Origin: Candidatus Omnitrophota bacterium
GTDB taxonomy: Bacteria > Omnitrophota > Omnitrophia > Omnitrophales > Aquincolibacteriaceae
Length of the DNA stretch: 64,000 bases
Assembly (NCBI GenBank): GCA_003140935.1
Contig: PLLJ01000011.1
Span: forward strand, 2,634 to 66,633
Reading direction: 5' to 3'
Part shown: in pieces, positions 1-64,000 of the stretch
Position numbering within the stretch: position 1 is the stretch's first letter
Layout of the letters: each line of letters starts with the position of its first letter
Translations under genes and position numbers: made by a program
The notes under the pieces: model-generated
Databases searched by the model: none
The model's input: only the letters and a program-made list of their open reading frames with translations
Told to the model about the DNA's origin: nothing

Positions 1-203
1 AGAAAAACGATCTGCCCGCGATAAGGGCTTTGGACCACCGCGCCATCAGGGATGGTCAGGATCCCGCGGACCACATCGCGTGTCGTTTGTGGCTTGGCGG
101 AAGTCCCGGCCAATTTCTCCCCCACCAAATAATTCAGCAGGGTGGATTTACCGACGTTTGGTCTTCCGATGATCGCAACATGCCCCACTTTAGTCTCAGA
201 CAT
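1..203 (-). CDS. era: GTPase Era, N-terminal part (runs off window start)
   Basis: Reverse-strand translation gives [43 protein letters not shown], i.e. the G1 P-loop plus the Era-specific SxKxQTTR motif; ATG at 203 overlaps the stop of the upstream gene (ATGTCTGA). Confidence 0.85.
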
Positions 204-1410
204 CCTTTTTCTCTCCGTTGGATACAACATTTGTCCCGTTTTGGGTCGCAAAAGGCTGGGTCAGGATCGAACCCAGTTTGGTCAGTCCGTACGTCACCTG
301 TCCCGGAGCACTTGCGGCGATCTTAACGGTCCCGAAAATGCCCGCCTTGGTCTTGGAGATCAAAGCTTTCTGGAATGCTTTTGTGAAAGCGCTGAAAACG
401 CGGAACTTGGGATCTTCGATATAGCCATCGACCTTAATATCCAGTGCCACGGTTTTCTGATCCTCCAAGAGAAGGCGAACCGCATCGAACGGATATTTGA
501 GAAGCCTTTGGGCGGCAGTCGGCACTTCAAACGTCATGGACTTCAGAGTCAGCAAATGCTCCGACCTGAGATCCCCCTCCCGGCACAACAGATGCGACTT
601 GAGATCAAAAGTCCCGCTTTGCACTTCCCCGAGGATCCCGGAAAGCAGGAACTCATATTCCGCCACGGAACCGTCGGTGATCTGGACATCCACATCAAAA
701 TTGTCTCCATCCGCAAATTGACACTTCCCCCCACCTTGAAAACGGGCCGGAGGATTCACCCCGAATGTTGCTTCCACCTGGATCGTTTCCGTAAAGGTCG
801 GGCTGACATAATCCGAAAGAAAGTCGAAACCGTCCCAGTGCCCCTTGATATGTTCAAAGATCCACCGCTGCTCTTCGGGTTCGCGCCTGTCGTCGAAAAT
901 AAGCGCTCCCTTCTCAAGTTCCAAACGGTCGATCCGAACACGCCAGGATTTTTCGCCGACATTGTCCGGATGAGGTATTGGGCGCGGCGGGATCGGCGGA
1001 CTCTCCTTATCAAGCCCCATGTTGTGATACCAGTGTTTAACATTGGTCCGCGATCCCTGAGGGGTCATGTAACTCTCAATGGCGAAAATAACCTCCTTGA
1101 AATGAGCTCTACGGATCCGGATGAATTTGTTCTTGAGCACTCGAAGGTCCAAGAGGCAATCGATGCCTTTGGCCGTGAAATGATCGCGCCTTTTGAATCC
1201 AGGAGGATTGAGGATCTCAAGTTTTTCAACGCTTATGCGCGCAAAAAAAGGGGAAATGCGCATGCCTTCAATATGGACCGGCATGTCAAAGAGCCGGGTC
1301 ATTACTTTTTCCAAAAAAGGCTCGGCGGCCATGCCCAGGAGCCGGGCATGCAGCATTCCGAGAATAGCCAGCACGATCAAAACAATGAAAAGAGACCTTA
1401 GCTTCTTCAT
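196..1410 (-). CDS. hypothetical membrane-anchored protein (N-terminal TM/signal, approx 400 aa), co-transcribed with era
   Basis: Long ORF with hydrophobic N-terminus ([14 protein letters not shown]); no family recognised; ATGA overlap with upstream aldo/keto reductase and 8-nt overlap with era. Confidence 0.6.
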
Positions 1411-2423
1411 CGAGGGATCAATGCTTTCCGGAAAATCTCTTCCCGGGCATAAAGTTCTTTCAGCCGTACAACGTCCTCCCGGCTTAGCGCCGGTTTCAAA
1501 GATGCCTCTACATTCTCAAGCACTTGCGTTCGTGTTTTCGCTCCGACGATCACCGTCGAAACCTCCTCGAACGCGAGCGCGAATTCTAACGCCACTTTCG
1601 GCAGAGGTTGGGACCCCGACCTAAGCATTTTCTGAATGAGCCGTATCTTTTGCCAATCAACTTCCCTCTTTTCAGGGACCCATCGGCGGCGATGGTCGTC
1701 CTTGGGAAATTCATGCGCCGGTGCATATTTCCCGCTCAAAAGTCCCGAGGCAAGAGCCTCCCGGACGATTATTCCGATACCTTTTTTCTCCGCTTCAGGA
1801 AAAATCCTTTCAGCCATACGCTGGTCCAGTAGATTAAAGATGATCTGGATCGCCTGAATCCGCGAGTCCTCGAGCACTGCCAAGGCCTCAGTCTCTGTAT
1901 GGACCGAAACCCCGATAAAACGGATCTTCCCTTCTTTCTTCAGCCCCTCCAGAACGCTTACCAAATCCCCCCTTCGGATCAGCTCCAGAGAAGGATTATG
2001 AAGCTGAAAAAGATCGATCACATCCGTGCCGAAACGTTTGAGACTTTGTTCGCAAGCAAAACGAATATACCCGGTATCAAAATTTTTCTTATGCCCGGCA
2101 TGATTGAGCTTCGCGGGAGATCCCTGTGAAAGAGAGGCGGGTTTTTGCGAAGGCGCGTAAAAATCCCAACCGCACTTCGTGGCCAGAATCAAGCGGTCGC
2201 GGGGCTTTCCTTTCAGGAATTTTCCGAGAAGTTCTTCGCTGTGCCCTTCTCCGTAAGTGTCGGCGGTATCAAAGAAATTGACGCCGGAGTCCCACGCGGC
2301 CGCCAGAGCTTCCAGAGAATCCTTGTCGCGGACCGGACCATAGGCATGACCTCCTAAGGCCCAACATCCGAAGCCGATCTCGGAGACACGTAAACCCGTT
2401 TTTCCAAAACGGCGCACTTTCAT
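1407..2423 (-). CDS. aldo/keto reductase family oxidoreductase
   Basis: MKVRRFGKTGLRVSEIGFGCWALGG...DTADTYG...LHNP motifs typical of AKR superfamily. Confidence 0.9.
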   Translation of the reverse strand: MKVRRFGKTGLRVSEIGFGCWALGGHAYGPVRDKDSLEALAAAWDSGVNFFDTADTYGEGHSEELLGKFLKGKPRDRLILATKCGWDFYAPSQKPASLSQGSPAKLNHAGHKKNFDTGYIRFACEQSLKRFGTDVIDLFQLHNPSLELIRRGDLVSVLEGLKKEGKIRFIGVSVHTETEALAVLEDSRIQAIQIIFNLLDQRMAERIFPEAEKKGIGIIVREALASGLLSGKYAPAHEFPKDDHRRRWVPEKREVDWQKIRLIQKMLRSGSQPLPKVALEFALAFEEVSTVIVGAKTRTQVLENVEASLKPALSREDVVRLKELYAREEIFRKALIPR

Positions 2424-2480
2424 ATGGGGAGCAACGGCTCCGATCCGGGACGCCTGAGAGAAGGAGGGACGATAGAACGG

Positions 2481-2810
2481 TTACTTTGGAAAAAGTTCGT
2501 CAATGGCTTTTTGGATCTTATCCTGGGCCTGATAACCCACAAGCTGTTTCGCGACTTCTCCGTCCTTGAAGAAAATGACCGTCGGGATACCCTGGATCCC
2601 ATATTTCTGGGGCGTATTCGGATTCTCATCCACGTTCATTTTTCCGATTGCAATGCGGCCCGCATTGGCCACCGCGATTTTTTCGATCACAGGCCCGAGC
2701 ATCCGGCAGGGCCCGCACCACTCGGCCCAAAAATCAACCAGAACGGGTTGTTTGGATTGAAGCACCTCATCCTGAAAATTGGCGTCAGTAAGAGTCTTTT
2801 CTTTACTCAT
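2481..2810 (-). CDS. trxA: thioredoxin
   Basis: 109 aa, canonical WCGPC active site (VDFWAEWCGPCRM), full thioredoxin fold length. Confidence 0.95.
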   Translation of the reverse strand: MSKEKTLTDANFQDEVLQSKQPVLVDFWAEWCGPCRMLGPVIEKIAVANAGRIAIGKMNVDENPNTPQKYGIQGIPTVIFFKDGEVAKQLVGYQAQDKIQKAIDELFPK

Positions 2811-3037
2811 GGATTCACCCCGTTAGGAATAGAAAACAAGTTTTTAAAATACCGGATTCTTTCCAGCATAAAATTAGCCCAAAAAACAACCCCGTTCTTG
2901 CAATCTCTAACGGGGCAAGTATCACTCATGGAGGATGACAGTGACAAGCTTGTTGTAACGAAGATGTAATATACACCGAACACAAGGTTCTGTCCACACA
3001 CCGAAAACACGCCGGGGATTTCCGTAACGCCAGAGGA

Positions 3038-3409
3038 TTATTCCGAACCGAGAATTTCTGAGATAGCCTGGAACACCTGATCCACAAACGGTTTTTGGAT
3101 CACTTTCACAGCGCCGGCCTTTTGGGCCAAGGCATCCAGTTTCATTTCTTGCACGGCAGTAAAAAACACTACGGGGATATGCGCGGTCTCTTTCATCGCC
3201 TTAAGACGGCGACAAGTTTCATACCCGTCCATCTCAGGCATAGCGATATCCAACAAAATAAGATCGGGCTGCCACATCTTCGCTTTTTCAAGAGCGCTTA
3301 TGCCGTCCGTTGCGATCTCGACAAGAAATCCGCGCGATGTGACACGGACCTTCAAGAGCGTCACTACTACGGGCTCATCATCTACGATCAGGATCTTTTT
3401 GGGCGCCAT
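3038..3409 (-). CDS. single-domain response regulator (CheY-like receiver)
   Basis: MAPKKILIVDDE...DLILLDIAMPEMDG...receiver-domain motifs, 123 aa, no output domain. Confidence 0.85.
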   Translation of the reverse strand: MAPKKILIVDDEPVVVTLLKVRVTSRGFLVEIATDGISALEKAKMWQPDLILLDIAMPEMDGYETCRRLKAMKETAHIPVVFFTAVQEMKLDALAQKAGAVKVIQKPFVDQVFQAISEILGSE

Positions 3410-3484
3410 GACTCCTCCTTAATTTAAAAATGAATTGAATATCATGACCGTTCAAACTTTTTATTTCTTTTCCAAAATGGTAAC

Positions 3485-3500
3485 TTGGATTGCCCCAAAG
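3485..3500 (+). repeat. degenerate 12-nt fragment (GGATTGCCCCAA) of the 95-nt repeat family
   Basis: TTGGATTGCCCCAAAG matches core of repeat copies A-D; only a fragment. Confidence 0.3.
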
Positions 3501-3555
3501 CCCCTCTAGTAGGTTTCGGAATCCTCTCCCATAAACTTAAAGCCTATTTACCGTC

Positions 3556-4221
3556 TTATGGGAGTGCTGCCTTATACGCTGAGGGGCACAGATCCTGGAC
3601 TTCACAATGCCAACAATCCGGCCGCCGGGCAAAACAACGGACGCGGCCATGATGGATGATCAGATGCGAATAGAGCGTCCAGTCCTTTTCCGATACTAAC
3701 CTCATCAAGTCAAATTCGATCTTCACCGGATCCGTATGGCGCGTCACCTTTAGCAAACGGTTGATGCGGATCATGTGCGTATCCACCGAAATTCCGGGAA
3801 TCCCGAAAGCGTTCCCCAAAATGACATTCGCCGTTTTCCGGCCCACTCCCGGGATCGTAATAAGATCTTCCATGCGAGCCGGGACTTTTCCTCCGAACCT
3901 TTCAAGAATCGCTTTTGCGGCGCCGAGGATGTTCCGGGTCTTATTCCTGTAAAAACCCGTGCTCCGGACCGCTTTCTCAACCGCTTCAGGGGCCGCAGCT
4001 GCAAAAGCGCTCATGTTGGGATATTTTTTTAAAAGAGCCGGCGTTACCCGGTTCACAAGCTTATCGGTGCACTGGGCGGAAAGGACCGTTGCCACCAGGA
4101 GCTCCCAAGGCGTACGGAAATGAAGGGCGCACCGGATATCCGGATAGGCTTTGCGCAACCGAAGGAAAATCACCCGCAGGCGTTTCTTTTTTTCCGCAAG
4201 GGTCTCTTTCATGAGTAACAA
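3556..4221 (-). CDS. nth: endonuclease III (DNA glycosylase/AP lyase)
   Basis: HhH-GPD motif (IPGVGRKTANVIL) and C-terminal 4Fe-4S cluster loop CFARRPDCWHCEVQDLC. Confidence 0.9.
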   Translation of the reverse strand: MLLMKETLAEKKKRLRVIFLRLRKAYPDIRCALHFRTPWELLVATVLSAQCTDKLVNRVTPALLKKYPNMSAFAAAAPEAVEKAVRSTGFYRNKTRNILGAAKAILERFGGKVPARMEDLITIPGVGRKTANVILGNAFGIPGISVDTHMIRINRLLKVTRHTDPVKIEFDLMRLVSEKDWTLYSHLIIHHGRVRCFARRPDCWHCEVQDLCPSAYKAALP

Positions 4222-4317
4222 TATACTACAGACAGGCTTCCGCGTTAAAACCTAAATGTCATCCGCATTGTCCTCTACTAATATTTCAAGTATACTCCGC
4301 AAAGAAGGAGAATTTTT

Positions 4318-5355
4318 ATGGCAAAGATGAAAGCTGTTGTTTTCAAAAAACATGGCACAACGATAGAACTCGAAGAAGCTTACGTTCCCATCCCGGAAAT
4401 CGGGAAAAAGGATGTCCTGGTCAAGGTCAAGGCTTGTGCGCTGAACCATTTGGATCTTTGGACGCTTGCGGGCATGCCCGGCATCAAGATCAGCATGCCG
4501 CACATTCTCGGTTGCGATATCGCGGGTGAGGTCGTAGAAAAAGGCAAAAAAGCTCACGGCATCCCGCTCCATAAACCCGTGATCGTCGCGCCCGGCATTT
4601 CCTGCGGTAAATGCGCTTACTGCAAATCGGGCTGGGACAGCCTTTGCGCCCATTATGAGATCGTCGGGTTTCAGAACAACGGCGGGTACGCGGAATATGT
4701 CAAGGTCCCCGCGCGGAACATCATTCCTATCACCGGTAATCTTGGCATGGAGTCCTGGGCCGCGGTGCCGCTGGTGTTCCTGACGGCGTGGCATATCCTC
4801 GTAACGCGGGCCGCTCTCGAGAAAAAAGAAACGGTGCTCATTCAGGCCGGCGGAAGCGGCATTGGCAGCGCGGCGATCCAGATCGCAAAACTCCTGGGAG
4901 CCCGGGTGATCACCACCGTAGGAAGCGAAGAAAAAGTCAAGCGGGCCAAAGCGCTCGGTGCGGACTTTGTCATTAATTACAAACTGAAAGATTTCCAAGC
5001 CGAAGTCATGCGCCTGACCCAAAGTGAGGGCGTCGACGTCCTTTTCGAACATATCGGAGGCCCCATATTCACCCAAAGCGTGCTGTGCCTCAAGAAAAAA
5101 GGCCGGATCGTCACCTGCGGCGCTACAGCAGGTCGCACTGTCAGTTTTGATCTGCGCTATCTTTACACACGCCAGCTTTCCGTCATCGGCTCTTACATGG
5201 GCGGCATTTCCGAGCTTCAGCGCATCGTCCGGCGCATTCAGGATGGTCGTTTGCGGCCCGTGATCGACCAGATATTCTCGTTGCGTGAAGCGCGCCAGGC
5301 CTTGAATCGCATGGCCTCCCGGGAGAATTTCGGGAAGATCATCCTCAAACCCTAG
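4318..5355 (+). CDS. zinc-type alcohol dehydrogenase / quinone oxidoreductase (MDR family)
   Basis: MAKMKAVVFKKHG...GCDIAGEV...GGSGIGSAAIQIAK Rossmann motif; RBS-like AAGGAG upstream. Confidence 0.85.
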   Translation: MAKMKAVVFKKHGTTIELEEAYVPIPEIGKKDVLVKVKACALNHLDLWTLAGMPGIKISMPHILGCDIAGEVVEKGKKAHGIPLHKPVIVAPGISCGKCAYCKSGWDSLCAHYEIVGFQNNGGYAEYVKVPARNIIPITGNLGMESWAAVPLVFLTAWHILVTRAALEKKETVLIQAGGSGIGSAAIQIAKLLGARVITTVGSEEKVKRAKALGADFVINYKLKDFQAEVMRLTQSEGVDVLFEHIGGPIFTQSVLCLKKKGRIVTCGATAGRTVSFDLRYLYTRQLSVIGSYMGGISELQRIVRRIQDGRLRPVIDQIFSLREARQALNRMASRENFGKIILKP

Positions 5356-5446
5356 CTCAACGTACTACGCGCAGCACATGATAAAGCGAACTCAACTTTA
5401 ACGTTGCGCTTTGCGCAGGAAAAGAACTCCGGGGCTTTCGCATTCC

Positions 5447-6340
5447 ATGAAGCGTTCGAAACTGTACTTTTCAGGCATTCAACTCATGTCTCAAAGCGCG
5501 ATCTGCTTTTCCATCATGGCGCTTTGCGTCAAATACGCGAGCATGTCGCTCTCTCCGTTTCAGATTGTTTTTTTCCGGAGTTTTTTCGGCACGCTGATAG
5601 TCCTTCCCTTCATCTGGCGTAAAAAGGTATCGCTCTGGGGTGAAGAACGACTCAAACTGACGTCCCGCGGCATCTGTGGCTTTGGCGCTCTGATCCTCCA
5701 CTTTTACACCATCGCCAAACTTGATCTTGGCCTTGCGATCATGCTCAATTATACGGCGCCTATTTTTACGGTGATCTTCTCGGTCTTCTTTTTGAAGGAG
5801 CGCCCGAGCCCCTCTCTTTGCTTTCTGATCTTTTTGTCCTTCGCCGGAGTGATCCTGCTGAATGCCCGTTCCGGAATAGCCTGGAGCCCGGCCGTATGGC
5901 TGGCGCTGCTTTCCTCGATCTTCGCCGCATTCGCTTATCTGTCGATCCGCACGATCCGGCAACGGGAGTCACCCTATACCGTGGTCTTTTATTTCACGCT
6001 GATCTCGACCGTGGGTTCGCTTTTTTTTCTGAAAGGATGGAAGTGGCCGGACCTCGGGGCCTGGGGATTGATCGCCGGCGTAGTGATCTTTTCTTTCTTC
6101 GGGCAGGTCTGGATGACCACCGCTTTGAGACGCGCACCGGCCTATCTGGTCACGCCATTCTCTTATCTTCATCCGGTGCTTTCGTTCGCCTATGGATGGC
6201 TGCTGTGGGGGGATGCCATCACCTGGATCACCGCGGCCGGCATCTTCCTGATCGTAGGAAGCGGCTCGCTCATTTCCTACTTTGAAACAAAACGCGAAAA
6301 AAAACTCCCCGCCTCCCTCTCGAGCGAATCCTGCCTCTAA
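5447..6340 (+). CDS. EamA/DMT-family transporter (10-TM permease)
   Basis: Two EamA-like repeats of hydrophobic helices; table ORF begins at alternative TTG (5411), first ATG at 5447 (alt 5486). Confidence 0.75.
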   Translation: MKRSKLYFSGIQLMSQSAICFSIMALCVKYASMSLSPFQIVFFRSFFGTLIVLPFIWRKKVSLWGEERLKLTSRGICGFGALILHFYTIAKLDLGLAIMLNYTAPIFTVIFSVFFLKERPSPSLCFLIFLSFAGVILLNARSGIAWSPAVWLALLSSIFAAFAYLSIRTIRQRESPYTVVFYFTLISTVGSLFFLKGWKWPDLGAWGLIAGVVIFSFFGQVWMTTALRRAPAYLVTPFSYLHPVLSFAYGWLLWGDAITWITAAGIFLIVGSGSLISYFETKREKKLPASLSSESCL

Positions 6341-6342
6341 GC

Positions 6343-7158
6343 TTACACCTTGGCGTCTTCGGTATCCGTTATTTTGAACGCTACGAACATATAGACCAAA
6401 TTGACCAGGATCATGACCACGAACGGCAATGGCAGCTTCCGGAGAGGCGTCATGATCTGAAGCCATGTCAGGGTGAATGACGCGGTCGTAGCAAAGCACG
6501 TGAGAGAAAAAATAGCTCCATAACGAAGTTTTTGCTTCCTCATCATGTTGAATAAAAGCCCGACAAGCGAATAAAGGAGATCCACGATCAGGAGGAAAAA
6601 GAAGAACAGGACGATCATCACGGGCGGAACGATCAAAAGCATCGTGCTTTTGATCACCTTAAAGAGACCTCCCACGACTGCACCGGTGATCCGGATCTTG
6701 GGCGGCAGCTGCTTATCCGTTTGGATCCCCGCCTTGGTAATATCCCGCTCTTCGATCTGCCCCGGCGCCCGCTTCATAAAAACTTTTGTCGATGTCACAA
6801 GCAAGGGGGCCTTGTCCATATCCGCTTCATTCGCGGATGTTTTAGTCATATCAAAAGCAACGAGCGGGCCATACTTGGGATGGGACAAAAGGGCGGTCGT
6901 CTGGCCATTCTCCAGAGAAATTCCCTCGGGCGTCCAGATCACGACCGGCATGGTTTTTTGAGCCCAGGAAACAAATTCATTTGCAACGGGCAACATCCGG
7001 CTCAGCATTAAAACCGTGATCAATACGCCAGCGATCACCGAAAGATAAAAAACATAAAGCACTCCCTTCCAAGCGGACCTTTTTGAGGCATCATGAAAAA
7101 CGCGCGGATGGAAAAGTGCGGTAACGGGAGCAAGCCAAAAAGAGAGAAGGTTATTCAT
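6343..7158 (-). CDS. hypothetical polytopic membrane protein (DUF1189-like)
   Basis: 271 aa with several TM segments; 8-nt overlap with greA stop. Confidence 0.55.
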   Translation of the reverse strand: MNNLLSFWLAPVTALFHPRVFHDASKRSAWKGVLYVFYLSVIAGVLITVLMLSRMLPVANEFVSWAQKTMPVVIWTPEGISLENGQTTALLSHPKYGPLVAFDMTKTSANEADMDKAPLLVTSTKVFMKRAPGQIEERDITKAGIQTDKQLPPKIRITGAVVGGLFKVIKSTMLLIVPPVMIVLFFFFLLIVDLLYSLVGLLFNMMRKQKLRYGAIFSLTCFATTASFTLTWLQIMTPLRKLPLPFVVMILVNLVYMFVAFKITDTEDAKV

Positions 7159-7627
7159 AGTGGATCTCCATGATTTTGAGTTTGATCTTCCCTGCCGGAA
7201 CTTGAATGACGGTTTCTTCGTTCAAAGATTTTCCCAGTAGGCCACGGCCGATCGGCGAGGTCACCGAGATCTTCCCTTCGTCAAAATTCGCTTCATCCTG
7301 AGAGACAAGTGTGTAATCAAAAATATCGCCGCTGTCGAGATTCTTCACTTTGACTTTGGCGCTCAAATAGGCTTTGTCCTGGGCAATATCCCCTTTGTCA
7401 AGAATGCGCGCGTTCGCGAGACGGGCTTCTAGCTGACCGATCCGGATCTCCAACTGGTGTTTGGCTTCTTTGGCGGTCTCCCAATCGGCATTCTCGCTGA
7501 GATCGCCATGCGCCCGGGCCTTTTCAAGCTGGTCCGCGACTTCGCGACGTTTCTTAGTCTTAAGAAAATTCAACTCCTCGTAAAGCTTGTCATAGCCTTG
7601 TTGCGTTAAGATCACTTTGTTGGTCAT
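7151..7627 (-). CDS. greA: transcription elongation factor GreA
   Basis: MTNKVILTQQGYDKLYEELNFL...coiled-coil N-domain and C-terminal FKBP-like domain; start placed at internal ATG 7627. Confidence 0.9.
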   Translation of the reverse strand: MTNKVILTQQGYDKLYEELNFLKTKKRREVADQLEKARAHGDLSENADWETAKEAKHQLEIRIGQLEARLANARILDKGDIAQDKAYLSAKVKVKNLDSGDIFDYTLVSQDEANFDEGKISVTSPIGRGLLGKSLNEETVIQVPAGKIKLKIMEIHYE

Positions 7628-7728
7628 TTTTGCCCCATGAGAGACAGGAAACACCTACAGCGCTTCCGTCTGTTTTGAAAACTCCGTTTAAAAAACGTCT
7701 GGTCCCTATCTTAAGCTTACGCGAATCT

Positions 7729-8811
7729 CTAGCGGAGCGAATAAGAACTATCCACCAAGCAAGGTTCAAACCCTGCATCCGTGGCACATCGGATCAGGTC
7801 GTCGGAACTTAACCCCTCGGGGGCACGACTCCCTGCTTCACGCATGACCTTTTCATGAAGATTTGTTCCGCCCACATCATCCGCGCCGAACGAAAGCGCG
7901 ACTTGAACGAACTTCAAATCCGTCGCCGAACCGTGAACTTTGATGTGAGAGATATTATCCAGAAGAAGTCTCGAAATAGAAAGCACTTTTAGGTCTAAAA
8001 AACCGCTTGTTCGTTCCATGCCCCGGAGCGCGTTATTTTCGGGATGATAGGCAAGCGGCACAAACGCATAAAATCCTTGCGTTTCATCCTGAAGCTCACG
8101 CAACTTCATAAGATGCGACACCCGTTGCTCATTGGTCTCGACGTGTCCGTAAAGCATGGTGGCGTTAGTTTTGATCCCCGCCTGATGCGCGACCCGGTGG
8201 ATCTCGATCCATGCTTCTCCCGATATTTTTCGGGGACAGATCTTGGCCCGCACCCCGGGATCAAAGATCTCAGCTCCACCACCCGGCATCCCGTCTAATC
8301 CGGCCTCTTTTAAGCGGCGCAAAACTTCAGCCCAGGAAAATCCCGACTGCTTGGTCATAAAATCGATTTCGGAAGCACTAAATGCTTTAATAAAAATTTC
8401 TTTCGGTAGCTGTCGTATGCGCCGTATCATTTCCAAAAAATAATCGAACTCAAGCGCGGGATTATGCCCCCCCACGATATGGACCTCGTTGATCTGCCAG
8501 CGATCGACCGCATCCCGGACTTTTTGTTCGATCTCATCCAGTGTCAGCGTGTAGGCGCCGGGCGCATCCGCATCGCGAGAAAAGGCGCAGAATTCGCAAC
8601 GGGTCGAGCAAATGTTTGTGGGATTGAGGTGAAGGTTCCGGGCATAAAAAGCATGCCGGCCATGCATCCGCTCGCGGACCTGATGCGCCATCCGGCCGAT
8701 CGCAAGAATATCCGTACTCTCAAAAAGCCGCACGCCGTCTTCAAAAGAAAGCCTTTCCTGATCCCGGACTTTTTGAAAGACATCCTTGATGAGATTTAAA
8801 GACCGATCCAT
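7729..8811 (-). CDS. radical SAM enzyme of the futalosine menaquinone pathway (MqnE/MqnC type)
   Basis: CSTRCEFCAF CxxxCxxC radical-SAM motif in a ~360 aa MqnC/MqnE/CofH-like architecture; MqnE vs MqnC not distinguishable by eye. Confidence 0.75.
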   Translation of the reverse strand: MDRSLNLIKDVFQKVRDQERLSFEDGVRLFESTDILAIGRMAHQVRERMHGRHAFYARNLHLNPTNICSTRCEFCAFSRDADAPGAYTLTLDEIEQKVRDAVDRWQINEVHIVGGHNPALEFDYFLEMIRRIRQLPKEIFIKAFSASEIDFMTKQSGFSWAEVLRRLKEAGLDGMPGGGAEIFDPGVRAKICPRKISGEAWIEIHRVAHQAGIKTNATMLYGHVETNEQRVSHLMKLRELQDETQGFYAFVPLAYHPENNALRGMERTSGFLDLKVLSISRLLLDNISHIKVHGSATDLKFVQVALSFGADDVGGTNLHEKVMREAGSRAPEGLSSDDLIRCATDAGFEPCLVDSSYSLR

Positions 8812-8820
8812 GGGAAATTT

Positions 8821-9909
8821 TTAGGCTTTGCGCTTCGTGCTTTGAGTTCTGCGTTTTTCAATTTCTTTGAAAAGTTCGTCAACGAGCTTATCCTCATCGA
8901 CCACGCGCTCCTGCTTGCCCGCTACATAAATCATGCCCTTTTGGGGGCCGCCTGTGATGGCGAAATCCGCCCCCTGTGCTTCACCGGGGCCGTTCACCGC
9001 ACATCCCATCACGGCGATGGTAAGGGGACCCGCGAGCTTCATCGCGCGCGCTTCCACTTCCTGAGCGAGTTTGGCGGTATCGATCTCGGTGCGCCCGCAA
9101 GTCGGACAAGAGATCACCCGCACCCCCTGACGAAGGTCCAAAGATTCAAGGATCATCTTCGCGACTTTGACCTCTTCAACGGGATCCGCGGTAAGCGACA
9201 CGCGGATCGTATCCCCGATCCCTTCCTGGAGAAGTGTCCCGATCCCGACCGCGTTATAAACACTGCCGCGGATGAGTGTCCCGGCCTCGGTGACGCCAAG
9301 ATGCAAGGGATAATCGAACTTTTGGCCCGCCAGGCGATACGCCTCGATCAAAGTCGGTACATCCGTGGTCTTAAGCGAGATCACGGTATCATGGAAATCC
9401 ATTGCCTCCAGGATCGCCACATGCCGGCGTGCACTTTCGACCAAGGCCTCGGCGGTGGGCCCGTATTTTTCCATCAGATCTTTCTCAAGCGACCCTGAAT
9501 TCACCCCGATGCGGATCGGGACGTGACACCGCTTGGCTTTTTCCACGACCTCGGCCACGCGGTCCTTGCCGCCGATATTGCCGGGATTCAGACGCAATTT
9601 GTCCACACCTTCGTCGATCGCCATCAAAGCAAAACGATAATTAAAATGAATATCCGCCACAAGCGGGATCTTGACCCTAGACTTGATCTTCCCGAGCGCT
9701 TTGACGTCCTCTTCGCCGGGACAGGCCACACGCACGATCTCGCAGCCGGATTCGACCAAGCGGTCGATCTGCTCGAGCGTTGCTTGCACGTTACGCGTCG
9801 GGACTTTGGTCATGGACTGGATACGGATCGGCTGGCCGTCACCGAGAATAAGATCGCCGACCTTGACGGCTCTTGTTCTTTTTCTTTGGATCACATTCGG
9901 CTTTTTCAT
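8821..9909 (-). CDS. ispG: 4-hydroxy-3-methylbut-2-enyl diphosphate synthase (GcpE)
   Basis: [26 protein letters not shown]...[11 protein letters not shown] typical IspG; start at internal ATG 9909 (MKKPNVIQ) which forms ATGA overlap with thiC stop. Confidence 0.9.
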
Positions 9910-11324
9910 TTTTTCTTTAAAACCCGCTCCGTTTTCCCCGCCTTGCCCCGCAGGCGAGGCTCGCCACTTCGTAGGCGGCCTATTTCCGTCAAACACTGCG
10001 AAAGATTCATAGCGCAGAATCCTTCCCCGCACATCGAACAATATTTTCCGTGCCGCGCTCCCCCTTCCGGAAGACCTTCATCGTGCATTTTCTTCGCATT
10101 CTCCGGATCGAGCGACAGGGCGTATTGCTTTTCCCAATCAAAATCAAATCGGGCCTTCGCGAGCGCGTCATCCCTCTTCCGGGCGCCCGGCCGATGGCGC
10201 GCAACGTCCGCAGCGTGCGCTGCGATCTTATAGGCGATCACGCCCTGTTTCACGTCATCGAGATTCGGAAGCCTCAGATGTTCGCACGGCGTCACGTAAC
10301 AAAGCATGGCCGCGCCCGCTTGAGCGGCGATCGCCGCACCGATCGCGGAGGTAATATGGTCATACCCCGGCGCAATGTCCGTCACGAGCGGACCCAATAC
10401 ATAAAAAGGCGCGCCGTGGCAAACTTTAATCTGACGTTCAATGTTCATGGGGATCTGGTCCATCGGCACGTGCCCCGGACCTTCCACCATCACCTGCACG
10501 TCCTGTTCCCAGGCCCGTAAGGTCAAAGCCCCGAGCGCATCCAATTCCGCGAATTGCGCTGCGTCACTCGCATCGGCGAGACACCCCGGACGCATCCCGT
10601 CCCCGAGACTGATCGTCACGTCGTATTTTTTACAGATCTCAAGCAGCCGGTCGAAGTGCGTAAAAAGAAAATTCTGCTTTTGATGGGCTTTGCACCAGCG
10701 CGCGAGAATCGCGCCGCCGCGGCTCACCACGCCCGTCACCCGGCTTTCGATGAGAGGCAGATGTTCTAACAACACTCCCGCATGGATCGTCATAAAATCC
10801 ACACCCTGCTGGGCTTGATGTTCGATCACTTCGAACATGATCTCCGGCGTTAAAGCCTCCGGTTTACCCTTCACCCGTTCGAGCGCTTCGTAGATCGGCA
10901 CGGTTCCCACCGGCACCGTGGTCTCACGGAGGATCGCTTCGCGCGTTTCATCCAGCTGTTTTCCGGTCGAAAGGTCCATCACGGTATCGGCTCCGAATTT
11001 GACCGCGAGTTTCACTTTCTTCACTTCCGCTTGAATGTTCGAACCTAAGGCGGAATTCCCGAGATTCGCGTTGATCTTGCAACGAACACTTATTCCGATC
11101 CCCACCGGCCGCAGGTCCCGGTGATTGATATTCGCACAGATCACAAGCCGGCCGGCCGCCACCTCCTCCCGGACAAGTTCCGGCGAAATCCCTTCCTCGA
11201 CCGCCACATGGTTCATTTCTCCCGTCGCGATCCCCTGACGGGCGTAGTGCATTTGGGAACGATTTGTATCTTTTTCCCGCTTAGCGATCCATTCGTCTCG
11301 AAATAACATGTTTTCCTTCATCAT
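9906..11324 (-). CDS. thiC: phosphomethylpyrimidine synthase
   Basis: Full-length ThiC homology incl. C-terminal CSMCGEGFC Fe-S motif; start chosen at ATG 11324 preceded by GAGG. Confidence 0.92.
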
Positions 11325-11338
11325 ACCTCTTACAACGT

Positions 11339-12493
11339 TCAGTGAAATGCTGTCTCGATAACATGGCGGTTCTCGTGCCACCACCCATTCAACTCTTTGG
11401 GGAAATATTTCATCGGTTTTTTTATAAGTTCACGGGTCGTCATGAGCGTCCGGTAGGGCCACTTCCCGATACGATCCTGCACCCGCCTCGCCAAGACCTC
11501 CAGCTCCGTCGAGGTGTTCGCCCGGACCATCGTATAAAGCGAGTACGGAAACTCGGTAAAGACCGGCCGCCGGTCCGCATAAAGCACTTCGCGGAATCCC
11601 GCGATCTCGGATCCTATACGCTCGAGCTTCTCTTCCGGAATCTGCCAAACCACTAAGGCCTTTGCACTCGAAAGAAATGTTTCGGGTTTTAGAAAACTCC
11701 CGATCCTTTTGAGATACCCTTTTTTTGCCAGTGTCTTTATACGTTCCAATGCTTGATCTTCCGAGATCCCGAGATCCGCGGCAATCTTCCGGTAAGGTTC
11801 GTCCGTAAGCGGAAACGGCTCCTGTAATTGTCGGATCATCTCGATCTCTTCCGCCGAAGGCCCATCCTTAAGCGAGGCTTCCGCGAGAGCTTGATGCTCC
11901 GGGCCGATCCGTGCTATCAAATCGGGAGATCTTACGGCTCGCCGTCTCTCAAAGTGCTCATCCATGGCCGGATATGTTCCCGCATCCAAAGAGCTCAAAA
12001 GGTCCGTTCCCTTGAACACCTTGCGCACGGGCAAGAATAAAGTCCTCTGAAAGCCCGCAAGTTTTTCAAAGCATCTGACATGCAACTCCAGGTCATGATC
12101 CGCCGGAGCCGTGATAAAGAACCAGAGATTGTACCCGTGTTCGCGCTCGCAACCATAGACCACGCCCGGATGCCGCCCAAAAACCTCCGCGCAGGATTCG
12201 AGTACGCCAGAACTGAGTTGCGCGCAAGGCCCATCCTTCGGCACAGCTTGGGCAGGAGCCTGATACTCGGGCCCGGCCTGTACTGCGACCCAGGCGCTCT
12301 GATAATGAAATGCGCGCGGGTTCAGAATGGCCTTGATTCCTGCGAAAATCCCTTCTTTTTTGAGACGCTGGATACGAACCAGAAGTTCCGCGCTGTCCGT
12401 GCCAATCTTCGCGGACAAAACATCGAAAGGCCGCAAAGTCAAAGAAAGCCCGTTTTGGAGATGGCTCAAAAGAAGACGGTCTTTTTCATCCAT
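11339..12493 (-). CDS. fused siroheme decarboxylase AhbA/AhbB-like protein (tandem AsnC/Lrp-type NirD/NirL-like domains)
   Basis: Two repeated halves each starting with D..D..LL..LQ.G.PL..RPF...G.SE.E.L.R...L...G.I.R, the signature of NirDLGH/AhbAB. Confidence 0.6.
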
Positions 12494-12624
12494 AGGAGCT
12501 ATTGTTCAGGACCTCCGGAAGGTTCGTTCAACGCCTGGAAGCATGATAACCGAGGGAGCGGGATTTGTCCATCAACGCAAGTCGCACTGAAAGAAGTAAA
12601 AGTTAGAAGGTCTTTGAAGAGAAT

Positions 12625-12936
12625 TTAGAGCGCCGCTAGAGCCGCATACTTGGCGTAAGGAGCGCCCCCGCGGGCGACATCCACCACCCCGCCCACCACC
12701 CCCGTCACGGTCTGAACCGTCCCGCGAATCGCTCCTGTCACGAGCCCGAATGGGAACATCACCCGTCCGGAATCCTGAAGCATAGCTTTCGGAATAGCGA
12801 ACACACCCCCCAAGATTTTGCCGGCTCCGCGCGAGGCGTAGGCGACATCCTCACCCAATTGGGCGTAGACAGGGAAAGACGCGAACAATATGCCAAGGAC
12901 CAGCAGGAGAACCAAGAAGGTTTTGAGTATTTTCAT
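12625..12936 (-). CDS. small exported Gly/Val-rich hypothetical protein
   Basis: Signal peptide MKILKTFLVLLLVLGILFASFPVYA followed by G/V-rich 75 aa. Confidence 0.5.
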   Translation of the reverse strand: MKILKTFLVLLLVLGILFASFPVYAQLGEDVAYASRGAGKILGGVFAIPKAMLQDSGRVMFPFGLVTGAIRGTVQTVTGVVGGVVDVARGGAPYAKYAALAAL

Positions 12937-13009
12937 CGTTAATGACCCTCTCCCACGATCGGCATTAAAGATTTGAACTTTCGCGGATTTTGGCTATGAT
13001 AACGCACCT

Positions 13010-13927
13010 ATGAAAGACATTCTCGTAACGGGCGGTTCCGGCTTTATCGGCTCGAACATCGTCCTTGAACTCCAATCTCGCTTTCCTGAAGCCCGCATCA
13101 CGGTTTTGGAGGATTTCCGCAGTTCCTGTTTTAAGAACCTCCTTGGCTTTAAGGGCGACCTGCTGGCTTACGACTGTTCAGACAGGGCCTGGATGAACTG
13201 GGCCAAGGGCAAAAAGCTTGACATAATCTACCATATGGCCGCTATCACGGACACGACTATCCTCGATGAGCAAAAGATGATGTTTGATAATGTCGAAGGC
13301 TTTCGTAATGTCCTCGACCTTGCCGTCGAGAAGAAAGCCGCCGTGGTCTATGCCTCCTCCGCCGCGACTTACGGCTCGATCGACCGGCCCATCAAAGAAT
13401 CTGACGCGGGTCATCCCAACAATATCTATGGCTACTCCAAATGGATCATGGACCAGCTTGCTCCCTCCTATTATGACAAGACCAAGGTGGTCGGACTGCG
13501 GTTCTTCAACGTCTTCGGCCCGCGGGAATATTACAAGGGACACGCTGCCAGCATGATCTACCAGCTCGCGCTCAAAATGATGGAGGGCCACCGCCCCCGC
13601 ATTTTCAAATGGGGTGAACAAAAGCGCGATCATATTTATGTCAAAGATGTCGTGACGGCCACGCTTATGGCGCACAAGGCCAAGGTGTCCACCGTTATGA
13701 ACCTTGGCACCGGCCAGGCCACTTCCTTCAATGAGATCGTGGATGCGCTCAATGAAGCGCTCGGGACAAATCACAAGCCCGATTACTTCGACAATCCCTA
13801 CAGTTTTTATCAGAACTTCACGCAGGCGGACATGAGCCACCATGAGAAAATGACGGGCTTTCGTTGCCGCTACACCACTCGAGAAGGCATCCTCGATTAC
13901 GTCCGGAACTACCTTCTTAAAAAATAA
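13010..13927 (+). CDS. hldD: ADP-L-glycero-D-manno-heptose 6-epimerase-like NAD-dependent epimerase
   Basis: VTGGSGFIGSNIV Rossmann N-term, YGYSK catalytic motif, GLRFFNVFGPREYYKGHAASM loop typical of HldD/RfaD. Confidence 0.75.
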   Translation: MKDILVTGGSGFIGSNIVLELQSRFPEARITVLEDFRSSCFKNLLGFKGDLLAYDCSDRAWMNWAKGKKLDIIYHMAAITDTTILDEQKMMFDNVEGFRNVLDLAVEKKAAVVYASSAATYGSIDRPIKESDAGHPNNIYGYSKWIMDQLAPSYYDKTKVVGLRFFNVFGPREYYKGHAASMIYQLALKMMEGHRPRIFKWGEQKRDHIYVKDVVTATLMAHKAKVSTVMNLGTGQATSFNEIVDALNEALGTNHKPDYFDNPYSFYQNFTQADMSHHEKMTGFRCRYTTREGILDYVRNYLLKK

Positions 13928-14040
13928 ACCCTGCTATTGGACGACGGGTCTCATGAAAAATCCGCCATCCTTTTTTTCATCTTTCTTCGGCCCCCTCCCG
14001 CCCCCCGTCCTTGTTCTGCTTGCCAAAACAAGGGAATTCG

Positions 14041-14134
14041 CTAGACTATCCTTGCCTAAAATTTTTCCCTAGATGGTTGGCAAGGATTGCCCCAATTTCA
14101 GATTTTCTGAAATTGATAAGAATTGGGACTAAAG
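14041..14134 (+). repeat. 95-nt hairpin-containing repeat element, copy A (gene-proximal end 3 nt before the AI-2E transporter ATG)
   Basis: GACTATCCTTGCC...GGTTGGCAAGGATTGCCCCAATTTCAGAttttCTGAAATTGATAAGAATTGGGACTAAAG; perfect 10-bp hairpin CAATTTCAGA/TCTGAAATTG; matches copies B, C, D in reverse complement. Confidence 0.85.
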
Positions 14135-14136
14135 CC

Positions 14137-15189
14137 ATGAAACGCGAGCAATTTATCTCTTTTTTCTTCATTGGCATCCTGGGTTTTATTGTCTACGAGG
14201 TTTTTAATATTTTCGCGCCGTTTTTCACGGCTATTTTCTGGGCGGCGATCCTCGCATTCGCATTTTATCCTCTCTATGAAAAACTGCGCAAATGGTTCCC
14301 TAAACGGAATAATTCCATCGCGCTCCTTATGACGCTCGCCGTGTTCCTCATCGTCGTCCCGCCGCTCATTTATGTCATCATCAACATGACCACCCAGGTC
14401 ATCGAATTTTCCCAGTGGGCTTACGGCTACGTTCGTGATGGAAAATTGGAACAGCTGGTCGAACAGGTCCGGACGCATCCCTGGTTCCAGAACATCCAGA
14501 CCCACATCTTCGCGTCACAAACGCTCAAAGAAAGCTTGTCTTCGTGGTCCCTCGGAACCATCAAGACTCTCGGAAATCTCGCCGCGACTCAGGCCGGGAC
14601 TTTTACCAAGAATATCTTCTTTGTCATTTTGAATGTTTTCTTCATGTCCTTCCTGACCTTCATTTTTTTTAAACATGGGGAAAGGATCTACAATTTCATT
14701 TACGAGATCGCGCCGTTCGAGAAAGAGACCAAAAAGGCTCTTTTCAAACAAATCCATGAAACGTTTGTCGCAGTCATCCGGGGACAACTCCTGACCAGCA
14801 TCACGCAGGCGGCCGTGGCGGGCATCATTTTCACAGCTTTGGGGGTCCCACTCCCGCTTTTTTTCACATTCCTGATCTTCCTGACCTCGCTCATCCCAAT
14901 CCTCGGCGCGGCAAGTGTGTGGTTTCCGATCGCAGTTTATCTTTTGATCATGCATCTCTATGGCAAGGCGATCGTTCTTTTCGTGCTGGGTTTTTTCGGG
15001 ATCAGCCTCATTGATAATTTCATGAAACCGGCCATCATCGGAGAGAGGACCAAACTTCCTTATTTTCTTCTTTTTTTTGGGATCATGGGCGGGATGAAAT
15101 TTTACGGCTTGATGGGGATCTTCCTGGCACCGGTAGTGCTCTCGATCTTCTTCGCCTTGATCAAGATCTACCGCGAGAAATACGTCTGA
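14137..15189 (+). CDS. AI-2E family transporter (PerM/YhhT-like permease)
   Basis: ~350 aa polytopic membrane protein with AI-2E family topology; table ORF over-extends through the repeat, true start MKREQF at 14137. Confidence 0.85.
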   Translation: MKREQFISFFFIGILGFIVYEVFNIFAPFFTAIFWAAILAFAFYPLYEKLRKWFPKRNNSIALLMTLAVFLIVVPPLIYVIINMTTQVIEFSQWAYGYVRDGKLEQLVEQVRTHPWFQNIQTHIFASQTLKESLSSWSLGTIKTLGNLAATQAGTFTKNIFFVILNVFFMSFLTFIFFKHGERIYNFIYEIAPFEKETKKALFKQIHETFVAVIRGQLLTSITQAAVAGIIFTALGVPLPLFFTFLIFLTSLIPILGAASVWFPIAVYLLIMHLYGKAIVLFVLGFFGISLIDNFMKPAIIGERTKLPYFLLFFGIMGGMKFYGLMGIFLAPVVLSIFFALIKIYREKYV

Positions 15190-15264
15190 TCTTTCAGTAT
15201 ATTCTTCCTTTTTAAGGCCCCGCCCCGTCCGGCAGGCAAGGCGACCTGAGGAATCGACCCTTCC

Positions 15265-16401
15265 CTAATCTCCGAGGATCTTTGTCTCCTGACCGATCTG
15301 AATGCCTTTCATCAGAGATTGAATATCTTCCGGTGACGGACTTGCAGCAATGGCGGTTTCTTGGCTGATCCGTCCAGCCTTCCAAAGCTCCAAAAGCGAC
15401 TGGTCCATCGTCTGCATTCCTTCTTCGCGAGCATTGCGGATCGCTTGCGGGATCTTGTCGATCTTTTTCTCGAGGATCAGCTGCTTGATCGTATAATTTC
15501 CCAGAAGCACCTCGCTCGCAGGCACGAGTGTTTTCCCGTCCTTAGCCCCTAGAAGTTTCTGGACCATAATGCAGGACATGTTGGCCGCAAAATAACGCAA
15601 GACCGCGTCTCTCTCCTGGGGAGGGAAAAACCCGAGAACGCGATCAAAAACCTGGCTCGCGGACTGGGCGTGAACGGTGGAGATCACAAGTCTGCCTACC
15701 TCGGCTGAGGAAAGTGCGAAACTGAAGGATTCCGCGTCTCGCATCTCACCGATGACGATCACGTCGGGGGACTGACGCACCATGTATTTCAGGGCCGAAC
15801 CAAAACTTTCTGCATCGCGTCCGATCTCGCGCTGCTGAATGAGACACTTTTTGTCTTCGTGCATATATTCAATAGGATCTTCGATCGTGAGAATATGTTT
15901 TTGGACACTTTCGTTCATGGTCCGGATCATAGCCGAAACTGTGGTGGTCTTCCCGGAAGAGACCGTTCCCCCGATCAAAACAATGCCGGATTTTTCGAGT
16001 GCGACCCTTTTTAGGATGGGCGGTAGCCCGAGCTCCTCGAAACTCGGAATGCCTCTCCATAGCAACCGGAACACCAGGGAGATATCCCCCTGCTGGAAGA
16101 ATGCATTGGCCCGAAAACGGCAGTCCTTTTCGCGAAAGGAGAAACCGAAATCCACGCTTTTGTTTTTTTGAAGAATCTCCTTCTGCGTGGGATCCAGAAG
16201 CCCGCCCACAAGTTCACGGATCTCTACTGCAGAAGGTGCCTTCAAGTTTAACGATAGCAACTGCCCTCCAAGGCGCATACGAGGGGACGAACCCGCCTTT
16301 AAAAAAACATCCTGTCCCCTTTGTTCAATGACCTTTTCAAGGCAGGATTTCAAGAAAGCATTCGTATCCATGAGACTCCTTTCATGCTGCGCATCTTTCA
16401 A
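15265..16401 (-). CDS. pilT: type IV pilus retraction ATPase PilT-like
   Basis: Walker A GGTVSSGKTTT, Asp box, His box typical of PilT/PilU secretion ATPases. Confidence 0.85.
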   Translation of the reverse strand: MKDAQHERSLMDTNAFLKSCLEKVIEQRGQDVFLKAGSSPRMRLGGQLLSLNLKAPSAVEIRELVGGLLDPTQKEILQKNKSVDFGFSFREKDCRFRANAFFQQGDISLVFRLLWRGIPSFEELGLPPILKRVALEKSGIVLIGGTVSSGKTTTVSAMIRTMNESVQKHILTIEDPIEYMHEDKKCLIQQREIGRDAESFGSALKYMVRQSPDVIVIGEMRDAESFSFALSSAEVGRLVISTVHAQSASQVFDRVLGFFPPQERDAVLRYFAANMSCIMVQKLLGAKDGKTLVPASEVLLGNYTIKQLILEKKIDKIPQAIRNAREEGMQTMDQSLLELWKAGRISQETAIAASPSPEDIQSLMKGIQIGQETKILGD

Positions 16402-16549
16402 AACTGTAATTCATTTTAACAGTCTGACAAGGGCACTGCAATAGCCCTTTCGCCCTTGAGGGAAAATAGATTTCCTTTTTATATCTAACTTGGCTATCAT
16501 AATAACATTCCTGTTTAAAGAGGCACGTGAATTTCTGAGGGCGCGCAAC

Positions 16550-17932
16550 ATGAGGATCACGGAGAAGACCCCGGCGGAAGAGATCTACAAAAAAGCCTAC
16601 CACCTCTACCAATTCCGCATCCTCACGATTCTCTTCCTCATTCCTCTTTATGTCTTGACCTGCAAATGGGGAAATTTCACGATCGAAAATCTTTGGTCGC
16701 TTTATGGCGTGATCGCGGTCGAGCTTTTCGTCAACCGCCCTTACAAGGTTTTTTTTCGCGATTCACGATCGGGGACCCAAGCCCTGATTGGTTCGGTTGG
16801 TATCGATTTTTTGGCAGAAACCGCCGCCCTGCATCTTTTGGGGAACGTCGATCTTTTCATTTTTACTTCCTGTTTCTTCATCTCCATCGTTTACTGCGCA
16901 TTGAATCTCCCGACCATCCTGACCCTGCAAATGGCCACACTCGCTTCGGCCCTGTATGCGGGGCTGATCGTTCTCGGACGTTTTCATATCATCCCCAACA
17001 CCGTCTCGCTCGGACCCGACTTGAATCAGGTCCAAGAAACCGCCATCATCTTCCGGCACATCGCTTTTTTCTACCTGATTGCGATTTTCATAAGTTTCCT
17101 GTCTTCCGCTCTCATGAAAAAGGACGAGCGTCTCGAGGAGCTCCTTCGGGAACTCCGGAGAACGAGCGATAAGGTCAAGTACGCTTATCATATACAGACT
17201 GATTATTTCGCCCGTATGAGTCACGAGATCCGGGCGCCGCTGAACTCGATCCTGGGCTTTTCCCAGCTCTTACTCGAAAACCCGACCGAACCGCTCACAG
17301 AAAAACAAAAAGATTTTCTCTCCCGTGTCGAGCGAAGCGCCAAACATCTTCGCGAACTGATCAATGATGTTCTCGATCTGTCAAAGATCGAGTCCAAAAA
17401 AGCGAGCCTGGAACTCCACGAGATCGAGCTTGTTAAGATCATCCATACAGCCATCGAAGTTTTTAATGAAGAAGCCCTCACGAAACGTCTGCTCTTGGGG
17501 TTTACAAAAAAACCGCTCAATCTCCGAATCATGGCGGACGAACTCAAGATCAGACAGGTGCTTTACAATCTCATTTCCAACTCCATCAAATTCACCCATC
17601 AAGGTTTTGTCTCTATTGCCTTGGAGAAAGAGACCGATGGCGGAGCAAGGATCATGGTGGAAGATTCGGGGCCCGGAATTGCCTCACAAGATCAAGCGGC
17701 TATCTTCCAGCCTTATGAGGTGACAGGGCGAACGATTGATAAGGGCGGCGGGAAGGGAACAGGATTGGGACTTGCCATCAGCAAAAAATTAGTGGAGATG
17801 CACGGCGGAAAGATCTGGGTCGAAAGTGAGCCCGGAAGAGGAGCCCGGTTCATTGTCACGCTCCCGCCGGTACCTCCGACGCCGAAGCCCGAGGGAAATG
17901 CCTTGCCAGCAGACCCCGCCGCGACCGATTAG
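16550..17932 (+). CDS. membrane sensor histidine kinase (HisKA + HATPase_c)
   Basis: N-terminal TM helices; H-box HEIRAPLNSILGF; N, G1, G2 boxes (DSGPGI, GGGKGTGLGLAISK); start at ATG 16550 with GAGGG RBS. Confidence 0.8.
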   Translation: MRITEKTPAEEIYKKAYHLYQFRILTILFLIPLYVLTCKWGNFTIENLWSLYGVIAVELFVNRPYKVFFRDSRSGTQALIGSVGIDFLAETAALHLLGNVDLFIFTSCFFISIVYCALNLPTILTLQMATLASALYAGLIVLGRFHIIPNTVSLGPDLNQVQETAIIFRHIAFFYLIAIFISFLSSALMKKDERLEELLRELRRTSDKVKYAYHIQTDYFARMSHEIRAPLNSILGFSQLLLENPTEPLTEKQKDFLSRVERSAKHLRELINDVLDLSKIESKKASLELHEIELVKIIHTAIEVFNEEALTKRLLLGFTKKPLNLRIMADELKIRQVLYNLISNSIKFTHQGFVSIALEKETDGGARIMVEDSGPGIASQDQAAIFQPYEVTGRTIDKGGGKGTGLGLAISKKLVEMHGGKIWVESEPGRGARFIVTLPPVPPTPKPEGNALPADPAATD

Positions 17933-17950
17933 TGCCGCTCTCCGGCAGTG

Positions 17951-18262
17951 CTAGACTTTTTTCATCCCTTCGCAGTAATGTTGACTTCTTTCCGTTTTCC
18001 AGTTCAAGGGAAAATCGCGGCACTGCGTGGGTCTTGCAGCATAGACCGTACAACCGGTTGGCCCAAGAAAGAGACACGTTTCATCCGGATTTTTTTTAAG
18101 CACAAGATGCTGCCGATCCATGAGAAGGCAATACGTCTCCGTGAACGGGTAAATGTCCATCTCAAGACACGCGGCAAGGCGTTCGACATCTCCCTTTTTA
18201 AGATAGACAAACCCGGGTTGCCTGCAACAGGCACTGCAGCGCTGGCATTGGAAGGTAGGCAT
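17951..18262 (-). CDS. YkgJ-family Cys-cluster (Zn/Fe-binding) protein
   Basis: FQCQRCSACCRQ...CLFLGPTGCTVYAARPTQCRDFP pattern of the YkgJ/UPF0153 family; start placed at internal ATG to avoid overlap with upstream gene. Confidence 0.6.
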   Translation of the reverse strand: MPTFQCQRCSACCRQPGFVYLKKGDVERLAACLEMDIYPFTETYCLLMDRQHLVLKKNPDETCLFLGPTGCTVYAARPTQCRDFPLNWKTERSQHYCEGMKKV

Positions 18263-18350
18263 GAGAAAAGGGACTCGCCCCTCGGGATTCGTCTGGGTTT
18301 CTCGCTTTTTACGAGTCCCTAGTCCCGAGGAACAAGTCCCTCTTGATGGT

Positions 18351-18692
18351 TTATTTTGAAAGCTGTTGTTCGACGAAATCACCGACCACGGGTAGTTTGT
18401 AACGCTCACCTTTATAGGCCTTCACCATCAACACGATCCAGAGCACGATGCTTAGGGGCCAGAGAAGCAGGTTGGCCAGGACTCCCAGAACCGGAATGAA
18501 CCCGATGACCAAAGTGATGATGAAAAGACCGAGAAACGTCACGAGAGACTGCATCGCGTGGAAACGCACGAATGCATTTTTTTGCTCAAGCAACAGAAAA
18601 ACAAGCCCCGTGAGCCATCCCAAAGCATAGCAGAGAAGCCCTTCGAGATTTTCCGTGACACCCAAAACCGTATTTTTATTTTCGTCTGCCAT
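18351..18692 (-). CDS. DUF4870-family small membrane protein
   Basis: FHAMQS motif and 3 TM helices typical of DUF4870. Confidence 0.7.
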   Translation of the reverse strand: MADENKNTVLGVTENLEGLLCYALGWLTGLVFLLLEQKNAFVRFHAMQSLVTFLGLFIITLVIGFIPVLGVLANLLLWPLSIVLWIVLMVKAYKGERYKLPVVGDFVEQQLSK

Positions 18693-18711
18693 CTGGAACC
18701 CCCCTTATTTT

Positions 18712-18872
18712 TAGTCCCAATTCTTATCAATTTCAGAGAATCAGAAATTGGGGCCATCTTTGTCCCAACCTTGTAAAAAACTCAAAGGTGGTTGGGACTA
18801 TACTGATTACCACTCATTTTAAATAAAAATCAGTATGTCTACCATTTGAGAAAAAAAGCCGAGACAAGGATA
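18712..18872 (-). repeat. repeat element copy B with ~70-nt internal insertion (gene-proximal end 19 nt upstream of DUF4870 ATG)
   Basis: TAGTCCCAATTCTTATCAATTTCAGAgaaTCAGAAATTGGGGCCATCTTTGTCCCAACC...GGTTGGGACTATA...GACAAGGATAG; flanking inverted ends TAGTCCCAA / TTGGGACTA. Confidence 0.8.
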
Positions 18873-19063
18873 GAAGTTCATTGTGGAATATTGTACCTTA
18901 CTTCCAGGAAAAAACGATACCCTTCTTTCTCTGACAAGATTAAAATAAGCCCGGTTTCGCCGACAATGTTCCACACCCGTTGTAAATATTAGACTTATAT
19001 ATGATGCACCGGATGTGGCAAGGGCGGCTACTTGCCCCCTGCATCCCAAAAAAGGAGACTGTT

Positions 19064-19459
19064 ATGCCTACCGTTTTCACCAAAATCCTTGCGGGAGAAA
19101 TTCCCGCCCACAAGATCCTCGAAAACGACGAATATCTCGCGTTCCTCGATATCCGTCCCATAAATCCCGGCCACACGCTCGTCATTCCAAAACAAGAGAT
19201 CGATTATATCTTTGATATTGAAGACGACCTTTTAAAGGGGCTCGTCGTCTTCGCTAAGAAGGTCGCCAAGGCCCTTGGCAAGACCATCCCCTGTAAGAAG
19301 GTCGGCGTAATGGTCGCAGGGTTGGAAGTCCCTCACGCCCACATTCATCTGATCCCGATCATAGAAAGTCTTGCTGAGCTTAATTTCGCGCGCGCAAAAG
19401 CCATGCCCCAGGAAGAACTTGCCGTGATCGCTGCCAAGATGCGGGCAAATCTAAAGTAG
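19064..19459 (+). CDS. HIT-family (histidine triad) nucleotide hydrolase
   Basis: HAHIHLIP histidine triad; GGAG RBS before ATG 19064. Confidence 0.85.
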   Translation: MPTVFTKILAGEIPAHKILENDEYLAFLDIRPINPGHTLVIPKQEIDYIFDIEDDLLKGLVVFAKKVAKALGKTIPCKKVGVMVAGLEVPHAHIHLIPIIESLAELNFARAKAMPQEELAVIAAKMRANLK

Positions 19460-19461
19460 GT

Positions 19462-20058
19462 TCAGGCGGTTTTCAGGAAAGCTGAGAGAAGTTCGCGGTA
19501 GGTGTGCGTGACCGGAAATCTCGGAAATTGGCGAACGATCTTCTCGGGAGGACGAAAGAGTATCCCATGGTCGGCGGTCCGGAGCATGGCGATGTCGTTA
19601 TAGGAATCCCCCGCGGCGACAACCTTGAACCCGAGACCTTGGATCCCCCGCACAGCTTCTTTCTTGCCATTTTTTTGACGTAAATGGTAATTCGCAATAA
19701 AACCTTTGGGGTTCACCGAAAGCCAATTGCAAAAAAGGGTCGGGTATCCCATTTTTTTCATCATCGGTCCGGCAAATTCGTAATAAGTGTCGGAAAGAAT
19801 GATGACCTGATATCTTTTCTGGAGTTTTCGCAAGAATTCCTTCGCCCCCGGGAGTGGGTTCATGCGCTTGATCACAGCCTGAATATCGCAAAGCTTGATC
19901 CCTTCTTTCTTCAGGATCGCAAGCCGGTAGCGCATGAGCTTATCGTAGTCAGGTTCATCGCGCGTGGTGATCTCCAGCGCTTGGATGCCGGTCTTCCTTG
20001 CGACGTTGATCCATATCTCCGGGATCAACACGCCTTCCAGATCAAGACAACAGATCAT
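19462..20058 (-). CDS. thrH: phosphoserine phosphatase / homoserine phosphotransferase ThrH-like (HAD family)
   Basis: MICCLDLEGVLIPEIW...AAGDSYND near-collinear with ThrH. Confidence 0.8.
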   Translation of the reverse strand: MICCLDLEGVLIPEIWINVARKTGIQALEITTRDEPDYDKLMRYRLAILKKEGIKLCDIQAVIKRMNPLPGAKEFLRKLQKRYQVIILSDTYYEFAGPMMKKMGYPTLFCNWLSVNPKGFIANYHLRQKNGKKEAVRGIQGLGFKVVAAGDSYNDIAMLRTADHGILFRPPEKIVRQFPRFPVTHTYRELLSAFLKTA

Positions 20059-20176
20059 GTTTTACTCCTCCGATCGGTTCGAGGCGGGAATTATATCCGA
20101 ACGCGGAATCTTTGAGAAACAATCTTTTGCTGCATCTCAATGCGGACGATTGATAATCCCCATGTAAGGGCGCGTG

Positions 20177-20965
20177 CTATGCAAAATGGTTCACGGGACC
20201 CATACCCTGCCCGATGCCGGGACCCGTGCGAATGGCGCGTGTAATGAACTTTTTGGCGAGCGTGATCGCTGAAAAAAGGTCCTTTCCTTTGGCGAGCTCG
20301 GCGGTAATAGCCGCAGAATATGTGCAGCCGGTCCCATGCGTTTGCTGTGTCCTGATCCGGGGAGCTTTGAATCTATGGATCTGACCTTCTCGCCATAAAA
20401 GATCCATGGCTTCCCCCGGAAGATGGCCACCCTTGACAAGCACCGCTTGAGGACCGAATCCTGCGATGATCCGTGCGGCTTTTTCCATGGACTCCGGATC
20501 ACGAACCTTGATCCCGCTCAAAACTCCGGCTTCACCAAGATTGGGCGTGATCAAAGCGGCATAAGGCAGCAGTTCTTTGATGAAAATATGAACATCGCTT
20601 CGCTTGAAAAGCGGCGCACCGTGTTTGCTCACCATGACCGGATCCACCACGAGTGGAAACCGGAATTTTCTGGCCGCCCTCGCGACCGCCCGGAGAACCT
20701 TTGCATCCCCCAGCGCTCCCGTCTTGGCCGCTTGAGGCGGGATGTCCGTAAGCACGGCTTCGAGTTGGCGAATCACTTGGGTGGGTTTCATTACGTAAAC
20801 GGCCTGGATGCCGCGTGTGTTCTGAGCTGTGAGAAGCGTGATCACCGCCATTCCGTAGACCTTATGCTGGTGAAAGGTCTTGAGATCGGCTTGAATGCCA
20901 GCTCCGCCTGAAGGATCGGAACCGGCGATGGAAAGCGCCCTCGGAATTACTTGTGTCGCGTTCAT
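20177..20965 (-). CDS. thiD: hydroxymethylpyrimidine/phosphomethylpyrimidine kinase
   Basis: SIAGSDPSGGAGIQADLKTF and GTGCTYSAAI ribokinase-family motifs of ThiD. Confidence 0.9.
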   Translation of the reverse strand: MNATQVIPRALSIAGSDPSGGAGIQADLKTFHQHKVYGMAVITLLTAQNTRGIQAVYVMKPTQVIRQLEAVLTDIPPQAAKTGALGDAKVLRAVARAARKFRFPLVVDPVMVSKHGAPLFKRSDVHIFIKELLPYAALITPNLGEAGVLSGIKVRDPESMEKAARIIAGFGPQAVLVKGGHLPGEAMDLLWREGQIHRFKAPRIRTQQTHGTGCTYSAAITAELAKGKDLFSAITLAKKFITRAIRTGPGIGQGMGPVNHFA

Positions 20966-21028
20966 TTTTTAGGGGATCGTGGTATGGTGGGCATCCTCGA
21001 TGGAAGTCATAAATTCCATGGGGATACT

Positions 21029-21550
21029 CTACTCAAGAACTTGTTTGAAAAACTCGACGAACATTTCTGGCGTGACGCCGGTCGGAAGTTTGACGGGCCT
21101 ACCAGGCTGGGGCGGGTGAAGGAAAAAAGAAGGATATCCCTGAACCCTGTACTGAAACGCGATATCATCCTCGCGCCTTCCGGATTCGGGGTTGATATTG
21201 ACCTTGATCATGTCCTTCATCATATCTATGACAAGGGGTGACGACAGCACCCCTTTTTCGAACTTGCGGCAATAAGGGCACCACCCGACGTTCATGTAAA
21301 CGACCATCGGTTTATTGGTCCTCTTGTATTCTTCGACCGCCTGGTCATACCCGGAGGCACCCTGGTACCAACCTTCGGACCATTGACCCGTAGCCTGCGT
21401 CCCGACAGGCGCTGAAACGGATGGCTCATGCGACGCTTGAGGATCCGCGGCGTAGCTTCCCGGCCCCATAAGTAAAAAAGAGAGCAAAAAAAGTGAAGCG
21501 ATCTTTTTAAAATTCACAAAACCCCCGAGATATTTTTTGTATTCTAACAT
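21029..21550 (-). CDS. exported thioredoxin-fold protein (WCPYC active site)
   Basis: Signal peptide KKIASLFLLSFLLMGPGSYA then thioredoxin-like region with WCPYC. Confidence 0.7.
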   Translation of the reverse strand: MLEYKKYLGGFVNFKKIASLFLLSFLLMGPGSYAADPQASHEPSVSAPVGTQATGQWSEGWYQGASGYDQAVEEYKRTNKPMVVYMNVGWCPYCRKFEKGVLSSPLVIDMMKDMIKVNINPESGRREDDIAFQYRVQGYPSFFLHPPQPGRPVKLPTGVTPEMFVEFFKQVLE

Positions 21551-21683
21551 GGAGTCTTCCGGAAAATACGTTTCTTTTCGAGCCCCAACCCACCTATTCA
21601 TTCGGACAAGGCTGAGACGACATGCGGACCCTTAAAATAAAAAGATGCTCAGTTGCGGAGCTTCCGGTTCCGGGGCAAAGTCC

Positions 21684-22133
21684 TCACACTATCTGACCCG
21701 ACTTCATGAGCCGCTCCAGGAACGAAGCTACGAACGTCATGGCCGCGATCGATAAAAGCGCGATGCCAATCACGACGATGGTCCAGACGATCTTCGCCCG
21801 GGGCGAGAATTTCTGGCTCTGCCACAAGAGAGGGATGGCGAATGGACCGACCAAGAAGAGCATCGCGATCACGTAAGGAATGGTATCTCCTGAAAAAGTC
21901 CGCGGCCGGCCTGAAGCGGTCTGAAAGGCATCCAAGGCCGCAGGGATCATTACAGCAAGATAGATCCCCCCCATTAAAAAACAGGCTACGGCTGTATGGC
22001 TGATGATCAGACTCACCACCACTCCGGCCCCCATACATAAAAACGTCCACCCCTTGGCGCGCTCGCCAAGGTAGATCTGACCGAGGCCTGGAACAACCAC
22101 GGAGTAAAATAAGGCGAGACGAGGATCTTTCAT
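21684..22133 (-). CDS. membrane protein with PGLGQIY motif (DUF5683-like)
   Basis: VVVPGLGQIYLGE followed by 4 TM helices; paralogous motif in 23166..23543. Confidence 0.55.
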   Translation of the reverse strand: MKDPRLALFYSVVVPGLGQIYLGERAKGWTFLCMGAGVVVSLIISHTAVACFLMGGIYLAVMIPAALDAFQTASGRPRTFSGDTIPYVIAMLFLVGPFAIPLLWQSQKFSPRAKIVWTIVVIGIALLSIAAMTFVASFLERLMKSGQIV

Positions 22134-23161
22134 GTAGGAGCTTGATTGCCGGCAGGTGATATTTTCTTTTCGAGAATCTTCCCGCTCCGTTCGACCTGGA
22201 ATGTTTGTGTCGTTCCATCTGTTTGGGCCAGAATCGCACGATAATAGCCCACCCAACTGTCGAGCAGGAGGTTATTCTGTTTGCGCAGGATATCCCCCGG
22301 CAAAAATCCTTCCCGCGCTGCCGGAGAACCGGCGCGCACGCTTGTGATCTTAAACCGGAGTGTTTTGGGATCACGCTCCACATGAAATCCCATATGCGGG
22401 GCATCGGAATTGAGGAAGAAAATCCTGATAGGGAGTTCCAACTCCCCTTCCTTTCGAAGGACCATGAATTTCTTGAGAGATTCACCCGGAATATTCAAAA
22501 AGAATCCGAAAAGATTCCCGGGGGTCACTTCCTGACCCGAGATCTTGACGAGAACATCCCCATTACGAAGTCCCTGCTCATAGGCGAGCGTTGAGGGATC
22601 GGCCCCTGCGATGAAATAATGCGCCGTCTTGTCATCATAATGAAGGTCGCAACCCAGGATCACGCTTTTGATGGCCGGAAACTTCGCCTCCACAAGCCGC
22701 TCATTAATATTCTTGCCCAGCAATCCTTCGAACCTGCCGCGAGACCCGTCTTGCTTCCGGAAGCCCTTGGACGAAAGACCGGTTTTTCTTTTAAAATAAG
22801 CCCGGATTCCCACGACGGTCATGGTCGGATCTTTTTCCAAAACGCCGATCTCAAGCGCGCAAAACCCGCTTGAGAACAAGCTCGGAGCTTTGGCCCATTC
22901 TTTGTACTCTTTTTTATACAGGGGAAATGTCGCGGATTGGATATAACCCCGGGCTTTGTCGGCCGTCGCAATCGGGATCTTCTCGGCCTTCAACGTCGCG
23001 AGCGTGGCATTCCAGACCTCTTCAAAATTCCCCGGCAACGGGAATGAGCGGCCTTCGGAATTCGAGGAAGAGAGGGAAAATCCGGAAAAAAGAAGGTATA
23101 AAAAAAGCAGGCCGCAGAGTTCCCACGGCCTGCCTTTTTTAAAAGAAAGAGCGGATCCCAA
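22130..23161 (-). CDS. exported protein with two PDZ domains
   Basis: Signal peptide; two PDZ-like segments (GLRNGDVLVKISGQEV; GFLPGDILRKQNN) and no protease domain. Confidence 0.65.
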   Translation of the reverse strand: MGSALSFKKGRPWELCGLLFLYLLFSGFSLSSSNSEGRSFPLPGNFEEVWNATLATLKAEKIPIATADKARGYIQSATFPLYKKEYKEWAKAPSLFSSGFCALEIGVLEKDPTMTVVGIRAYFKRKTGLSSKGFRKQDGSRGRFEGLLGKNINERLVEAKFPAIKSVILGCDLHYDDKTAHYFIAGADPSTLAYEQGLRNGDVLVKISGQEVTPGNLFGFFLNIPGESLKKFMVLRKEGELELPIRIFFLNSDAPHMGFHVERDPKTLRFKITSVRAGSPAAREGFLPGDILRKQNNLLLDSWVGYYRAILAQTDGTTQTFQVERSGKILEKKISPAGNQAPT

Positions 23162-23165
23162 AGAA

Positions 23166-23543
23166 TTAACGCTCGAGTTTCTCGCCCTTCATCGCCACCT
23201 CAGGACCCACCGGAACCTTTAAGTAAGCGTCCGAAGCACTCCAGATGTGGTTGAACATCAGGATCCCGATACCCACCCAGATGACGGGATAGCCCACGAG
23301 CGTTCCAAGCAGGATCGTGGTCACGATGCCGCCGATCTCGAGAACGATCATGGCGCCGGTCTTGATCTTGCCGCTCTTGGTGTCCATTTCGTTGTTCAGG
23401 TATTGCCCCCAACCCGGCAGCACCAACGACGCCGCACCGCGGGTCAGGCTCTTGTCTGAGTTATTTTCTGCGGCATAAGCTACACCGCTTACGGCCATAA
23501 ACAAAGCCAAGACCACCGTCATACTAATAATCTTCTTGAACAT
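23166..23543 (-). CDS. small membrane protein with LPGWGQY motif (paralog of 21684..22133)
   Basis: Signal/TM then LVLPGWGQYLNNE then 2 TM helices. Confidence 0.6.
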   Translation of the reverse strand: MFKKIISMTVVLALFMAVSGVAYAAENNSDKSLTRGAASLVLPGWGQYLNNEMDTKSGKIKTGAMIVLEIGGIVTTILLGTLVGYPVIWVGIGILMFNHIWSASDAYLKVPVGPEVAMKGEKLER

Positions 23544-23666
23544 AATCCCCTCCTTTGGTTTATTTTTATGACGTCTCTAGTTATCGACTATTTCCCAAGA
23601 AGTTTAATTGCAAGCCTGGGCCGCGTCAAGAATCACTTTTAAGTTGAAAATCGACGCACCGCGGAT

Positions 23667-25634
23667 CTATTTGCTTGGTATAAGCCCGAATGTAAAACCT
23701 GTTTTTACCTTAGCGATAAGCTCGGGAAGCACTTCCTGATAATCGCGAACGATGCCGAAATCCGCATGGCGGAAGATCGCGGCCTGGGGATCTTGGTTGA
23801 TGGCGATGATCTTGCCGGATTCTTTCATCCCTGCGAGATGCTGGATGGCCCCGGAGATCGCGACGGCGATATAGATCTTCGGGCGAATGGTCTTTCCGGT
23901 CTGTCCGACCTGACGCGCATAGGGTACATAACCGTTATCCACCGCATGGCGGCTCGCGCCCCAATCCGCGTTAATGCCCTGATCTTGTAAAGCCCTCGCG
24001 AGCTCCTGAACAAGCTTGAAATTGTCGTGATCGCCGGCCGGACGGCCTCCGGAAATAACGATATCCGCCACGAAAAGGTTATCGCCGCCTCCCGCCTCGC
24101 GTTTGACCTCGATCACCTCCACCGCGAAATCGCTGTCCCTGAAAGTGGGCGTAAATTCGCGCACGGTCCCTTTCCGGCTCGTGTCTTTTGGCAAAATTTT
24201 AAAAGTCCCGGAACGCGCGGTCGCCATCTGCGGGCACCAGAATCCGATGATCGTAGCTAGTTTGCTCTCCCCGTAAGTCGGACGGATGGATTCGAGACAC
24301 GGATAAAAAATAGTTTTTTTCATGCGGTGCGCATATTCCCCGATCTTGAGACTTGTACAGTCGGCCGTCACACCTGCCTTCACCCGGCTCGCGATACGCG
24401 GCGCGAGCTCGCGTCCTGAAGTGGTCGCACCGAAAAGCGCGATCTCGGGACGTTTATGTTCCATCCATTGTGTGAGAACGGCGGCCACCGGCAAGATCCT
24501 GTACTCTTTGAGTCGAGGGTCATCGACCACAACGACTTCGTCGGCACCGTGCGCGATGATCTCAGAAGCCACATCCTTGATGTTATGTCCGGTCACGACT
24601 GCCGTCACCTGGGTCCCAAGTTGATCCGCCAGTTTCCGGGCGGGGTTCAGGATCTCAAGGGAAGAACGCGCCGGCGTTTGTCCGTGCATTTCGATCCAGG
24701 TTAAAACGCCTCGCGCTCCTTTTCGGAAATCCACTCTTGGAAAATCCACATCAGCTTTGGCTTTTTCCCCCGCGGCGCTTTTTTCATCTCCGGCTCCCGT
24801 ATGTTCCCCATGGCCTCCGCCGATCGTGTCCTTGATCTTTTCGATCTCGGACACAAGAGCTTCCGCAAGGTCTTTGGGCTCATGACCGGAGACCATGTTG
24901 ACCGGCGGCCTGTTTTTTAGAATGTCCACGACCTTCGACACGAGCGTCGGTGAACCATTAAGACCTACCACGCTGGCATCAGCCCCGGTTTGATCAAGCG
25001 ACCAAACCTCCGTCTTGGTGTTCTTCGCACGGATCGCTCCTTTGAGCGAGGGATGGCGCGCCGGGGTCGCGGTCGGGGCAATAGAAATAAGACACGGGAT
25101 AGGAACTTTGAGGACCTGAAACCCCCCTTCGATGATGCGACGGACCTTCAGATGGTCTCCTTTGTACTCTACTTTTTCTACAAAGGTCGCTTGAGGGATC
25201 CCGAGATTTTCGGCCGTCTGGGAAGGCACATGCGCCGTATCCCCGTCTGTCGTCTGGCGTCCGGAGAAAATGATGAACGGATCCTTGCCTTCTTTGGAGA
25301 ATCCGAGTTTTTTGAGAAGCGAGGCGATCGCATAGCCGGTGGCGAACGTATCCGACCCCCCAAGCTTTCTGTCCGAAAGAAGTACCGCGCGATCGTACCC
25401 CATGGCCAAGGCTTTTTTAAGTGATTGCTCGAAACTCATCGGCCCCATCGAAACCACGATCAATTCCGCGTCCGGAACATACTTTTTGATCTGTAGCCCT
25501 TGCTCCAGACCGAACGTGCAGTCCGCGTTGATCGAAGACTTTGCCTTCGTGCGGTCCATAAGCCCGTCCGCACCCATCCGCATCTCGGTCGGAAGCGGCA
25601 CTTGCTTCATGATGGTAATGATCTTCAGTCCCAT
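23667..25634 (-). CDS. fused electron transfer flavoprotein beta-alpha (EtfB-EtfA single polypeptide)
   Basis: N-terminal ~260 aa EtfB-like (MGLKIITIMKQVP...), C-terminal ~330 aa EtfA-like FAD-binding; one ORF, 1-nt spacer to upstream ETF-QO. Confidence 0.8.
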   Translation of the reverse strand: MGLKIITIMKQVPLPTEMRMGADGLMDRTKAKSSINADCTFGLEQGLQIKKYVPDAELIVVSMGPMSFEQSLKKALAMGYDRAVLLSDRKLGGSDTFATGYAIASLLKKLGFSKEGKDPFIIFSGRQTTDGDTAHVPSQTAENLGIPQATFVEKVEYKGDHLKVRRIIEGGFQVLKVPIPCLISIAPTATPARHPSLKGAIRAKNTKTEVWSLDQTGADASVVGLNGSPTLVSKVVDILKNRPPVNMVSGHEPKDLAEALVSEIEKIKDTIGGGHGEHTGAGDEKSAAGEKAKADVDFPRVDFRKGARGVLTWIEMHGQTPARSSLEILNPARKLADQLGTQVTAVVTGHNIKDVASEIIAHGADEVVVVDDPRLKEYRILPVAAVLTQWMEHKRPEIALFGATTSGRELAPRIASRVKAGVTADCTSLKIGEYAHRMKKTIFYPCLESIRPTYGESKLATIIGFWCPQMATARSGTFKILPKDTSRKGTVREFTPTFRDSDFAVEVIEVKREAGGGDNLFVADIVISGGRPAGDHDNFKLVQELARALQDQGINADWGASRHAVDNGYVPYARQVGQTGKTIRPKIYIAVAISGAIQHLAGMKESGKIIAINQDPQAAIFRHADFGIVRDYQEVLPELIAKVKTGFTFGLIPSK

Positions 25635-25635
25635 A

Positions 25636-27321
25636 TTAGAGATTCTCGTATTCCGGTCCGTCGCCGCCATACGGCACGGCCCATTCAATGTTCCCAAACG
25701 GATCTTTGATGTCGCAGGTCTTGCAGTGCACGCAATTGGCCGGATGAAGATGAAGATCTTTTTTCCCGGTCTTTGGATCCGTCACGATCTCATAAACCTC
25801 GGCCGGACAGAAATGCTGGCATGGCCCGCCGTATTTCGGGATACAAACATTCCGGCAAAGTTCAAGATCCGGCACGTGAAGATGGCACGGTTGCTCTTCG
25901 TCGTGTTTGGAACCGGAGAAAAAAACGTCGGTCACTTTGTCGAACGTCAATTGTTTATCGAAAACGAGCTCTCTCGCGAACTTCTTGCAAAATGGTTTTT
26001 TGACATCTGAGAGTTTCTGATAACAGGCTGCATCCTCGTGCGTCTTCATTTTCCCCGACGGCGTGATGCCGCGTCCGCCTGTCAATATTTGCATCGCGAA
26101 ATGGAATGCCCCCAAGATCATGCCATGCCCGAACCCGGCGCGGAAATTGCGCGTGCGGGACAAGGTTTTGAACGCAGCGCTTTCCTTGAACAATTTCCCG
26201 TAAAGACCGAGTTTCTTCGCTGAAAAATCATTTTCTTTTAAGGCGATGAATGCGGCTTTCGCGGCCAGCATCCCGGACTCGATCGCGAGATGAACGCCCT
26301 TCAGGCTGGGCATACTGAGAAATCCGGCGGAGTCCCCGACGATCATGACCCCGTCATGATAGAGCTTGGGAAGTGAGTAAAGACCGCCCTCCGGGATCGT
26401 CTTGGCGCCATATCGCAGGAGTTTACCTTTTTCGAAGATCTTCGCGATGAAAGGATGTTTTTTATAAACCTGAAGTGCCGCGTGGGAATCGAACGTGGGA
26501 TCCGTATAGTCCAGCCCCGCTGCGATCCCGACCACGACCTGGCGTCCGTTCAAGCCGTAAACGAAACCGCCGCCGAAGTGATTAAACTCGAAAGGATAGC
26601 CAAGGGTGTGCATGATACGTCCGGCCTCAAAGGTCCCTTCCGGAAGGTCCCAAAGTTCTTTGACGCCTGTGGAATAAACCTGTGGGTTAGTGTCCTTGTC
26701 TAATTCCAATTTACGACAAAGCGCTTTGGTCAGGCTGCCGCGGGGTCCTTCGGCTAAGATTGTGATCTTGGCGCGGATCTCATTACCCGCCTGAAAATTA
26801 TCCATCGGATGTCCATGCTTATCCACCCCGGTATCGATCGTTTTCGCCCCGATGACGCGGCCGTTCTCATAGAGCATTTCGGAGACGCTGAACCCCGGAT
26901 AGACTTGCACACCTTTTTTTTCCGCGATCTCGGCCAGCCACCGCGTCATTTTTCCCAGAGAGACCACGAAATTCCCGTGATTCCCCATGAAAGGAGGCGT
27001 GAAAGGAGCTTTTAAGGCAAGCTTGGGTGTCAAAAAATAAACACCTTCTTTTTTGACGGGAGATTCGAAAGGAAAATCTTTGGGGTCGACTCCGGGAAGG
27101 AGGTCTTTCAACGTGGACGGATCGATCACGGCGCCGGAAAGCGTGTGGCTCCCGATCGAGCTTCCCTTTTCAAGGACCAGGATGTTCCAGGGAAGTTTGG
27201 CGCCCTCTTTTGGGGGAGCAGAAGCGGCTACAAGGTCCGCAAGATGGATGGCCGTCGCAAGACCCGCGACACCGCCACCCACGATCAGAATATCCGTTTC
27301 GACGATCTCAGATTTGGGCAT
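25636..27321 (-). CDS. electron-transferring-flavoprotein:quinone oxidoreductase (ETF-QO)
   Basis: FAD motif ILIVGGGVAGLATA and C-terminal 4Fe-4S CQHFCPAEVYE...CVHCKTC typical of ETF-QO. Confidence 0.88.
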   Translation of the reverse strand: MPKSEIVETDILIVGGGVAGLATAIHLADLVAASAPPKEGAKLPWNILVLEKGSSIGSHTLSGAVIDPSTLKDLLPGVDPKDFPFESPVKKEGVYFLTPKLALKAPFTPPFMGNHGNFVVSLGKMTRWLAEIAEKKGVQVYPGFSVSEMLYENGRVIGAKTIDTGVDKHGHPMDNFQAGNEIRAKITILAEGPRGSLTKALCRKLELDKDTNPQVYSTGVKELWDLPEGTFEAGRIMHTLGYPFEFNHFGGGFVYGLNGRQVVVGIAAGLDYTDPTFDSHAALQVYKKHPFIAKIFEKGKLLRYGAKTIPEGGLYSLPKLYHDGVMIVGDSAGFLSMPSLKGVHLAIESGMLAAKAAFIALKENDFSAKKLGLYGKLFKESAAFKTLSRTRNFRAGFGHGMILGAFHFAMQILTGGRGITPSGKMKTHEDAACYQKLSDVKKPFCKKFARELVFDKQLTFDKVTDVFFSGSKHDEEQPCHLHVPDLELCRNVCIPKYGGPCQHFCPAEVYEIVTDPKTGKKDLHLHPANCVHCKTCDIKDPFGNIEWAVPYGGDGPEYENL

Positions 27322-27430
27322 ATGTTTATAAGATCTCTTAAGGGGAAATTAGAAAATTGAGGCGGTATTTTAACACAAACTTTCGGGTGGAAAGAGATAA
27401 AAATGCTTTAAAGTTGAAAGCGGGAACCTC

Positions 27431-28144
27431 CTAGAAAACGATCTTGAGGCTGGTCCCCAGGATATTGAGCGATGTCCATTTCGCGATAGCATTCTTGGTC
27501 GATTGACGCAGATAAAAGATCGATCCGTAAACCGGCCCCCACCAGTGGACCTTGAACCCGGAGAAGAACCGATCCTCGATCAGCCCGTTGCGCTGCGTCT
27601 CGAGAAAGGTCTCATTGGCCGTATACGGCTGAAACTCGAGCGGCGTCCATTTCCATGGGGCCGTTAAAGTCACTAGGTTCCGGTACCGCAGTGTAAATCG
27701 TGCATCCTGCCGGATCCGGAATTCCAGCATATTGCGGTCTTCGAGCGAGAACCCCTTGTACGAACATTGTGGCGTCAGATAAATCCGTGGCACTTGGTCC
27801 CAAAACCACTTATCTTGCTTCTTTATGACTCGCGTGTTACGGATCTCCTGATACTCGGCACCCATGGCCAGATATTGGAACGGTTTATAGTCCGCTCCGA
27901 GATGGGTTTCCGCGTAATAAAGCCCCGCATGATTCCGGAACCGCATCTCCTCGCCGGCCTTCATTTTCCACTGGGCATTCAACTTTTTTTCAACATCATC
28001 AATATTCCAGATCCCGAAATCCTCGTCTTTGGATGGCGAAGCGCTGGCTAAAGGAATACGGACCCCCTGGATCAGAAGCAGGGCGATCATAAAAAAGAAA
28101 ACGGCTGGAAAAATTCTTTGAGAATTTCCGAATCGAGAAATCAC
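27431..28144 (-). CDS. putative outer-membrane beta-barrel protein (DUF2490-like)
   Basis: Signal peptide, alternating amphipathic beta-strand pattern, C-terminal aromatic residue. Confidence 0.5.
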   Translation of the reverse strand: MISRFGNSQRIFPAVFFFMIALLLIQGVRIPLASASPSKDEDFGIWNIDDVEKKLNAQWKMKAGEEMRFRNHAGLYYAETHLGADYKPFQYLAMGAEYQEIRNTRVIKKQDKWFWDQVPRIYLTPQCSYKGFSLEDRNMLEFRIRQDARFTLRYRNLVTLTAPWKWTPLEFQPYTANETFLETQRNGLIEDRFFSGFKVHWWGPVYGSIFYLRQSTKNAIAKWTSLNILGTSLKIVF

Positions 28145-28225
28145 GTTGAGCCTATCTTTTCACTTCAGTTCACTATTATATGGAGAGACAGACCTCGATC
28201 GCCAGGCTATCCCCCCAGAGGTCTT

Positions 28226-29260
28226 CTAACCTTTGGCGAGAAGTTCGTTTACCTTGGCCATAACCGCAAAGGCATCGGCCACATAAAGCACATCAGCCTT
28301 TCCTTGGGCCCAGCCGCAATTGGCGTCCGTATTGATCGCACGGCGTTCGTTGATAAAACGCCAGCCGACCACATGCGGTTCTTCGCCGTGGCAGCAGGTA
28401 GAAAGACCTTTCGGATGGCGGGGCGTGGAGCCGGTCTGCCCGACCTGATTGAGATGGCTCATGAAGGAAAGCACCGCTTCCCCCTCCGACCCCTGGTCCA
28501 CGAGCGATTTGCTGCTCCCGAGCGACGCCTTGGCGTACTTTAAAAAATCGAGAATGTGTTTTTCGGCTTCCTTGGCATGAGTCTGGCCATCCGCCTGTTT
28601 CTTGGTCCATCCGGCGCCTGCGACAAGCAACACCACGGCATCCGGCCGGATGGTCTGGGCGTCCGCGGAAGGCGCTTCAACGCCCGTTACTTTTGTGCGC
28701 TTTTCCTTATCAGACACGATAACTGTAATGGCTTCCACTTTCGCGGAACCCTTGGCCCCCTGCCATGGCTGGAACACTCCGGAATCCACAGCGAGGATCC
28801 ATGGCCGCGCCGCGCGCGTCAAAGTCGCCATCATGCGTTGGCGATAATACCAGCGCTGGATCTGCAGGACACCGTCGGTGAACTGAATACCGCTCACATG
28901 CGTGTCGATCGCAGCCTTTAAACGGAACGCCGCACCGGGCAATGCCCTGGAAAAACGGGACGTTGCAGGGGCCACGAGGATTGTTGCGCCTGAAGCAGCC
29001 CCGATCGCCTCCAAAGCCTTAACATCCGTGGCGTAGCGTGAGACTCCGAAATCGGCGCCGCTTACGCCGAACATTTTTGCGGCACCACAGGACGCGATCG
29101 AATCCGCGGCAGCTTGGACGTTTCCCCCGACGAGACCGACCGAAAGCGTGGAACCCGCGAGACCTTTTTGGATCTCAAGCGCCGCGTTTAGCGTTTCGAA
29201 CGCGCTCTTTGGGAGAAGGCCGTTTGCATCCGTATGAGCTAAAAAGAGTATTTTTTCCAT
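28226..29260 (-). CDS. etfA: electron transfer flavoprotein alpha subunit
   Basis: EtfA N-domain plus C-terminal FAD-binding domain. Confidence 0.88.
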   Translation of the reverse strand: MEKILFLAHTDANGLLPKSAFETLNAALEIQKGLAGSTLSVGLVGGNVQAAADSIASCGAAKMFGVSGADFGVSRYATDVKALEAIGAASGATILVAPATSRFSRALPGAAFRLKAAIDTHVSGIQFTDGVLQIQRWYYRQRMMATLTRAARPWILAVDSGVFQPWQGAKGSAKVEAITVIVSDKEKRTKVTGVEAPSADAQTIRPDAVVLLVAGAGWTKKQADGQTHAKEAEKHILDFLKYAKASLGSSKSLVDQGSEGEAVLSFMSHLNQVGQTGSTPRHPKGLSTCCHGEEPHVVGWRFINERRAINTDANCGWAQGKADVLYVADAFAVMAKVNELLAKG

Positions 29261-29264
29261 GGGG

Positions 29265-30074
29265 CTAGCCCTTTATCCAGGTTACGATTTCTTTGGCGAT
29301 CTCTTCAACCGGCGTATCTTTGACGATGCGCGTCTGGCGTTGCTGCTTCGGCAGCTCGACCGAAGCGAATTTAATCGCACCGGTTTTGAGCGCGGCCGGT
29401 TGCGCCTTCTGAAGGGCCGGCATAATGGTACGCATATTCGTCATCCCGACTTGCGGATTGTTCGGAGGTTCCGGAAGATTTCCGGTCGCCCACCCGATCA
29501 CGGCCGGAGCCCCGGCACACGTGGAGACCTGATACTGCCCGCCTTCGATACGCTCAAGGATCCTGAAAGAACCGTCCGGCTGGACCTTGAGCTCGTCGGC
29601 CGAAAGAAATACGTCACTGATCCCAAGCTGTTCGGCAATCATTTGCATCGTAGTGCCCGCGTCACGCGAAGCGGAGGAACAGCCTCCAAAGACGAGAAGT
29701 TTCGTTTTGTCAAGCCCCGGGATCTTCTCGATCGCGCCGGCAAGCGCCACCGCAACCTCCCGGGAATCCATAAAACCGCTCGCGGAACCGTCGAGGCACA
29801 CGAGTTCAAACGGAACCTTTTGGGCAATAATCATCATGAGCTGCTGGAGCTTAGCTTTGGGCCCGAGACTTATAAGTGTTACTTTGCTTCCCGGGTTCTG
29901 TTTGGCGAGATTAGCGGCCTCAAAAAGGGAATGCCCTGCCCACGGATCAAGCACCGAAGGCAGCATCATTTCATTCTTAAGAGCGGGTCCCATCGGTCCC
30001 TGGATCGGCTCTAGCGTTTGGAGCGGGTCCGGCACCAGACTCCCGCAGACTACAATATTAAAAGCTGTGGTCAT
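29265..30074 (-). CDS. etfB: electron transfer flavoprotein beta subunit
   Basis: EtfB homology; 4-nt spacing to etfA. Confidence 0.88.
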   Translation of the reverse strand: MTTAFNIVVCGSLVPDPLQTLEPIQGPMGPALKNEMMLPSVLDPWAGHSLFEAANLAKQNPGSKVTLISLGPKAKLQQLMMIIAQKVPFELVCLDGSASGFMDSREVAVALAGAIEKIPGLDKTKLLVFGGCSSASRDAGTTMQMIAEQLGISDVFLSADELKVQPDGSFRILERIEGGQYQVSTCAGAPAVIGWATGNLPEPPNNPQVGMTNMRTIMPALQKAQPAALKTGAIKFASVELPKQQRQTRIVKDTPVEEIAKEIVTWIKG

Positions 30075-30172
30075 ATTTCCTCCCCTATGAGTAAAAAGTG
30101 CTTAGAAGGCGGACATTATAATGACGGTGCTCTGTTTCGGCCAGCGGAAAAAAGGCCTTAAATCCAAGCAGG

Positions 30173-30940
30173 CTATTTTTCAATTTTTTGGATCGCTTCC
30201 CTGGCATCGGCCTCAAAACGGAACTTCAGGAAATCCTCACTCTCCGGCAACTGCATGAAAAATCCATGGCTCTTATCTATTTGAATGCGAAGTCCTTCCC
30301 CTTGAAGATCAAGCACATGCCCGCCGTGGGTCTTGTCTTTGCTTAAAAAATGAAAATGATACCCTGGGACATTGATCCCCTCCGTGTAAGGCGGAAACCG
30401 AAATCCTACTAGAGTCCCTTCCTGATTCTTAAGTTCAAAAATCTTCTGCTCCTTGATCGCTTCGGTCAGGACCGGAAAAGGCTTCTTTTGACGGACCGCG
30501 CTACGAACCTTGAGCGAAGAGAATTTTCCATCGATTTTGATCGCATAGATCAGATTCTCCGACGGAATGTTTTTATCAAGGAATTCTACGAGCTCCTTGT
30601 AACTCATTGTCCGCCCCGGGGATAAATCCTGTCCGGCTTTGAAAAATGTCAAGGTCGCGAAAGGGCTGGTGTTTTGATCGCTTAAAAGATATGCCTTTCC
30701 GTCCTGTTTTATTTGGTAAAAAACATGATCCAGGACGACCATTTCTCCGTCGAGCGCATCGAGGGTCCCGATGCCGAAATCACCATGCTTTTCAAGGTCG
30801 CGCACGCTCATCGTGCCGTCGTAGCATCCCGCCAGAAGAGCATGGATGGGGGCATTTTGAAAAACAACATCTTTGGGGCATGAGGCATGGACGCAACCTG
30901 ATGCGAATAGAAGCGCGAGGAGTAAAGAGGCCTTCTTCAT
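30173..30940 (-). CDS. alsD: alpha-acetolactate decarboxylase (lipoprotein form)
   Basis: GTLDALDGEMVVLD and downstream ALDC motifs; lipobox LLFASGC; start at internal ATG 30940. Confidence 0.8.
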   Translation of the reverse strand: MKKASLLLALLFASGCVHASCPKDVVFQNAPIHALLAGCYDGTMSVRDLEKHGDFGIGTLDALDGEMVVLDHVFYQIKQDGKAYLLSDQNTSPFATLTFFKAGQDLSPGRTMSYKELVEFLDKNIPSENLIYAIKIDGKFSSLKVRSAVRQKKPFPVLTEAIKEQKIFELKNQEGTLVGFRFPPYTEGINVPGYHFHFLSKDKTHGGHVLDLQGEGLRIQIDKSHGFFMQLPESEDFLKFRFEADAREAIQKIEK

Positions 30941-30986
30941 GCCTTTAAAATCCGTGGGTCTTGGAATGAAGACCGCCGGGGATAAC

Positions 30987-31367
30987 TCAAGAACCGACCA
31001 GAGGAAGCTCTTTTTCGAGTTTGAAAATGACGAGATAACGGTCCTTACCGTCCGATTCTTTCTCTTCATCGCAAAGACAGCTGCGGCGCATCTTCTTCAG
31101 GCGCTCGGAATTCTTTTCTTCGGAGACTTTTTTCAAAAAGAGCCGCTTGCCCTGATGGAGCCCCTGGGATTCGATGAAGAGATATGCCACGTAAGGATTG
31201 GACTGAAGATTGTGATGCGTCAAGCGGTCCGGCATAATGAAGCCCATCGTTCCGTCTTCGAGAAAATGCGGACGGGCATAAATGGCGGCATCCACTTTGC
31301 CGGAACTGTCTGCGGTCGCAAGTACGCCGGTACCTTTCGTTCGCTCAAAATATTCTCGAAGATCCAT
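30987..31367 (-). CDS. pyridoxamine 5'-phosphate oxidase-family FMN-binding protein
   Basis: 126 aa split-barrel flavin-binding-like sequence. Confidence 0.6.
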   Translation of the reverse strand: MDLREYFERTKGTGVLATADSSGKVDAAIYARPHFLEDGTMGFIMPDRLTHHNLQSNPYVAYLFIESQGLHQGKRLFLKKVSEEKNSERLKKMRRSCLCDEEKESDGKDRYLVIFKLEKELPLVGS

Positions 31368-31414
31368 GGGTATCTCCTTTGCGTTTTTAAAGACTGCTGC
31401 GGAACAATGTGCCT

Positions 31415-33268
31415 CTAATTGATATTCGAATGTAGCCCGCCGGAGCCGGCGCGGAAATCGACGTTGGTGAGATCGCTACCCTCTTCACGCGCGTAAGCGC
31501 AATTCCAAAAACAGGCGCCGCAGTGGATACATTTTTCGCGATCGAAAAGCGGAACGCCGCCGTCGGAGTTAGCCGTGATGGCCTGACCGGAACACATCTC
31601 GATACACACCTTGGTCCGGCATTTCTGGCACTTGCCGGCATCCATGAAAATAACATGGTCCGCGTATCCTTCCGCCGCCTGGACCTTGCCGCCTAAAAGA
31701 AGCGCGTCCTGGTGGGAAATAAGAAGCTTGCCATCGTACTGGACTTCCGGCCATCCCGCCGCGTCCATCAAGGCGTCATGCATCGAAGTGTTCGTTTCAT
31801 TCGCTTCCTTGCGTGCCTTCTCGATCACTTCGGCGGAAACCTTACCTTGGTAATAGGCCTCCAACGAAGGAATGCGTTTATAAACAGGCTTGAGTTTCGC
31901 GGGGATATTGAGAAGTCCGTTCGTGAACCCCGCCATTCCCATCCCCATCATGCCCAGCACGAAATTATGACTGAAACCATCGCGCGCTTTTTTCGCGATC
32001 CGGTTATCTTTTTCGATCCAGCTCGCGCGGCGCTTCTTCAAATACGTCGCTTCGAGATTTTCCTTGGTAAAGGACTTCTTTTCTTTAAGCAATTCGATCA
32101 CGCCTTCCGCAAGCTGAACGCCCGTGGTCCACGCTTCATCCACGCCGGAACCTTTGAGCATATTGGTGCTGCCAGACCCTTCGCCGATACGGGCAAAGCC
32201 GTCGCCCACGATAAAAGGCTCCCCGCGCATACCGGCTTCCTGCAAACTTTTCCCGCCCCATGATTTCAGGGTCGCGCCTTGCAAATGTTTCCAGAGCTTG
32301 GGATGCTGCATCCAGTGCTGTAGGTAACGGTAGGCGGAACGCATGGGATTATCCAGCCAGGACGGAACGAAGATCCCGAGCGACGCCATGCGCTGGGGAT
32401 ACACGTAAAGAAAACCAAAGATCTCCGGTTCCGGAAAACCGAATGTGTGAATGACCGTACCCGCTTCAAGCGCGGTATTTTCAGGCAGTTCTACCACGGC
32501 TTTCATGCCCAGTGCCCATTCGCGCTGATGATTTCCTTCCGGAAGCCCGAACTTCATGTCAAGACTCTGCCCCACAGGGCCATAGGGCCCGTCCCCCACA
32601 ACCGTGAACCCCGCATGGATATCCATACCGGGCATGAAGGCCCCGGTGGGTTTTCCGGATTTCTCAACACCCTGGTCCACCAGCCTAACGCCGGAAACAC
32701 GGTTTGAATCAAAGAGCGGTTCCTTCACCGGCATCCCGGGCCACACTTGTACAAGCCCGAAGTCCATGAGGCTCGACCCAAGCCACTGCGTGAACTGGCC
32801 CATCGAAAGCACCCAACCGCCGTGCTTGGCCATAAAAGGCGGGATAAAAGGCAGCTGGAACGCGTGATCTTTATACCAAGGGAGGATAAAACCAAAGGTG
32901 CGGAAAAGCCAATCGACGAATTTTAAAACCCAGGAACGCCGGCTCGCGCCCACGGGATCAAGAAGATAATAAACTTCCTCGTGTTTCACCGGATGCGCCA
33001 TCGGAACTTGGGAAAGCTCTTCGGCCGTGAAAGCGGCCTTGATCCCCTTCGCCTCGGTCACGATCCCCGAAACGCCGAATCCGATGTCATCCGCCCGCTC
33101 GTAGCAGATCACCTGGAGCGGCATGCCCGGCATCACCTTGCTTTGAAAATGCTCGGCTGCGGGGTCCTGCTGCATGGCACGGGTCAAGGTGTTCAAAAAT
33201 CCGGCCGTCGCGGGTCCGAATCCCACACAAACGACGTCTACATCCATTTTTTGGCGGTCTGTGGTCAT
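31415..33268 (-). CDS. ETF-QO/FixC-like flavoprotein with C-terminal 2x[4Fe-4S] ferredoxin domain (FixCX-like)
   Basis: FAD motif VVCVGFGPATAGF; C-terminal CQKCRTKVCIEMC and CIHCGACFWNC cluster motifs; AGAGG RBS before ATG 33268. Confidence 0.75.
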   Translation of the reverse strand: MTTDRQKMDVDVVCVGFGPATAGFLNTLTRAMQQDPAAEHFQSKVMPGMPLQVICYERADDIGFGVSGIVTEAKGIKAAFTAEELSQVPMAHPVKHEEVYYLLDPVGASRRSWVLKFVDWLFRTFGFILPWYKDHAFQLPFIPPFMAKHGGWVLSMGQFTQWLGSSLMDFGLVQVWPGMPVKEPLFDSNRVSGVRLVDQGVEKSGKPTGAFMPGMDIHAGFTVVGDGPYGPVGQSLDMKFGLPEGNHQREWALGMKAVVELPENTALEAGTVIHTFGFPEPEIFGFLYVYPQRMASLGIFVPSWLDNPMRSAYRYLQHWMQHPKLWKHLQGATLKSWGGKSLQEAGMRGEPFIVGDGFARIGEGSGSTNMLKGSGVDEAWTTGVQLAEGVIELLKEKKSFTKENLEATYLKKRRASWIEKDNRIAKKARDGFSHNFVLGMMGMGMAGFTNGLLNIPAKLKPVYKRIPSLEAYYQGKVSAEVIEKARKEANETNTSMHDALMDAAGWPEVQYDGKLLISHQDALLLGGKVQAAEGYADHVIFMDAGKCQKCRTKVCIEMCSGQAITANSDGGVPLFDREKCIHCGACFWNCAYAREEGSDLTNVDFRAGSGGLHSNIN

Positions 33269-33352
33269 ATGAAAACCTCTTTTGTACAGAGTACGGCGTT
33301 CCGCGTACGGCATAAAATCTTTTTCGCCGTACCCCATACGCCTTACTAGTTT

Positions 33353-35461
33353 TTAGAGAGGATAATCGAGCGCTTCCGGGATCATGACTTGCGCGACGGC
33401 TTCCGCAGCGCGATCCTTGGAAAAGCGCAGCCCTGAGAAACAGGCGTCGGTCTTCGCGCGCAACTCCGCGAAAGCCTTAAGTTCCGGACTCACCGTGGAG
33501 CAGCAATCGCTCGAAGCCTGATAGCCATAAATGAGATCGGCGCAGATTTTTCCGACTTCGCCCGCGGCCCGCGCGGACTGAACACCGCTCAGATCTGAGT
33601 AGAAATTCACCATGCCGGCAAGACCTTCCGCGAGCGTGGGATTCTCCGGACCTTTTTTCTCGAGCTCAAGAGTATCAAGGATGAGCTGGCGCGCGCCCAG
33701 GAGCCACGCGAGAGCATCGGTCATCGGAAACATCACGCCCTGGCGTTGCCCGCCATACAGTGTTTTCCCGTTCACGTCCTTGTGGGTCTGGAGATACTCA
33801 AGCGACCAGAGCCAAAGCTCCATCGCCCCGGCGAGGGCGCAGGCGCCCATTTCCGGTTTCCGCTTCGCGAGTTCCCGAAGATCCTTGATCCAGTTCTTGA
33901 ACTGGGCAAGAAAGATCTCGTTGACCATTGTCAGACTCAATTGGCGGCGTTGGACGCATTCCGGACCTTCATACGTCGCCTCAAGCTGGGCATCCGACCA
34001 TTTCTGTGTCAGGAATCCGGGACAATCTTCCGTGATGCCGTAACCGCCCATCAAACTCACGGCTTCGCGCATCATCGTGGCGCCATAGCCCGTATTCCAG
34101 AGCTTTCCCGCAGGACAGTACACGTCAGCGAGTGATTCCTTGATAAGGTACTGGACCAGAAGATCGCTTTCTAATTCCGCGATCCGCTTCACGTCACGCT
34201 TGGCCTCGGGCTTCGCCATGAGTTCGATATATTCGAGCGCTTTCTTGCGCGGTCCCATAAAGGCCTTCATCTGCGCGCGGGCGCCTTTGATCCCCTGTTC
34301 GTTGAAGATCTTATCCTTTTCGTGCTCCATCACATCGAAGGCATCGAAAAGCCGGGCTCCTTCGAACCCGAGAGACGCGCCCGCTTCCCCGGTCGCCCAA
34401 ACATCGACCAGACGGTGGCAGGGGTCCTCTTTCTGTTGAATGCCGAGATCATAGCGCGGAGTCCCCGGAGTGGCTGATTCCCCGCCGCGAAAACGCGTGC
34501 GTTGATAGCGGATCACGGGTTCGATCGCGGAAAGAAGCTTCGCGGTGGTCATGATCCCCACGGTCACGCGCGTGCGGCGGAATACCGCTTCGATCACTTC
34601 GCTGTTGCTGAAATTCGGAATGATCACACCGTCCTTCACCGTGTACCCGCCGATGATGCGGCTGGCCGGGACCTTCAGGTTAAAGATCGGATCATGCGTG
34701 CTGGAAAGCTGGTGCACAAGCTTCAGGGTCGGGGCACCGCGGTCATAAAGTCCGGGGTCATTTTCCTCGAGGATCACCATGCAGCTTGATTTGATACGGG
34801 GATCATCGCTATCCACGGAGGCGGTCACGAAATTCGCATAGCCCATATTGGTGATGAAACGGCCGCGCTTTTCGACCTGAAGGACCGGCTCCTTACCTTC
34901 TTTCCATTCCGCGATACGGATACGTCCGGAAAGCATGCCGGCGTCCACGCCGACATAAGGAAGCGGTTCCGTAAGCGCGAACGATCCCCGGATTATTTTC
35001 CGGTTCTCTCCGGGTTTCGGAGGAACGCATCCGCCCATATATTTCTGGATCTGCTCGGGAGTGCCTTTCTCGTGGATCGGCTCGAGCGCGAGGTTGTTCG
35101 CAAGGCTCGCCGTCGCGGCGCCGGCATCCACCCAGCAGAGTTCAAAAGCGATCATCGCGAGCACCAGGTTCTTCGGACCGGAGATATAACCTCCCTGCTC
35201 CGGTTCTATAAAAGCGGCCGTGATCCCCGCCTCGTCAAAAGCTTTGAGCATGGCGGCCTTCTCGGGCGTCCACTCATGGGTGTGGCGCTGCTTATCGGCC
35301 ACCATACGCGCAACAACTCCGCGCGCTACGGAGCGGGTGGACTGGACCACCATCTGAAGGTCATAACGGTCCGTAAACCGCCACATGATCTGGCGGACAT
35401 CGTCCCCAGGAAGCGTGCTCATTAAAGCTCTTTTCTCGGCATTGGCAGTACTCATGGACAT
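33353..35461 (-). CDS. large acyl-CoA dehydrogenase family protein (~700 aa)
   Basis: ACAD N, M and C domain homology in a long-chain ACAD-like architecture. Confidence 0.8.
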   Translation of the reverse strand: MSMSTANAEKRALMSTLPGDDVRQIMWRFTDRYDLQMVVQSTRSVARGVVARMVADKQRHTHEWTPEKAAMLKAFDEAGITAAFIEPEQGGYISGPKNLVLAMIAFELCWVDAGAATASLANNLALEPIHEKGTPEQIQKYMGGCVPPKPGENRKIIRGSFALTEPLPYVGVDAGMLSGRIRIAEWKEGKEPVLQVEKRGRFITNMGYANFVTASVDSDDPRIKSSCMVILEENDPGLYDRGAPTLKLVHQLSSTHDPIFNLKVPASRIIGGYTVKDGVIIPNFSNSEVIEAVFRRTRVTVGIMTTAKLLSAIEPVIRYQRTRFRGGESATPGTPRYDLGIQQKEDPCHRLVDVWATGEAGASLGFEGARLFDAFDVMEHEKDKIFNEQGIKGARAQMKAFMGPRKKALEYIELMAKPEAKRDVKRIAELESDLLVQYLIKESLADVYCPAGKLWNTGYGATMMREAVSLMGGYGITEDCPGFLTQKWSDAQLEATYEGPECVQRRQLSLTMVNEIFLAQFKNWIKDLRELAKRKPEMGACALAGAMELWLWSLEYLQTHKDVNGKTLYGGQRQGVMFPMTDALAWLLGARQLILDTLELEKKGPENPTLAEGLAGMVNFYSDLSGVQSARAAGEVGKICADLIYGYQASSDCCSTVSPELKAFAELRAKTDACFSGLRFSKDRAAEAVAQVMIPEALDYPL

Positions 35462-35512
35462 TGATTCCTTTCGATTGATGTTGCGCTATGAGATCAAACC
35501 CCGAAGAGGGGA

Positions 35513-35607
35513 TTATAGTCCCAATTCTTATCAATTTCAGAGAATCTGAAATTGGGGCAATCCTTGCCAACCCTTTAGGAAAAGAATGAAAGACAAGGAT
35601 AGGACCT
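35513..35607 (-). repeat. repeat element copy C (gene-proximal end ~50 nt upstream of acyl-CoA dehydrogenase ATG)
   Basis: TATAGTCCCAATTCTTATCAATTTCAGAgaaTCTGAAATTGGGGCAATCCTTGCCAACCctttaggaaaagaatgaaaGACAAGGATAGGACC; perfect 10-bp hairpin plus second stem GGCAATCCTTGCC/GACAAGGATAGG. Confidence 0.85.
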
Positions 35608-35719
35608 ACTTCGCAGAAACAAAGTTACGTTATCTTATTCAGAGAAGACCTATGAGGCAAGGGGAAAAACGGGAGAAAAAGGTCTGTATTTGGCGCCGTC
35701 AAGCCGTGTGTATTTGCCC

Positions 35720-36331
35720 TCATTTTCCAGGGTTCCCGGCGACCGGACCGTCACAAATAATGGCGCGCCGTCTCAATTCGAAGAAACATTTCGCACAGCA
35801 AAGCACGTCGGACGCCGCATTGTGTTGATCCTCAAAATCCGCATCGAACAGTTTGATGTGAAGTTCGGATAATTTCGGCCACTTGTCACCATAAGGCCCC
35901 GGGATCTTGCAATATTTCGTCGAGTTTTTCATCGTGCATATTTTCTGGTGGGCCGGGACCGGCTGCAACACATCCGGCATTTCCTGGCGCAAAAGTTCCA
36001 CCTGGACCATTTTTTCATCGAAATCCATATTATGTGCCACAAGGCACGCGGCCCCACGGACCGCCTCAGAAAATTCCCTCAAAACCTTTGCGACCAGCCG
36101 CCCTTCTTTCAATGCCCTTTCGGTACTGATGCCATGGATCACCGTCGCGCTTTCGGGGATCACAAAACCTTCCGGTTTGATGATGTGATTGTGAAGCGCG
36201 ATCTGCGTCCCGTTCTCGTTGAAAAACGCCCAAGCGATCTGAACGATGTGCGGCCAGTTCCCGAGATCGGAAACAGGGGCCCTCCAACTTTTCGGCAATC
36301 CGGTCGTTTCCGTATCAAAAAAAAGATACAT
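35720..36331 (-). CDS. DEDDh 3'-5' exonuclease (DnaQ/RNase T-like)
   Basis: MYLFFDTETTGLP Exo I motif, HNMDFD Exo II, HNAASDV Exo III; AGGAGG RBS before ATG 36331. Confidence 0.75.
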   Translation of the reverse strand: MYLFFDTETTGLPKSWRAPVSDLGNWPHIVQIAWAFFNENGTQIALHNHIIKPEGFVIPESATVIHGISTERALKEGRLVAKVLREFSEAVRGAACLVAHNMDFDEKMVQVELLRQEMPDVLQPVPAHQKICTMKNSTKYCKIPGPYGDKWPKLSELHIKLFDADFEDQHNAASDVLCCAKCFFELRRRAIICDGPVAGNPGK

Positions 36332-36333
36332 TT

Positions 36334-37209
36334 TTATGCCTCCTGAACCGGGATGCGTTTCCCGGCATGACAATAATAGATCTCGGGCAAGGTCCCCTGA
36401 CGGGACTGTTTTTCCTTCTCGAGCCAGGCGCGCATCCTTTGTTGTTGAACCTCATGAGCCGGATCCCAGACGGGAGTAAGACTAAGATCATGCACGATAT
36501 AGAGCGCGTTGGGTTCGTTGCCGCTTTCACTCAGAAACTTCTTCATAAACAAGTCTAACTGCCCTCCCGGACTTTTTTTCTTTACACCCTTCCCGGTCAA
36601 AGCTTCCCTGACGCTGGCTTCGGTAACATCCGTTGAAAAAGACATGGCAGGTTCCTGACTGAAGAATTCCACGTGCGTTTTTACTTCGATCTTACCCCAA
36701 TCGGCAGGCGCGCGATAATGCAAGAGAGCAAAAAGCTGTCCGTAGCGAATGAGCGCTTTTTGGTCCGGCCCGAGGCTTCTGGCATGGTTCATGATCAGCC
36801 GGCTCAGCGCTTTGGGATCAAAATTCCGAACGCCCTCTCGAATGTCCACGGAAAAGACGTCGAAACCGAAGAATCCGCGCATAGTGTTTTGCGTAAGAGT
36901 CATCGTATGCTCTAAAACATCTTGGAATGATTGCCAGGCCATCTTTTCTTCTTTGGAAATGATCGAGGCAAGGTAAAGAGGACGCGCGCCCGTTTCTTCC
37001 GTCACTTCAAATCGGAGGATCTTGGGCGTCAGCTCTTTTTGGTAAACGATCGCCTTCCAGGAAGGAAATCCGGAAAAAATATTTGCGGCTAAAAGATCTT
37101 TCACGGTGCTATTTTCCAGCCACGAATTCGAGCACCACATCCGCTTGTTTCGCCGCGGCAATATGGACCCGGGGCGATAAAGCAGGGGCTTTCTCGATGT
37201 CGGACGCAA
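36334..37209 (-). CDS. hypothetical protein (no recognised domain), downstream of thiF
   Basis: Long ORF in operon position; start uncertain (ATG 37140 or 36942). Confidence 0.45.
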   Translation of the reverse strand: MRPTSRKPLLYRPGSILPRRNKRMWCSNSWLENSTVKDLLAANIFSGFPSWKAIVYQKELTPKILRFEVTEETGARPLYLASIISKEEKMAWQSFQDVLEHTMTLTQNTMRGFFGFDVFSVDIREGVRNFDPKALSRLIMNHARSLGPDQKALIRYGQLFALLHYRAPADWGKIEVKTHVEFFSQEPAMSFSTDVTEASVREALTGKGVKKKSPGGQLDLFMKKFLSESGNEPNALYIVHDLSLTPVWDPAHEVQQQRMRAWLEKEKQSRQGTLPEIYYCHAGKRIPVQEA

Positions 37210-37717
37210 GGTCTCCGATCAGAATAAGGTTCGCTTTCAACTTGTGCACCTTCACGGCATCGCTGGAGCCGTATCCTCCAAGCCCGGAAGCAGAGACGAT
37301 CAATTTCCCGGTCGGGAGCATTCCGGCCACGAGCATGCTCTTGGCCTCGGCCCGGTCAAGACACTCCACGATAACGTCGCAGTCCCGGAATATTTCCTGG
37401 ATATTGGCCAGCTCCAGTTTCACCGGGAACATTTGAAGTTCAAGCCCCGGATTGATGCGGAGGAGATTAGTCCGCAAGGCCTCGACTTTTTTCATCCCGA
37501 CCTGGTCTTCGAAATAGAATTGCCGGTCCAAGTTGGAAGGATCGACGCGGTCGAAATCCACGAGCGTAAAATGCTTGAAACCGACCCGGACGAGACAGGC
37601 CGCGCAATTGGAGCCCAAACCGCCTGCACCCGCAATGCCGATCTTTGCTTTTTCGATCTTTGTGAACTTCGTTTCGCCGAGCTTTTCAATGAGATTCCGC
37701 CGGAACGCGTCCATCAT
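37109..37717 (-). CDS. thiF: ThiF/MoeB-family sulfur-carrier adenylyltransferase
   Basis: IGIAGAGGLGSNCAACLVRVG nucleotide-binding motif of E1-like ThiF. Confidence 0.85.
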   Translation of the reverse strand: MMDAFRRNLIEKLGETKFTKIEKAKIGIAGAGGLGSNCAACLVRVGFKHFTLVDFDRVDPSNLDRQFYFEDQVGMKKVEALRTNLLRINPGLELQMFPVKLELANIQEIFRDCDVIVECLDRAEAKSMLVAGMLPTGKLIVSASGLGGYGSSDAVKVHKLKANLILIGDLASDIEKAPALSPRVHIAAAKQADVVLEFVAGK

Positions 37718-38829
37718 CAGATTTGCATCCAGTCTTTTAGCACCGGCTGATACCCTTTGGCGACGAGCATCGCTTTAAACTCCCCAACGCTCCGCGGGTC
37801 CGAGATCTCGAATTGGGAAGCGTCCTCCCCTTCGGGAGCTCCGAGGGTGTGGCCACCGACGCGTGTCGTCGAACCCGCCGACATGCGCGTGACTCCAAGC
37901 GGCAAAAGATTTTCGCGCAACTGAGCACTTTCCCGCGTCGAAAGCGCGATCCCGATCCGCGGCAGGAAAAGTCTCAAAGCTACGATGATCTGCGTCATGT
38001 TCCTGTCGTTCACCTGTGTAATTTCTTTAAAATCCCCGGCATGCGGCCTCAGGCGCGGAAGCGAGACTCCGATCTCGACCTCTCCGTAGCGATCCTGTAA
38101 ATACCAGGCATGAAGGCCCACCCAAAAAACTTCTTTCCGCCAGTCATTCAATCCCAGAAGGGCTCCAACGTTCACGCTTCTCATTCCGCTCTTTGCGGCA
38201 CGCTCCGGTGCGTCAAGCCGGAAGCGGAAATCTTTTTTAGGCCCCGACTTGTGCACCCGATCATAAACTCCCGTATCATAAGTCTCCTGATATAAGGTCA
38301 ATCCATCGACACCCGAACGCGCAAGATCGGCATATTCTTCTTCCGTGAGTGCGTAGATTTCGACGGAGAGAGAGCTGAAATATTTTTTGAGCACTTCCAG
38401 GCATTTTTTGATATAGGACAGTGGACTTTTCGCTCTCGAATCTCCCGTTAAAATAAGAAGATGCTCGATCCCTGTCGAAGCGATGAATGCGGCCTCTTTT
38501 TCCACTTCTTCCAGAGTTAGCGTTCTCCGTGGCATTTTGTTCAGGGCGTTGAAGCCGCAATAAGCACATTTATTCTCGCAATAATTCGAAAGATACATGG
38601 GCGTGTAAAGCTGGAGGGTCTTTCCAAAATGCATCAGGGTCAACGCATGCGCCCTTTGTGCCATCGGCTCTAAAAGTCTTTCCGCGGTCGGAGAAAGAAG
38701 CGCCAAAAGCCGCGCGGGATCCTGCGCATCAGAATGGATCGAACGCGCAACTTCTTCGGCTGAGATCCCGTGGAAGATCTTTTCGAAAGGAAGGTCCTTA
38801 TATTTTAGAAGGATATCGTAATAGCTCAT
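37717..38829 (-). CDS. thiH: 2-iminoacetate synthase (radical SAM tyrosine lyase)
   Basis: CENKCAYCGF radical SAM motif in ThiH/HydG-like length and order. Confidence 0.88.
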   Translation of the reverse strand: MSYYDILLKYKDLPFEKIFHGISAEEVARSIHSDAQDPARLLALLSPTAERLLEPMAQRAHALTLMHFGKTLQLYTPMYLSNYCENKCAYCGFNALNKMPRRTLTLEEVEKEAAFIASTGIEHLLILTGDSRAKSPLSYIKKCLEVLKKYFSSLSVEIYALTEEEYADLARSGVDGLTLYQETYDTGVYDRVHKSGPKKDFRFRLDAPERAAKSGMRSVNVGALLGLNDWRKEVFWVGLHAWYLQDRYGEVEIGVSLPRLRPHAGDFKEITQVNDRNMTQIIVALRLFLPRIGIALSTRESAQLRENLLPLGVTRMSAGSTTRVGGHTLGAPEGEDASQFEISDPRSVGEFKAMLVAKGYQPVLKDWMQI

Positions 38830-38831
38830 GC

Positions 38832-39617
38832 TTAGCGCGTTTCATCCCGGAGAAAACCGGTCAGAGGTGAGGAGGCACTGGCTCCGCTTCCGGCGGAGGC
38901 AAGTCCGGCGAGATAGGCGGCACGGCCCGCGCTTACAGCCTCTTTGAACGCTCTCGCCATGGTCACGGGATCCCGTGCGATCGCGATCGCAGTATTTACG
39001 AGGACCGCCGCGCATCCCATTTCCATGCATTCACAGGCATCCGAGGGACTGCCAAGACCGGCATCCACGATCACGGGGGCTTTGATCTCACGCGCCAGGA
39101 TCTCCACAAGTTCCCGGGTCTTCACACCGCGGTTACTGCCGATAGGCGATCCGAGCGGCATGACCGCTGCCGCACCCGCATCCACCATGCGTTTGGCCAT
39201 GGAAAGGTCCGGACTCATGTAAGGAAGCACGATGAATCCTTCTTTAGCGAGGATCTCCACTGCTTTGAGCGTTTCGAGATTGTCGGGCAGAAGATATTTA
39301 TTATCCTGGATCACTTCAATCTTGATCCAGTTCCCCTGCCCACCTGCTTTCGCGAGCCTTGCGATCCGCACGGCTTCATCCGCATTCCTTGCGCCGGAAG
39401 TATTGGACATAAGAATGCAAGACTTCGGGACGTATTCCAAAATATTGTCCGCTTGAGAGCCAAGATCGACGCGACGGAGCGCAACGGTCACGATGCCGGG
39501 CTGGGCGACTTCCAAGGCCTTTTGCATGAGAGGATAGCTTGGAAATTTTCCGGTTCCGATCAAAAGACGGCTCTTGATCGAACGTCCGCCGAGAGCAAGC
39601 AGATCTTCCATGGTCAT
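38832..39617 (-). CDS. thiG: thiazole synthase
   Basis: LLIGTGKF...IKIEVI...[13 protein letters not shown] typical ThiG. Confidence 0.93.
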
Positions 39618-39814
39618 CCTCCTCCAACAAAACTGACGATCTCGATCATGTCCTGATCCTTAAGCATGATCTTGGGCCAGTCCTCTTTGGAGACAATGCT
39701 GAAGTTATGCTCAACCACGATCTTGTCAGGACACAGCTCTTTAGCCGCGACAAGCGCGTCGAGACTCAAAGGCCGATCGATCGATTCTTGTTTGCCATTC
39801 AAGGTGAGGATCAT
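39614..39814 (-). CDS. thiS: sulfur carrier protein ThiS
   Basis: 66 aa ending in GG (IVSFVGGG); 4-nt overlap with thiG. Confidence 0.85.
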
Positions 39815-39910
39815 GCGCTCTTTTCCTTATCCGTGGAAACCCTGCGTGCTATCTTAAACGAATTTTGCCTCTATGGAAAGGCCGCGGATACCTCTGTGAT
39901 TACCGGCATT

Positions 39911-40840
39911 TCAGATCTTTAATTTCGAGAAGTTGACGCGCACATCTTCGGCGGAAGCGTGAAGCGCCTTCCGCTCAACGTCACTCACCCGGATCTCGAT
40001 GATCTTTTTTACGCCTTTGCGCCCGAGTTCCGCTGGCACGCCGCAATAAACGTCGCTCAACCCGTACTGCCCTTTGAGATAAACACAGGACGGGATAATC
40101 TCTCCAGTATCCTGAAGGATCGCGCGGACCATTTTCACGGCGGAAGAGGACGGCGCATAATAAGCGCTACCGGTCTTGAGGAGCTTCACGATCTCCGCCC
40201 CACCGTCACGGGTCCTTTGATTAATCCCCTCGATCGTTGCGGCATCCAGAAGTTTGGTGATCGGCTTTCCTTTGACCCGGGTCAGCTCCGGGACCGGGAC
40301 CATTTGATCGCCGTGCCCGCCCAACACTGTCGCCTTAACATCGGACGGCTTGCAGCCAAGTTTTTCCGCAATAAAATAGGCGTACCTTGAAGAATCCAGT
40401 TCGCCTGCCATCCCGATCACGCGCTCAAAAGAAAACCCTGACTTTTTCTGAGCAAGCCAGGTCATCACATCCAGCGGGTTTGTGACCATCACCAGGATCG
40501 CATTTGGAGAATACCGGGCGCATTCTGTCACGATCCCGCCGACGATCTCAGCATTCTTGAAAAGCAGGTCGTCCCGGCTCATACCGGGTTTGCGCGCAAG
40601 TCCCGCCGTGACCACGATGACGTCTGAACCGGCTGAGTCCTGATAACTGTTAGACCCGGTGATCTTCGAGGAAAATCCCTCGACCGGCGCGGATTCCATC
40701 ATATCGAGCGCCTTGCCTTGCGGAAGCCCTTCCACAATATCGACAAGAACAACGTCCGCCAGGTTTTTCTCAACGATGCGCTGCGCTGCTGTTGCGCCGA
40801 CAAAACCTGCTCCGACAACGGTCACTTTGAAATTTGTCAT
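39911..40840 (-). CDS. mdh: malate dehydrogenase (LDH-like family)
   Basis: KVTVVGAGFVGAT Rossmann; substrate-binding Arg loop; AAGGAGG RBS before ATG 40840. Confidence 0.9.
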   Translation of the reverse strand: MTNFKVTVVGAGFVGATAAQRIVEKNLADVVLVDIVEGLPQGKALDMMESAPVEGFSSKITGSNSYQDSAGSDVIVVTAGLARKPGMSRDDLLFKNAEIVGGIVTECARYSPNAILVMVTNPLDVMTWLAQKKSGFSFERVIGMAGELDSSRYAYFIAEKLGCKPSDVKATVLGGHGDQMVPVPELTRVKGKPITKLLDAATIEGINQRTRDGGAEIVKLLKTGSAYYAPSSSAVKMVRAILQDTGEIIPSCVYLKGQYGLSDVYCGVPAELGRKGVKKIIEIRVSDVERKALHASAEDVRVNFSKLKI

Positions 40841-40944
40841 GATACCATCCTCCTTTGAGAATATCCCTTTGGGAACCGGGAACATGCTTTCGCGTTCACG
40901 GATCGCTTCGCGAGAGCCTTTTTTATATCAAAAAAGAACATGGT

Positions 40945-41184
40945 TTAGTAGTTAAAAAGGTCCCGGTGCGCAAATTTTTGTTCGGGAAGCGCGTTGTGCA
41001 AGGCGTTCAGGATCTTAGCCTTGGTCCGGGTTGTAAGACGCCTCCCCTTGCGCGCCTTTTGCACCACCTTGTGAGAAAGCTGCTCGGTCGAGGCCGCAAC
41101 AAGTGCATGGTTTGAAAGCCCGTGCTTGACCATAAGAGCGTCAAGAGGCTGCGGGCCAAGGTCGTTCGTTTCTTTGATCGTCAT
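40945..41184 (-). CDS. small basic hypothetical protein co-transcribed with rho
   Basis: 79-aa ORF starting with ATGA overlap on rho stop; K/R-rich centre (KARKGRRLTTRTKAK). Confidence 0.4.
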   Translation of the reverse strand: MTIKETNDLGPQPLDALMVKHGLSNHALVAASTEQLSHKVVQKARKGRRLTTRTKAKILNALHNALPEQKFAHRDLFNY

Positions 41185-42200
41185 TGTAACTTGCTCACGG
41201 CGGCAAGAAGGTCCTTGGTCTCAGGATATTTCTTGAGTTGTTCGATCAGCGCGCTGATCGCTTCGATGGGCTTAAGCCCGGCCAGGGCACGGCGTATCCG
41301 GCGCGCCGGTTCCAGCTCCTGGGACGTAAAAAGAAGTTCTTCCTTGCGCGTTCCGCTTTTGGATATATCCACTGCCGGATAAATGCGTTGATTCGAGATC
41401 TCACGCGATAGAAAGATCTCCATATTACCCGTTCCCTTGAATTCTTCAAAAATAAGCTGGTCCATGCGGCTCCCGGTATCCACCAGGATCGTCGCAAGGA
41501 TCGTCAGTGACCCTCCGTGTTCGATCTTACGAGCAGACCCGAAGATCCGCCGTGGCACTTCCATGGAACGCGCGTCCACGCCCCCGGAAAGGGTCCGGCC
41601 GCTGGAACGTTGCTCAGCGTTATGCACGCGCGCCAAACGGGTCAAAGAATCGACCAGGATCATCACATCCGCACCTGCCGAGACCTCGCGATACACTTGC
41701 TGCATGAGTTCCCGGGCGGTCTGGATATGATGGTCATAAGTCTGGTCGGACGAAGACCACCGGACCTCGGCCGTCACACTACGGCGAAAATCCGTAACTT
41801 CCTCCGGTCTTTCGTCGATCAAAAGACAATAAAGCTTCATCTCCGGCCGGCTTTTGGCGACGGCCTGGCAAAGATGCTTGAGAAACGTCGTTTTTCCGGA
41901 ACCCGGAGGAGCCACGATCAGCCCCCGCTGTCCCATGCCGATCGGAGTGATAAGATCCATGACGCGCATCGTAAGTTCCTTGGAGCCGTCTTCGAGATGG
42001 ATCCGTGGCGAAGGATCGACGGCCGTACTGGCAAAAAACTTTTGTTCATCTTCGGCGATCACGCGTCGGGGTTCCCCATGCGGTGGCCGGTGAGAAGGAC
42101 GATGGGAATGAGTGCCTCGGCTTGGGTGCCGTTCGCTGCGATACCTTGAATCGGTATTGGGACCACGCCCTGAACGCTCTCGGTGTTCAAAGTTTCTCAT
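41181..42200 (-). CDS. rho: transcription termination factor Rho lacking the canonical N-terminal RNA-binding domain
   Basis: C-terminal RecA-like ATPase domain collinear with E. coli Rho residues ~140-419 (Walker A, Q-loop, R-loop); only ~55 aa of Arg/Ser/His-rich sequence precede it; ATG 42200 forms ATGA overlap with ABC-F stop. Confidence 0.85.
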   Translation of the reverse strand: MRNFEHRERSGRGPNTDSRYRSERHPSRGTHSHRPSHRPPHGEPRRVIAEDEQKFFASTAVDPSPRIHLEDGSKELTMRVMDLITPIGMGQRGLIVAPPGSGKTTFLKHLCQAVAKSRPEMKLYCLLIDERPEEVTDFRRSVTAEVRWSSSDQTYDHHIQTARELMQQVYREVSAGADVMILVDSLTRLARVHNAEQRSSGRTLSGGVDARSMEVPRRIFGSARKIEHGGSLTILATILVDTGSRMDQLIFEEFKGTGNMEIFLSREISNQRIYPAVDISKSGTRKEELLFTSQELEPARRIRRALAGLKPIEAISALIEQLKKYPETKDLLAAVSKLQ

Positions 42201-44005
42201 GCTTGAAGTTTCCTCATTTTCTTTTCCAAAGAATTCCATTCCGCCTCGGCAGCTTCGATCTGGATTTGCAATTCTTTCAAATGCACATTGCGCTCCTTGG
42301 AAAAATGGAGTGGGTTTTTCGCCATCTCCTCCAAGACTTTGTTCCGTTCCTCTGTGAAATGCCGCGCGCGTCCTTCGGCTTTTTCCATGCTCTTGCGGAG
42401 CTTCGCAAGCTCGGCCTTGTGCTCGTTCTTCCTAGGCTGCTGAATTTCGACAGGGGGCTTGGAAGCCTTATCGGGGGAAGACGCCGATACGTTATTTTCA
42501 TCGCTGTCTTCTTCCTCGCCCCGGGCCACCTGCTCCAGGTGATAAACATAATCCTCATAGCTTCCGGGGTAGTGCAGGATACGGCCTTTCTTCACTTCGA
42601 GAATGCTTGTCGCCAGAAGATTGACAAAAGTCCGGTCATGGCTGATGAAAAGCACGGTGCCGGAAAAAGATTTGAGTGCGCGACCCAAAGCTTCCACCGT
42701 TTCGAAATCCAAGTGGTTCGTCGGCTCATCGAGAAGCAGGACATGGCTCTTGGAAAGAAGCAGTCCGGCCAGAACGAGACGCGCCCGTTCCCCGCCGCTT
42801 AGAACCTTCACTTTTTTTGAAACATCATCTCCTTTGAAAAGAAAACACCCGGCCATGTTCAGCACATCCTGATTGCTGACCCCCGCCGCGCTTTCGCGCG
42901 AGAGATAAGTATAAATATCATCTTCCGGGTCAAGTACTGCAAAAACATGCTGGGCGTAATATGCCACTTTAAGTCCGGTTCCCCAGCGAAAACTGCCCCC
43001 TTTGGGCGCAAGATCCCCGGCAAGCGTCCTGAGAAAGGTCGTTTTCCCCTCACCGTTATTGCCGAGCACCGCGACATGCTTTCCCCGGTCGATCTCGACT
43101 TGGATCCCGCGCGCAATGTCCTTTTCAGGATAACCGATGACAAGGTCTTCACAACTGACCGCAACTCCCGCCTTCGGCTCCACGGGCGGGATATAGATCT
43201 TCACCGTACTCATGGGATGCGCGATCTCGATCGTTTTGAGTTTTGCGAGTTGTTTCATTTTCGATTGCGCGCGCGTCGCCGTGGAGGCCTTCGCCTTAAA
43301 CCGGTCAATGAAGGTCTGGAGTTGTTCCCGTTTCTTATCAAGACCACGGTTGTAAGCCTGCTTCTGGGCGAGTTGCTCCTCCTTGAATTCGAAATACTCT
43401 TCGATATCCCCGGGGAAAAGAACAAGCCCTCCGTTCTCGACCTCAAGCGTATGGTCGCAAGTTCGCTTTAGGAATTCCCGGTCGTGGGAGACGACCAGAT
43501 ATCCACCTTTGAAATTAAGCAAAAAATTTTCCAAAAGGATCAACGTGCTTAAATCCAAATAATTGCTGGGCTCGTCAAGGATCAGGAAATTAGGGTCGCC
43601 CAAAAGCATCGCCGCAAGCTTCACACGCGTCTGGAAACCTCCCGGAAGATTCCGTACGGATTCTTCAAGGATCTCATTTTTGAGCTGGAACCGCGCGGCG
43701 ATCTGCCCGCACTCCCAATGCTCACTCCGCGTGGTGCGCATCAGGAAATCCACCACCCGCTCTCCCGGCTTGAACGTATCATGCTGCTCGAGATAGGAAA
43801 GACGGAGCGCCGTATTACGCGTGATGGTCCCGCTATCCGCCGATTCGTGCCCGGTGATGATGCGGCAAAGCGTGGATTTGCCGGCCCCGTTGCGGCCGAT
43901 CACACCGACCTTCTGATCGTCCCCGAATGACGCGCTGGCGTTATCGAGGATCGTCACGGCGCCATAGGCCTTGTGGAGTTCATTGACTTGCAAAAGAACT
44001 GTCAT
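42197..44005 (-). CDS. ABC-F family ATPase (two tandem ABC domains, ribosome-associated type)
   Basis: Two Walker A/ABC signature sets (GRNGAGKST, LSGGERARL) with inter-domain linker and C-terminal coiled coil, no TM domain. Confidence 0.88.
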   Translation of the reverse strand: MTVLLQVNELHKAYGAVTILDNASASFGDDQKVGVIGRNGAGKSTLCRIITGHESADSGTITRNTALRLSYLEQHDTFKPGERVVDFLMRTTRSEHWECGQIAARFQLKNEILEESVRNLPGGFQTRVKLAAMLLGDPNFLILDEPSNYLDLSTLILLENFLLNFKGGYLVVSHDREFLKRTCDHTLEVENGGLVLFPGDIEEYFEFKEEQLAQKQAYNRGLDKKREQLQTFIDRFKAKASTATRAQSKMKQLAKLKTIEIAHPMSTVKIYIPPVEPKAGVAVSCEDLVIGYPEKDIARGIQVEIDRGKHVAVLGNNGEGKTTFLRTLAGDLAPKGGSFRWGTGLKVAYYAQHVFAVLDPEDDIYTYLSRESAAGVSNQDVLNMAGCFLFKGDDVSKKVKVLSGGERARLVLAGLLLSKSHVLLLDEPTNHLDFETVEALGRALKSFSGTVLFISHDRTFVNLLATSILEVKKGRILHYPGSYEDYVYHLEQVARGEEEDSDENNVSASSPDKASKPPVEIQQPRKNEHKAELAKLRKSMEKAEGRARHFTEERNKVLEEMAKNPLHFSKERNVHLKELQIQIEAAEAEWNSLEKKMRKLQA

Positions 44006-44067
44006 GGTTTTAAGGTTTCATTTTGAAGGATTGATAGCGGCCCAGTTTCATTATATCGAGAGACCCC

Positions 44068-45210
44068 TCAGACGCGAGAGGCAATGATCTTTGCTGCCGC
44101 ATCCGGCGAAATGTCGTTATGTTCACCGAAAACCGAGTCCCGTTCCGCGAAGCGCTCGCGCACTTTGCGAGCGGCCTCCTTGGCGGAGATCTTGTAGTCG
44201 CCAAGACGCGTCGGCATCTTCATAGAATGAAAAAACGTTTCGGTCTTCAGGATGGCCTCTTTCGCGGTCTTAACATTCCAAATACGTTGACCGTACTGTT
44301 CCAGTTTCTTCTTTTTTGCGGTCAATTTATATTGCCAGACCCCCGGAAGAACGATCGCCAGGGTCTCCGCGTGATCAAGTCCGTAAAAAGCGGTCAGCTC
44401 GTGAGCGATCATATGGGTCGACCAATCTTGTGGTACGCCGCAACCGATCAAAGTATTCAACGCAAGCGCTGCACTCCACATGAATGTCGCGCGCGCCTCA
44501 TAATCTTTGGGTTTGTTCAGAACCGAAGGTGCCACTTCGCGCAATGTTTGAAGAAGCGACTCCGCCATCCGGTCCTGAAGCGGAGCATGCGCCGGATATG
44601 TCATGTACTGCTCCATGACGTGTACGAACGCGTCCACGATCCCGTTACGTACTTGCTTTACGGGCAATGAAAATGTCGTTTCGGGATCTAATATGGAGAA
44701 CTTTGGAAAAACGTGAGGCGAGAAAAAATAAAGTTTTTCCCGGGTCGCTCCGCGAGAGATCACAGAATTCCCGTTCGCCTCGGAGCCTGTCGCTGGAAGC
44801 GTCAACACGGTACCGATCGGAAGTGCTGTTTTGACATTGGCGCCGTGTTCCAGAAGAATGGTCCATGGATCCGTTCCGCTAAAGCACGCCGCGGCCGCGA
44901 TGAATTTCGCGGCATCCAGGACCGAGCCGCCCCCCACCGCCATGATGAAACCGATCTTTTCTTTTTTCACAACCTCAACGGCTTTAAGGCAGGTCTCATA
45001 GAGCGGGTTGGGTTCGATGCCGCCAAACTCGGTCACGCGATGGCCTTTGAGCGCGGCTTTAACCTGCTCGTAGACGCCGTTCTTCTTGATTGATCCGCCC
45101 CCATAAAGAAAAAGCACGCTGAGATCTTGGGGGACACGCCCCGCGATCTCGCGGATCATGCCCTTGCCGAAGAGGATCTCCGTGGGATTTTTATAAACAA
45201 AATTCTGCAT
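44068..45210 (-). CDS. iron-containing (group III) alcohol dehydrogenase
   Basis: GGGSVLDAAK NAD(P)-binding motif and Fe-ADH His cluster. Confidence 0.88.
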   Translation of the reverse strand: MQNFVYKNPTEILFGKGMIREIAGRVPQDLSVLFLYGGGSIKKNGVYEQVKAALKGHRVTEFGGIEPNPLYETCLKAVEVVKKEKIGFIMAVGGGSVLDAAKFIAAAACFSGTDPWTILLEHGANVKTALPIGTVLTLPATGSEANGNSVISRGATREKLYFFSPHVFPKFSILDPETTFSLPVKQVRNGIVDAFVHVMEQYMTYPAHAPLQDRMAESLLQTLREVAPSVLNKPKDYEARATFMWSAALALNTLIGCGVPQDWSTHMIAHELTAFYGLDHAETLAIVLPGVWQYKLTAKKKKLEQYGQRIWNVKTAKEAILKTETFFHSMKMPTRLGDYKISAKEAARKVRERFAERDSVFGEHNDISPDAAAKIIASRV

Positions 45211-45309
45211 GAATAGCTCCTATTACGGACACAAAGGTCACGAACCGCTTCCGAAGGGTTAACTCAGGATGAGACGCCGCAACCCCGCAAAATCAATAGT
45301 CGCGCCGTG

Positions 45310-46749
45310 CTAGTACTTATAATGCTCGGGCTTGTAGGGGCCATCGAAAGGAACATCCAGATACTTGGATTGCTTTTTCGTCAGCCTTGTGAGCTTGGCG
45401 CCCAGTTTGTCCAAATGGAGCCGGGCCACTTCTTCGTCGAGCTTCTTTTCAAGACGGTAAACACCGGGCTTTTTAGGGTTCATCACCAGATCGATCTGCG
45501 CGAGTGTCTGATTCGTGAAGGAGTTCGACATCACAAAGCTCGGATGGCCTGTAGCACAGCCAAGGTTCACGAGACGGCCCTCCGCGAGCAGAATGATCGA
45601 ATGCCCGTCCGGAAAAATATACTTATCGACCTGCGGTTTGATATTGATCTTTTTGATGCCGGGCCATTTTTGAAGTTGAGCGACCTGGATCTCATTATCA
45701 AAGTGTCCGATGTTGCAAACGATGGACTCGTCCTTCATCTTGGACATGTGTTCGGCCGTGATGACATCGATATTGCCCGTCGTGGTCACATAGATATCCC
45801 CGATATCAAGCACGTCCTCCAGTCGCGCGACCTGAAAACCGGCCATCGTCGCCTGAAGCGCGCAGATTGGATCAATCTCGGTCACGATGATGCGAGCTCC
45901 GAAACCATGCATAGCCTGGGCGCTGCCTTTGCCCACGTCCCCGTAGCCCAACACCACGGCGACCTTGCCCGCGATCATCACATCCGTCGCACGTTTGATG
46001 CCGTCCGCCAGGGATTCGCGACATCCGTAGAGATTATCGAATTTGGATTTGGTCACAGAATCGTTCACGTTGATCGCCGGGACCAGAAGCTTTCCCTTTT
46101 CCTGCATTTTATACAGGCGATGAACGCCGGTCGTCGTTTCCTCGGAAACGCCTTCCCATTCCTTGACCACCCCGTGCCATTTCTTAGGATCGTTCTTCAT
46201 GACCTTCTTCAGGATCTTGAAAAGTTCGATCTCGTCCTGAGTGTCGACCTTTTTGTCGAGGATCTTCGGATCCTTCTCTGCGTCATAACCCAAATGGATC
46301 ATGAGCGTCGCATCGCCCCCGTCATCCACGATAAGATTCGGGCCCTTGCCCCCTGGAAAGTTGAGCGCCTGAAGCGTGCACCACCAATATTCCTCCAAGG
46401 TCTCCCCCTTCCACGCGAATACCGGAATGCCCTTCACCGCCAAAGCGGCCGCGGCATGGTCTTGTGTGGAAAAAATATTGCAGGAACACCAACGGATATC
46501 GGCCCCGAGCTCGATCAAAGTCTCGATCAGGACTGCGGTCTGGATCGTCATGTGAAGACTGCCCATGATCCGCTTACCCCTAAGAGGTTTCTGTGGCCCG
46601 TACTTCTTGCGGGTCGCCATCAGCCCCGGCATTTCCTTCTCGGCCATATCGAGTTCTTTACGGCCCCAGTCGGCAAGCGAAAGGTCCGCGACCTTGAAAT
46701 CATTTTTCACTTTGAGAGCTGGCACTTTTTTTTGGTTTTTTTTCGTCAT
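45310..46749 (-). CDS. ahcY: adenosylhomocysteinase
   Basis: Full-length SAH hydrolase homology incl. NAD-binding domain; start at ATG 46749. Confidence 0.92.
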
Positions 46750-46765
46750 GGTCTTTTCTTTTAAG

Positions 46766-47956
46766 TTAAGCTGCACAGGTGACCTTGCTGCAACCGCAGT
46801 TATCTTTGAGTTTTAGTGCTTTTCGGAGTTGATCGACCGCATCCGTTTTTTCCCACGTAAAACCGGCTTCCGAACGGCCAAAATGCCCGTATGCGGCGGT
46901 TTTATTATAGATGGGACGGCGAAGATCCAAAGCCGCGATGATGCCTTTAGGCGTAAAATCAAAAACTTTCCGGACCGCTGCCACGATCTCGTCGTTGTCG
47001 AGCTTGCTGGTCCCGAATGTTTCCACGCGGATCGAAACAGGTTCTGCCACGCCGATCGCGTAGGAAACCTGGATCTCACAACGCTTGGCGATGCCGGCTG
47101 CGACGATATTTTTTGCAACATAACGGGCAAAATACGCGGCCGAGCGATCCACTTTGGAAGGATCCTTGCCGCTGAACGCACCGCCCCCGTGACGGCCCAT
47201 GCCGCCATAGGTGTCGACGATGATCTTGCGGCCCGTAAGACCCGTGTCTCCATGCGGCCCGCCTACCTCGAAACGTCCAGTCGGATTGATAAAGATCTTG
47301 GTGTTCTTATCTATTAAATTAGCTGGGATGACCTTCTTGATGACCTTTTCAGTCAGGTCCTTGGTGATCGTCGGAAGCGTCACATCGCCGTCATGCTGGG
47401 AGCTCACCACCACGGCATCGACGCGCACCGGCACATCGTTGCTGTCATATTCCACTGTGACCTGGCTCTTCGAATCCGGCCGGAGATACTTGATCTTGCC
47501 GCTTTTGCGAACAGCGGTCAAATAACGGACGAGTTTTTGGGCAAGCATGATCGGAAGCGGCATAAGCTCTTTCGTCTCATTTGACGCAAACCCGAACATC
47601 ATGCCCTGGTCCCCGGCGCCGCCTGTATCCACGCCCATCGCGATATCGGGTGATTGGGTATGAAGTGCGATATCCACCCGGCAGGTCTTATAATCGAACC
47701 CGATCTTGGGATCCACATAACCGATTTTTTGGATGACGTTTCGCGCGACCTTTTCGGCGTCGACCTTGGTTTTGCTCGTGATCTCACCGGCAATGGTCAA
47801 GCGGTCGGTCGTGGCAAGGCATTCGCAGGCCACACGCGATGCGGGATCTCCCGCGAGATACGCGTCCAGGATCGCGTCCGAAACCTGGTCGCAAACCTTG
47901 TCCGGATGACCTTCGGAAACAGATTCAGAGGTGAAGAAATAATGCCCTTTTTTCAT
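46766..47956 (-). CDS. metK: S-adenosylmethionine synthetase
   Basis: [25 protein letters not shown] and GGGAFSGKD motifs. Confidence 0.95.
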
Positions 47957-48723
47957 AGTGACTCCTTTGGATTTGTTGGGGTATTAACAATGGCGTTGGC
48001 TTTCTTATAAGAGTCGAGGTCGCCGATATCCAACCATTTTCCCTTAAGAGAAAAAGCAAAGAGGCCTGATGTTTCAGCCAGCCAACGCATATAATGGCCG
48101 GGTTGGTCGGTATTATGGCCGCTTGTGATATACCTGTCAAGCAAGCTCCAAGTCTCCTGGGGAAGCCAATAAATGCCACTTGAAGCGAGCGTGGTGGTCG
48201 GTTGGGGCGGTTTTTCCTGAAATTCCAGGATCTTTCCCTCTGCATCGACCCTCACAAGACCGTAGCGCTTGGCCAGTTCTTTGTCCCCAACATCATAGAC
48301 CGCGATGACTCCGTGTGGCCGTTTTTTTGTTCCGAAGTTAACGAACGACACCAGGTCAAAATCGAAGAAATTATCCCCCGCGATCACCAAAAGATCGCAA
48401 GGACTGACTTTTTTCGTCTTGATCACATACGCCAGGTCCCCGATGGCTCCAAGGCGGGTCTCATTACTCGTCGTGTGATCGTTCACGACCTCGATCGGCC
48501 AGGGATATTTCGTCTTCGCCGCCCAGGTTTCAAAATGTCCGGTGAATTTTTGGTTACTCACGACATAAACGGCCTGAACGCTTTGAACTTTTTGGACACG
48601 CTCCAAGATCCACTCCAGAATAGGTTTGCTCCCCACCGGCAGTAAAGGCTTCGGCATATTCTCGGTTAGCGGATAAAGACGCGTCGCATATCCGGCGCAG
48701 AGAATGATGACCTTTAGACTCAT
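47953..48723 (-). CDS. sugar-1-phosphate nucleotidyltransferase (mannose-1-phosphate guanylyltransferase-like)
   Basis: [16 protein letters not shown]...PKPLLPV NTP_transferase signature. Confidence 0.75.
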
Positions 48724-48786
48724 GGCTTCCCTCCTTTAGAGTTAGAAAGACAGCAATGGATGCCCATCAAAAAACGATCGCTTGTT

Positions 48787-49809
48787 TCACAAGGACCCGC
48801 TCGTCCGTTTCCGGACTGAACTGCCATTCACGGGGTGAACCGCCTTTTTGATCCGGTCGATCACCTCGACCGACATGGGATCGACCTTGTAGAGTTTTGC
48901 CAACTCGCAGCTCGTCCAGTCCCCCAGCATGATCATAGAAAAAATCCGGGCAAGGACCCCCTCGCCTCGGGCCTTAACCTCCACAACCCCGGCACCGTGT
49001 TCCCGGATCGCCTTCATCGCGACCTTCTTTTTCTTGAAAAGCCACTCCGGCTCGTTCCGATCCGTCAGAAAAATAGCTACTGAGCGCTTGATCTTGAACT
49101 TCGGAAAAATCCAACCTTCGACCTCGTGGTGGAACATCTCAGGCAGCGCTTCGCAAGAAGCAAGCATCTTTGCGTTCTCCGCAAACTGAGTGCGCCACCG
49201 AAGCGCCACGGACTGCATCAGTCCGCCGCCGTAGATCGCGACATTTTTATCAAAAAGCCGCTTCGCGAGTTTGCGGGCTTCTGCCTCTGGAAGATGACGG
49301 CTCCCACGAAGCACTTCCTTGATCTCTTTGTCAGAGACTGAGAACCACCGGCAACGCATAAAAAGGAACAGAAGCGAAAAAGTCGTGTATCCGATCGCAA
49401 AACGCGGCGGGTACCCCCGGGGCAAACGAAAAAACGGGATCTTTCTTTTAAGAGCCTCCTCCGCAAGCCGTCCCCCGGACGCTACGACAAGAAAATGCGC
49501 TTTGCGCGCGACCGCTTGCTCAAAGATCGATTCGACTTCATCCGTATTGCCGGAGTAGCTCGAAAGGATCACGACCGTTTTAGAATCGACCCACTCGGGA
49601 AGCCGCGAAGTCCGGTTCACCGTCCAATGGATGCGTGAACGACTCTGGGCAATAGTCCCAAGAATGTCTCCACTGATGGCAGAACCACCCATCCCGCAAT
49701 AAAGGACTTTCTCCGGCCTTCTGATGAACGAAGACGGAAGGCTGATACCTCCGGCGATCGCACGGGCCTTCACAACCTGATTGGCCAAATCCTTCAGATA
49801 AACTTCCAT
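48787..49809 (-). CDS. bifunctional phosphoglucose/phosphomannose isomerase (double SIS domain)
   Basis: Two SIS domains (YCGMGGSAISGD; second SIS in C-half); start at ATG 49809 (TAATG overlap with ptsI stop); table ORF begins at alternative TTG. Confidence 0.7.
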   Translation of the reverse strand: MEVYLKDLANQVVKARAIAGGISLPSSFIRRPEKVLYCGMGGSAISGDILGTIAQSRSRIHWTVNRTSRLPEWVDSKTVVILSSYSGNTDEVESIFEQAVARKAHFLVVASGGRLAEEALKRKIPFFRLPRGYPPRFAIGYTTFSLLFLFMRCRWFSVSDKEIKEVLRGSRHLPEAEARKLAKRLFDKNVAIYGGGLMQSVALRWRTQFAENAKMLASCEALPEMFHHEVEGWIFPKFKIKRSVAIFLTDRNEPEWLFKKKKVAMKAIREHGAGVVEVKARGEGVLARIFSMIMLGDWTSCELAKLYKVDPMSVEVIDRIKKAVHPVNGSSVRKRTSGSL

Positions 49810-51572
49810 TATTCGTCGGCAAGCTCCGCGCAAACGTCTTTGAGCTTCTCCTTCAGAAAAGCATAGGACTCTTTACCGGTGTGGAACGCGAGGGCTTTTT
49901 GGGCGATCTCCTTGGCGTCGGAATAGCGGATCGAACGGATCGCTTTCTTGATCTTGGGCAGCATGACAGGACTGGCGCTGATCTCGTCGATCCCAAGCCC
50001 CACCAAGAGGATGGCGATCGCCGGATCCGAGGACATTTCTCCGCAGCTTCCCACCCAAATATTGTGGCCGTGACCGTTCCGGATCGTCAGATCGATCAGA
50101 CGAATGATCGCCGGATGGGTCGGCTCATAAAGATACGCGATCTTTTCGTTCATGCGGTCGATCGCAAGCACATACTGGATCAGATCGTTCGTCCCGAGGG
50201 AAAAGAAATCCACTTCCTTGGCTAATACGTCACTGGCCAATGCCGCCGAAGGGATCTCGATCATGGCTCCGATAGGAATGTTCTTATTGAAAGGAATGCC
50301 TTCGTTTTCCAGTTCAGACTTAGCCTCATTCAATATTTCGCGTGCAGCACGAATTTCGTAAACGCCCGTGACCATCGGATACATGATCTTCAAATTTCCT
50401 GGGGCACTCGCCCGGAGGATTGCCCGAAGCTGGGTCTTAAAGATATCCGTGCGCGTTAAACAAAACCGGATAGCGCGCCAACCCAGATAGGGATTCATCT
50501 CGTGAGGGATCTCGAGCGTGGAAGCGAATTTATCGCCTCCAAGATCGAGGGTACGAATGACCACCGAATGCGGATGCACCGCTTGCGCGATATTACGATA
50601 GGACTCGTATTGTTCCTGCTCGGTCGGAAGCGTCGCCCGGTTCATGTAAAAATATTCCGTGCGGAAAAGCCCGACCCCTTCGCCGCCGTGAGAAATGACG
50701 GACGACGCCTCGTGATGAAATTCGATGTTGGCGGCCAGGATGATGTGTTTTCCGTCCAGCGTTTCGGCCGGAAGATCGCGCAACTTATCCAGCTCCCCGG
50801 TGAGCTGGATAAAACGGTTTCCCTGGGAGTTAAATTTATCGATGGTCGCTGAGTCTGGATTGATGATCACGACCCCATGCGTTCCATCCACGATGATCGT
50901 ATCCTCGTCCTGAAGTTCATTGACGATCTCTTCAAGCCCCACGACGGCCGGGATCTCAAGCGAACGACCGAGGATCGCCGTATGCGATGTTGCCCCGCCG
51001 ATCTCGGTCATGAACGCCATGACTTTGTTCCGGTCCAGGGAGGCCGTATCCGACGGTGAAAGATCGTGGGAGGCAATGATCACTTTCCCTTGGAATTCTT
51101 CCAGGCGTTTTTTTTCTTCGCCGCAAAGATTCGAGAGAAGGCGCTTGCCCACATCGCGGATATCGGAGATGCGTTCTTTGAGGTATTCGTCATTGATCTG
51201 GGAAAAGGCCTGAAAGTAGCGCTGGATCACAGCTGCGAAGGCGTATTCTGCCCCGACCTTCTCACCCTTGATGACTTCGATCACATCTTCGATCAGGGTC
51301 CGATCTTCGAGGATGAGAAGATGCGCCGTAAAGATATCCGAACTCTCCCGGCCAATCTGGCCCGAAAGTTTCCGGCGGATACCGAGAATTTCGGTACGGG
51401 TGCGTGTAAGGGCTTCTTCGAACCGGGCGATCTCGTTGGAGATCTGCTCGAGGCTCACGGAACGTTTGGGAAGATTGAAAGAGCCTCCGCTATGCAGGAT
51501 AAACACCTTCCCGATCGCGATGCCGGGCGATACCCCGATCCCTTTGTACTCTTTCATGGGCTTATTCTCCAA
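49809..51572 (-). CDS. ptsI: phosphoenolpyruvate-protein phosphotransferase (PTS enzyme I)
   Basis: N-terminal HPr-binding, phospho-His domain and C-terminal PEP-utilising TIM barrel; 587 aa. Confidence 0.92.
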   Translation of the reverse strand: MENKPMKEYKGIGVSPGIAIGKVFILHSGGSFNLPKRSVSLEQISNEIARFEEALTRTRTEILGIRRKLSGQIGRESSDIFTAHLLILEDRTLIEDVIEVIKGEKVGAEYAFAAVIQRYFQAFSQINDEYLKERISDIRDVGKRLLSNLCGEEKKRLEEFQGKVIIASHDLSPSDTASLDRNKVMAFMTEIGGATSHTAILGRSLEIPAVVGLEEIVNELQDEDTIIVDGTHGVVIINPDSATIDKFNSQGNRFIQLTGELDKLRDLPAETLDGKHIILAANIEFHHEASSVISHGGEGVGLFRTEYFYMNRATLPTEQEQYESYRNIAQAVHPHSVVIRTLDLGGDKFASTLEIPHEMNPYLGWRAIRFCLTRTDIFKTQLRAILRASAPGNLKIMYPMVTGVYEIRAAREILNEAKSELENEGIPFNKNIPIGAMIEIPSAALASDVLAKEVDFFSLGTNDLIQYVLAIDRMNEKIAYLYEPTHPAIIRLIDLTIRNGHGHNIWVGSCGEMSSDPAIAILLVGLGIDEISASPVMLPKIKKAIRSIRYSDAKEIAQKALAFHTGKESYAFLKEKLKDVCAELADE

Positions 51573-51858
51573 AATTAGATCCTATCAGTTTGGCCAACGC
51601 TTCCATGGCTTCCGCGGCATCCTTGCCGGTCACGCGCACCGTAATCGACGCTCCCATTTCGGCCGCAAGGGTCATAATGCCCATGATCGATTTGCCGTCG
51701 GTCTGGATATCTTCCTTTTGAACCTCGACCGACGCTTCAAACCGGTTGGCCGTTTGGACAAAAACGGCAGCAGGCCGGGCATGAAGACCCAGTTTGTTGC
51801 CGATAATAAAAATTCGTTCGATCGACTGTTGCTTGTTTTTTTTGGGTCGTTTCGTCAT
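51562..51858 (-). CDS. ptsH: phosphocarrier protein HPr (with short basic N-terminal extension)
   Basis: GLHARPAAVF active-site His15 region; Ser46 region KSIMGIMTL. Confidence 0.85.
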   Translation of the reverse strand: MTKRPKKNKQQSIERIFIIGNKLGLHARPAAVFVQTANRFEASVEVQKEDIQTDGKSIMGIMTLAAEMGASITVRVTGKDAAEAMEALAKLIGSNFGE

Positions 51859-51951
51859 GATCTTCCTTAATTAAAAAAAATGAATCAGAAATTATGACAG
51901 TCCAAGTCGCCCTTACTAAAAAGAAACAAAGACTTGGGCATCACGGCCTCA

Positions 51952-53211
51952 TCATTTTTCCGTTTGCTCGGTATACTCCCTGTAATGCTCTAAAATAAGC
52001 TTCATTAAAAGCTCGGCATCATGGCGAACCTGCTCGCCCGCCTGAAGCACATCCCCTTGGATGATCTGGTAACCTTTTTCCCGGATCTTCTCGACGTCCA
52101 GTTTCACCGGTACCGCGCCCTGTTGGGCATAACGTCGGAGCATCGCCTCCGGAATGGTCGCCGTGTTCACAAAACAAGCATCGATGATCCTCGGATCTGT
52201 ATGGTCCAGGATCACGTTCAAATGATCCCACGCGCTCATCCCTGTCGTCTCGCCGGGTTGCGTCATCGCGTTCATGATATAGACTTTGTACGCATCGGAC
52301 CGAAGCACCGCATCACGAATATCCTCGATCAAAAGATTCGGCAAAATACTGGTATAAAGACTTCCCGGACCCATAAGAATGAGGTCAGCAATCTCGATCG
52401 CGTCCAGGGCTTCCTGACACGCTTTGCAATCATCCGGCAGGAGACGGATGCTACGAAGGGGTCTTTTCAGATCTGTGATATTCGTCTCGCCTTCGACCGA
52501 CGTCCCGTCCATGAATTCGCCCACAAGCGTCACTTTTTCAAGCGTCGACGGAAGCACCCGTCCTCGGATGGCCAAAACCTTGCTGGACTCCGCGATCGCT
52601 TTTTCGAAATCGCCCGTCACTTTCGAGAGCGCGGTGATAAAAAGATTCCCGAAGCTGTGTCCCTTCAGTCCTTCCCCGAGATCGAAACGATACTGAAACA
52701 GATCGCGGATGAGCGGCCCGGCATCGGCAAGCGCCACGAGACAGTTACGGATATCACCCGGTGGCAGCATGTCCATTTCATCGCGCAAACGGCCGGAGCT
52801 TCCGCCCGTATCTGTTACCGTCACAATCGCGGTAATGTTGCTTGTAAATGTTTTGACGCCTGAAAGCATGGTGCTGAGGCCCGTCCCTCCACCAATCGCC
52901 ACAACACGCGGTCCATGCAACAGGGACTCCACCCGGCGTTTCTGGTAAACAATATCCACAAGCGAATCGTGACCGTTCAAAGGCATGAGCGCATGCACGA
53001 AGATGCGGACCATGTTTTTGATCGAGGTATAGATAAGAAAAATCCCGAGGATCAAAAGCGCCGTTGCGAATGAGGCCAGCAATACGCTCGTTTTGGCCAT
53101 GGTCTGCACGGTCAAGAGAGCCACCAACACGATAAATCCAAGCCCCAACGCGCAAAGAATGATCCATCGTTTGATTCCGATACCAGGATAAAACCACTTA
53201 AAGAATTTCAT
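51952..53211 (-). CDS. YvcK/CofD-like gluconeogenesis-factor family protein with N-terminal two-helix membrane anchor
   Basis: VVAIGGGTGLSTMLSGV and UPF0052 core preceded by ~90 aa hydrophobic region. Confidence 0.8.
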   Translation of the reverse strand: MKFFKWFYPGIGIKRWIILCALGLGFIVLVALLTVQTMAKTSVLLASFATALLILGIFLIYTSIKNMVRIFVHALMPLNGHDSLVDIVYQKRRVESLLHGPRVVAIGGGTGLSTMLSGVKTFTSNITAIVTVTDTGGSSGRLRDEMDMLPPGDIRNCLVALADAGPLIRDLFQYRFDLGEGLKGHSFGNLFITALSKVTGDFEKAIAESSKVLAIRGRVLPSTLEKVTLVGEFMDGTSVEGETNITDLKRPLRSIRLLPDDCKACQEALDAIEIADLILMGPGSLYTSILPNLLIEDIRDAVLRSDAYKVYIMNAMTQPGETTGMSAWDHLNVILDHTDPRIIDACFVNTATIPEAMLRRYAQQGAVPVKLDVEKIREKGYQIIQGDVLQAGEQVRHDAELLMKLILEHYREYTEQTEK

Positions 53212-53238
53212 AAAAGGCGGTTGCGAAGACGGTCCGGA

Positions 53239-53703
53239 TCAAACCTTGCGGTTTTCTTCTCTTGCGATCAGGTCGAAAATATCCTTCGAGGTTTTGCACT
53301 TTCTGATAAGTTCGCAAAAGTAAGTGTCCCGGAGAAGTCTTGAGATCTGCGCCAATGCTTTAAGATGCGGCCCGGCGGTGTCCTTGGGTGCGACAAGCAG
53401 GAACAGGATATAGACCGGTTCGCCGTCCAAGGCTTCGAAGTTCACGCCTTTGCGGCTTACGCCGAGTACGGCTACGAGTCCGTCCACTTTATCGGTCTTC
53501 CCGTGCGGGATCGCGATCCCCTGCCCGATACCCGTAGAACCCAGGTTCTCGCGCTCGATCAGAGCGCGAAGAATATTTTTTTTATCCCCCACGTCCTTGA
53601 CCTCGGCCAGAAGGTCGACCATTTCTTTGAGAATACCTTCTTTGTCGGTCGCTTCCAGATCGACCTTGATGCCTTTGACGTTGAGAAAATCGGTGATCTT
53701 CAT
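53239..53703 (-). CDS. ptsN: PTS IIA-type nitrogen regulatory protein (EIIA-Ntr)
   Basis: GIAIPHGK phospho-His motif of the fructose/mannitol-type EIIA fold. Confidence 0.85.
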   Translation of the reverse strand: MKITDFLNVKGIKVDLEATDKEGILKEMVDLLAEVKDVGDKKNILRALIERENLGSTGIGQGIAIPHGKTDKVDGLVAVLGVSRKGVNFEALDGEPVYILFLLVAPKDTAGPHLKALAQISRLLRDTYFCELIRKCKTSKDIFDLIAREENRKV

Positions 53704-53738
53704 GGATCTATTCCTCCTGATTGAAAAAGGTTGTAGAA

Positions 53739-54296
53739 CTAGAATCCCGGCTCGATCAGCCCGTGATTCCCGTCCTTGCGCTTATGGATCACATTCACAC
53801 TGTTGGTATTTTGGTTTAAAAAAACAAGAAAGGTCTCGGGAGAGATCTCGAGTTGAAGACTGGCTTCTTCGGCAGACATCGGTTTGAGCGCAAACGCCGA
53901 GGAGCGAACGATCTTCGGATGATCTTCGGGCAAAATGCTTTCCGTTTCGACCATTCCGAGCGCCCGGGCGATCTTTGCCGAGGCCTTGGCGTTTTCTTTG
54001 TGATGCCCTTTGGATTTCGAGCGGAATTTTTTCAACTGCTTCTCGACCCGCTCATAGGCGTCATCTATCGCCGCAAAGATATTATCTTTGGCCTCGCCCA
54101 TCCCGAAAGCATGGAAATCCTTGGCCGCAAGCGTGATCTCCGCCTTAAAGATGTATTTTTCTTTTTTGAGGAATACATGCGCCTCTACGATCCGCGGAGC
54201 GTACTTTTCGAATTTGGGAAGTCTTTCCTCCAAATGCTCCTTCATCCCCGCGGTGATCTTAAGGTTCTGTCCCGAAAAACGAATATCCACTGTCAT
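53739..54296 (-). CDS. hpf: ribosome hibernation promoting factor (long HPF)
   Basis: N-terminal S30AE/YfiA domain plus C-terminal dimerisation extension, 185 aa. Confidence 0.88.
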   Translation of the reverse strand: MTVDIRFSGQNLKITAGMKEHLEERLPKFEKYAPRIVEAHVFLKKEKYIFKAEITLAAKDFHAFGMGEAKDNIFAAIDDAYERVEKQLKKFRSKSKGHHKENAKASAKIARALGMVETESILPEDHPKIVRSSAFALKPMSAEEASLQLEISPETFLVFLNQNTNSVNVIHKRKDGNHGLIEPGF

Positions 54297-54345
54297 TTCC
54301 TCCTTGAGGGTCTTTAATGAATTGATGCAAAACGCGGATGTCGGA

Positions 54346-55071
54346 TCAAGCTAAGGTGAACCTCTCCCCAAGATAGATCTCTCTAGCTTTGGAATCGGAG
54401 GCAAGAAACTCCGAGGTCCCGGAGACTTCGACCTTGCCTTCGAAAAGAAGATAAGAACGATCCGTGATGGAAAGCGTTTCGCGAACGCTATGATCCGTCA
54501 ACAAAATGCTAAGGCCTTGGGCCTTGAGCCGCTGAAGGATTTTTTGCACCTCAAAGACCGCGATGGGATCCACGCCGCTAAAAGGCTCGTCCAAAAGAAT
54601 CAGAGAAGGATTGGTCACGAGCGCGCGCGTGATCTCAAGCCGCCGCCGTTCGCCTCCGGAAAGCGTGTACGCCTTGTTCTTCGCAAGATAGGCGATATCG
54701 AGATCGTTCAAGAGCCGTTTGAGGCGACGGTCGCGCTCTTCCTGAGAGATCTCCAAAGTTTCCAGGATGGCCATAATATTTTCTTCCACGGTCAATTTGC
54801 GAAAAATGGAGGGCTCCTGGGAAAGATAACCGATCCCAAGTCTCGCTCTCTCAAACATCGGAAGATTCGTGATCTCTTCGCCCCGGAAAAAGATCTGTCC
54901 AGATTCCGGACGAATGACCCCAACCACCATATAAAATGATGTGGTCTTCCCGGCACCGTTGGGGCCCAGAAGTCCCACGATCTCGCCGCGCGAGATCTGG
55001 ATATTCACACCGTTCACGACCGTGCGACCCTTGTAACTTTTCGTCAGCCGTTTCGTCTCAAGCAAATTCAT
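54346..55071 (-). CDS. lptB: LPS export ABC transporter ATP-binding protein
   Basis: GPNGAGKTT, LSGGERRRLEI, conserved LptB length and position next to lptC/A-like gene. Confidence 0.92.
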   Translation of the reverse strand: MNLLETKRLTKSYKGRTVVNGVNIQISRGEIVGLLGPNGAGKTTSFYMVVGVIRPESGQIFFRGEEITNLPMFERARLGIGYLSQEPSIFRKLTVEENIMAILETLEISQEERDRRLKRLLNDLDIAYLAKNKAYTLSGGERRRLEITRALVTNPSLILLDEPFSGVDPIAVFEVQKILQRLKAQGLSILLTDHSVRETLSITDRSYLLFEGKVEVSGTSEFLASDSKAREIYLGERFTLA

Positions 55072-55073
55072 GA

Positions 55074-55958
55074 TCAGGCAACTCCCTTCCCGAGGTCTTT
55101 GGAAGCATCCCCGCCAAAATAAAGAGCTTCCGTATCCCCTCCCAAAATGATCCGTCCTTCGTCCGCCAGATAGATCACGCTATCCGAGTAGGTCTTGTTC
55201 CCGTCGGGGTTCTCGATCACCACGTCACCTGCGGATACGATCTTAGAAACGCGACGGCTTACGCGGTTGTAATAAACGTCCATCGTATCGGCCGTTAGCT
55301 TCCCGCGGGAATCCTGCGCCACGACGTTGTCCTTGAAATGCGCAATATTTTTTTCGTAGTCGACCACGAGAGGCCCGTCGCAAGTAATGGTCGTCGGCCC
55401 GGTTTCTTTATCCTCGGTGTTCTGCACGACCACCGTCACATTTTTTTTGAATTTCACTTTTTTCAGGTTCGTCTCTGCCCGGGCACCGGTACCTTCCACA
55501 TTGATATTGTCTTTCTTGACTTGCGTCGGAAGATCGGTCTCCACAACGTGTTCCGAGGGGCTCATGTCCAGGGCCTCGGTCACGAGGCGCGTTCCATCGT
55601 CGGTCGTGGCCACAACATTTTTTTCGAGATGGATCTTGTTCTTTTTCTTGTCGTACTTGCCGCGATCCGCCGTAACGGTCACGGGAACTTCTTCGGCATA
55701 CGCCTTGGCCATCACATTCATCAGCTGTACCGTGTTAGAAAGGATATCCGCGGAATCACCTTCGATCTCGATCTCACGCTGCCCTTCGGGCGTATACTTG
55801 GTGAATGAAAAAGAGAGGATTTTCTGCGGTTTCTGCTCGGAGGGTTGCACGATTCCTTGTTCGGCCTTTTGCTTGCGGGTGATCACCACCTGCATCTGCA
55901 CGAAAAATACATAGAACACCACAAGCACGACAAAGATAAAAATAAGACGCTTGATCAT
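55074..55958 (-). CDS. LptC/LptA-family (OstA-like) LPS transport protein with N-terminal TM anchor
   Basis: N-terminal TM helix then OstA-like beta-jellyroll region; placed immediately upstream of lptB. Confidence 0.6.
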   Translation of the reverse strand: MIKRLIFIFVVLVVFYVFFVQMQVVITRKQKAEQGIVQPSEQKPQKILSFSFTKYTPEGQREIEIEGDSADILSNTVQLMNVMAKAYAEEVPVTVTADRGKYDKKKNKIHLEKNVVATTDDGTRLVTEALDMSPSEHVVETDLPTQVKKDNINVEGTGARAETNLKKVKFKKNVTVVVQNTEDKETGPTTITCDGPLVVDYEKNIAHFKDNVVAQDSRGKLTADTMDVYYNRVSRRVSKIVSAGDVVIENPDGNKTYSDSVIYLADEGRIILGGDTEALYFGGDASKDLGKGVA

Positions 55959-56899
55959 GAGTGTTTCACTGTCTCCTTAAGTTCCGCCGCGACTACCTCG
56001 TCGGGCTTCGTTTTCCAGCGATCATGCATCCACCCCCATTGCTCCGGGTAACGGCGGATCACTTCTTCAAAATCTTTCATCCAGGCTTCTGTGTATTTCC
56101 GGATCGAAGCCGTCCGGTCATTATCTTCGATCTTCGGCCGTATCAAGTTACCCAGAAAGAGCTTGTAACGATTTCCAGGCATCCGGATCATACAGGCTGG
56201 CAGGATCGGCGCTCCCAAGGCCATGGCGAACTTTACCGGCGCCACGGACGTATAAGCCGGCCTTCTAAAAAAATCCACAAAAACACCACGCACCCGGTCC
56301 ATATCCTGATCGGGTAAAAGGCCGACGATCTCACCAGCCTTTAAATGCTTATGGATCTGCCGGGCAGCTTCATCCTGATAAATCGTCTGGACCCCCACAG
56401 AATTCCGCAGGCCCACGATCCACCGGTTGTACGGCTCATAATAGATCCGTCGACCGACCACGGCACCCTGGAAACCTTGCAAGCCAAAAATCCCGGCTAA
56501 AAGTTCCCAGTTGCCCATGTGTGGCGTCATTATAATGAGCCCTTTCCCTTCTTGCAAAATATCTTTGCAGAAAGAATAGGCTTCACCGGTCTCGATAAAA
56601 GAGTCCGCTTGATCACGTGAGAGTGTAGCAAAACGCAAAAAATCCACGGCCGTCTGGAGCATATGCCCCATCACCCGGCGGCCAATCGTTTTCAACTCCT
56701 CGGGACTTTTTGTGCTGCCGTACGCAAACTTCAGATTTTCAAGGATCTTTGTCCTTTGGCGCGAAACGACCCGGTATCCTAAATATCCGATCCCGTTCGC
56801 GAGCGCCAATGCCCAACTTCGTGGCAGAACCAGCAAAAGCCCCGCTCCAAGCCTTGCTAAAAGATAAAGCGGATAGCGATAAAATTTGCGCTTGGCCAT
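55955..56899 (-). CDS. lipid A biosynthesis (Kdo2-lipid IVA) acyltransferase LpxL/HtrB family
   Basis: PHMGNWE acyltransferase motif and overall LpxL-like length. Confidence 0.75.
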   Translation of the reverse strand: MAKRKFYRYPLYLLARLGAGLLLVLPRSWALALANGIGYLGYRVVSRQRTKILENLKFAYGSTKSPEELKTIGRRVMGHMLQTAVDFLRFATLSRDQADSFIETGEAYSFCKDILQEGKGLIIMTPHMGNWELLAGIFGLQGFQGAVVGRRIYYEPYNRWIVGLRNSVGVQTIYQDEAARQIHKHLKAGEIVGLLPDQDMDRVRGVFVDFFRRPAYTSVAPVKFAMALGAPILPACMIRMPGNRYKLFLGNLIRPKIEDNDRTASIRKYTEAWMKDFEEVIRRYPEQWGWMHDRWKTKPDEVVAAELKETVKHS

Positions 56900-56906
56900 A
56901 GGCGGA

Positions 56907-57878
56907 TTAAACCCGTCCCGCCCTCATAAGGTCCTGAACGTCCAAGAGGCCTACGACGCGCCGGACTTTGTCCACTACCGGCAATTCATCGATGCGGAGG
57001 GTCTCCATGATATGGAACGCTTCTTCTGCAAGTCTTTCCTTCCGGATATAGCGAGGTTTGAGCGTGGCTAATTGGACCACGGGCCGGTTCAGGATCTTTT
57101 CGCCCCGGGATCTCAGGTGACGCCGGAGATCTCCGTCCGTAAAGACGCCCATCAATTTTCCATGCCCGTCGACGATCGTACAACTTCCAGCCCTTGAGGC
57201 CGTGATCTTAAGAAGCGCCTGACGCACTGTCGTCTTCGCCCCCACGAGCGGATTGGCCTTCCCTGTACGCATGATCTCCCCAACCTTCAGTAACCGTCTT
57301 CCGAGACTTCCCGCCGGATGCAACTCCGCGAAATCTTCGGAGCAAAAATCTTTTTTCTTAAGAAGTGAAAGCGCAAGCGCGTCCCCCATCGCAAGTGAAG
57401 CGGTCGTCGAAGCGGAAGGCGCCAAATTCAAAGGACAAGCTTCGCGCCGCACACCGAGATCAAGCACTATGTCCGCATTTTTCCCAAGAGTGGATCCCGG
57501 GACGCTTGTCAGCGCGACGATTTTCACGCCTTTTTTCTTTATCAGAGGGAGAAGTCTCACGATCTCTTCACTTTCTCCGCTTTGCGAGATCGCGATCACA
57601 AGGTCCTTGGAAGTCACCATCCCAAAATCACCGTGGACCGCCTCGGCGGGATGAAGGAAAAAAGCAGGGGTTCCCGTGGAGGCCATGGTCGCGGCGATCT
57701 TGCGGGCGATAAAACCTGGTTTTCCCATCCCGGTAAGTATCACGCGCCCTTTGCAATCCGCCATCCATTGAACTACCGTCTCAAAATTCTTGCCGATCTT
57801 GGGGCGAAGCCGCGAGATGGCACGAGCTTCGATCTTGAGAACCTCTTTGGCAAGTTGTATTACATTCGATGTTTTCAT
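56907..57878 (-). CDS. kdsD: arabinose-5-phosphate isomerase (SIS + tandem CBS)
   Basis: GMGKPGFIARKIAATMASTGTPAFFLHPAEAVHGD SIS motif and C-terminal CBS pair. Confidence 0.88.
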   Translation of the reverse strand: MKTSNVIQLAKEVLKIEARAISRLRPKIGKNFETVVQWMADCKGRVILTGMGKPGFIARKIAATMASTGTPAFFLHPAEAVHGDFGMVTSKDLVIAISQSGESEEIVRLLPLIKKKGVKIVALTSVPGSTLGKNADIVLDLGVRREACPLNLAPSASTTASLAMGDALALSLLKKKDFCSEDFAELHPAGSLGRRLLKVGEIMRTGKANPLVGAKTTVRQALLKITASRAGSCTIVDGHGKLMGVFTDGDLRRHLRSRGEKILNRPVVQLATLKPRYIRKERLAEEAFHIMETLRIDELPVVDKVRRVVGLLDVQDLMRAGRV

Positions 57879-57882
57879 AGTT

Positions 57883-61148
<3,266 letters not shown>

Positions 61149-61152
<4 letters not shown>

Positions 61153-62168
61153 GCCTTCCGGATCGCTTCTTCAAGTTCTTCGGGGGCGACCGTCGCAGTG
61201 CCAAGTTTTCCGACCACAATACCGGCCGCAAGATTCGAAATCTTCGCTGCTTCTTGCATTTTCGCGCCCGCCGCCAAGGCAACCGCAAGGGTCGCGATCA
61301 CTGTATCCCCGGCGCCGGAAACATCGTAGACTTCGCGCGCAGCGGTCGGAACGCGGGTGAGCTTTTTATTTTTTTCAAAAAGCGCCATCCCATCTTCACC
61401 GAGCGTGATCAGTACGGAATCAAGCTTCAATTTTTTCATCAGCCCCCACCCCACTTCTTCGAGCTCCGGGGTTTTGTAACAAGAAACATGAGTGCGTTCA
61501 TAACCCATGTAGGCTTCGCTACGGTTCGGGGTGATGCAGGTCACCCCCCGGTAATAGAGAAAATGTTTTTCCTTGGGATCCACGAGCACGGGTTTTTTGA
61601 ATTTCCTGGCAAGGCGGACGATCTCTTTTAAAAGGAAGGGCTGCATCACGCCTTTTCCGTAATCCTCAAGGATCACGACATCCATTCGGTTGATATTCTC
61701 GCGGACAAATTTCAGGATCTTCAAAAGATGCGCCTTGGAGACATCGTCCGTCTTTTCACGGTCAAAGCGGACGACCTGCTGGGAGTGTGCGATCACGCGG
61801 GTTTTGAGGGACGTCGGACGTGCCGGGTCACAAACGATCCCGCCCGTCTCGATCCCCTGCTTACGCATCGCCTTAAGTAACATGCGCCCATAAAGATCGC
61901 GGCCCACCACTCCGCAAGGGCAAACCTGGCCTTGGAGAGAACGGATATTATTAGCCACATTAAGCGATCCCCCCAGCATAAAAGATTCCCTCTCAACCTT
62001 GACCACCGGAACCGGTGCCTCGGGGGAAATACGCTTCACGCTCCCCCAGACAAATTGATCCAGAATGAAATCCCCGATTACAAGGATACGGACCTCCTGG
62101 AACCTTTCAAGGATTTCGAGAAAGCGTCTTTTTTCCAAGCTGCTCAGCGGTAAGAATGCGGTCTTCAT
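61149..62168 (-). CDS. D-glycero-beta-D-manno-heptose-7-phosphate kinase (RfaE domain I, PfkB family)
   Basis: VIGDFILDQFVWGSVKRISPEAPVPVV and C-terminal PfkB motif DVSGAGDTV; start at ATG 62168 leaves room for the downstream terminator. Confidence 0.75.
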
Positions 62169-62184
62169 GAGCCCCTTTCGCACT

Positions 62185-62229
62185 AAAAAAGAGGACAGGC
62201 TTGTCTCTCGCTGCAACTCGCCTGTCCTT
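62185..62229 (-). terminator. rho-independent terminator after fmdB (minus strand)
   Basis: Minus-strand reading: AGGACAGGC-19 nt loop-GCCTGTCCT followed by CTTTTTT. Confidence 0.6.
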
Positions 62230-62347
62230 TAATAATTCGGAATTATAGAGTTGCATTCTAACACCAGAGAGAAGCTATGTCAATGAAAGGAAACCTCTGT
62301 AAGTCTTTTAAATATGATGGGTTAGAAATGATTCGAGGCGGAAAATT

Positions 62348-62635
62348 TTATTTCTTCTTCGTATCACAGGACGAGCAATCGCCGGAGCAGGCCGGGGCCG
62401 AGGAAGTATCCTTTTTGGGAACATCCTTCTTGGCCGACTCCTTGTAACCCTTGGAGCGGTAATCGGTCTGATAAAAGCCACTTCCCTTGAAAAGCACCCC
62501 CGCTCCTCCGGAAATTATGCGCCGGACTTTGGCTTTTCCACATTTCGGACATTTCTTGACGGGCTTGTCGTTCATGGACTGGTATTTCTCGAACCGGTGC
62601 TCGCATGCACCGCATTCATACTCATAAGTCGGCAT
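62348..62635 (-). CDS. FmdB-family zinc-ribbon protein
   Basis: MPTYEYECGACEHRFE...CPKCG CxxC pairs typical of FmdB regulatory zinc ribbon. Confidence 0.8.
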   Translation of the reverse strand: MPTYEYECGACEHRFEKYQSMNDKPVKKCPKCGKAKVRRIISGGAGVLFKGSGFYQTDYRSKGYKESAKKDVPKKDTSSAPACSGDCSSCDTKKK

Positions 62636-62753
62636 AGATTATTTCTCCCTTGGGATCGGTATTTGGAACGAGTTCGATTTTATCACGTGAGACACAAAGA
62701 AAGAACGGGTTAATTTGCGAGTGAGAACCTTTCAAACAATGAAGTCCGTCCGT

Positions 62754-63545
62754 TTAGAAACCGGTGCCGGGTTCGTAGCCGACAAGCGTGGCGACGACTT
62801 CACCGAGAACGGGGACCTTGACCTTCATCACAAGCGGGATGCGGCGCTCGTCCATGCTCATCCATCCATGGACTTTTCCGCGTCGGACAAAAAAACCTTC
62901 GAACAAAATGATCGGTTCGACCTCGACCGCCTGAAAAACACCCACAGGGTCCATCTTCATTTCTTTGATGTCATGCGTAAGGACTTCAAGATCCCAGTTC
63001 TTTTCGTCTGCGTTCACCGGGATCAGAGTCTTGGAATCGGGTTTGAGATCCTGGAGCCGGAGCCAGTAGCAGCACGAGATCTGGTCCTGAACATGCTTGG
63101 GGATGAACATTTCTTTGCGGCTGTTGTCCTTGCGGGAATAAAAGCGGCCGATGTGTTCGTCCTGGTCATATTCCATCAACTCATCCGTCCAGTAGCGGCT
63201 CTCTTTGATCTTTTTTTCATACCGAAGGGAGTGAAAATGCTCGGCGTCCATATAGGTGTGGTGCGTATCCCGGACCTTGTAGATCCAGTCGATCACCGCT
63301 CGCGAGCGAATATTGATCTCGATGTGATAGGCGTCGCGCCCGTTCACCTTAACGAGTTCTTTGACCTGGGACTCCGCTTCCCCCACGACGATTCCGAGAT
63401 AACTGATTTCAAATTTTATTTTTTCCCCGAGGAAGATCTTCTTAACGGGTTTTTCGGAGTAGGGGAAGATCTTTTCCGCTTCCTGAGCAGAGCCTATCGG
63501 AATAAGAAAGATCAACGCTAAGATGAGAAATGCGTATTTTTTCAT
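62754..63545 (-). CDS. exported DUF3108-like protein
   Basis: Signal peptide MKKYAFLILALIFLIPIGSA; table ORF over-extends through repeat copy D, true ATG at 63545. Confidence 0.65.
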   Translation of the reverse strand: MKKYAFLILALIFLIPIGSAQEAEKIFPYSEKPVKKIFLGEKIKFEISYLGIVVGEAESQVKELVKVNGRDAYHIEINIRSRAVIDWIYKVRDTHHTYMDAEHFHSLRYEKKIKESRYWTDELMEYDQDEHIGRFYSRKDNSRKEMFIPKHVQDQISCCYWLRLQDLKPDSKTLIPVNADEKNWDLEVLTHDIKEMKMDPVGVFQAVEVEPIILFEGFFVRRGKVHGWMSMDERRIPLVMKVKVPVLGEVVATLVGYEPGTGF

Positions 63546-63562
63546 GGGAATCAGTTCCGGAT

Positions 63563-63657
63563 AGCCCCAATACCAATCAATCGAAGCAAAGCTGAGATTG
63601 GGGCAATCCTTGTCAACCATTTTGGAAATAAAATCTTAGACAAGGATAGCCCCGTCA
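63563..63657 (-). repeat. repeat element copy D, diverged (gene-proximal end 18 nt upstream of DUF3108 ATG; distal arm overlaps stop of next gene)
   Basis: CCCCAATACCAATCAATCGAAGCaaaGCTGAGATTGGGGCAATCCTTGTCAACCattttggaaataaaatcttaGACAAGGATAGCCCC; second stem GGGGCAATCCTTGTC/GACAAGGATAGCCCC (14/15 bp). Confidence 0.8.
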
Positions 63658-64000
63658 AGACCGATCACGACCCTTTTTATGGGAAGACGTGTCCCGGAGA
63701 GCTCGACCGCTTCCTGAACCATGCGAAAAAGACCGGAACAGCACGGCACTTCCATGATCACCACGGTAAGCGAATAAATAGTGTTGTTCTTGAGAAGTTC
63801 CGCGATCTTTTCGACATAACCGCCGGTTTCATCAAGCTTAGGACAAGCGATCACGAGTTTCTTTCCTTTGAGCATATCTTGATGGAAACTCCCGAGCGTA
63901 AAAGCCGTACAATCGGCTGCGATCAAAAGATCGCATTCCTTGAAATAGGGCGCGAGCGGCGAGATCAGATGGAGCTGGATCGGCCATTGACTGAGCTCGG
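63636..64000 (-). CDS. C-terminal part of an Fe-S cluster protein (runs off window end)
   Basis: ...IAADCTAFTLGSFHQDMLKGKKLVIACPKLDETGGY...MEVPCCSGL; Cys-rich motifs of Fe-S oxidoreductase-like proteins; N-terminus outside window. Confidence 0.45.
   Translation of the reverse strand, partial: ELSQWPIQLHLISPLAPYFKECDLLIAADCTAFTLGSFHQDMLKGKKLVIACPKLDETGGYVEKIAELLKNNTIYSLTVVIMEVPCCSGLFRMVQEAVELSGTRLPIKRVVIGLDGAILV

Follow-up and report, generated by a model that had tools for sequence, protein, structure and literature searches.

A small hairpin-forming mobile DNA element of Candidatus Omnitrophota with a seemingly target-matching internal triplet

A stretch of 64,000 nt from a Candidatus Omnitrophota contig (PLLJ01000011.1, here called the window) carries a two-hairpin repeat whose four full copies all point towards a start codon, which raises the question of whether the repeat is a leader RNA that controls the downstream genes or a mobile element. 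Both readings had been offered in a first-pass annotation of this DNA. Our analysis shows that the repeat is a small non-coding mobile DNA element and not a dedicated leader RNA. It is probably a non-autonomous element of ~84 nt, specific to Candidatus Omnitrophota, that is moved as a guide-directed folded single strand.

Copies in the window and their structure

The following copies were found in the window; their limits take in the left target triplet, and bit scores are those of a covariance model trained on 109 copies found elsewhere.

14046-14131, minus strand: copy A, full element (87.9 bits)
18712-18873, plus strand: copy B, composite element (63.6 bits)
18763-18839, plus strand: module of ~75 nt nested in copy B, absent in the orthologue of relative L067 and present in L092
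35516-35602, plus strand: copy C, reference full element (90.5 bits)
63562-63649, plus strand: copy D, full element (87.3 bits)
3448-3498, minus strand: copy E, hairpin-2-only remnant (nhmmer E = 2e-9; 29.7 bits)
~51895-51941, plus strand: copy F, lone hairpin-2 type module (nhmmer E = 1e-4; 27 bits)
42125-42166, minus strand: copy G, decayed left-half remnant (10.3 bits, E = 0.48; a weak match with limits set by eye)

The places given for copies A to D in the first-pass annotation were recovered by the covariance model (E-values 1e-23 to 4e-16), by a repeat finder, which grouped B, C, and D into one direct family with A as inverted partner (A versus C, 94% over 68 nt), and by the 20-mer TAGTCCCAATTCTTATCAAT, which occurs three times versus 0 expected. 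The count of four was right for full copies but had missed the partial or decayed pieces E, F, and G. As had been described, the TAGTCCCAAT end of each full copy faces the ATG of a gene, and Pfam agrees with the names assigned: the AI-2E transporter (ATG at 14137, 5 nt from the 5′ end of copy A), the minus-strand DUF4870 gene (18692, 19 nt from copy B), the acyl-CoA dehydrogenase (35461, 54 nt from copy C), and the DUF3108 gene (63545, 16 nt from copy D).

In copy C, which was examined by single-strand fold, the target triplet TAG (35516-35518) is followed by an insert of 84 nt (35519-35602) with hairpin 1 at 35532-35554, a guide triplet C-A-A at 35558-35560, and hairpin 2 at 35558-35602, the last letters of which are again TAG. 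Copy A has its target TAG at 14129-14131 and an insert of ~83 nt (14046-14128) comprising hairpin 1 (14093-14115) and hairpin 2 (14046-14089). Copy D lies in the target context GGATAG|CCCC, with hairpin 1 at 63578-63600 and hairpin 2 at 63604-63649, and its single-strand fold has a z of -4.5. The difference reported for its hairpin 1 is real but is not a one-off rebuild: hairpin 1 has two major variants, and the tandem G.A/A.G mismatch variant of copy D is present in ~26 of the 109 copies.

Copy B has its target TAG at 18712-18714, hairpin 1 at 18728-18750, and hairpin-2 arms at ~18756-18764 and ~18863-18873. Its second stem, which had been taken as rebuilt to GTCCCAACC/GGTTGGGAC, instead represents the extra hairpin module nested in hairpin 2. 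This module interrupts the left arm and contains two further hairpins, TCCCAACC...GGTTGGGA and ACTGATT...AATCAGT; since both junctions carry the repeated TGTC, its limits are ambiguous by ~4 nt. Copy B aligns with an orthologous plain copy in L067, and the composite form recurs in L092 at a non-orthologous site. By synteny, copy E corresponds to a full copy in relative L004, of which it is a decayed orthologue. It lacks the hairpin-1 half, was also recovered by the repeat finder as inverted repeats I4 and I5, and is placed between two minus-strand genes, its missing-hairpin-1 end facing the stop end of the 3556-4221 gene and not a start codon. Copy F reads CAG TCCAAGTC ... GACTTGGG CAT, and in relative L024 a further full copy is inserted inside its counterpart. 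At the syntenic site of copy G (GG TCCCAATACCGAT...), L052 has a full CGG-class copy.

The element starts with TCC(C)AAT, has a modal insert length of 84 nt, and forms two hairpins on one strand. The earlier description of both hairpins and their compensatory differences holds across the family: in 109 distinct copies 92% of the cells pair, versus 28-45% when the partners are slid, and 16 of the 21 pairs carry compensatory changes. Double-sided changes number 454 versus 172 in shuffles, and 0 of 500 shuffles reached the observed number; together with a mutual-information scan, these figures strongly confirm the compensatory changes. On the consensus strand G.T outnumbers A.C by 64 to 31, and the column pair 4-43 is U.G in 106 of 109 copies. 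The G.T wobbles mark this strand, which runs antisense to the downstream genes of the window, as the better-folding one. The modal insert of 84 nt also equals 28 codons with an open frame.

Filled and empty sites and position relative to genes

Comparison with syntenic loci of 80-90% identity to the window revealed clean pairs of filled and empty sites in both directions. Missing from relatives L067, L071, and L055 are copies A and C: the site orthologous to copy A is empty in L067, and those orthologous to copy C are empty in L071 and L055, where a single ATAG is found. Conversely, L049, L098, L055, and L071 carry copies at sites that are empty in the window. Empty sites have one target triplet, filled sites the triplet on both sides of an insert of ~84 nt. 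Further insertions were also seen, and copies nest within one another and form head-to-tail arrays. Together with the spread over 20 Omnitrophota assemblies, these observations support the MITE/REP-like mobile element that had been one of the initial suggestions. Some copies are old and common to species, namely B (with L067) and E (with L004).

A genome scan detected the element in at least 115 stretches, from 20 species-level Omnitrophota or unclassified assemblies among the matches listed, and our sample comprises 134 pattern matches from 20 Omnitrophota assemblies; it was not found in the viral contigs searched. We classified 115 copies by their neighbouring genes: where these are co-directional, 47 copies are antisense and 34 sense (p = 0.18), while a further 28 copies have divergent neighbours and 6 have convergent ones. 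Intragenic insertion is rare (1 of ~175 copies, in-frame inside a gene in L090). Copies favour start-containing intergenic regions, and their 5′ ends abut start codons more often than expected (15 versus 8.3, p ~0.005). In several genes the element is directly fused to the ATG (GGGA-CTA-TG), so that translation must initiate from element sequence. The proposed rule that the repeat always lies 5′ of a start codon in the same orientation thus holds for the four window copies and leaves a weak family-wide trace, but as a strict rule it is a small-sample effect. Neither promoter nor terminator signals accompany the element.

Target triplets and the internal guide

The element inserts into intergenic DNA, directly 3′ of a Y-R-G trinucleotide. 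The flank is constrained only at positions -3 to -1 (Y, R, and G, with G in 97%) and is random further out. The element's own end is a trinucleotide of the same kind as the left flank, and a triplet C-x1-x2 between the hairpins is complementary to both. Sub-families with differing internal triplets occupy correspondingly differing target triplets, giving the covarying flank/guide classes TAG/CAA, CGG/CCG, CAG/CTG, and CCG/CGG. Flank and end triplets are identical in 83 of 124 copies; the combination is TAG/TAG in 33 of 43 copies with guide CAA, CGG/CGG in 21 of 24 with guide CCG, and CCG/CCG in 5 of 8 with guide CGG. Flank position 1 pairs with guide x2 as C-G in 56 copies and as U-A in 45, and the middle position of the guide frequently forms no pair: the commonest class has A.A there, and the end of the CTG class T.T.

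The main classes could in principle carry a 3-bp target duplication. The CTG-guide class has mostly CAG, the perfect complement, as flank, its end remains CTG, and the two are identical in only 4 of 16 copies. This CAG...CTG combination recurs at several unrelated loci. Hence the end moves along with the element, and the flank is selected. The insertion site seems to be selected by base-pairing with the matching internal three-letter guide.

How the element may move

Several other explanations were considered. A cis-regulatory leader RNA (riboswitch, attenuator, or protein-binding 5′ UTR) controlling the downstream genes would fit a covarying structure, the mild family-wide excess of 5′ ends abutting start codons, and the four full window copies, which all point to a start codon 5-54 nt off; in hairpin 1, an alternative pairing of CCCAAT with ATTGGG could in principle act as a switch. 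However, sister genomes have the same genes without the element, the downstream genes have unrelated functions, and copies nest, form arrays, and occur in both orientations (47 versus 34) as well as between convergent genes, while the strand that folds better runs antisense to the window's genes. An Rfam search gave no match, in agreement with the first-pass annotation, and no conserved core resembling a ligand pocket is evident beyond positions fixed by the search pattern. We give a leader RNA or fixed protein site almost no probability; as a general property it is refuted by the orientation and presence/absence data, and by the first-pass annotation's own standard, under which scatter over strands would count against it, the leader reading fails. 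It is also very improbable that the copies are independently transcribed small RNA genes or host-domesticated REP-like sites, kept for a host function such as an effect on mRNA stability, translation starts, or nucleoid-protein binding, and not for mobility. The lack of associated promoter or terminator signals, the unfixed orientation relative to genes, the decay of old copies (E, G, and mismatches in B), and the many lineage-specific insertions all speak against it, despite the age of copies B and E, the enrichment in start-containing regions and at start codons, and the genes that must initiate translation from fused element sequence. Any host use would come second to mobility.

Size, intergenic location, and presence/absence pattern are all MITE-like, and the identical triplets on both sides in the major classes, with one copy at empty sites, would match a classical double-strand MITE with a DDE-type transposase, a 3-bp target-site duplication, and hairpins as incidental internal palindromes. 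This is quite unlikely, as the terminal inverted repeats comprise TCC/GGA and nothing beyond, right-terminal sequences vary between sub-families with near-identical left ends, and the stems show compensatory evolution and a strand-asymmetric excess of G.T. Moreover, a duplication cannot explain that the internal triplet covaries with the flank, nor does it fit the CTG-guide class, in which 12 of 16 copies have unlike flank and end triplets and CAG...CTG recurs. Unlikely, though less so, is a mobile hairpin element served by other machinery that reads folded single strands or RNA, e.g., a tyrosine recombinase with folded DNA as its substrate (as for integron attC sites and CTX phage), RNA-mediated reverse transcription, or some novel nuclease/ligase system. 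Conservation of structure and not sequence, with variable stems, is typical of attC sites too, the guide geometry is unlike that of IS608, a G|T crossover point lies inside a helix of left junction and internal sequence, and diverged DUF1016-nuclease paralogues occur in 6 loci, although they do not consistently adjoin copies. On the other hand, the copies are dispersed and not arrayed beside an integrase, their surroundings show no recurring recombinase or reverse transcriptase, and pairing of a short guide with the flanking target, combined with hairpins on a single strand, is the hallmark of the Y1 family among DNA elements known so far.

For the guide-directed single-strand element that we favour, we propose movement as folded single-stranded DNA by an enzyme provided in trans, for which a single-strand transposase of the HUH/Y1 type, as in IS200/IS605 or REP/RAYT systems, is the most plausible candidate. 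This enzyme would recognise the hairpin feet (TCC...GGR), and the internal triplet would serve as a DNA guide that determines where both ends are cut and which target is used, leading to insertion without true target duplication. Such insertion would account for head-to-tail arrays with one common triplet and for copies nested at CGG within the hairpin 1 of others. We infer this mechanism, since no transposase was found: ~0.9 Mb of element-bearing Omnitrophota sequence contained no intact HUH-Y1 protein, and the sequence searched contained no multi-copy transposase family and no RAYT gene flanked by the element. When metagenomes were scanned for left ends without a following hairpin 2, one uninformative match and no autonomous parent came up. 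A Y1-like gene beside a copy in L097 was rejected as mobiliser: the first HUH histidine and the catalytic tyrosine are missing, and the gene is part of a conserved operon that elsewhere is present without elements. The single intact RAYT among the sequences examined, P0010, belongs to another organism, where unrelated palindromes flank it.

IS200/IS605 elements and their gene-less derivatives, the palindrome-associated transposable elements (PATEs), are moved by the Y1 HUH transposase TnpA in a "peel and paste" manner. Like these, the Omnitrophota element lacks terminal inverted repeats, bears a pair of subterminal hairpins on one active strand, inserts immediately 3′ of a short specific sequence that is single in the empty site, and carries an internal guide near a hairpin foot that matches, with some non-canonical positions, both the target and its own 3′-terminal nucleotides. 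Differing guides go with differing targets, and IS608 has been retargeted experimentally by guide changes. IS200/IS605 elements are expected to be strand-biased, whereas no replication-strand bias was detectable here by two weak proxies (orientation 70 of 142 against local GC skew, 66 of 142 against the gene majority). Further differences are the lack of a TnpA or autonomous parent among our findings, a target and guide of 3 nt and not 4-5, a right cleavage point flush with the hairpin-2 extension and not ~10 nt away, and a modular build with extra hairpin modules. In IS608 each of two 4-nt guides lies 5′ of its own hairpin; in the Omnitrophota element the hairpins are dissimilar, and one 3-nt guide between them (3′ of hairpin 1, 5′ of hairpin 2) appears to serve both ends. 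The IS608/REP scheme combines hairpins with guide-to-cleavage-site pairing, non-canonical pairs included, and insertion 3′ of the target without duplication (PMC3201880, PMC6006769).

The Omnitrophota element further resembles REP/BIME/REPIN elements as a high-copy, strictly extragenic, hairpin-forming, species- or clade-specific repeat with a short tag by a hairpin foot that would take part in recognition, with clusters and mosaics of copies, and with possible secondary host effects. REP/BIME/REPIN elements are moved or processed by REP-associated tyrosine transposases (RAYTs), which act in trans and are not carried by the repeat. REPs, however, are GC-rich single palindromes of 20-40 nt with a fixed GTAG or CGTC tag, usually in inverted pairs or alternating orientation, in contrast to the ~84-nt element with its two different AT-rich hairpins, variable guide-covarying tag, and head-to-tail arrays. 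Pneumococcal BOX, Neisseria Correia, and enterobacterial ERIC-type MITEs are likewise small structured intergenic repeats, often within transcription units near gene starts, that can alter the expression of neighbouring genes, and BOX shares a modular build with internal modules variable in number. Correia, ERIC, and RUP differ in having terminal inverted repeats and/or TA duplications, and the way in which BOX moves is unknown; no element of this type is known to have an internal guide that covaries with its target. Rickettsia palindromic elements are also palindromic mobile repeats able to sit in-frame within protein genes, which is exceptional for the Omnitrophota element; they belong to a different phylum and share no sequence similarity with it.

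The position of the element upstream of the four window genes mostly reflects tolerance of insertion in start-proximal intergenic DNA and not regulation. The family-wide excess at start codons is a possible hint of some selection or a host-level role.

A two-hairpin repeat of Omnitrophota genomes

The repeat described here represents a family of mobile elements without an entry in the databases that could be searched, and not a regulatory leader. Four copies with a shared sequence and two inverted repeats had been reported in the first-pass annotation, and reading of the intervals, a repeat finder, 20-mer counts and a covariance model all confirmed them. The repeat finder placed B, C and D in a direct family of 68 nt with A as inverted partner (94% against C), and the left-end 20-mer was seen three times in the window against none expected. 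The covariance model, built from copies in other genomes, scored C, A and D at 87–90 bits and B at 64 bits, and also detected two lone hairpin-2 modules and a doubtful remnant near 42150.

Copies in the window
14046-14131, minus strand: full copy A
18712-18873, plus strand: full copy B
18763-18839: two-hairpin module of ~75 nt nested in copy B
35516-35602, plus strand: full copy C
63562-63649, plus strand: full copy D
3448-3498: partial copy E, lone hairpin-2 module
~51895-51941: partial copy F, lone hairpin-2 module
42125-42166: partial copy G, doubtful remnant

Folding was assessed on an alignment of 109 distinct copies from the matches listed. In the two-hairpin structure 92% of the cells are paired, compared to 28–45% with slid partners, a value inflated for hairpin 2 as copies were chosen for its complementarity; pair-type diversity is unaffected by this choice, and at hairpin-2 positions U-A, A-U, G-C and C-G are about equally frequent. 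Covariation extends to the six inner pairs of hairpin 1, which were free in the search pattern (e.g., G-C in 64 copies and A-U in 34). Overall, 16 of 21 pairs are compensatory, with 454 double-sided changes against 172 in shuffles (0/500 shuffles reach the observed value), so that the compensatory changes noticed earlier hold across the 109 copies. Two details of the earlier description have to be revised. Hairpin 1 of copy D, described as rebuilt, is not a single case but a variant with a conserved tandem G.A/A.G mismatch that recurs in ~26 of the 109 copies, and the "rebuilt" second stem of copy B is the module nested inside its hairpin 2, which is lacking in the orthologous copy of L067, one of the loci syntenic with the window. 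The same composite is found at a non-orthologous site in L092. The mismatch variant reads CGAAGC...GCKGAG (alignment A2 columns 23-24 with 34-35; in copy D, 63583-63585 with 63593-63595). Tandem G.A/A.G mismatches are stable in DNA and RNA hairpins alike, and this one could serve as a recognition feature.

On the consensus strand, G.T exceeds A.C (64 vs 31) and position 4 pairs as U.G with position 43 in 106/109 copies of the matches listed, indicating that this is the strand under folding constraint. It is antisense to all four downstream genes in the window. Folded as DNA, both strands perform well (z = -2.9 to -4.5). Both ends carry a subterminal hairpin, in each case on the top strand, and the termini have only TCC/GGA in common, without terminal inverted repeats.

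A pattern scan with a single genome for each species, in which CCCAAT, ATCAAT and ATTGGGGC were the only fixed parts and the hairpin-1 stem was free, matched at least 115 stretches; the loci from the matches listed and the window together hold 134 pattern matches. All real matches listed trace to 20 species-level assemblies that carry the label Candidatus Omnitrophota/Omnitrophica or unclassified MAG, and two listed matches in other taxa fit no more than the pattern. The viral contigs scanned contained no copies. Rfam gave no match to the window at the gathering threshold, and a permissive search with copy C returned a single chance-level match (E = 4), in agreement with the earlier remark that no Rfam-type motif resembles the repeat. 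No repeats of this phylum are described in the searchable literature.

Other types of hairpin module occur in L049 (1373-1443 and 6205-6279), L061, L099 and within copy B. Those of L061 and L099 have the hairpins CCCCAACC...GGTTGG and GCTGATT...AATCAGC. They have a common style of stem, ACC, A-rich loop and return stem, and are inserted into or beside the main element, which suggests that these genomes harbour a larger superfamily of such modular hairpin elements.

Insertion sites and matched triplets

Nine loci syntenic with the window at 80–90% identity align cleanly across the element junctions. At the site of copy C, L071 and L055 read GGGATT-ATAG-GACCT, while in the window an 84-nt insertion (TCCCAAT...CAAGGATAG) stands between ATAG and GACCT. 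Similarly, L067 lacks copy A, and the window is empty where L049, L098, L055 and L071 (twice) have copies. In the clean filled/empty pairs (A, C, L049, and L098) the empty site holds a single TAG, or CTA on the other strand; L024 and L052 provide further cases. Older insertions are also present: copy B is common to the window and L067, and the decayed remnant E corresponds to an orthologous full copy in L004. In L014, head-to-tail copies have one common triplet, and in L098 and others a copy is nested after the CGG within hairpin 1 of another. Among the matches listed, the two modules (m1 and m2) are arranged as m1-m2 in 109 cases; m1-m1-m2-m2, m1-m2-m2 and m1-m2-m1-m2 also occur. Nested copies have the same orientation and arrays are head-to-tail. 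Insertion polymorphism, nesting and arrays bear out the MITE/REP-like mobile reading that had been one of the options of the first-pass annotation.

Copy D lies between 10-nt direct repeats, GGATAGCCCC (63556-63571 and 63643-63654), indicating that its target resembled a junction of element end and element start. This fits either extended target pairing with the guide region or insertion beside an older remnant.

An unbiased mutual-information scan and tabulation linked three triplets: the one directly left of TCCCAAT, the one that ends the element, and C-x1-x2, which follows ATTGGGG between the hairpins. Constraint outside the element is confined to positions -3 to -1, as Y, R and G (G in 97%), whereas position -4, sequence farther left and the whole right flank are random. 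The covarying internal triplet is a single one, 3′ of hairpin 1 and 5′ of hairpin 2; the scan found no columns 5′ of hairpin 1 that covary with the flank. Position 1 of the target is Watson-Crick with x2 in >90% of the copies (columns 1-46: C-G 56, U-A 45, matches listed). At the middle position, which is often non-canonical, pairing occurs with x1 = C or G, and the most frequent class has A.A.

Internal guide triplets and the flank and terminal triplets that accompany them
Guide CAA: flank/end TAG/TAG in 33/43 copies (matches listed)
Guide CCG: flank/end CGG/CGG in 21/24 copies (matches listed)
Guide CAG: flank/end CAG/CAG in 9/15 copies (matches listed)
Guide CGG: flank/end CCG/CCG in 5/8 copies (matches listed)
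Guide CCA: goes with TGG
Guide CTG: flank usually CAG (perfect complement), end stays CTG; flank equals end in 4/16; several unrelated loci

In the major classes flank and end are identical, a pattern that a target-site duplication would also give. Of the 16 CTG-guide copies among the matches listed, 12 have unlike flank and end triplets, with CAG...CTG recurring. Since this class keeps its CTG end at a CAG flank, the terminal triplet appears to be inherited with the element and the flank to be selected at insertion, which argues against target-site duplication. We show a non-autonomous mobile element that inserts 3′ of Y-R-G, keeps two hairpins on one strand, and carries an internal triplet matched to both its target and its own end.

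Such an element would move as folded single-stranded DNA with an enzyme supplied in trans, and its internal triplet would act as a guide by analogy with IS608 and REP elements. In those systems, guides at the hairpin feet pair, partly non-canonically, with the flanking target and the terminal nucleotides, insertion occurs 3′ of the target without duplication, and a change of the guide changes the target (PMC3201880, PMC6006769). The IS200/IS605 group, including the gene-less PATE, resembles our element in its same-strand subterminal hairpins without terminal inverted repeats, in insertion 3′ of a short sequence present once in the empty site, and in an internal guide that covaries with the target. 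However, IS608 has two tetranucleotide guides, each 5′ of its own hairpin foot, instead of one common 3-nt guide, and two dissimilar hairpins and a modular build are unlike the IS608/REP model. IS200/IS605 elements are also expected to show an orientation bias toward the lagging-strand template, whereas we detected no replication-strand bias relative to local GC skew (70/142) or gene majority (66/142), both weak proxies on 8-kb draft fragments. REP sequences are 20–40 nt GC-rich palindromes with a fixed GTAG or CGTC tag that lie in inverted pairs or alternating orientation; in contrast, the element is ~84 nt long with two AT-rich hairpins, its tag varies (TAG, CGG, CAG, CCG, TGG) and its arrays are head-to-tail. 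A classical DDE-type MITE would likewise be small, non-coding, multi-copy, intergenic and polymorphic between relatives, but carries terminal inverted repeats of ~10 bp or more matching a parent insertion sequence, where the element has TCC/GGA only; its right-end sequence varies among sub-families with the same left end. Because of the single 3-nt guide, the dissimilar hairpins, the modular build and the lack of an enzyme in our searches, we describe how the element seems to work and do not file it as a proven member of the IS608/REP type.

Gene context and start codons

For classification of gene context, elements were masked so that ORFs stop at them and ORFs were filtered on a codon-usage score; without masking, ORFs reading through the element gave 35 false calls of copies inside an ORF. 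None of the 115 element clusters (matches listed) lies inside a called gene. Between co-directional genes, 47 clusters are antisense and 34 sense (p = 0.18), and a further 28 lie between divergent and 6 between convergent genes (all from the matches listed). Compared to the element-free intergenic length, which predicts 80/19/16 co-directional, divergent and convergent sites, the observed 81/28/6 over-represent divergent and under-represent convergent regions (p = 0.006).

In the window, the TAGTCCCAAT end of all four full copies points to a start codon 5–54 nt away, and Pfam agrees with the names given to the downstream genes (AI-2E transporter, DUF4870, acyl-CoA dehydrogenase, and DUF3108). 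The rule drawn from this, that copies always lie 5′ of a start codon in the same orientation, does not extend to the 115 clusters with their antisense, sense, divergent and convergent sites. There is a real, weak and orientation-specific association with start codons: of 75 start-facing cases, 15 have the 5′ end no more than 5 nt from a start codon, against 8.3 expected (p ~0.005), and the 3′ end shows no excess (3/62 against 5.6 expected; both from the matches listed). With real intergenic lengths the effect is ~1.8-fold; it had looked stronger before. At many abutting starts the junction is GGGA-CTA-TG, so that ATG and target triplet overlap, with N-termini that look genuine.

Start-overlapping or near-start junctions were seen in L018, L074, L094, L049, L024 (1140-1218), L011, L115, L082 and L110, and at copy A (14131/14137). 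They read GGGA-CTA-TG or GGGA-CCA-TG, with the target triplet overlapping the start codon or within a few nt of it. With the target triplet at or near the start codon, the element takes the place of the native ribosome-binding region in genes that are apparently intact.

A leader RNA or riboswitch, also raised in the first-pass annotation, would account for copies pointing to starts, as in the window. Against it stand both orientations, convergent sites, unrelated downstream genes, orthologous loci without the element, and the lack of an Rfam match. Promoter readings did not hold either: for a sigma-54 promoter in TTGGCAAGGATTGCC, read by eye, the spacing is wrong, and the TTGACA of a sigma-70 reading occurs in one stem variant only. 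A scan of 13900-19100, covering copies A and B only, gave no excess of promoter-like or terminator-like sites.

The minus strand of the element carries open reading frames, seen earlier as the recurring translation IAPISDSLKLIRIGT, so that mechanical ORF calls extend genes upstream through the element, as in the window ORFs 14011-15189 (+) and 62754-63620 (-). False N-terminal extensions are thus likely in automatic annotation of these genomes. By eye, one in-frame exception was found in L090, where a copy (1631-1717, minus strand) lies in sense within the ORF 1064-2206, a DUF1016_N-plus-nuclease gene, and adds ~28 residues (QSQYRSIEAKLKLGQSWLPSRKKISKPGL) to the linker between the domains. At 84 nt, the modal insert is divisible by three in length; this length and the in-frame copy are reminiscent of Rickettsia palindromic elements.

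Diverged DUF1016_N paralogues (26–59% identity) recur in six loci that bear the element. Their contexts differ, they do not consistently neighbour the copies, and their C-terminal domain looks thermonuclease-like (DGDT...RLRGIDxPE).

DUF1016_N paralogues
L054, 917-2185
L071, 3-1205
L090, 1064-2206
L091, 1996-3240
L099, 1307-2548
L109, 5058-6335

Search for a mobilising enzyme

No intact HUH-Y1 ORF is present in ~0.9 Mb of loci and window. Searches of the same ~0.9 Mb by Pfam revealed no transposase in recurrent families, all-against-all clustering of 2,230 locus ORFs gave no multi-copy transposase, and no RAYT gene in the loci is flanked by the element. A search for the HUH...Y motif in 3,305 ORFs returned only the positive control, P0010. 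A metagenome scan for an autonomous parent, based on left ends without a following hairpin 2, gave one real match (L121), with no transposase downstream; nearly all lone left modules have a diverged hairpin 2.

Using approximate Y1 queries, tblastn detected one gene only, a PF01797 member 45 nt downstream of a copy in L097. It was rejected as mobiliser, as its family has neither the catalytic tyrosine nor the first histidine of HUH any longer and its operon occurs in other organisms without nearby copies.

Genes related to Y1 transposases
L097, 3530-4186, plus strand: Y1_Tnp-fold gene; homologues P0001-P0009 and L116:616-1569
L123 and L124, 5001-5867: RAYT P0010 with HIH and RYI motifs; palindromes in flanks ~4960-5000 and 5870-5960

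The L097 family has only 10 detectable relatives. Its first HUH histidine is replaced (DRIH, RNIH, NKIH), the catalytic tyrosine position is F, L or Y, and many members carry a C-terminal hydrophobic segment. The gene is the first of a conserved operon in which three small proteins are followed by a giant protein of 3,600–9,000 residues. The family looks like a domesticated, non-catalytic transposase fold; a sequence-profile search found no solved structure for it. Its intact relative P0010 is a true RAYT beside its own palindromes, GGGAACGAAAAAGGTCGTCCCC(A)CCGTTCCC, once upstream and twice downstream, as is typical of RAYT/REP systems; it comes from an unrelated metagenome organism and is so irrelevant to our element.

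It is conceivable, though we consider it improbable, that the whole forms a self-guided hairpin element in which one internal 3-nt DNA guide directs both end cleavage and target choice, with at least five specificities evolved in one phylum, a trans-acting enzyme that is not a canonical Y1, and a 5′ end repeatedly co-opted as a portable translation-start region joined directly to start codons (GGGA-CTA-TG). The enzyme, if found, would tell if such hairpins are read by Y1 with one common guide or by another class of enzyme.

For a phylum known from metagenomes only, the element is a new repeat family that can now be annotated, and its dispersed and nested copies could make these genomes harder to assemble and bin. 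The start-codon fusions offer test cases for how genes tolerate or exploit a replaced ribosome-binding region. Guide retargeting has been shown experimentally for IS608 and, to our knowledge, is rarely seen as standing variation. Here, one element family holds a natural series of matched guide/target triplets (TAG, CGG, CAG, CCG, and TGG), which supports retargeting of single-strand elements by mutation of a DNA guide.

Follow-up and report, generated by a model that had tools for sequence, protein, structure and literature searches.

The systems closest to the repeats considered here are REP/BIME sequences with RAYT (TnpA-REP) and the IS200/IS605 elements. The latter are normally biased in orientation relative to replication; for REP-like repeats, clean pairs of empty and occupied sites are rare. 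Other parallels are found among ERIC, Correia (NEMIS), BOX and RUP, modular intergenic repeats of 100-150 nt that are co-transcribed with their neighbours (Correia and RUP have terminal inverted repeats, and Correia duplicates TA), and among integron attC sites, which are recombined as folded single strands and have RYYYAAC...GTTRRRY arms.

Guide tetranucleotides 5' of palindromes select the cleavage and target sites of IS200/IS605 elements by DNA-DNA pairing (PMC8266576, PMC5934647, PMC3597680); in IS608, in particular, both target and cleavage sites are picked by pairing with the guide 5' of the hairpin (PMC8266576, PMC5934647). For REPs, GTAG 5' of the palindrome has been proposed as a cleavage-site guide, and the spread of REP-like hairpin repeats is still described as poorly understood (PMC8266576). 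Several insertion sequences (IS1397, ISKpn1, ISPa11, ISPpu9/10) insert at one fixed position in the REP hairpin (PMC1525189, PMC12288879).

Here we describe a repeat family from a 64,000-nt stretch of Candidatus Omnitrophota DNA that was analyzed at its full length (the window). One of its copies, copy B, is very probably a mobile composite with a nested insertion. The family resembles REP/BIME in consisting of short, intergenic hairpins, of high copy number by extrapolation, with compensatory stems and mosaic or tandem units; a possibly comparable tetranucleotide stands directly 5' of the palindrome (NTAG in this family, GTAG in REPs, whose palindromes measure 20-40 nt and whose copies exceed 100 per genome). 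Unlike REP/BIME, it is built of two different AT-rich hairpins in direct order (42 + 42 nt) with no inverted pairs, its orthologous sites are cleanly either empty or occupied and show a 3-nt repeat, its triplet (TAG, CGG, CTG, CAG or CCG) varies with the internal linker, and no RAYT gene was seen in the sampled DNA. With IS200/IS605 and their PATE-type derivatives the family shares subterminal hairpins, supported here by covariation, the lack of terminal inverted repeats, and insertion beside a short specific sequence without classical duplication, with an intact empty site possible. It differs from them in the size of only ~84 nt and in the identical junction triplets, which appear to read one linker; moreover, no replication-strand orientation bias was detected in this family, and no TnpA was found in the DNA sampled.

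As in the case of ERIC, Correia, BOX and RUP, an internal block distinguishes long forms from short ones, but we know of no case in which the block of those repeats is an independently inserting element. The insertion sequences targeting REPs also occupy one fixed point inside the hairpin of a resident repeat; those, however, are full-size and carry a transposase gene, while the invader here is a non-coding sequence of 75 nt related to its host. The insert motif TCCCAAC...GTTGGGA fits the attC consensus at 6/7 positions per arm (our own comparison). Unlike attC sites, members of this family occur singly in intergenic DNA or in gene-less arrays, with no cassettes and no integrase context, and the resemblance is probably coincidental.

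Copy B and other copies in the window

Copy B (18712-18873) matches the ~87-nt repeat and contains 75 extra nucleotides compared with the short copies A, C and D, which served as the reference for sizing this extra DNA (Table 1). An earlier sequence-only reading had noticed an insertion of ~70 nt in this copy; it is real, and its measured length is 75 nt. The conserved distal arm, placed by that reading at ~18862, was found as GACAAGGATAG at 18863-18873, and the complement of the 5' end of the element is indeed present inside the insert, as GGTTGGGACTATA at 18790-18802, one base off the earlier figure. The second hairpin reported within the insertion is formed by ATACTGATT (18800-18808) and AATCAGTAT (18828-18836), a perfect pairing of 9 bp. 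A further local pairing had been overlooked: GTCCCAACC (18762-18770) pairs perfectly with GGTTGGGAC (18790-18798), forming 9 bp with a 19-nt loop. Three perfect 9-bp inverted repeats are thus present in 160 nt, with ~0.05 expected by chance according to our own estimate, and the core 16-mer has 5 matches in the window against 0.78 expected.

Table 1. Features of copy B, its flanking genes and the other copies of the family in the window
Feature	Positions	Strand	Evidence and remarks
TAG, left-junction triplet of copy B	18712-18714	+	target triplet or 5' copy of a direct repeat; single TAG kept in empty L201, L202
Host 5' part, first hairpin unit (alpha)	18715-18762	+	covariance model R1, 59 bits; inverted repeat; covariation
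Alpha, outer pairing	18715-18721 (TCCCAAT) with 18747-18753 (ATTGGGG)	+	can pair
Alpha, inner hairpin	18728-18737 (CAATTTCAGA) with 18741-18750 (TCAGAAATTG)	+	
Linker CCA	18754-18756	+	
Start of second stem, ATCTTTG	18756-18762	+	
Probable nested 75-nt mini-element, TCCCAACC...CAGTATG	18763-18837	+	missing from orthologous short copy in L036
Host 3' part: remainder of second-stem loop, 3' strand GACAAGGAT (18863-18871), TAG (18871-18873)	18838-18873	+	repeat family; pattern match
DUF4870 membrane-protein gene	18351-18692	-	Pfam PF09685, E 3e-11
HIT-family gene, other side of the intergenic region	19064-19459	+	Pfam PF01230, E 1e-21
Copy A, short	14046-14132	-	covariance model, 101.7 bits; 4 nt upstream of AI-2E transporter gene (14137-15189)
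Copy C, short	35515-35602	+	covariance model, 107.6 bits; upstream of acyl-CoA-dehydrogenase-like gene (33353-35461, minus strand; Pfam)
Copy D, short, variant first hairpin	63561-63649	+	covariance model, 97.5 bits; between two minus-strand genes
Divergent copy, TCATGAT subfamily	51851-51941	+	covariance model, 34.4 bits
Degenerate remnant: second-hairpin unit, then TCATGAT-type first-hairpin start	3410-3499	-	match with 3 mismatches; inverted repeats

Thermodynamic folding of copy B permits long-range as well as local pairing. The sequence TAGTCCCAA at 18712-18720 has a perfect complement, TTGGGACTA, at 18792-18800, and the core 18712-18803 had accordingly been taken for a unit with inverted ends. 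This interpretation is not supported, as the CTA does not covary with the host 5' triplet: the trailing CTA after GGTTGGGA stays CTA even in hosts with CGG or CCG ends. The inverted match is present because the first hairpin of the insert (GTCCCAACC/GGTTGGGAC) reuses the TCCCAA/TTGGGA motif of the host first hairpin, and we read it as shared use of a motif, not as an element boundary. In the second stem, ATCTTTGTC (18756-18764) pairs with GACAAGGAT with one T.G wobble. The start codon of the DUF4870 gene lies 19 nt beyond the left junction triplet and 22 nt from the element body.

The genes adjoining the copies in the window (according to Pfam, DUF4870, HIT, AI-2E transporter, acyl-CoA-dehydrogenase-like, DUF3108 and T2SSE ATPase genes) are functionally unrelated, and a common regulon was rejected on this ground. 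The copies are found in either orientation relative to adjacent genes, often 0-25 nt from a start codon. A minus-strand open reading frame (63636-63926) takes its five final codons (G A I L V) and its stop, TAA, from the 3' end of copy D (63636-63649). The divergent copy at 51851-51941 reads TCATGAT...ATTATGA and then TCCAAGTC...GACTTGGG, and is similar to L035:195-281 and to members of its subfamily that are inserted, in L014 and L075, in a conserved non-coding region (see below). In the degenerate remnant, a response-regulator-like gene has its Shine-Dalgarno sequence and its ATG in the loop and the 3' arm of the TCATGAT...TCATGG hairpin. No tRNA genes were detected in the 64-kb window, nor was a tmRNA found.

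Distribution and structure of the family

No matches to Rfam were obtained at the gathering score in the window and five related loci, and at E<=10 the segment 18600-19000 yielded just two noise matches; a literature search for Omnitrophota repeats found no description. The family thus appears previously undescribed. Scanning one genome per species with a conserved 18-mer gave chance matches in many phyla and repeated full-length matches in Candidatus Omnitrophota MAGs, and the element is present in at least 16 Candidatus Omnitrophota assemblies. With nhmmer and the covariance model R1, ~70 copies were identified in 43 loci of these 16 assemblies, totalling 350 kb. The density, ~1 copy per 13 kb when the copy used to select each locus is excluded, equals that in the window. 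Among the copies in genome loci, ~60 of 65 are short. The window shows 87% identity over 8 kb to L036 (JBDRCT01), its closest relative at site B (see below), and ~80% to L106 (JBAYVF01), both from Omnitrophota.

The ~84-nt host element has the consensus TAG / TCCCAAT-wcytAT-CAATTTCAGA-gaa-TCTGAAATTG-GGG / CAA / TCCTTGTC-(23-nt loop)-GACAAGGA / TAG. In an alignment of 60 copies, standard pairs make up 97.1% of 1134 pair cells and 16 of 19 stem pairs show changes on both sides, the alignment being fitted to the model and thus somewhat favouring structure. None of 500 column shuffles reaches any of the stem measures, and slid partners pair in only 31-46% of cases. The range of stem-2 sequences is nonetheless unambiguous, the variants being ATCCTTGTC/GACAAGGAT, GTCCTGACT/AGTCAGGAC, GCCCAAGCC/GACTTGGGC and GTCCCGGCG/CGCCGGGGC. 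The 5' arm TCCCAAT is able to pair with ATTGGGG, and L035:195-281, which has TCATGAT...ATCATGG instead, represents a triple compensatory change. Wobble pairs show a modest asymmetry in the host (34 G.T vs 15 A.C) and none that is clear in the insert, and strand assignment from them was rejected.

In L101 (7731-7988), whole elements are arranged head to tail (period 84, 2.6 copies, 97% identity), and the array then continues with units, spaced at 42, that contain the first hairpin only. This arrangement shows that the hairpin units, alpha and beta, are separable modules, and the element as a whole is best regarded as a pair of such units of ~42 nt each. A sigma-54 or sigma-70 promoter in the conserved block TTGGGGCAATCCTTGTC was considered and rejected: copies B and D lack either the right spacing or the -12 GC, and scanning with the consensus gave no candidates above shuffles.

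Occupancy of orthologous sites

Site B, the DUF4870/HIT intergenic region, was compared across the window, L036, L201, L202, L203 and L204. It is empty in L201 (79-83% identity), L202 (74-82%) and L203 (72-79%), contains a short copy in L036 (87%) and a long one in the window. A single TAG is present in the empty relatives, where the sequence is ...CTTATTCTT TAG AATCTCACC... DNA for this comparison was obtained for four of 955 DUF4870 homologues. As all three outgroups are empty, the host insertion at this site is derived. The final step may have been either gain of the insert in the window lineage or its precise loss in L036, parsimony fitting both. In the more distant relative L204 (~950-1200), site B has a different insertion of ~70 nt (AAGTTACTTTTCATGAAAAAATAAGGGCTTGGGCCCATACTACC...) from outside the family. 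Faster turnover of the element body than of the flanks at site B (69-77% vs 85% identity) was also considered and set aside, the number of sites being too small.

Two other sites show the same kind of polymorphism. Site A, upstream of the AI-2E transporter gene, is empty in L036, where one CTG is kept (...CGCTAGA CTG AAGCCATG), short in the window (TAG type) and in L106 (CAG type), and long in L137, whose host holds the same nested insert of 75 nt. Site T, upstream of the T2SSE gene, is empty in the window and L036 (CATTT TAA CAGTCTG) and occupied by a long copy in L106 (CATTT TAG[...]TAG CCGCCGG), with no short copy seen. At all three sites the occupancy boundaries are base-exact in syntenic relatives.

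Since related genomes hold the same site empty, singly or doubly occupied, the family has moved recently, in agreement with the earlier suggestion that it is, or once was, mobile. The empty sites and flanking direct repeats which that suggestion called for are both present, the repeats being the 3-nt TAG around the host and TGTC around the insert. Being multi-copy and polymorphic in presence with exact boundaries at three sites, the family has the general properties of non-autonomous mobile elements; at 84-163 nt, its members are too short for a transposase gene.

Moreover, a conserved non-coding region of ~450 nt is interrupted by elements at several points that are uninterrupted in other genomes, each insertion lying 3' of a triplet that matches the element's own end. 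This region was observed with 1-3 element insertions in L014, L018, L022, L035, L039, L059, L061 and L075 (e.g. L075 ~5950-6650), and with a variant upstream part in L034 and L045. It is purine-rich, with repeated GACGAGG-like motifs and a long-range stem of 13 bp (GGCGGGAAGTGTG...CACACTTCCCGCC); its flanking genes vary by genome, and it is often found at contig ends. It has no Rfam match and contains no tRNA, and is probably an undescribed structured RNA gene.

The nested 75-nt insert

Compared with the orthologous short copy, the 5' strand of stem 2 is interrupted after CCTTG by the insert, whose last bases are ...CAGTATG, the host resuming as TC-ACCATTT. TGTC is present at both insert junctions and once in uninterrupted hosts, and because of this repetition the exact boundary slides by 2-4 nt. 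The insert follows the same grammar as the host, starting with TCCCAA, containing two hairpins and having an xTG end beside a TTG target.

Scanning metagenomes with a 17-mer internal to the insert gave ~22 further family copies, which together with L069, L102 and L106 makes ~25 copies from other genomes and metagenomes. The insert is always located at CCTTG/TC of the second stem; its hosts represent at least three subtypes of termini (TAG, TGG, CGG/CCG), and no insert outside a host was found among these ~25 copies. In 22 sequences, 97.7% of its stem positions are paired and two pairs are compensatory; the variation among them is small because the search fixed one arm per stem.

In the alignment of copies the short form is the commoner one, and the extra 75 nt form a discrete module at one point of the host. 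Recurrence at one point, in at least three host subtypes and never alone, argues for a nested, related mini-element. Hence the sequence-only reading was right in seeing a nested insertion, while its other suggestion, partial re-insertion of the host itself, is not supported, a related mini-element being present instead. Since long and short forms swap at sites A and B, the insert would move independently, homing to its site, and the composite may also spread as one unit.

Some hosts of the insert are rearranged: L134 is truncated at the 5' end, and L151 lacks the host 5' half. Comparison of L151 (~2840-2960) with the orthologous L122 (~2780-2960) shows that this half was lost exactly between two G/TCCCAA repeats, the remnant being the insert fused to the host 3' half.

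When read on the minus strand, the insert contains TAG/TCCCAACC...GGTTGGGA/CAA, a canonical first-unit signature. Thus an inverted, permuted origin of the first unit of the insert may be considered as an alternative to the forward reading.

Termini and linker covariation

Terminal inverted repeats are absent from host and insert alike, the host ends TCCCAATWC... and ...GACAAGGA having just TCC/GGA in common. Of 63 copies, 51 have identical 5' and 3' triplets. Base one of the triplet can pair with base three of the linker (N46) in 62/63 copies for the 5' triplet (N2) and in 61/63 for the 3' triplet (N87). The triplet/linker/triplet subtypes are TAG/CAA/TAG, the usual one, CGG/CCG/CGG, CTG/CTG/CTG, CAG/CAG/CAG and CCG/CGG/CCG; the junction triplet is limited to YNG. 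Both junction triplets covary with the linker C-N-N, which immediately precedes stem 2 on its 5' side, and both appear to face this one linker, a left-end geometry unlike that of IS608. NTAG (or YNG) directly precedes the first hairpin, and the second one is preceded by GCAA, not GTAG. Neighbouring units in tandem arrays have one triplet, TAG, in common (L101).

Identity between the left flank and the 3' end beyond 3 nt is no more frequent than chance. Accordingly, extended target mimicry (>3 nt), seen over 7 nt in L018 and L161, was rejected, the overall distribution being at chance level. In L161 (8406-8648), a long-form element abuts tRNA-Ala (8574-8648) and its left flank repeats the 7 nt with which the tRNA starts (GGGCCTG), so the element lies inside the tRNA 5' end, with its own 3' end restoring the tRNA.

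Possible mechanism and alternative explanations

Copy B is likely a composite of two small non-coding mobile elements, both of which belong to a family abundant across Candidatus Omnitrophota. The host, with its units TCCCAAT...ATTGGGG, the 3-nt linker, TCCTTGTC...GACAAGGA and the TAG end, would have inserted first, directly 3' of TAG in the DUF4870/HIT intergenic region. Later, the 75-nt element would have inserted at CCTTG/TC in the 5' strand of the host second stem.

As for the enzyme, we tentatively suggest, by analogy with IS200/IS605 or REP/RAYT, a mechanism that has somewhat less than an even chance of being correct: the elements may be mobilised in trans as folded single strands, with the junction triplet read by base pairing with the linker. 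This is suggested by the combination of absent inverted termini, structure-conserved hairpins, a triplet covarying at the hairpin foot and intact empty sites with a single triplet. In a tblastn search, three probes (IS200, IS608 and RAYT) matched neither the window nor ~350 kb of Omnitrophota loci, which is a small sample; the same probes matched the unrelated loci L111 and L002. No autonomous copy, in which a gene would lie between the first and second hairpins, was seen in 454 kb. The element-oriented GC skew is positive in 31 and negative in 38 of 69 copies, i.e. shows no bias, though on 8-kb fragments this test is weak. These three results and the geometry, with one linker facing both triplets, speak against plain membership of the IS200/IS605 or REP/RAYT groups, and the modest asymmetry of wobble pairs is a further point against the mechanism.

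Within the window, the GC skew is negative in every 4-kb segment of 1-64000 (-0.02 to -0.125), so the window lies on one replichore with a C-rich plus strand. Replication-linked orientation was rejected, as the skew shows no switch between minus- and plus-strand copies of the window and there is no bias over the 69 copies. The gene at 16490-17932 is a histidine kinase rather than DnaA.

A serious rival as regards the enzyme, if an unlikely one in our judgement, is site-specific recombination via a short identical core in the style of IS110/IS1111, IS607 or an integrase. A circular form and a target with the same 3-nt core would then recombine, leaving the core at both junctions, and the linker pairing would be merely a part of stem 2. 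Such recombination agrees with the presence of the same triplet at both junctions and once in empty sites, with the single triplet common to tandem units, and with the lack of both terminal inverted repeats and replication orientation bias; moreover, IS110-family elements target REP hairpins (PMC1525189, PMC12288879). It does not by itself explain the complementarity of the 5' triplet and the linker in 62/63 copies, although the latter is possibly a by-product. Recombinase genes were not seen in the vicinity of any of the copies, and the hairpin covariation suggests a folded single strand rather than recognition of a duplex.

A DDE transposase that acts on a classical MITE and duplicates 3 bp of the target site is a weaker candidate than a core recombinase, and an improbable one. 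Small, non-coding, intergenic, multi-copy elements with a 3-nt direct repeat, one copy of which is seen in empty sites, would be expected of a MITE, but terminal inverted repeats of at least ~10 bp are absent, given that only TCC/GGA is common to both ends. Besides, only YNG triplets occur, and in 61-62 of 63 copies they pair with an internal base, which a duplication derived from the target should not do. IS630-type duplication of TA at CTAG was also rejected, as other subtypes carry CGG, CTG, CAG or CCG.

Very improbable is a structured RNA, cis-regulatory or small, in which the 75 nt would be an optional expansion of a variable loop and not mobile DNA. The strong compensatory variation, conservation in at least 16 species, the many copies ending 0-25 nt from a start codon and the modest G.U excess on one strand would all suit an RNA, and in many places the elements must be transcribed within neighbouring mRNAs. 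However, close relatives differ in whether an orthologous site is empty, short or long, and the boundaries are exact; the copies occur in both orientations relative to genes, beside unrelated neighbours and in tandem arrays; and insertions are found at the 5' end of a tRNA and within a second conserved region that is non-coding, with no Rfam match. A purely RNA-level explanation thus fails on the presence/absence data.

Least probable of all, the long form could be ancestral and the short forms its deletion derivatives, as internal deletion between repeated G/TCCCAA motifs does occur (L151) and parsimony at site B, taken by itself, favours neither gain in the window nor loss in L036, but short forms outnumber long ones ~15:1 in unbiased genome loci, the insert has its own start motif, two hairpins, xTG end and TGTC flanks in hosts of at least three terminal subtypes, long and short forms swap between relatives at 2 of 3 orthologous sites examined, and deriving short from long needs base precision every time, which is itself excision.

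Significance of the family

The probable composite of two mobile elements and the family to which it belongs have two notable properties, the linker-triplet covariation and the dedicated nested mini-element. Pairs of empty and occupied sites are available at several orthologous positions in an uncultured phylum. The covariation of triplet and linker across subfamilies gives a testable rule, namely that an altered linker should alter the insertion triplet. The mini-element, in turn, is a case of one non-coding element parasitising another at one fixed position.

The repeats also lie close to many start codons, contribute stops, cut into a conserved non-coding region and fragment MAG assemblies, so annotation of Omnitrophota genomes should mask and record them.

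It is conceivable, though less likely than not, that Omnitrophota harbour an unrecognised class of minimal guide-programmed single-strand DNA transposons, together with a 75-nt 'hyperparasite' homing into the stem of its host. If so, the 3 nt of the internal linker would determine where both cleavages take place and which triplet is used for insertion, with other linkers leading to other triplets, and the family would provide natural before-and-after junctions for studying the spread of REP-like DNA.

Follow-up and report, generated by a model that had tools for sequence, protein, structure and literature searches.

Prevailing models of Rho-dependent termination begin with the binding of C-rich rut RNA by a crown of N-terminal OB folds. 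This crown belongs to a domain of about 130 amino acids that precedes the RecA-type motor of canonical, E. coli-type Rho (NCBIfam NF006886 and TIGR00767; PDB 1PV4, 3ICE and 5JJI) and that combines a helix bundle (Rho_N) with the OB fold (Rho_RNA_bind) in which the primary RNA-binding site lies. The debate between RNA-first and polymerase-first loading of Rho continues (PMC12360218), and several departures from the canonical architecture have been described. Type 4 Rho consists of the RNA-binding and ATPase domains, minus the Rho_N helix bundle only, and a 'Rho-like' class retains just one of the three Rho domains, with ATPase-only sequences counted in 421 species (PMC11347177). That survey put the 'Rho-like' class aside as not functional Rho, gives no description of it in the main text and does not mention Omnitrophota there (PMC11347177). 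In M. tuberculosis Rho, a disordered insertion is reported to be needed for productive RNA recruitment (PMC13650167). Here we describe a Rho from Omnitrophota, a phylum on whose Rho a literature search found nothing relevant, in which a short basic tail directly precedes the motor; it is encoded in what we call the window, the whole 64-kb stretch of DNA that was analysed.

The gene occupies 41181..42200 on the minus strand and encodes 339 amino acids plus a stop codon, as read from the ORF list and the sequence. The listed ORF extends over 41181..42239 (-), or 352 amino acids counted from the first ATG, but the true start is almost certainly the ATG at 42200, because homologues begin at a common M-[RK]-x-[FY] motif (conserved in 67 of 100 homologue tails, despite differing upstream sequence) and a GAGGA lies at 42211..42215, 10 nt 5' of this codon in the window sequence. 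The ATG (42200..42198) overlaps the TGA (42199..42197) of the preceding gene in an ATGA at 42197..42200 (-). That preceding gene (42197..44005, (-)) encodes a 602-aa ABC-F ATPase with two ABC_tran domains and an ABC_tran_Xtn domain, its closest models being EttA, Uup and ribosomal-protection ABC-F proteins. It is complete: residues 1-601 of 602 align with orthologues in at least 15 loci, and the Uup and EttA models are matched right to their ends. A preliminary description of this DNA had proposed both the start at 42200 and its translational coupling to the ABC-F stop, and the sequence, the homologue start motif and the GAGGA agree with it on both counts.

Residues 54-339 (41184..42041, (-)) form the linker and RecA-type ATPase domain, equivalent to E. 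coli Rho residues about 131-419 according to the E. coli Rho alignment, PDB phmmer and Foldseek. When E. coli Rho was compared with the window by tblastn, only its residues 127-413 matched, at 47% identity; the query sequence agrees with the PDB alignments. The NCBIfam Rho model NF006886 gave 376.8 bits against a cutoff of 315, matching only model positions 128-412 of 413, TIGR00767 gave 360.9 bits and fell below its cutoff of 509.45, and PF00006, at 70 bits, was the sole Pfam domain found in a search at E<=1. Alignment from the linker to the C-terminus alone, as the preliminary description had claimed, is thus recovered by both tblastn and NF006886. Structure prediction points the same way, the AlphaFold monomer model (pLDDT 88) superposing on the E. 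coli Rho C-terminal domain with an rmsd of 1.6 A over 285 columns and finding Rho without exception among its top Foldseek matches; solved Rho structures all align only from about residue 137 on by PDB phmmer and Foldseek.

The C-terminal domain, which is under strong purifying selection, retains all the elements known to drive Rho: Walker A, Walker B, the catalytic Glu, an Arg valve, an Arg finger, and the Q-loop and R-loop. Equivalents of E. coli K184, T185, E211, R212, D265 and R366 are invariant in 120/120 homologues; they include K103 and T104 (E. coli K184 and T185) of the Walker A motif APPGSGKT (residues 97-104; 41889..41912, (-)), which has Gly in place of E. coli K181, and the arginine finger R285 (E. 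coli R366; 41346..41348, (-)). The secondary, central-channel RNA-binding site is likewise preserved. Its Q-loop (residues 195-209, AEQRSSGRTLSGGVD; 41574..41618, (-)), placed by homologue alignment, keeps SGRTLSGGVD with the conservative changes K283R and T286S relative to E. coli, and S199, G201, R202, T203, S205, G206, G207 and D209 are invariant; its lower pLDDT of about 71-73 in the AlphaFold model is expected of a loop. The R-loop (residues 243-250, GSRMDQLI; 41451..41474, (-)) has Arg at the position of E. coli K326, as do 117/120 homologues.

Upstream of this motor we found no trace of the canonical N-terminal domain. Neither Rho_N (PF07498) nor Rho_RNA_bind (PF07497) matched the protein in the Pfam search even at E<=1, and the identical search detects PF07497 in relatives of about 375 aa from Desulfobacterales, Anaerolineales and Pirellulales. 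Positions 1-127 of NF006886 have no counterpart in the protein, and tblastn with the N-terminal 130 amino acids of E. coli Rho returned nothing in any frame of the window (best E 2.4), ruling out a domain concealed in another frame or elsewhere in this stretch. The preliminary description had held that the helix bundle and OB fold are missing and that no space exists for a lost N-terminal part, and it had raised the prospect of an upstream frameshift hiding one. The first two statements stand, as the ABC-F gene runs in full up to the rho start and no frame encodes such a domain; the same check, made in every frame, revealed no such frameshift.

These observations bear directly on whether the short form is an artefact, produced from a full-length rho by truncation, by a frameshift in the assembly or by decay into a pseudogene. 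In favour of this reading, two other seemingly N-terminally truncated representatives (P0161 and P0169) resemble fragments, showing 69-77% identity to full-length Rho and odd C-terminal extensions. Here, however, the artefact reading is effectively refuted: the architecture and start motif are common to more than 100 independent assemblies, the architecture recurs in the best 120 homologues and in the genomes of about 18 Omnitrophota species, the complete ABC-F gene meets the rho start in the ATGA overlap, a remnant of the N-terminal domain occurs in no frame, and purifying selection acts strongly on what is left.

In place of the missing domain the protein has a tail of 53 residues before the linker (residues 1-53; 42042..42200, (-)), basic and rich in Arg, Pro, Ser and His, that opens with a conserved MRNF motif and closes with an acidic EDE motif. 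The preliminary description had recognized its Arg/Ser/His/Pro-rich composition and proposed a disordered, Arg-rich character; basicity and predicted disorder both proved well founded, as the AlphaFold model gives residues 1 to about 45 no secondary structure and a pLDDT under 50. Across 100 homologue tails, Arg makes up 18.6%, Pro 12.4%, Ser 9.9% and His 9.7% of residues and net charge ranges from +1 to +9, with a median length of 43 aa; identity among the same homologues is 26% in the tail vs 77% in the ATPase domain. Composition and positive charge are thus kept while the sequence drifts, a pattern that fits a functional disordered region, and we infer that the tail may take the place of the OB fold in RNA capture. 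Arg-rich low-complexity tails attached to a Rho C-terminal domain also occur in P0125 (+15), P0136 (+11; from Hydrogenedentes), P0142 (+10), P0143 (+10) and P0192, whose nearest neighbours are full-length Rho. The combination of basic tail and Rho ATPase is found in several independent, unrelated lineages of other phyla, and its recurrence suggests a general evolutionary route.

Comparison with related taxa, which the preliminary description had recommended, returned the same architecture across the Omnitrophota homologues. The best 120 database matches measure 285-380 aa and contain PF00006 only, and nearly all those with an organism name are labelled Omnitrophota or Omnitrophica. About 18 GTDB Omnitrophota species genomes carry the same gene at 63-94% identity, and every Omnitrophota-labelled match seen, like every Omnitrophota species locus, is a form without the N-terminal domain. 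On this sequence evidence, Rho without its N-terminal domain is a conserved form across Omnitrophota. Searches of PHROGs and PADLOC gave no meaningful family match, just weak P-loop similarity to mad8, and no synteny shared with the rho loci of other phyla was found when it was sought as a sign of orthology.

The nearest relatives outside the phylum, at 65% identity, are additional rho genes in Gammaproteobacteria, one carried by a phage-plasmid and one by a Marinobacter chromosome; in IMG/VR the sole match was the Spartinivicinus element itself. Canonical rho is near-universal in Gammaproteobacteria, so these copies are probably accessory, and a comparable role becomes conceivable for the Omnitrophota gene: a canonical Rho encoded elsewhere in the genome would do the main work, and the short form would either enter hexamers together with it, with RNA-binding domains supplied in trans or Rho activity dampened, or serve a subset of targets. 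The 65%-identical extra genes on mobile DNA are one point in favour of this scenario. A second comes from cultured bacteria, in which a short Rho is usually the second copy in its genome, with hetero-hexamers suggested for such forms (PMC11347177). Our neighbour-joining tree offers a third, as it places the Omnitrophota form nearest to other short forms, not to canonical Rho, and divergence a fourth: the C-terminal domain has a median identity of 50% to full-length Rho domains, whereas that of E. coli has 60% to the same set. Even so, we consider an accessory paralogue unlikely, if still a serious contender. The window contains no N-terminal-domain signal, no full-length Omnitrophota Rho appeared among the matches listed (in searches not designed to retrieve one), and the gene lies among housekeeping genes and keeps pace with its neighbours in sequence divergence. 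The best of the nearest full-length representatives, P0124, was considered as a canonical Omnitrophota Rho and rejected: its contig has a GC content of 69%, and identity to genes of Omnitrophota is low.

That housekeeping context consists of an array with metK, ahcY, the ABC-F gene, mdh and thiSGH, and within one genome pair identities of 72% for rho, 74% for ABC-F and 73% for Fe-ADH indicate similar divergence rates. The ABC-F gene stands directly 5' of rho in close relatives, and this synteny is kept in most loci whose rho is at least 72% identical. At one distant locus (L022) the rho neighbours are DEAD-box helicases. Downstream, the ATG of a 79-aa protein (40945..41184, (-)) overlaps the rho stop in an ATGA at 41181..41184. 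This protein accompanies rho in closer relatives only; all 313 homologues found belong to Omnitrophota, with no Pfam domain in any of them. We rejected it as a split-off RNA-binding subunit, as its model (five helices, pLDDT 82) has an XRE-like helix-turn-helix fold weakly resembling lambda-repressor-like HTH proteins, not an OB or cold-shock fold. An apparent rho-HTH fusion at another locus (L016) was produced by a masked run of N.

The coupling to ABC-F invites a further alternative, in which a Rho-derived ring translocase would no longer terminate transcription and would instead act as an RNA-remodelling or R-loop-clearing motor, perhaps tied to the co-transcribed translation factor. Conservation of the coupling in closer relatives, loss of the specificity domain and the helicase neighbours at L022 are consistent with this idea, yet we regard it as distinctly improbable. 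The ABC-F linkage is missing at the distant Omnitrophota loci L018, L021 and L022 and is interrupted by one more gene between ABC-F and rho at L003; the Rho-specific motifs are all invariant, S266 and G337 of the bicyclomycin pocket among them; and the canonical Rho model scores far above any other ATPase family, at 377 bits vs at most 79 bits.

The explanation that we consider best, and to which, taken as a whole, we assign about even chances, is that this rho is intact, has been inherited vertically and encodes a minimal Rho, and that the basic tails of this protein tether RNA either on their own or in concert with recruitment by RNA polymerase or NusG. The C-terminal domain would assemble into a hexameric ring, which would translocate 5'->3' along RNA by ATP hydrolysis as Rho does, and the minimal protein would thereby terminate transcription. 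Its loading step would differ from that of Rho, there being no OB-fold primary site for C-rich rut RNA. Most likely, the six positive tails of each ring would serve as multivalent, sequence-unspecific tethers that feed RNA into the open ring, and RNA polymerase or NusG may assist recruitment. Terminator-like hairpins in the window show no enrichment over shuffles, a weak hint that termination here does not rely mainly on canonical intrinsic terminators. More tentatively, we propose that the Omnitrophota phylum, and probably some further lineages without cultured members (Hydrogenedentes and Sericytochromatia, for example), may conduct factor-dependent termination by a Rho without a primary RNA-binding site, with RNA captured by the basic disordered tail or the Rho itself delivered by RNA polymerase or NusG, such that sequence-specific rut recognition by an OB fold would be dispensable for the core task of Rho.

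A natural, strongly conserved Rho without its crown provides a ready-made test case for models of loading. Should these cells have no other Rho, loading of the motor does not require a primary binding site, and a charged disordered tail may suffice. The form also matters for annotation, as pipelines label such proteins 'Rho' and domain-based surveys drop them as non-functional 'Rho-like' sequences.

Set against known systems, the protein shares with canonical Rho the linker and RecA-type C-terminal domain, and it differs from that form in having a basic disordered tail of 53 aa where the helix bundle and OB fold would be. A similar pairing of a RecA-type RNA motor with an Arg-rich unstructured extension is found among bacterial DEAD-box RNA helicases, whose basic disordered tails tether RNA without sequence specificity; those enzymes are monomeric or dimeric members of SF2, whereas Rho is a hexameric ring. 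The 'type 4' or 'group B' Rho proteins (PMC11347177) and NF041509 ('paralog_Rho2, Rho short form') are N-terminally shortened too, have related C-terminal domains and are among the closest tree neighbours, but what they lose is the helix bundle alone, the OB fold being retained. The NF041509 model, of 360 positions, covers canonical positions 51-413, and the shorter Rho of the window reaches 320.8 bits against its cutoff of 628, aligning to positions 76-359 only; lacking the RNA-binding domain, it falls outside the type 4 definition. By domain content, an ATPase domain only, it belongs to the 'Rho-like' class, but that class was set aside (PMC11347177), whereas the Omnitrophota form is phylum-wide and strongly conserved and has a conserved basic tail. 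The disordered NID of actinobacterial Rho from M. tuberculosis is likewise reported to aid RNA recruitment (PMC13650167), but it sits inside an N-terminal domain that retains the OB fold, whereas in the Omnitrophota protein a disordered tail alone lies upstream of the motor.

The 339-residue Rho encoded at 41181..42200 on the minus strand lacks the N-terminal RNA-binding domain, as the preliminary description had claimed, and domain models, translated searches, solved structures and an AlphaFold model agree on this point. Its sole Pfam match is the generic ATPase domain PF00006, with no match to Rho_N or Rho_RNA_bind even at E<=1, in the first 100 residues or elsewhere, and the NCBIfam Rho equivalog NF006886 recognizes it at 376.8 bits (cutoff 315) through model positions 128-412 of 413 only, while TIGR00767 scores it under its cutoff. 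E. coli Rho aligns to the window by tblastn over residues 127-413 (47% identity), its first 130 residues have no match in the 64-kb window, whichever frame is read, and solved Rho structures all align from approximately residue 137 onward. The ORF list extends the gene from its first ATG (41181..42239, minus strand), but the sequence context indicates ATG 42200 as the functional start, because this codon overlaps the stop codon of the ABC-F gene upstream in the sequence ATGA, a coupling already described and present in the sequence, is preceded 10 nt upstream by GAGGA, and begins the M-[RK]-x-[FY] motif that opens homologues despite differing upstream sequence (67 of 100 tails). An upstream frameshift concealing an N-terminal domain was searched for and not found, and the ABC-F gene is intact, its product being conserved up to the last residue in at least 15 loci.

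The reduced architecture is real, conserved and lineage-wide rather than accidental. In a search of 5.8 billion proteins, each of the 120 best matches is 285-380 residues long and has PF00006 only, those named by organism being nearly all Candidatus Omnitrophota or Omnitrophica, and approximately 18 Omnitrophota loci of the same architecture emerged from GTDB species genomes at 63-94% identity; an artefact is thus a very improbable explanation.

On sequence and model evidence, the Rho motor looks fully functional. AlphaFold, given 80 homologues, models residues 50-339 as a confident RecA-like domain (mean pLDDT of the whole model 88), which fits the C-terminal domain of E. coli Rho at 1.6 A over approximately 285 columns. 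In an alignment of the protein with E. coli Rho and 120 homologues, Walker A K184 and T185, the catalytic glutamate E211, the arginine valve R212, Walker B D265, the arginine finger R366 and the bicyclomycin-pocket residues S266 and G337 (E. coli numbering) are invariant, and the secondary RNA site keeps its Q-loop and R-loop with conservative changes (K283R, T286S, K326R). The linker ahead of the ATPase core is conserved as well (F55, P63, P65, R66, L69, E70), so that the protein starts very close to the junction of the N-terminal and C-terminal domains.

What precedes the linker behaves like a functional disordered region, judging from a composition and charge that persist although the sequence changes. 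Residues 1 to ~45 have pLDDT <50 and no secondary structure in the model, and among 100 homologue tails of at least 30 residues (median 43), arginine (18.6% versus 9.3% in the ATPase domain), proline (12.4% versus 4.4%), histidine (9.7% versus 1.9%) and serine (9.9% versus 7.8%) are enriched. Identity to the window protein is just 26% in the tail as against 77% in the ATPase domain, and the sole conserved sequence features are the N-terminal M-[RK]-x-[FY] and an acidic patch right before the linker; net charge, leaving out histidine, is positive throughout (+1 to +9).

Among 1.84 billion representatives clustered at 50% identity, 7361 relatives of Rho were found, the Omnitrophota family forming approximately two clusters and most other top matches being long Rho proteins, ~50% identical, that carry N-terminal insertions. 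Of the full-length representatives found with the C-terminal domain, P0124 (694 aa; locus L086, 10001..12085; contig 69% GC) scores highest and has an Arg/Pro/Asp-rich disordered region of ~400 residues before its OB fold, which takes the N-terminal insertions known from Rho to an extreme. Several other clusters consist of only a low-complexity basic tail, rich in Arg or Gly, followed by the Rho C-terminal domain, with no OB fold, and their representatives include P0125 (83-residue tail, net +15), P0136 of Hydrogenedentes (P0136/P0271; net +11), P0142 (net +10), P0143 (net +10; cluster on 4.4-4.9 Mb contigs), P0192 (Gly/Gln/His/Arg-rich) and P0131 of Sericytochromatia (14 residues); to our knowledge, the Cyanobacteria, relatives of Sericytochromatia, lack Rho. 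The nearest C-terminal-domain neighbours of P0125, P0136 and P0142 are full-length Rho proteins, which suggests independent origins, and these sequence comparisons point to repeated evolution of a design that joins a disordered tail to a motor.

We give roughly even chances to a reading in which the protein works as a Rho-type hexamer that translocates along RNA and terminates transcription, taking up RNA without a primary binding site, since the motor and secondary site are intact, tail charge is conserved and the design recurs in independent lineages. Six basic disordered tails per ring would tether RNA multivalently and without sequence specificity, possibly assisted by recruitment to RNA polymerase or NusG. 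A precedent is the disordered insertion of M. tuberculosis Rho, reported to be necessary for productive RNA recruitment (PMC13650167). Hairpin-plus-U-tract motifs across 1..64000 are not enriched over shuffles (found/expected 23/26.7, 28/26.4 and 29/26.0), a weak hint compatible with this mechanism, and none resembling an intrinsic terminator lies on the coding strand at 39.5-47.2 kb. At 23099..23141, one strong hairpin of 20 bp with A and T runs on its flanks looks like a bidirectional terminator.

Two gammaproteobacterial proteins without the N-terminal domain share 65% identity with the Omnitrophota protein, and in both a short, Lys/Arg-rich N terminus leads into an acidic stretch. The 331-residue copy of Marinobacter sp. 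BW6 (L023, 5899..6894) lies among a ParE-like toxin gene and other accessory-looking genes, and the 319-residue copy of Spartinivicinus ruber (L085, 5917..6876) adjoins holin, terminase and capsid genes on the phage-plasmid pB, in a region present in IMG/VR. As canonical rho is near-universal in Gammaproteobacteria, the short gene is probably an extra, horizontally moving one in these hosts. The two occurrences suggest that it was transferred horizontally and that its role there is accessory and may serve phages. In a neighbour-joining tree built on the C-terminal domain, the Omnitrophota proteins group with these two proteins, P0121 and P0122 (82/200 bootstraps), and with the Sericytochromatia protein added (158/200), the next neighbours being other short forms; the window domain shares 48-55% identity (median 50%) with the domains of full-length Rho, and that of E. 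coli 60% with the same set. It is possible, though less likely than the terminator reading, that the Omnitrophota protein is itself an accessory paralogue working with or on a canonical Rho. A literature search on Omnitrophota Rho, or another Rho there, found nothing relevant, and the nearest full-length representatives did not lead to a canonical Rho of Omnitrophota; if Omnitrophota have no other Rho, the significance of a minimal Rho would grow substantially.

The gene sits in a co-directional minus-strand array (metK, ahcY, Fe-alcohol dehydrogenase, ABC-F, rho, a 79-residue gene, mdh, thiS, thiG, thiH). The ABC-F ATPase (42197..44005, minus strand; 602 aa), with a C-terminal coiled-coil-like extension, scores 378.2 against a ribosomal-protection ABC-F model, just below the cutoff of 380. 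The gene following rho (40945..41184, minus strand), which overlaps its stop as ATGA at 41181..41184, encodes a predicted five-helix XRE/lambda-repressor-like HTH protein (pLDDT 82; top PDB match C.AhdI, TM 0.58-0.67, E 0.19) in which the basic motif KxRxGxRL is invariant; the 313 homologues found come without exception from Omnitrophota and lack any Pfam domain. An apparent rho-HTH fusion in one GTDB genome (L016, 5992..7230) proved to be a masked N run between two genes. ABC-F lies directly 5' of rho in most close relatives (a DUF981 gene intervenes in L003), and the ABC-F, rho, 79-residue order is mostly kept in relatives at least 72% identical but not in more distant members. We consider it unlikely that the protein is a motor of Rho descent that does something other than terminate transcription, perhaps in connection with the coupled ABC-F. 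At distant Omnitrophota-type loci, the short rho is followed by an RGG-repeat-rich 128-residue protein (L021, 4667..5053) or by two DEAD-box helicase genes (L022, 7009..8346 and 9514..10707), neighbours that relate to RNA but whose association with rho is not conserved. A 485-residue antisense ORF (45307..46764, plus strand) matches almost exactly the extent of ahcY (45310..46776, minus strand) and probably arose by chance from codon usage.

The terminator reading, in which RNA is loaded without a primary binding site, concerns a protein smaller than the short Rho forms already recognized. The NCBIfam 'Rho, short form' model NF041509 covers canonical positions 51-413 and thus includes the OB fold, which is absent from the window protein, and PF07497 is detectable in the ~375-residue Rho proteins of Desulfobacterales, Anaerolineales and Pirellulales among the loci compared. 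The window protein is shorter than this form, because it aligns to only positions 76-359 of the model, with 320.8 bits where the cutoff is 628. A 2024 survey (PMC11347177), whose main text does not mention Omnitrophota, defines Rho types 1-4; type 4 and the earlier 'group B' lack only the helix bundle and retain the RNA-binding OB domain, whereas the window protein has neither. By the survey's definition of one Rho domain, it falls inside the 'Rho-like' class put aside there as non-functional, and no Rho type that the literature examined regards as functional is reduced so far.
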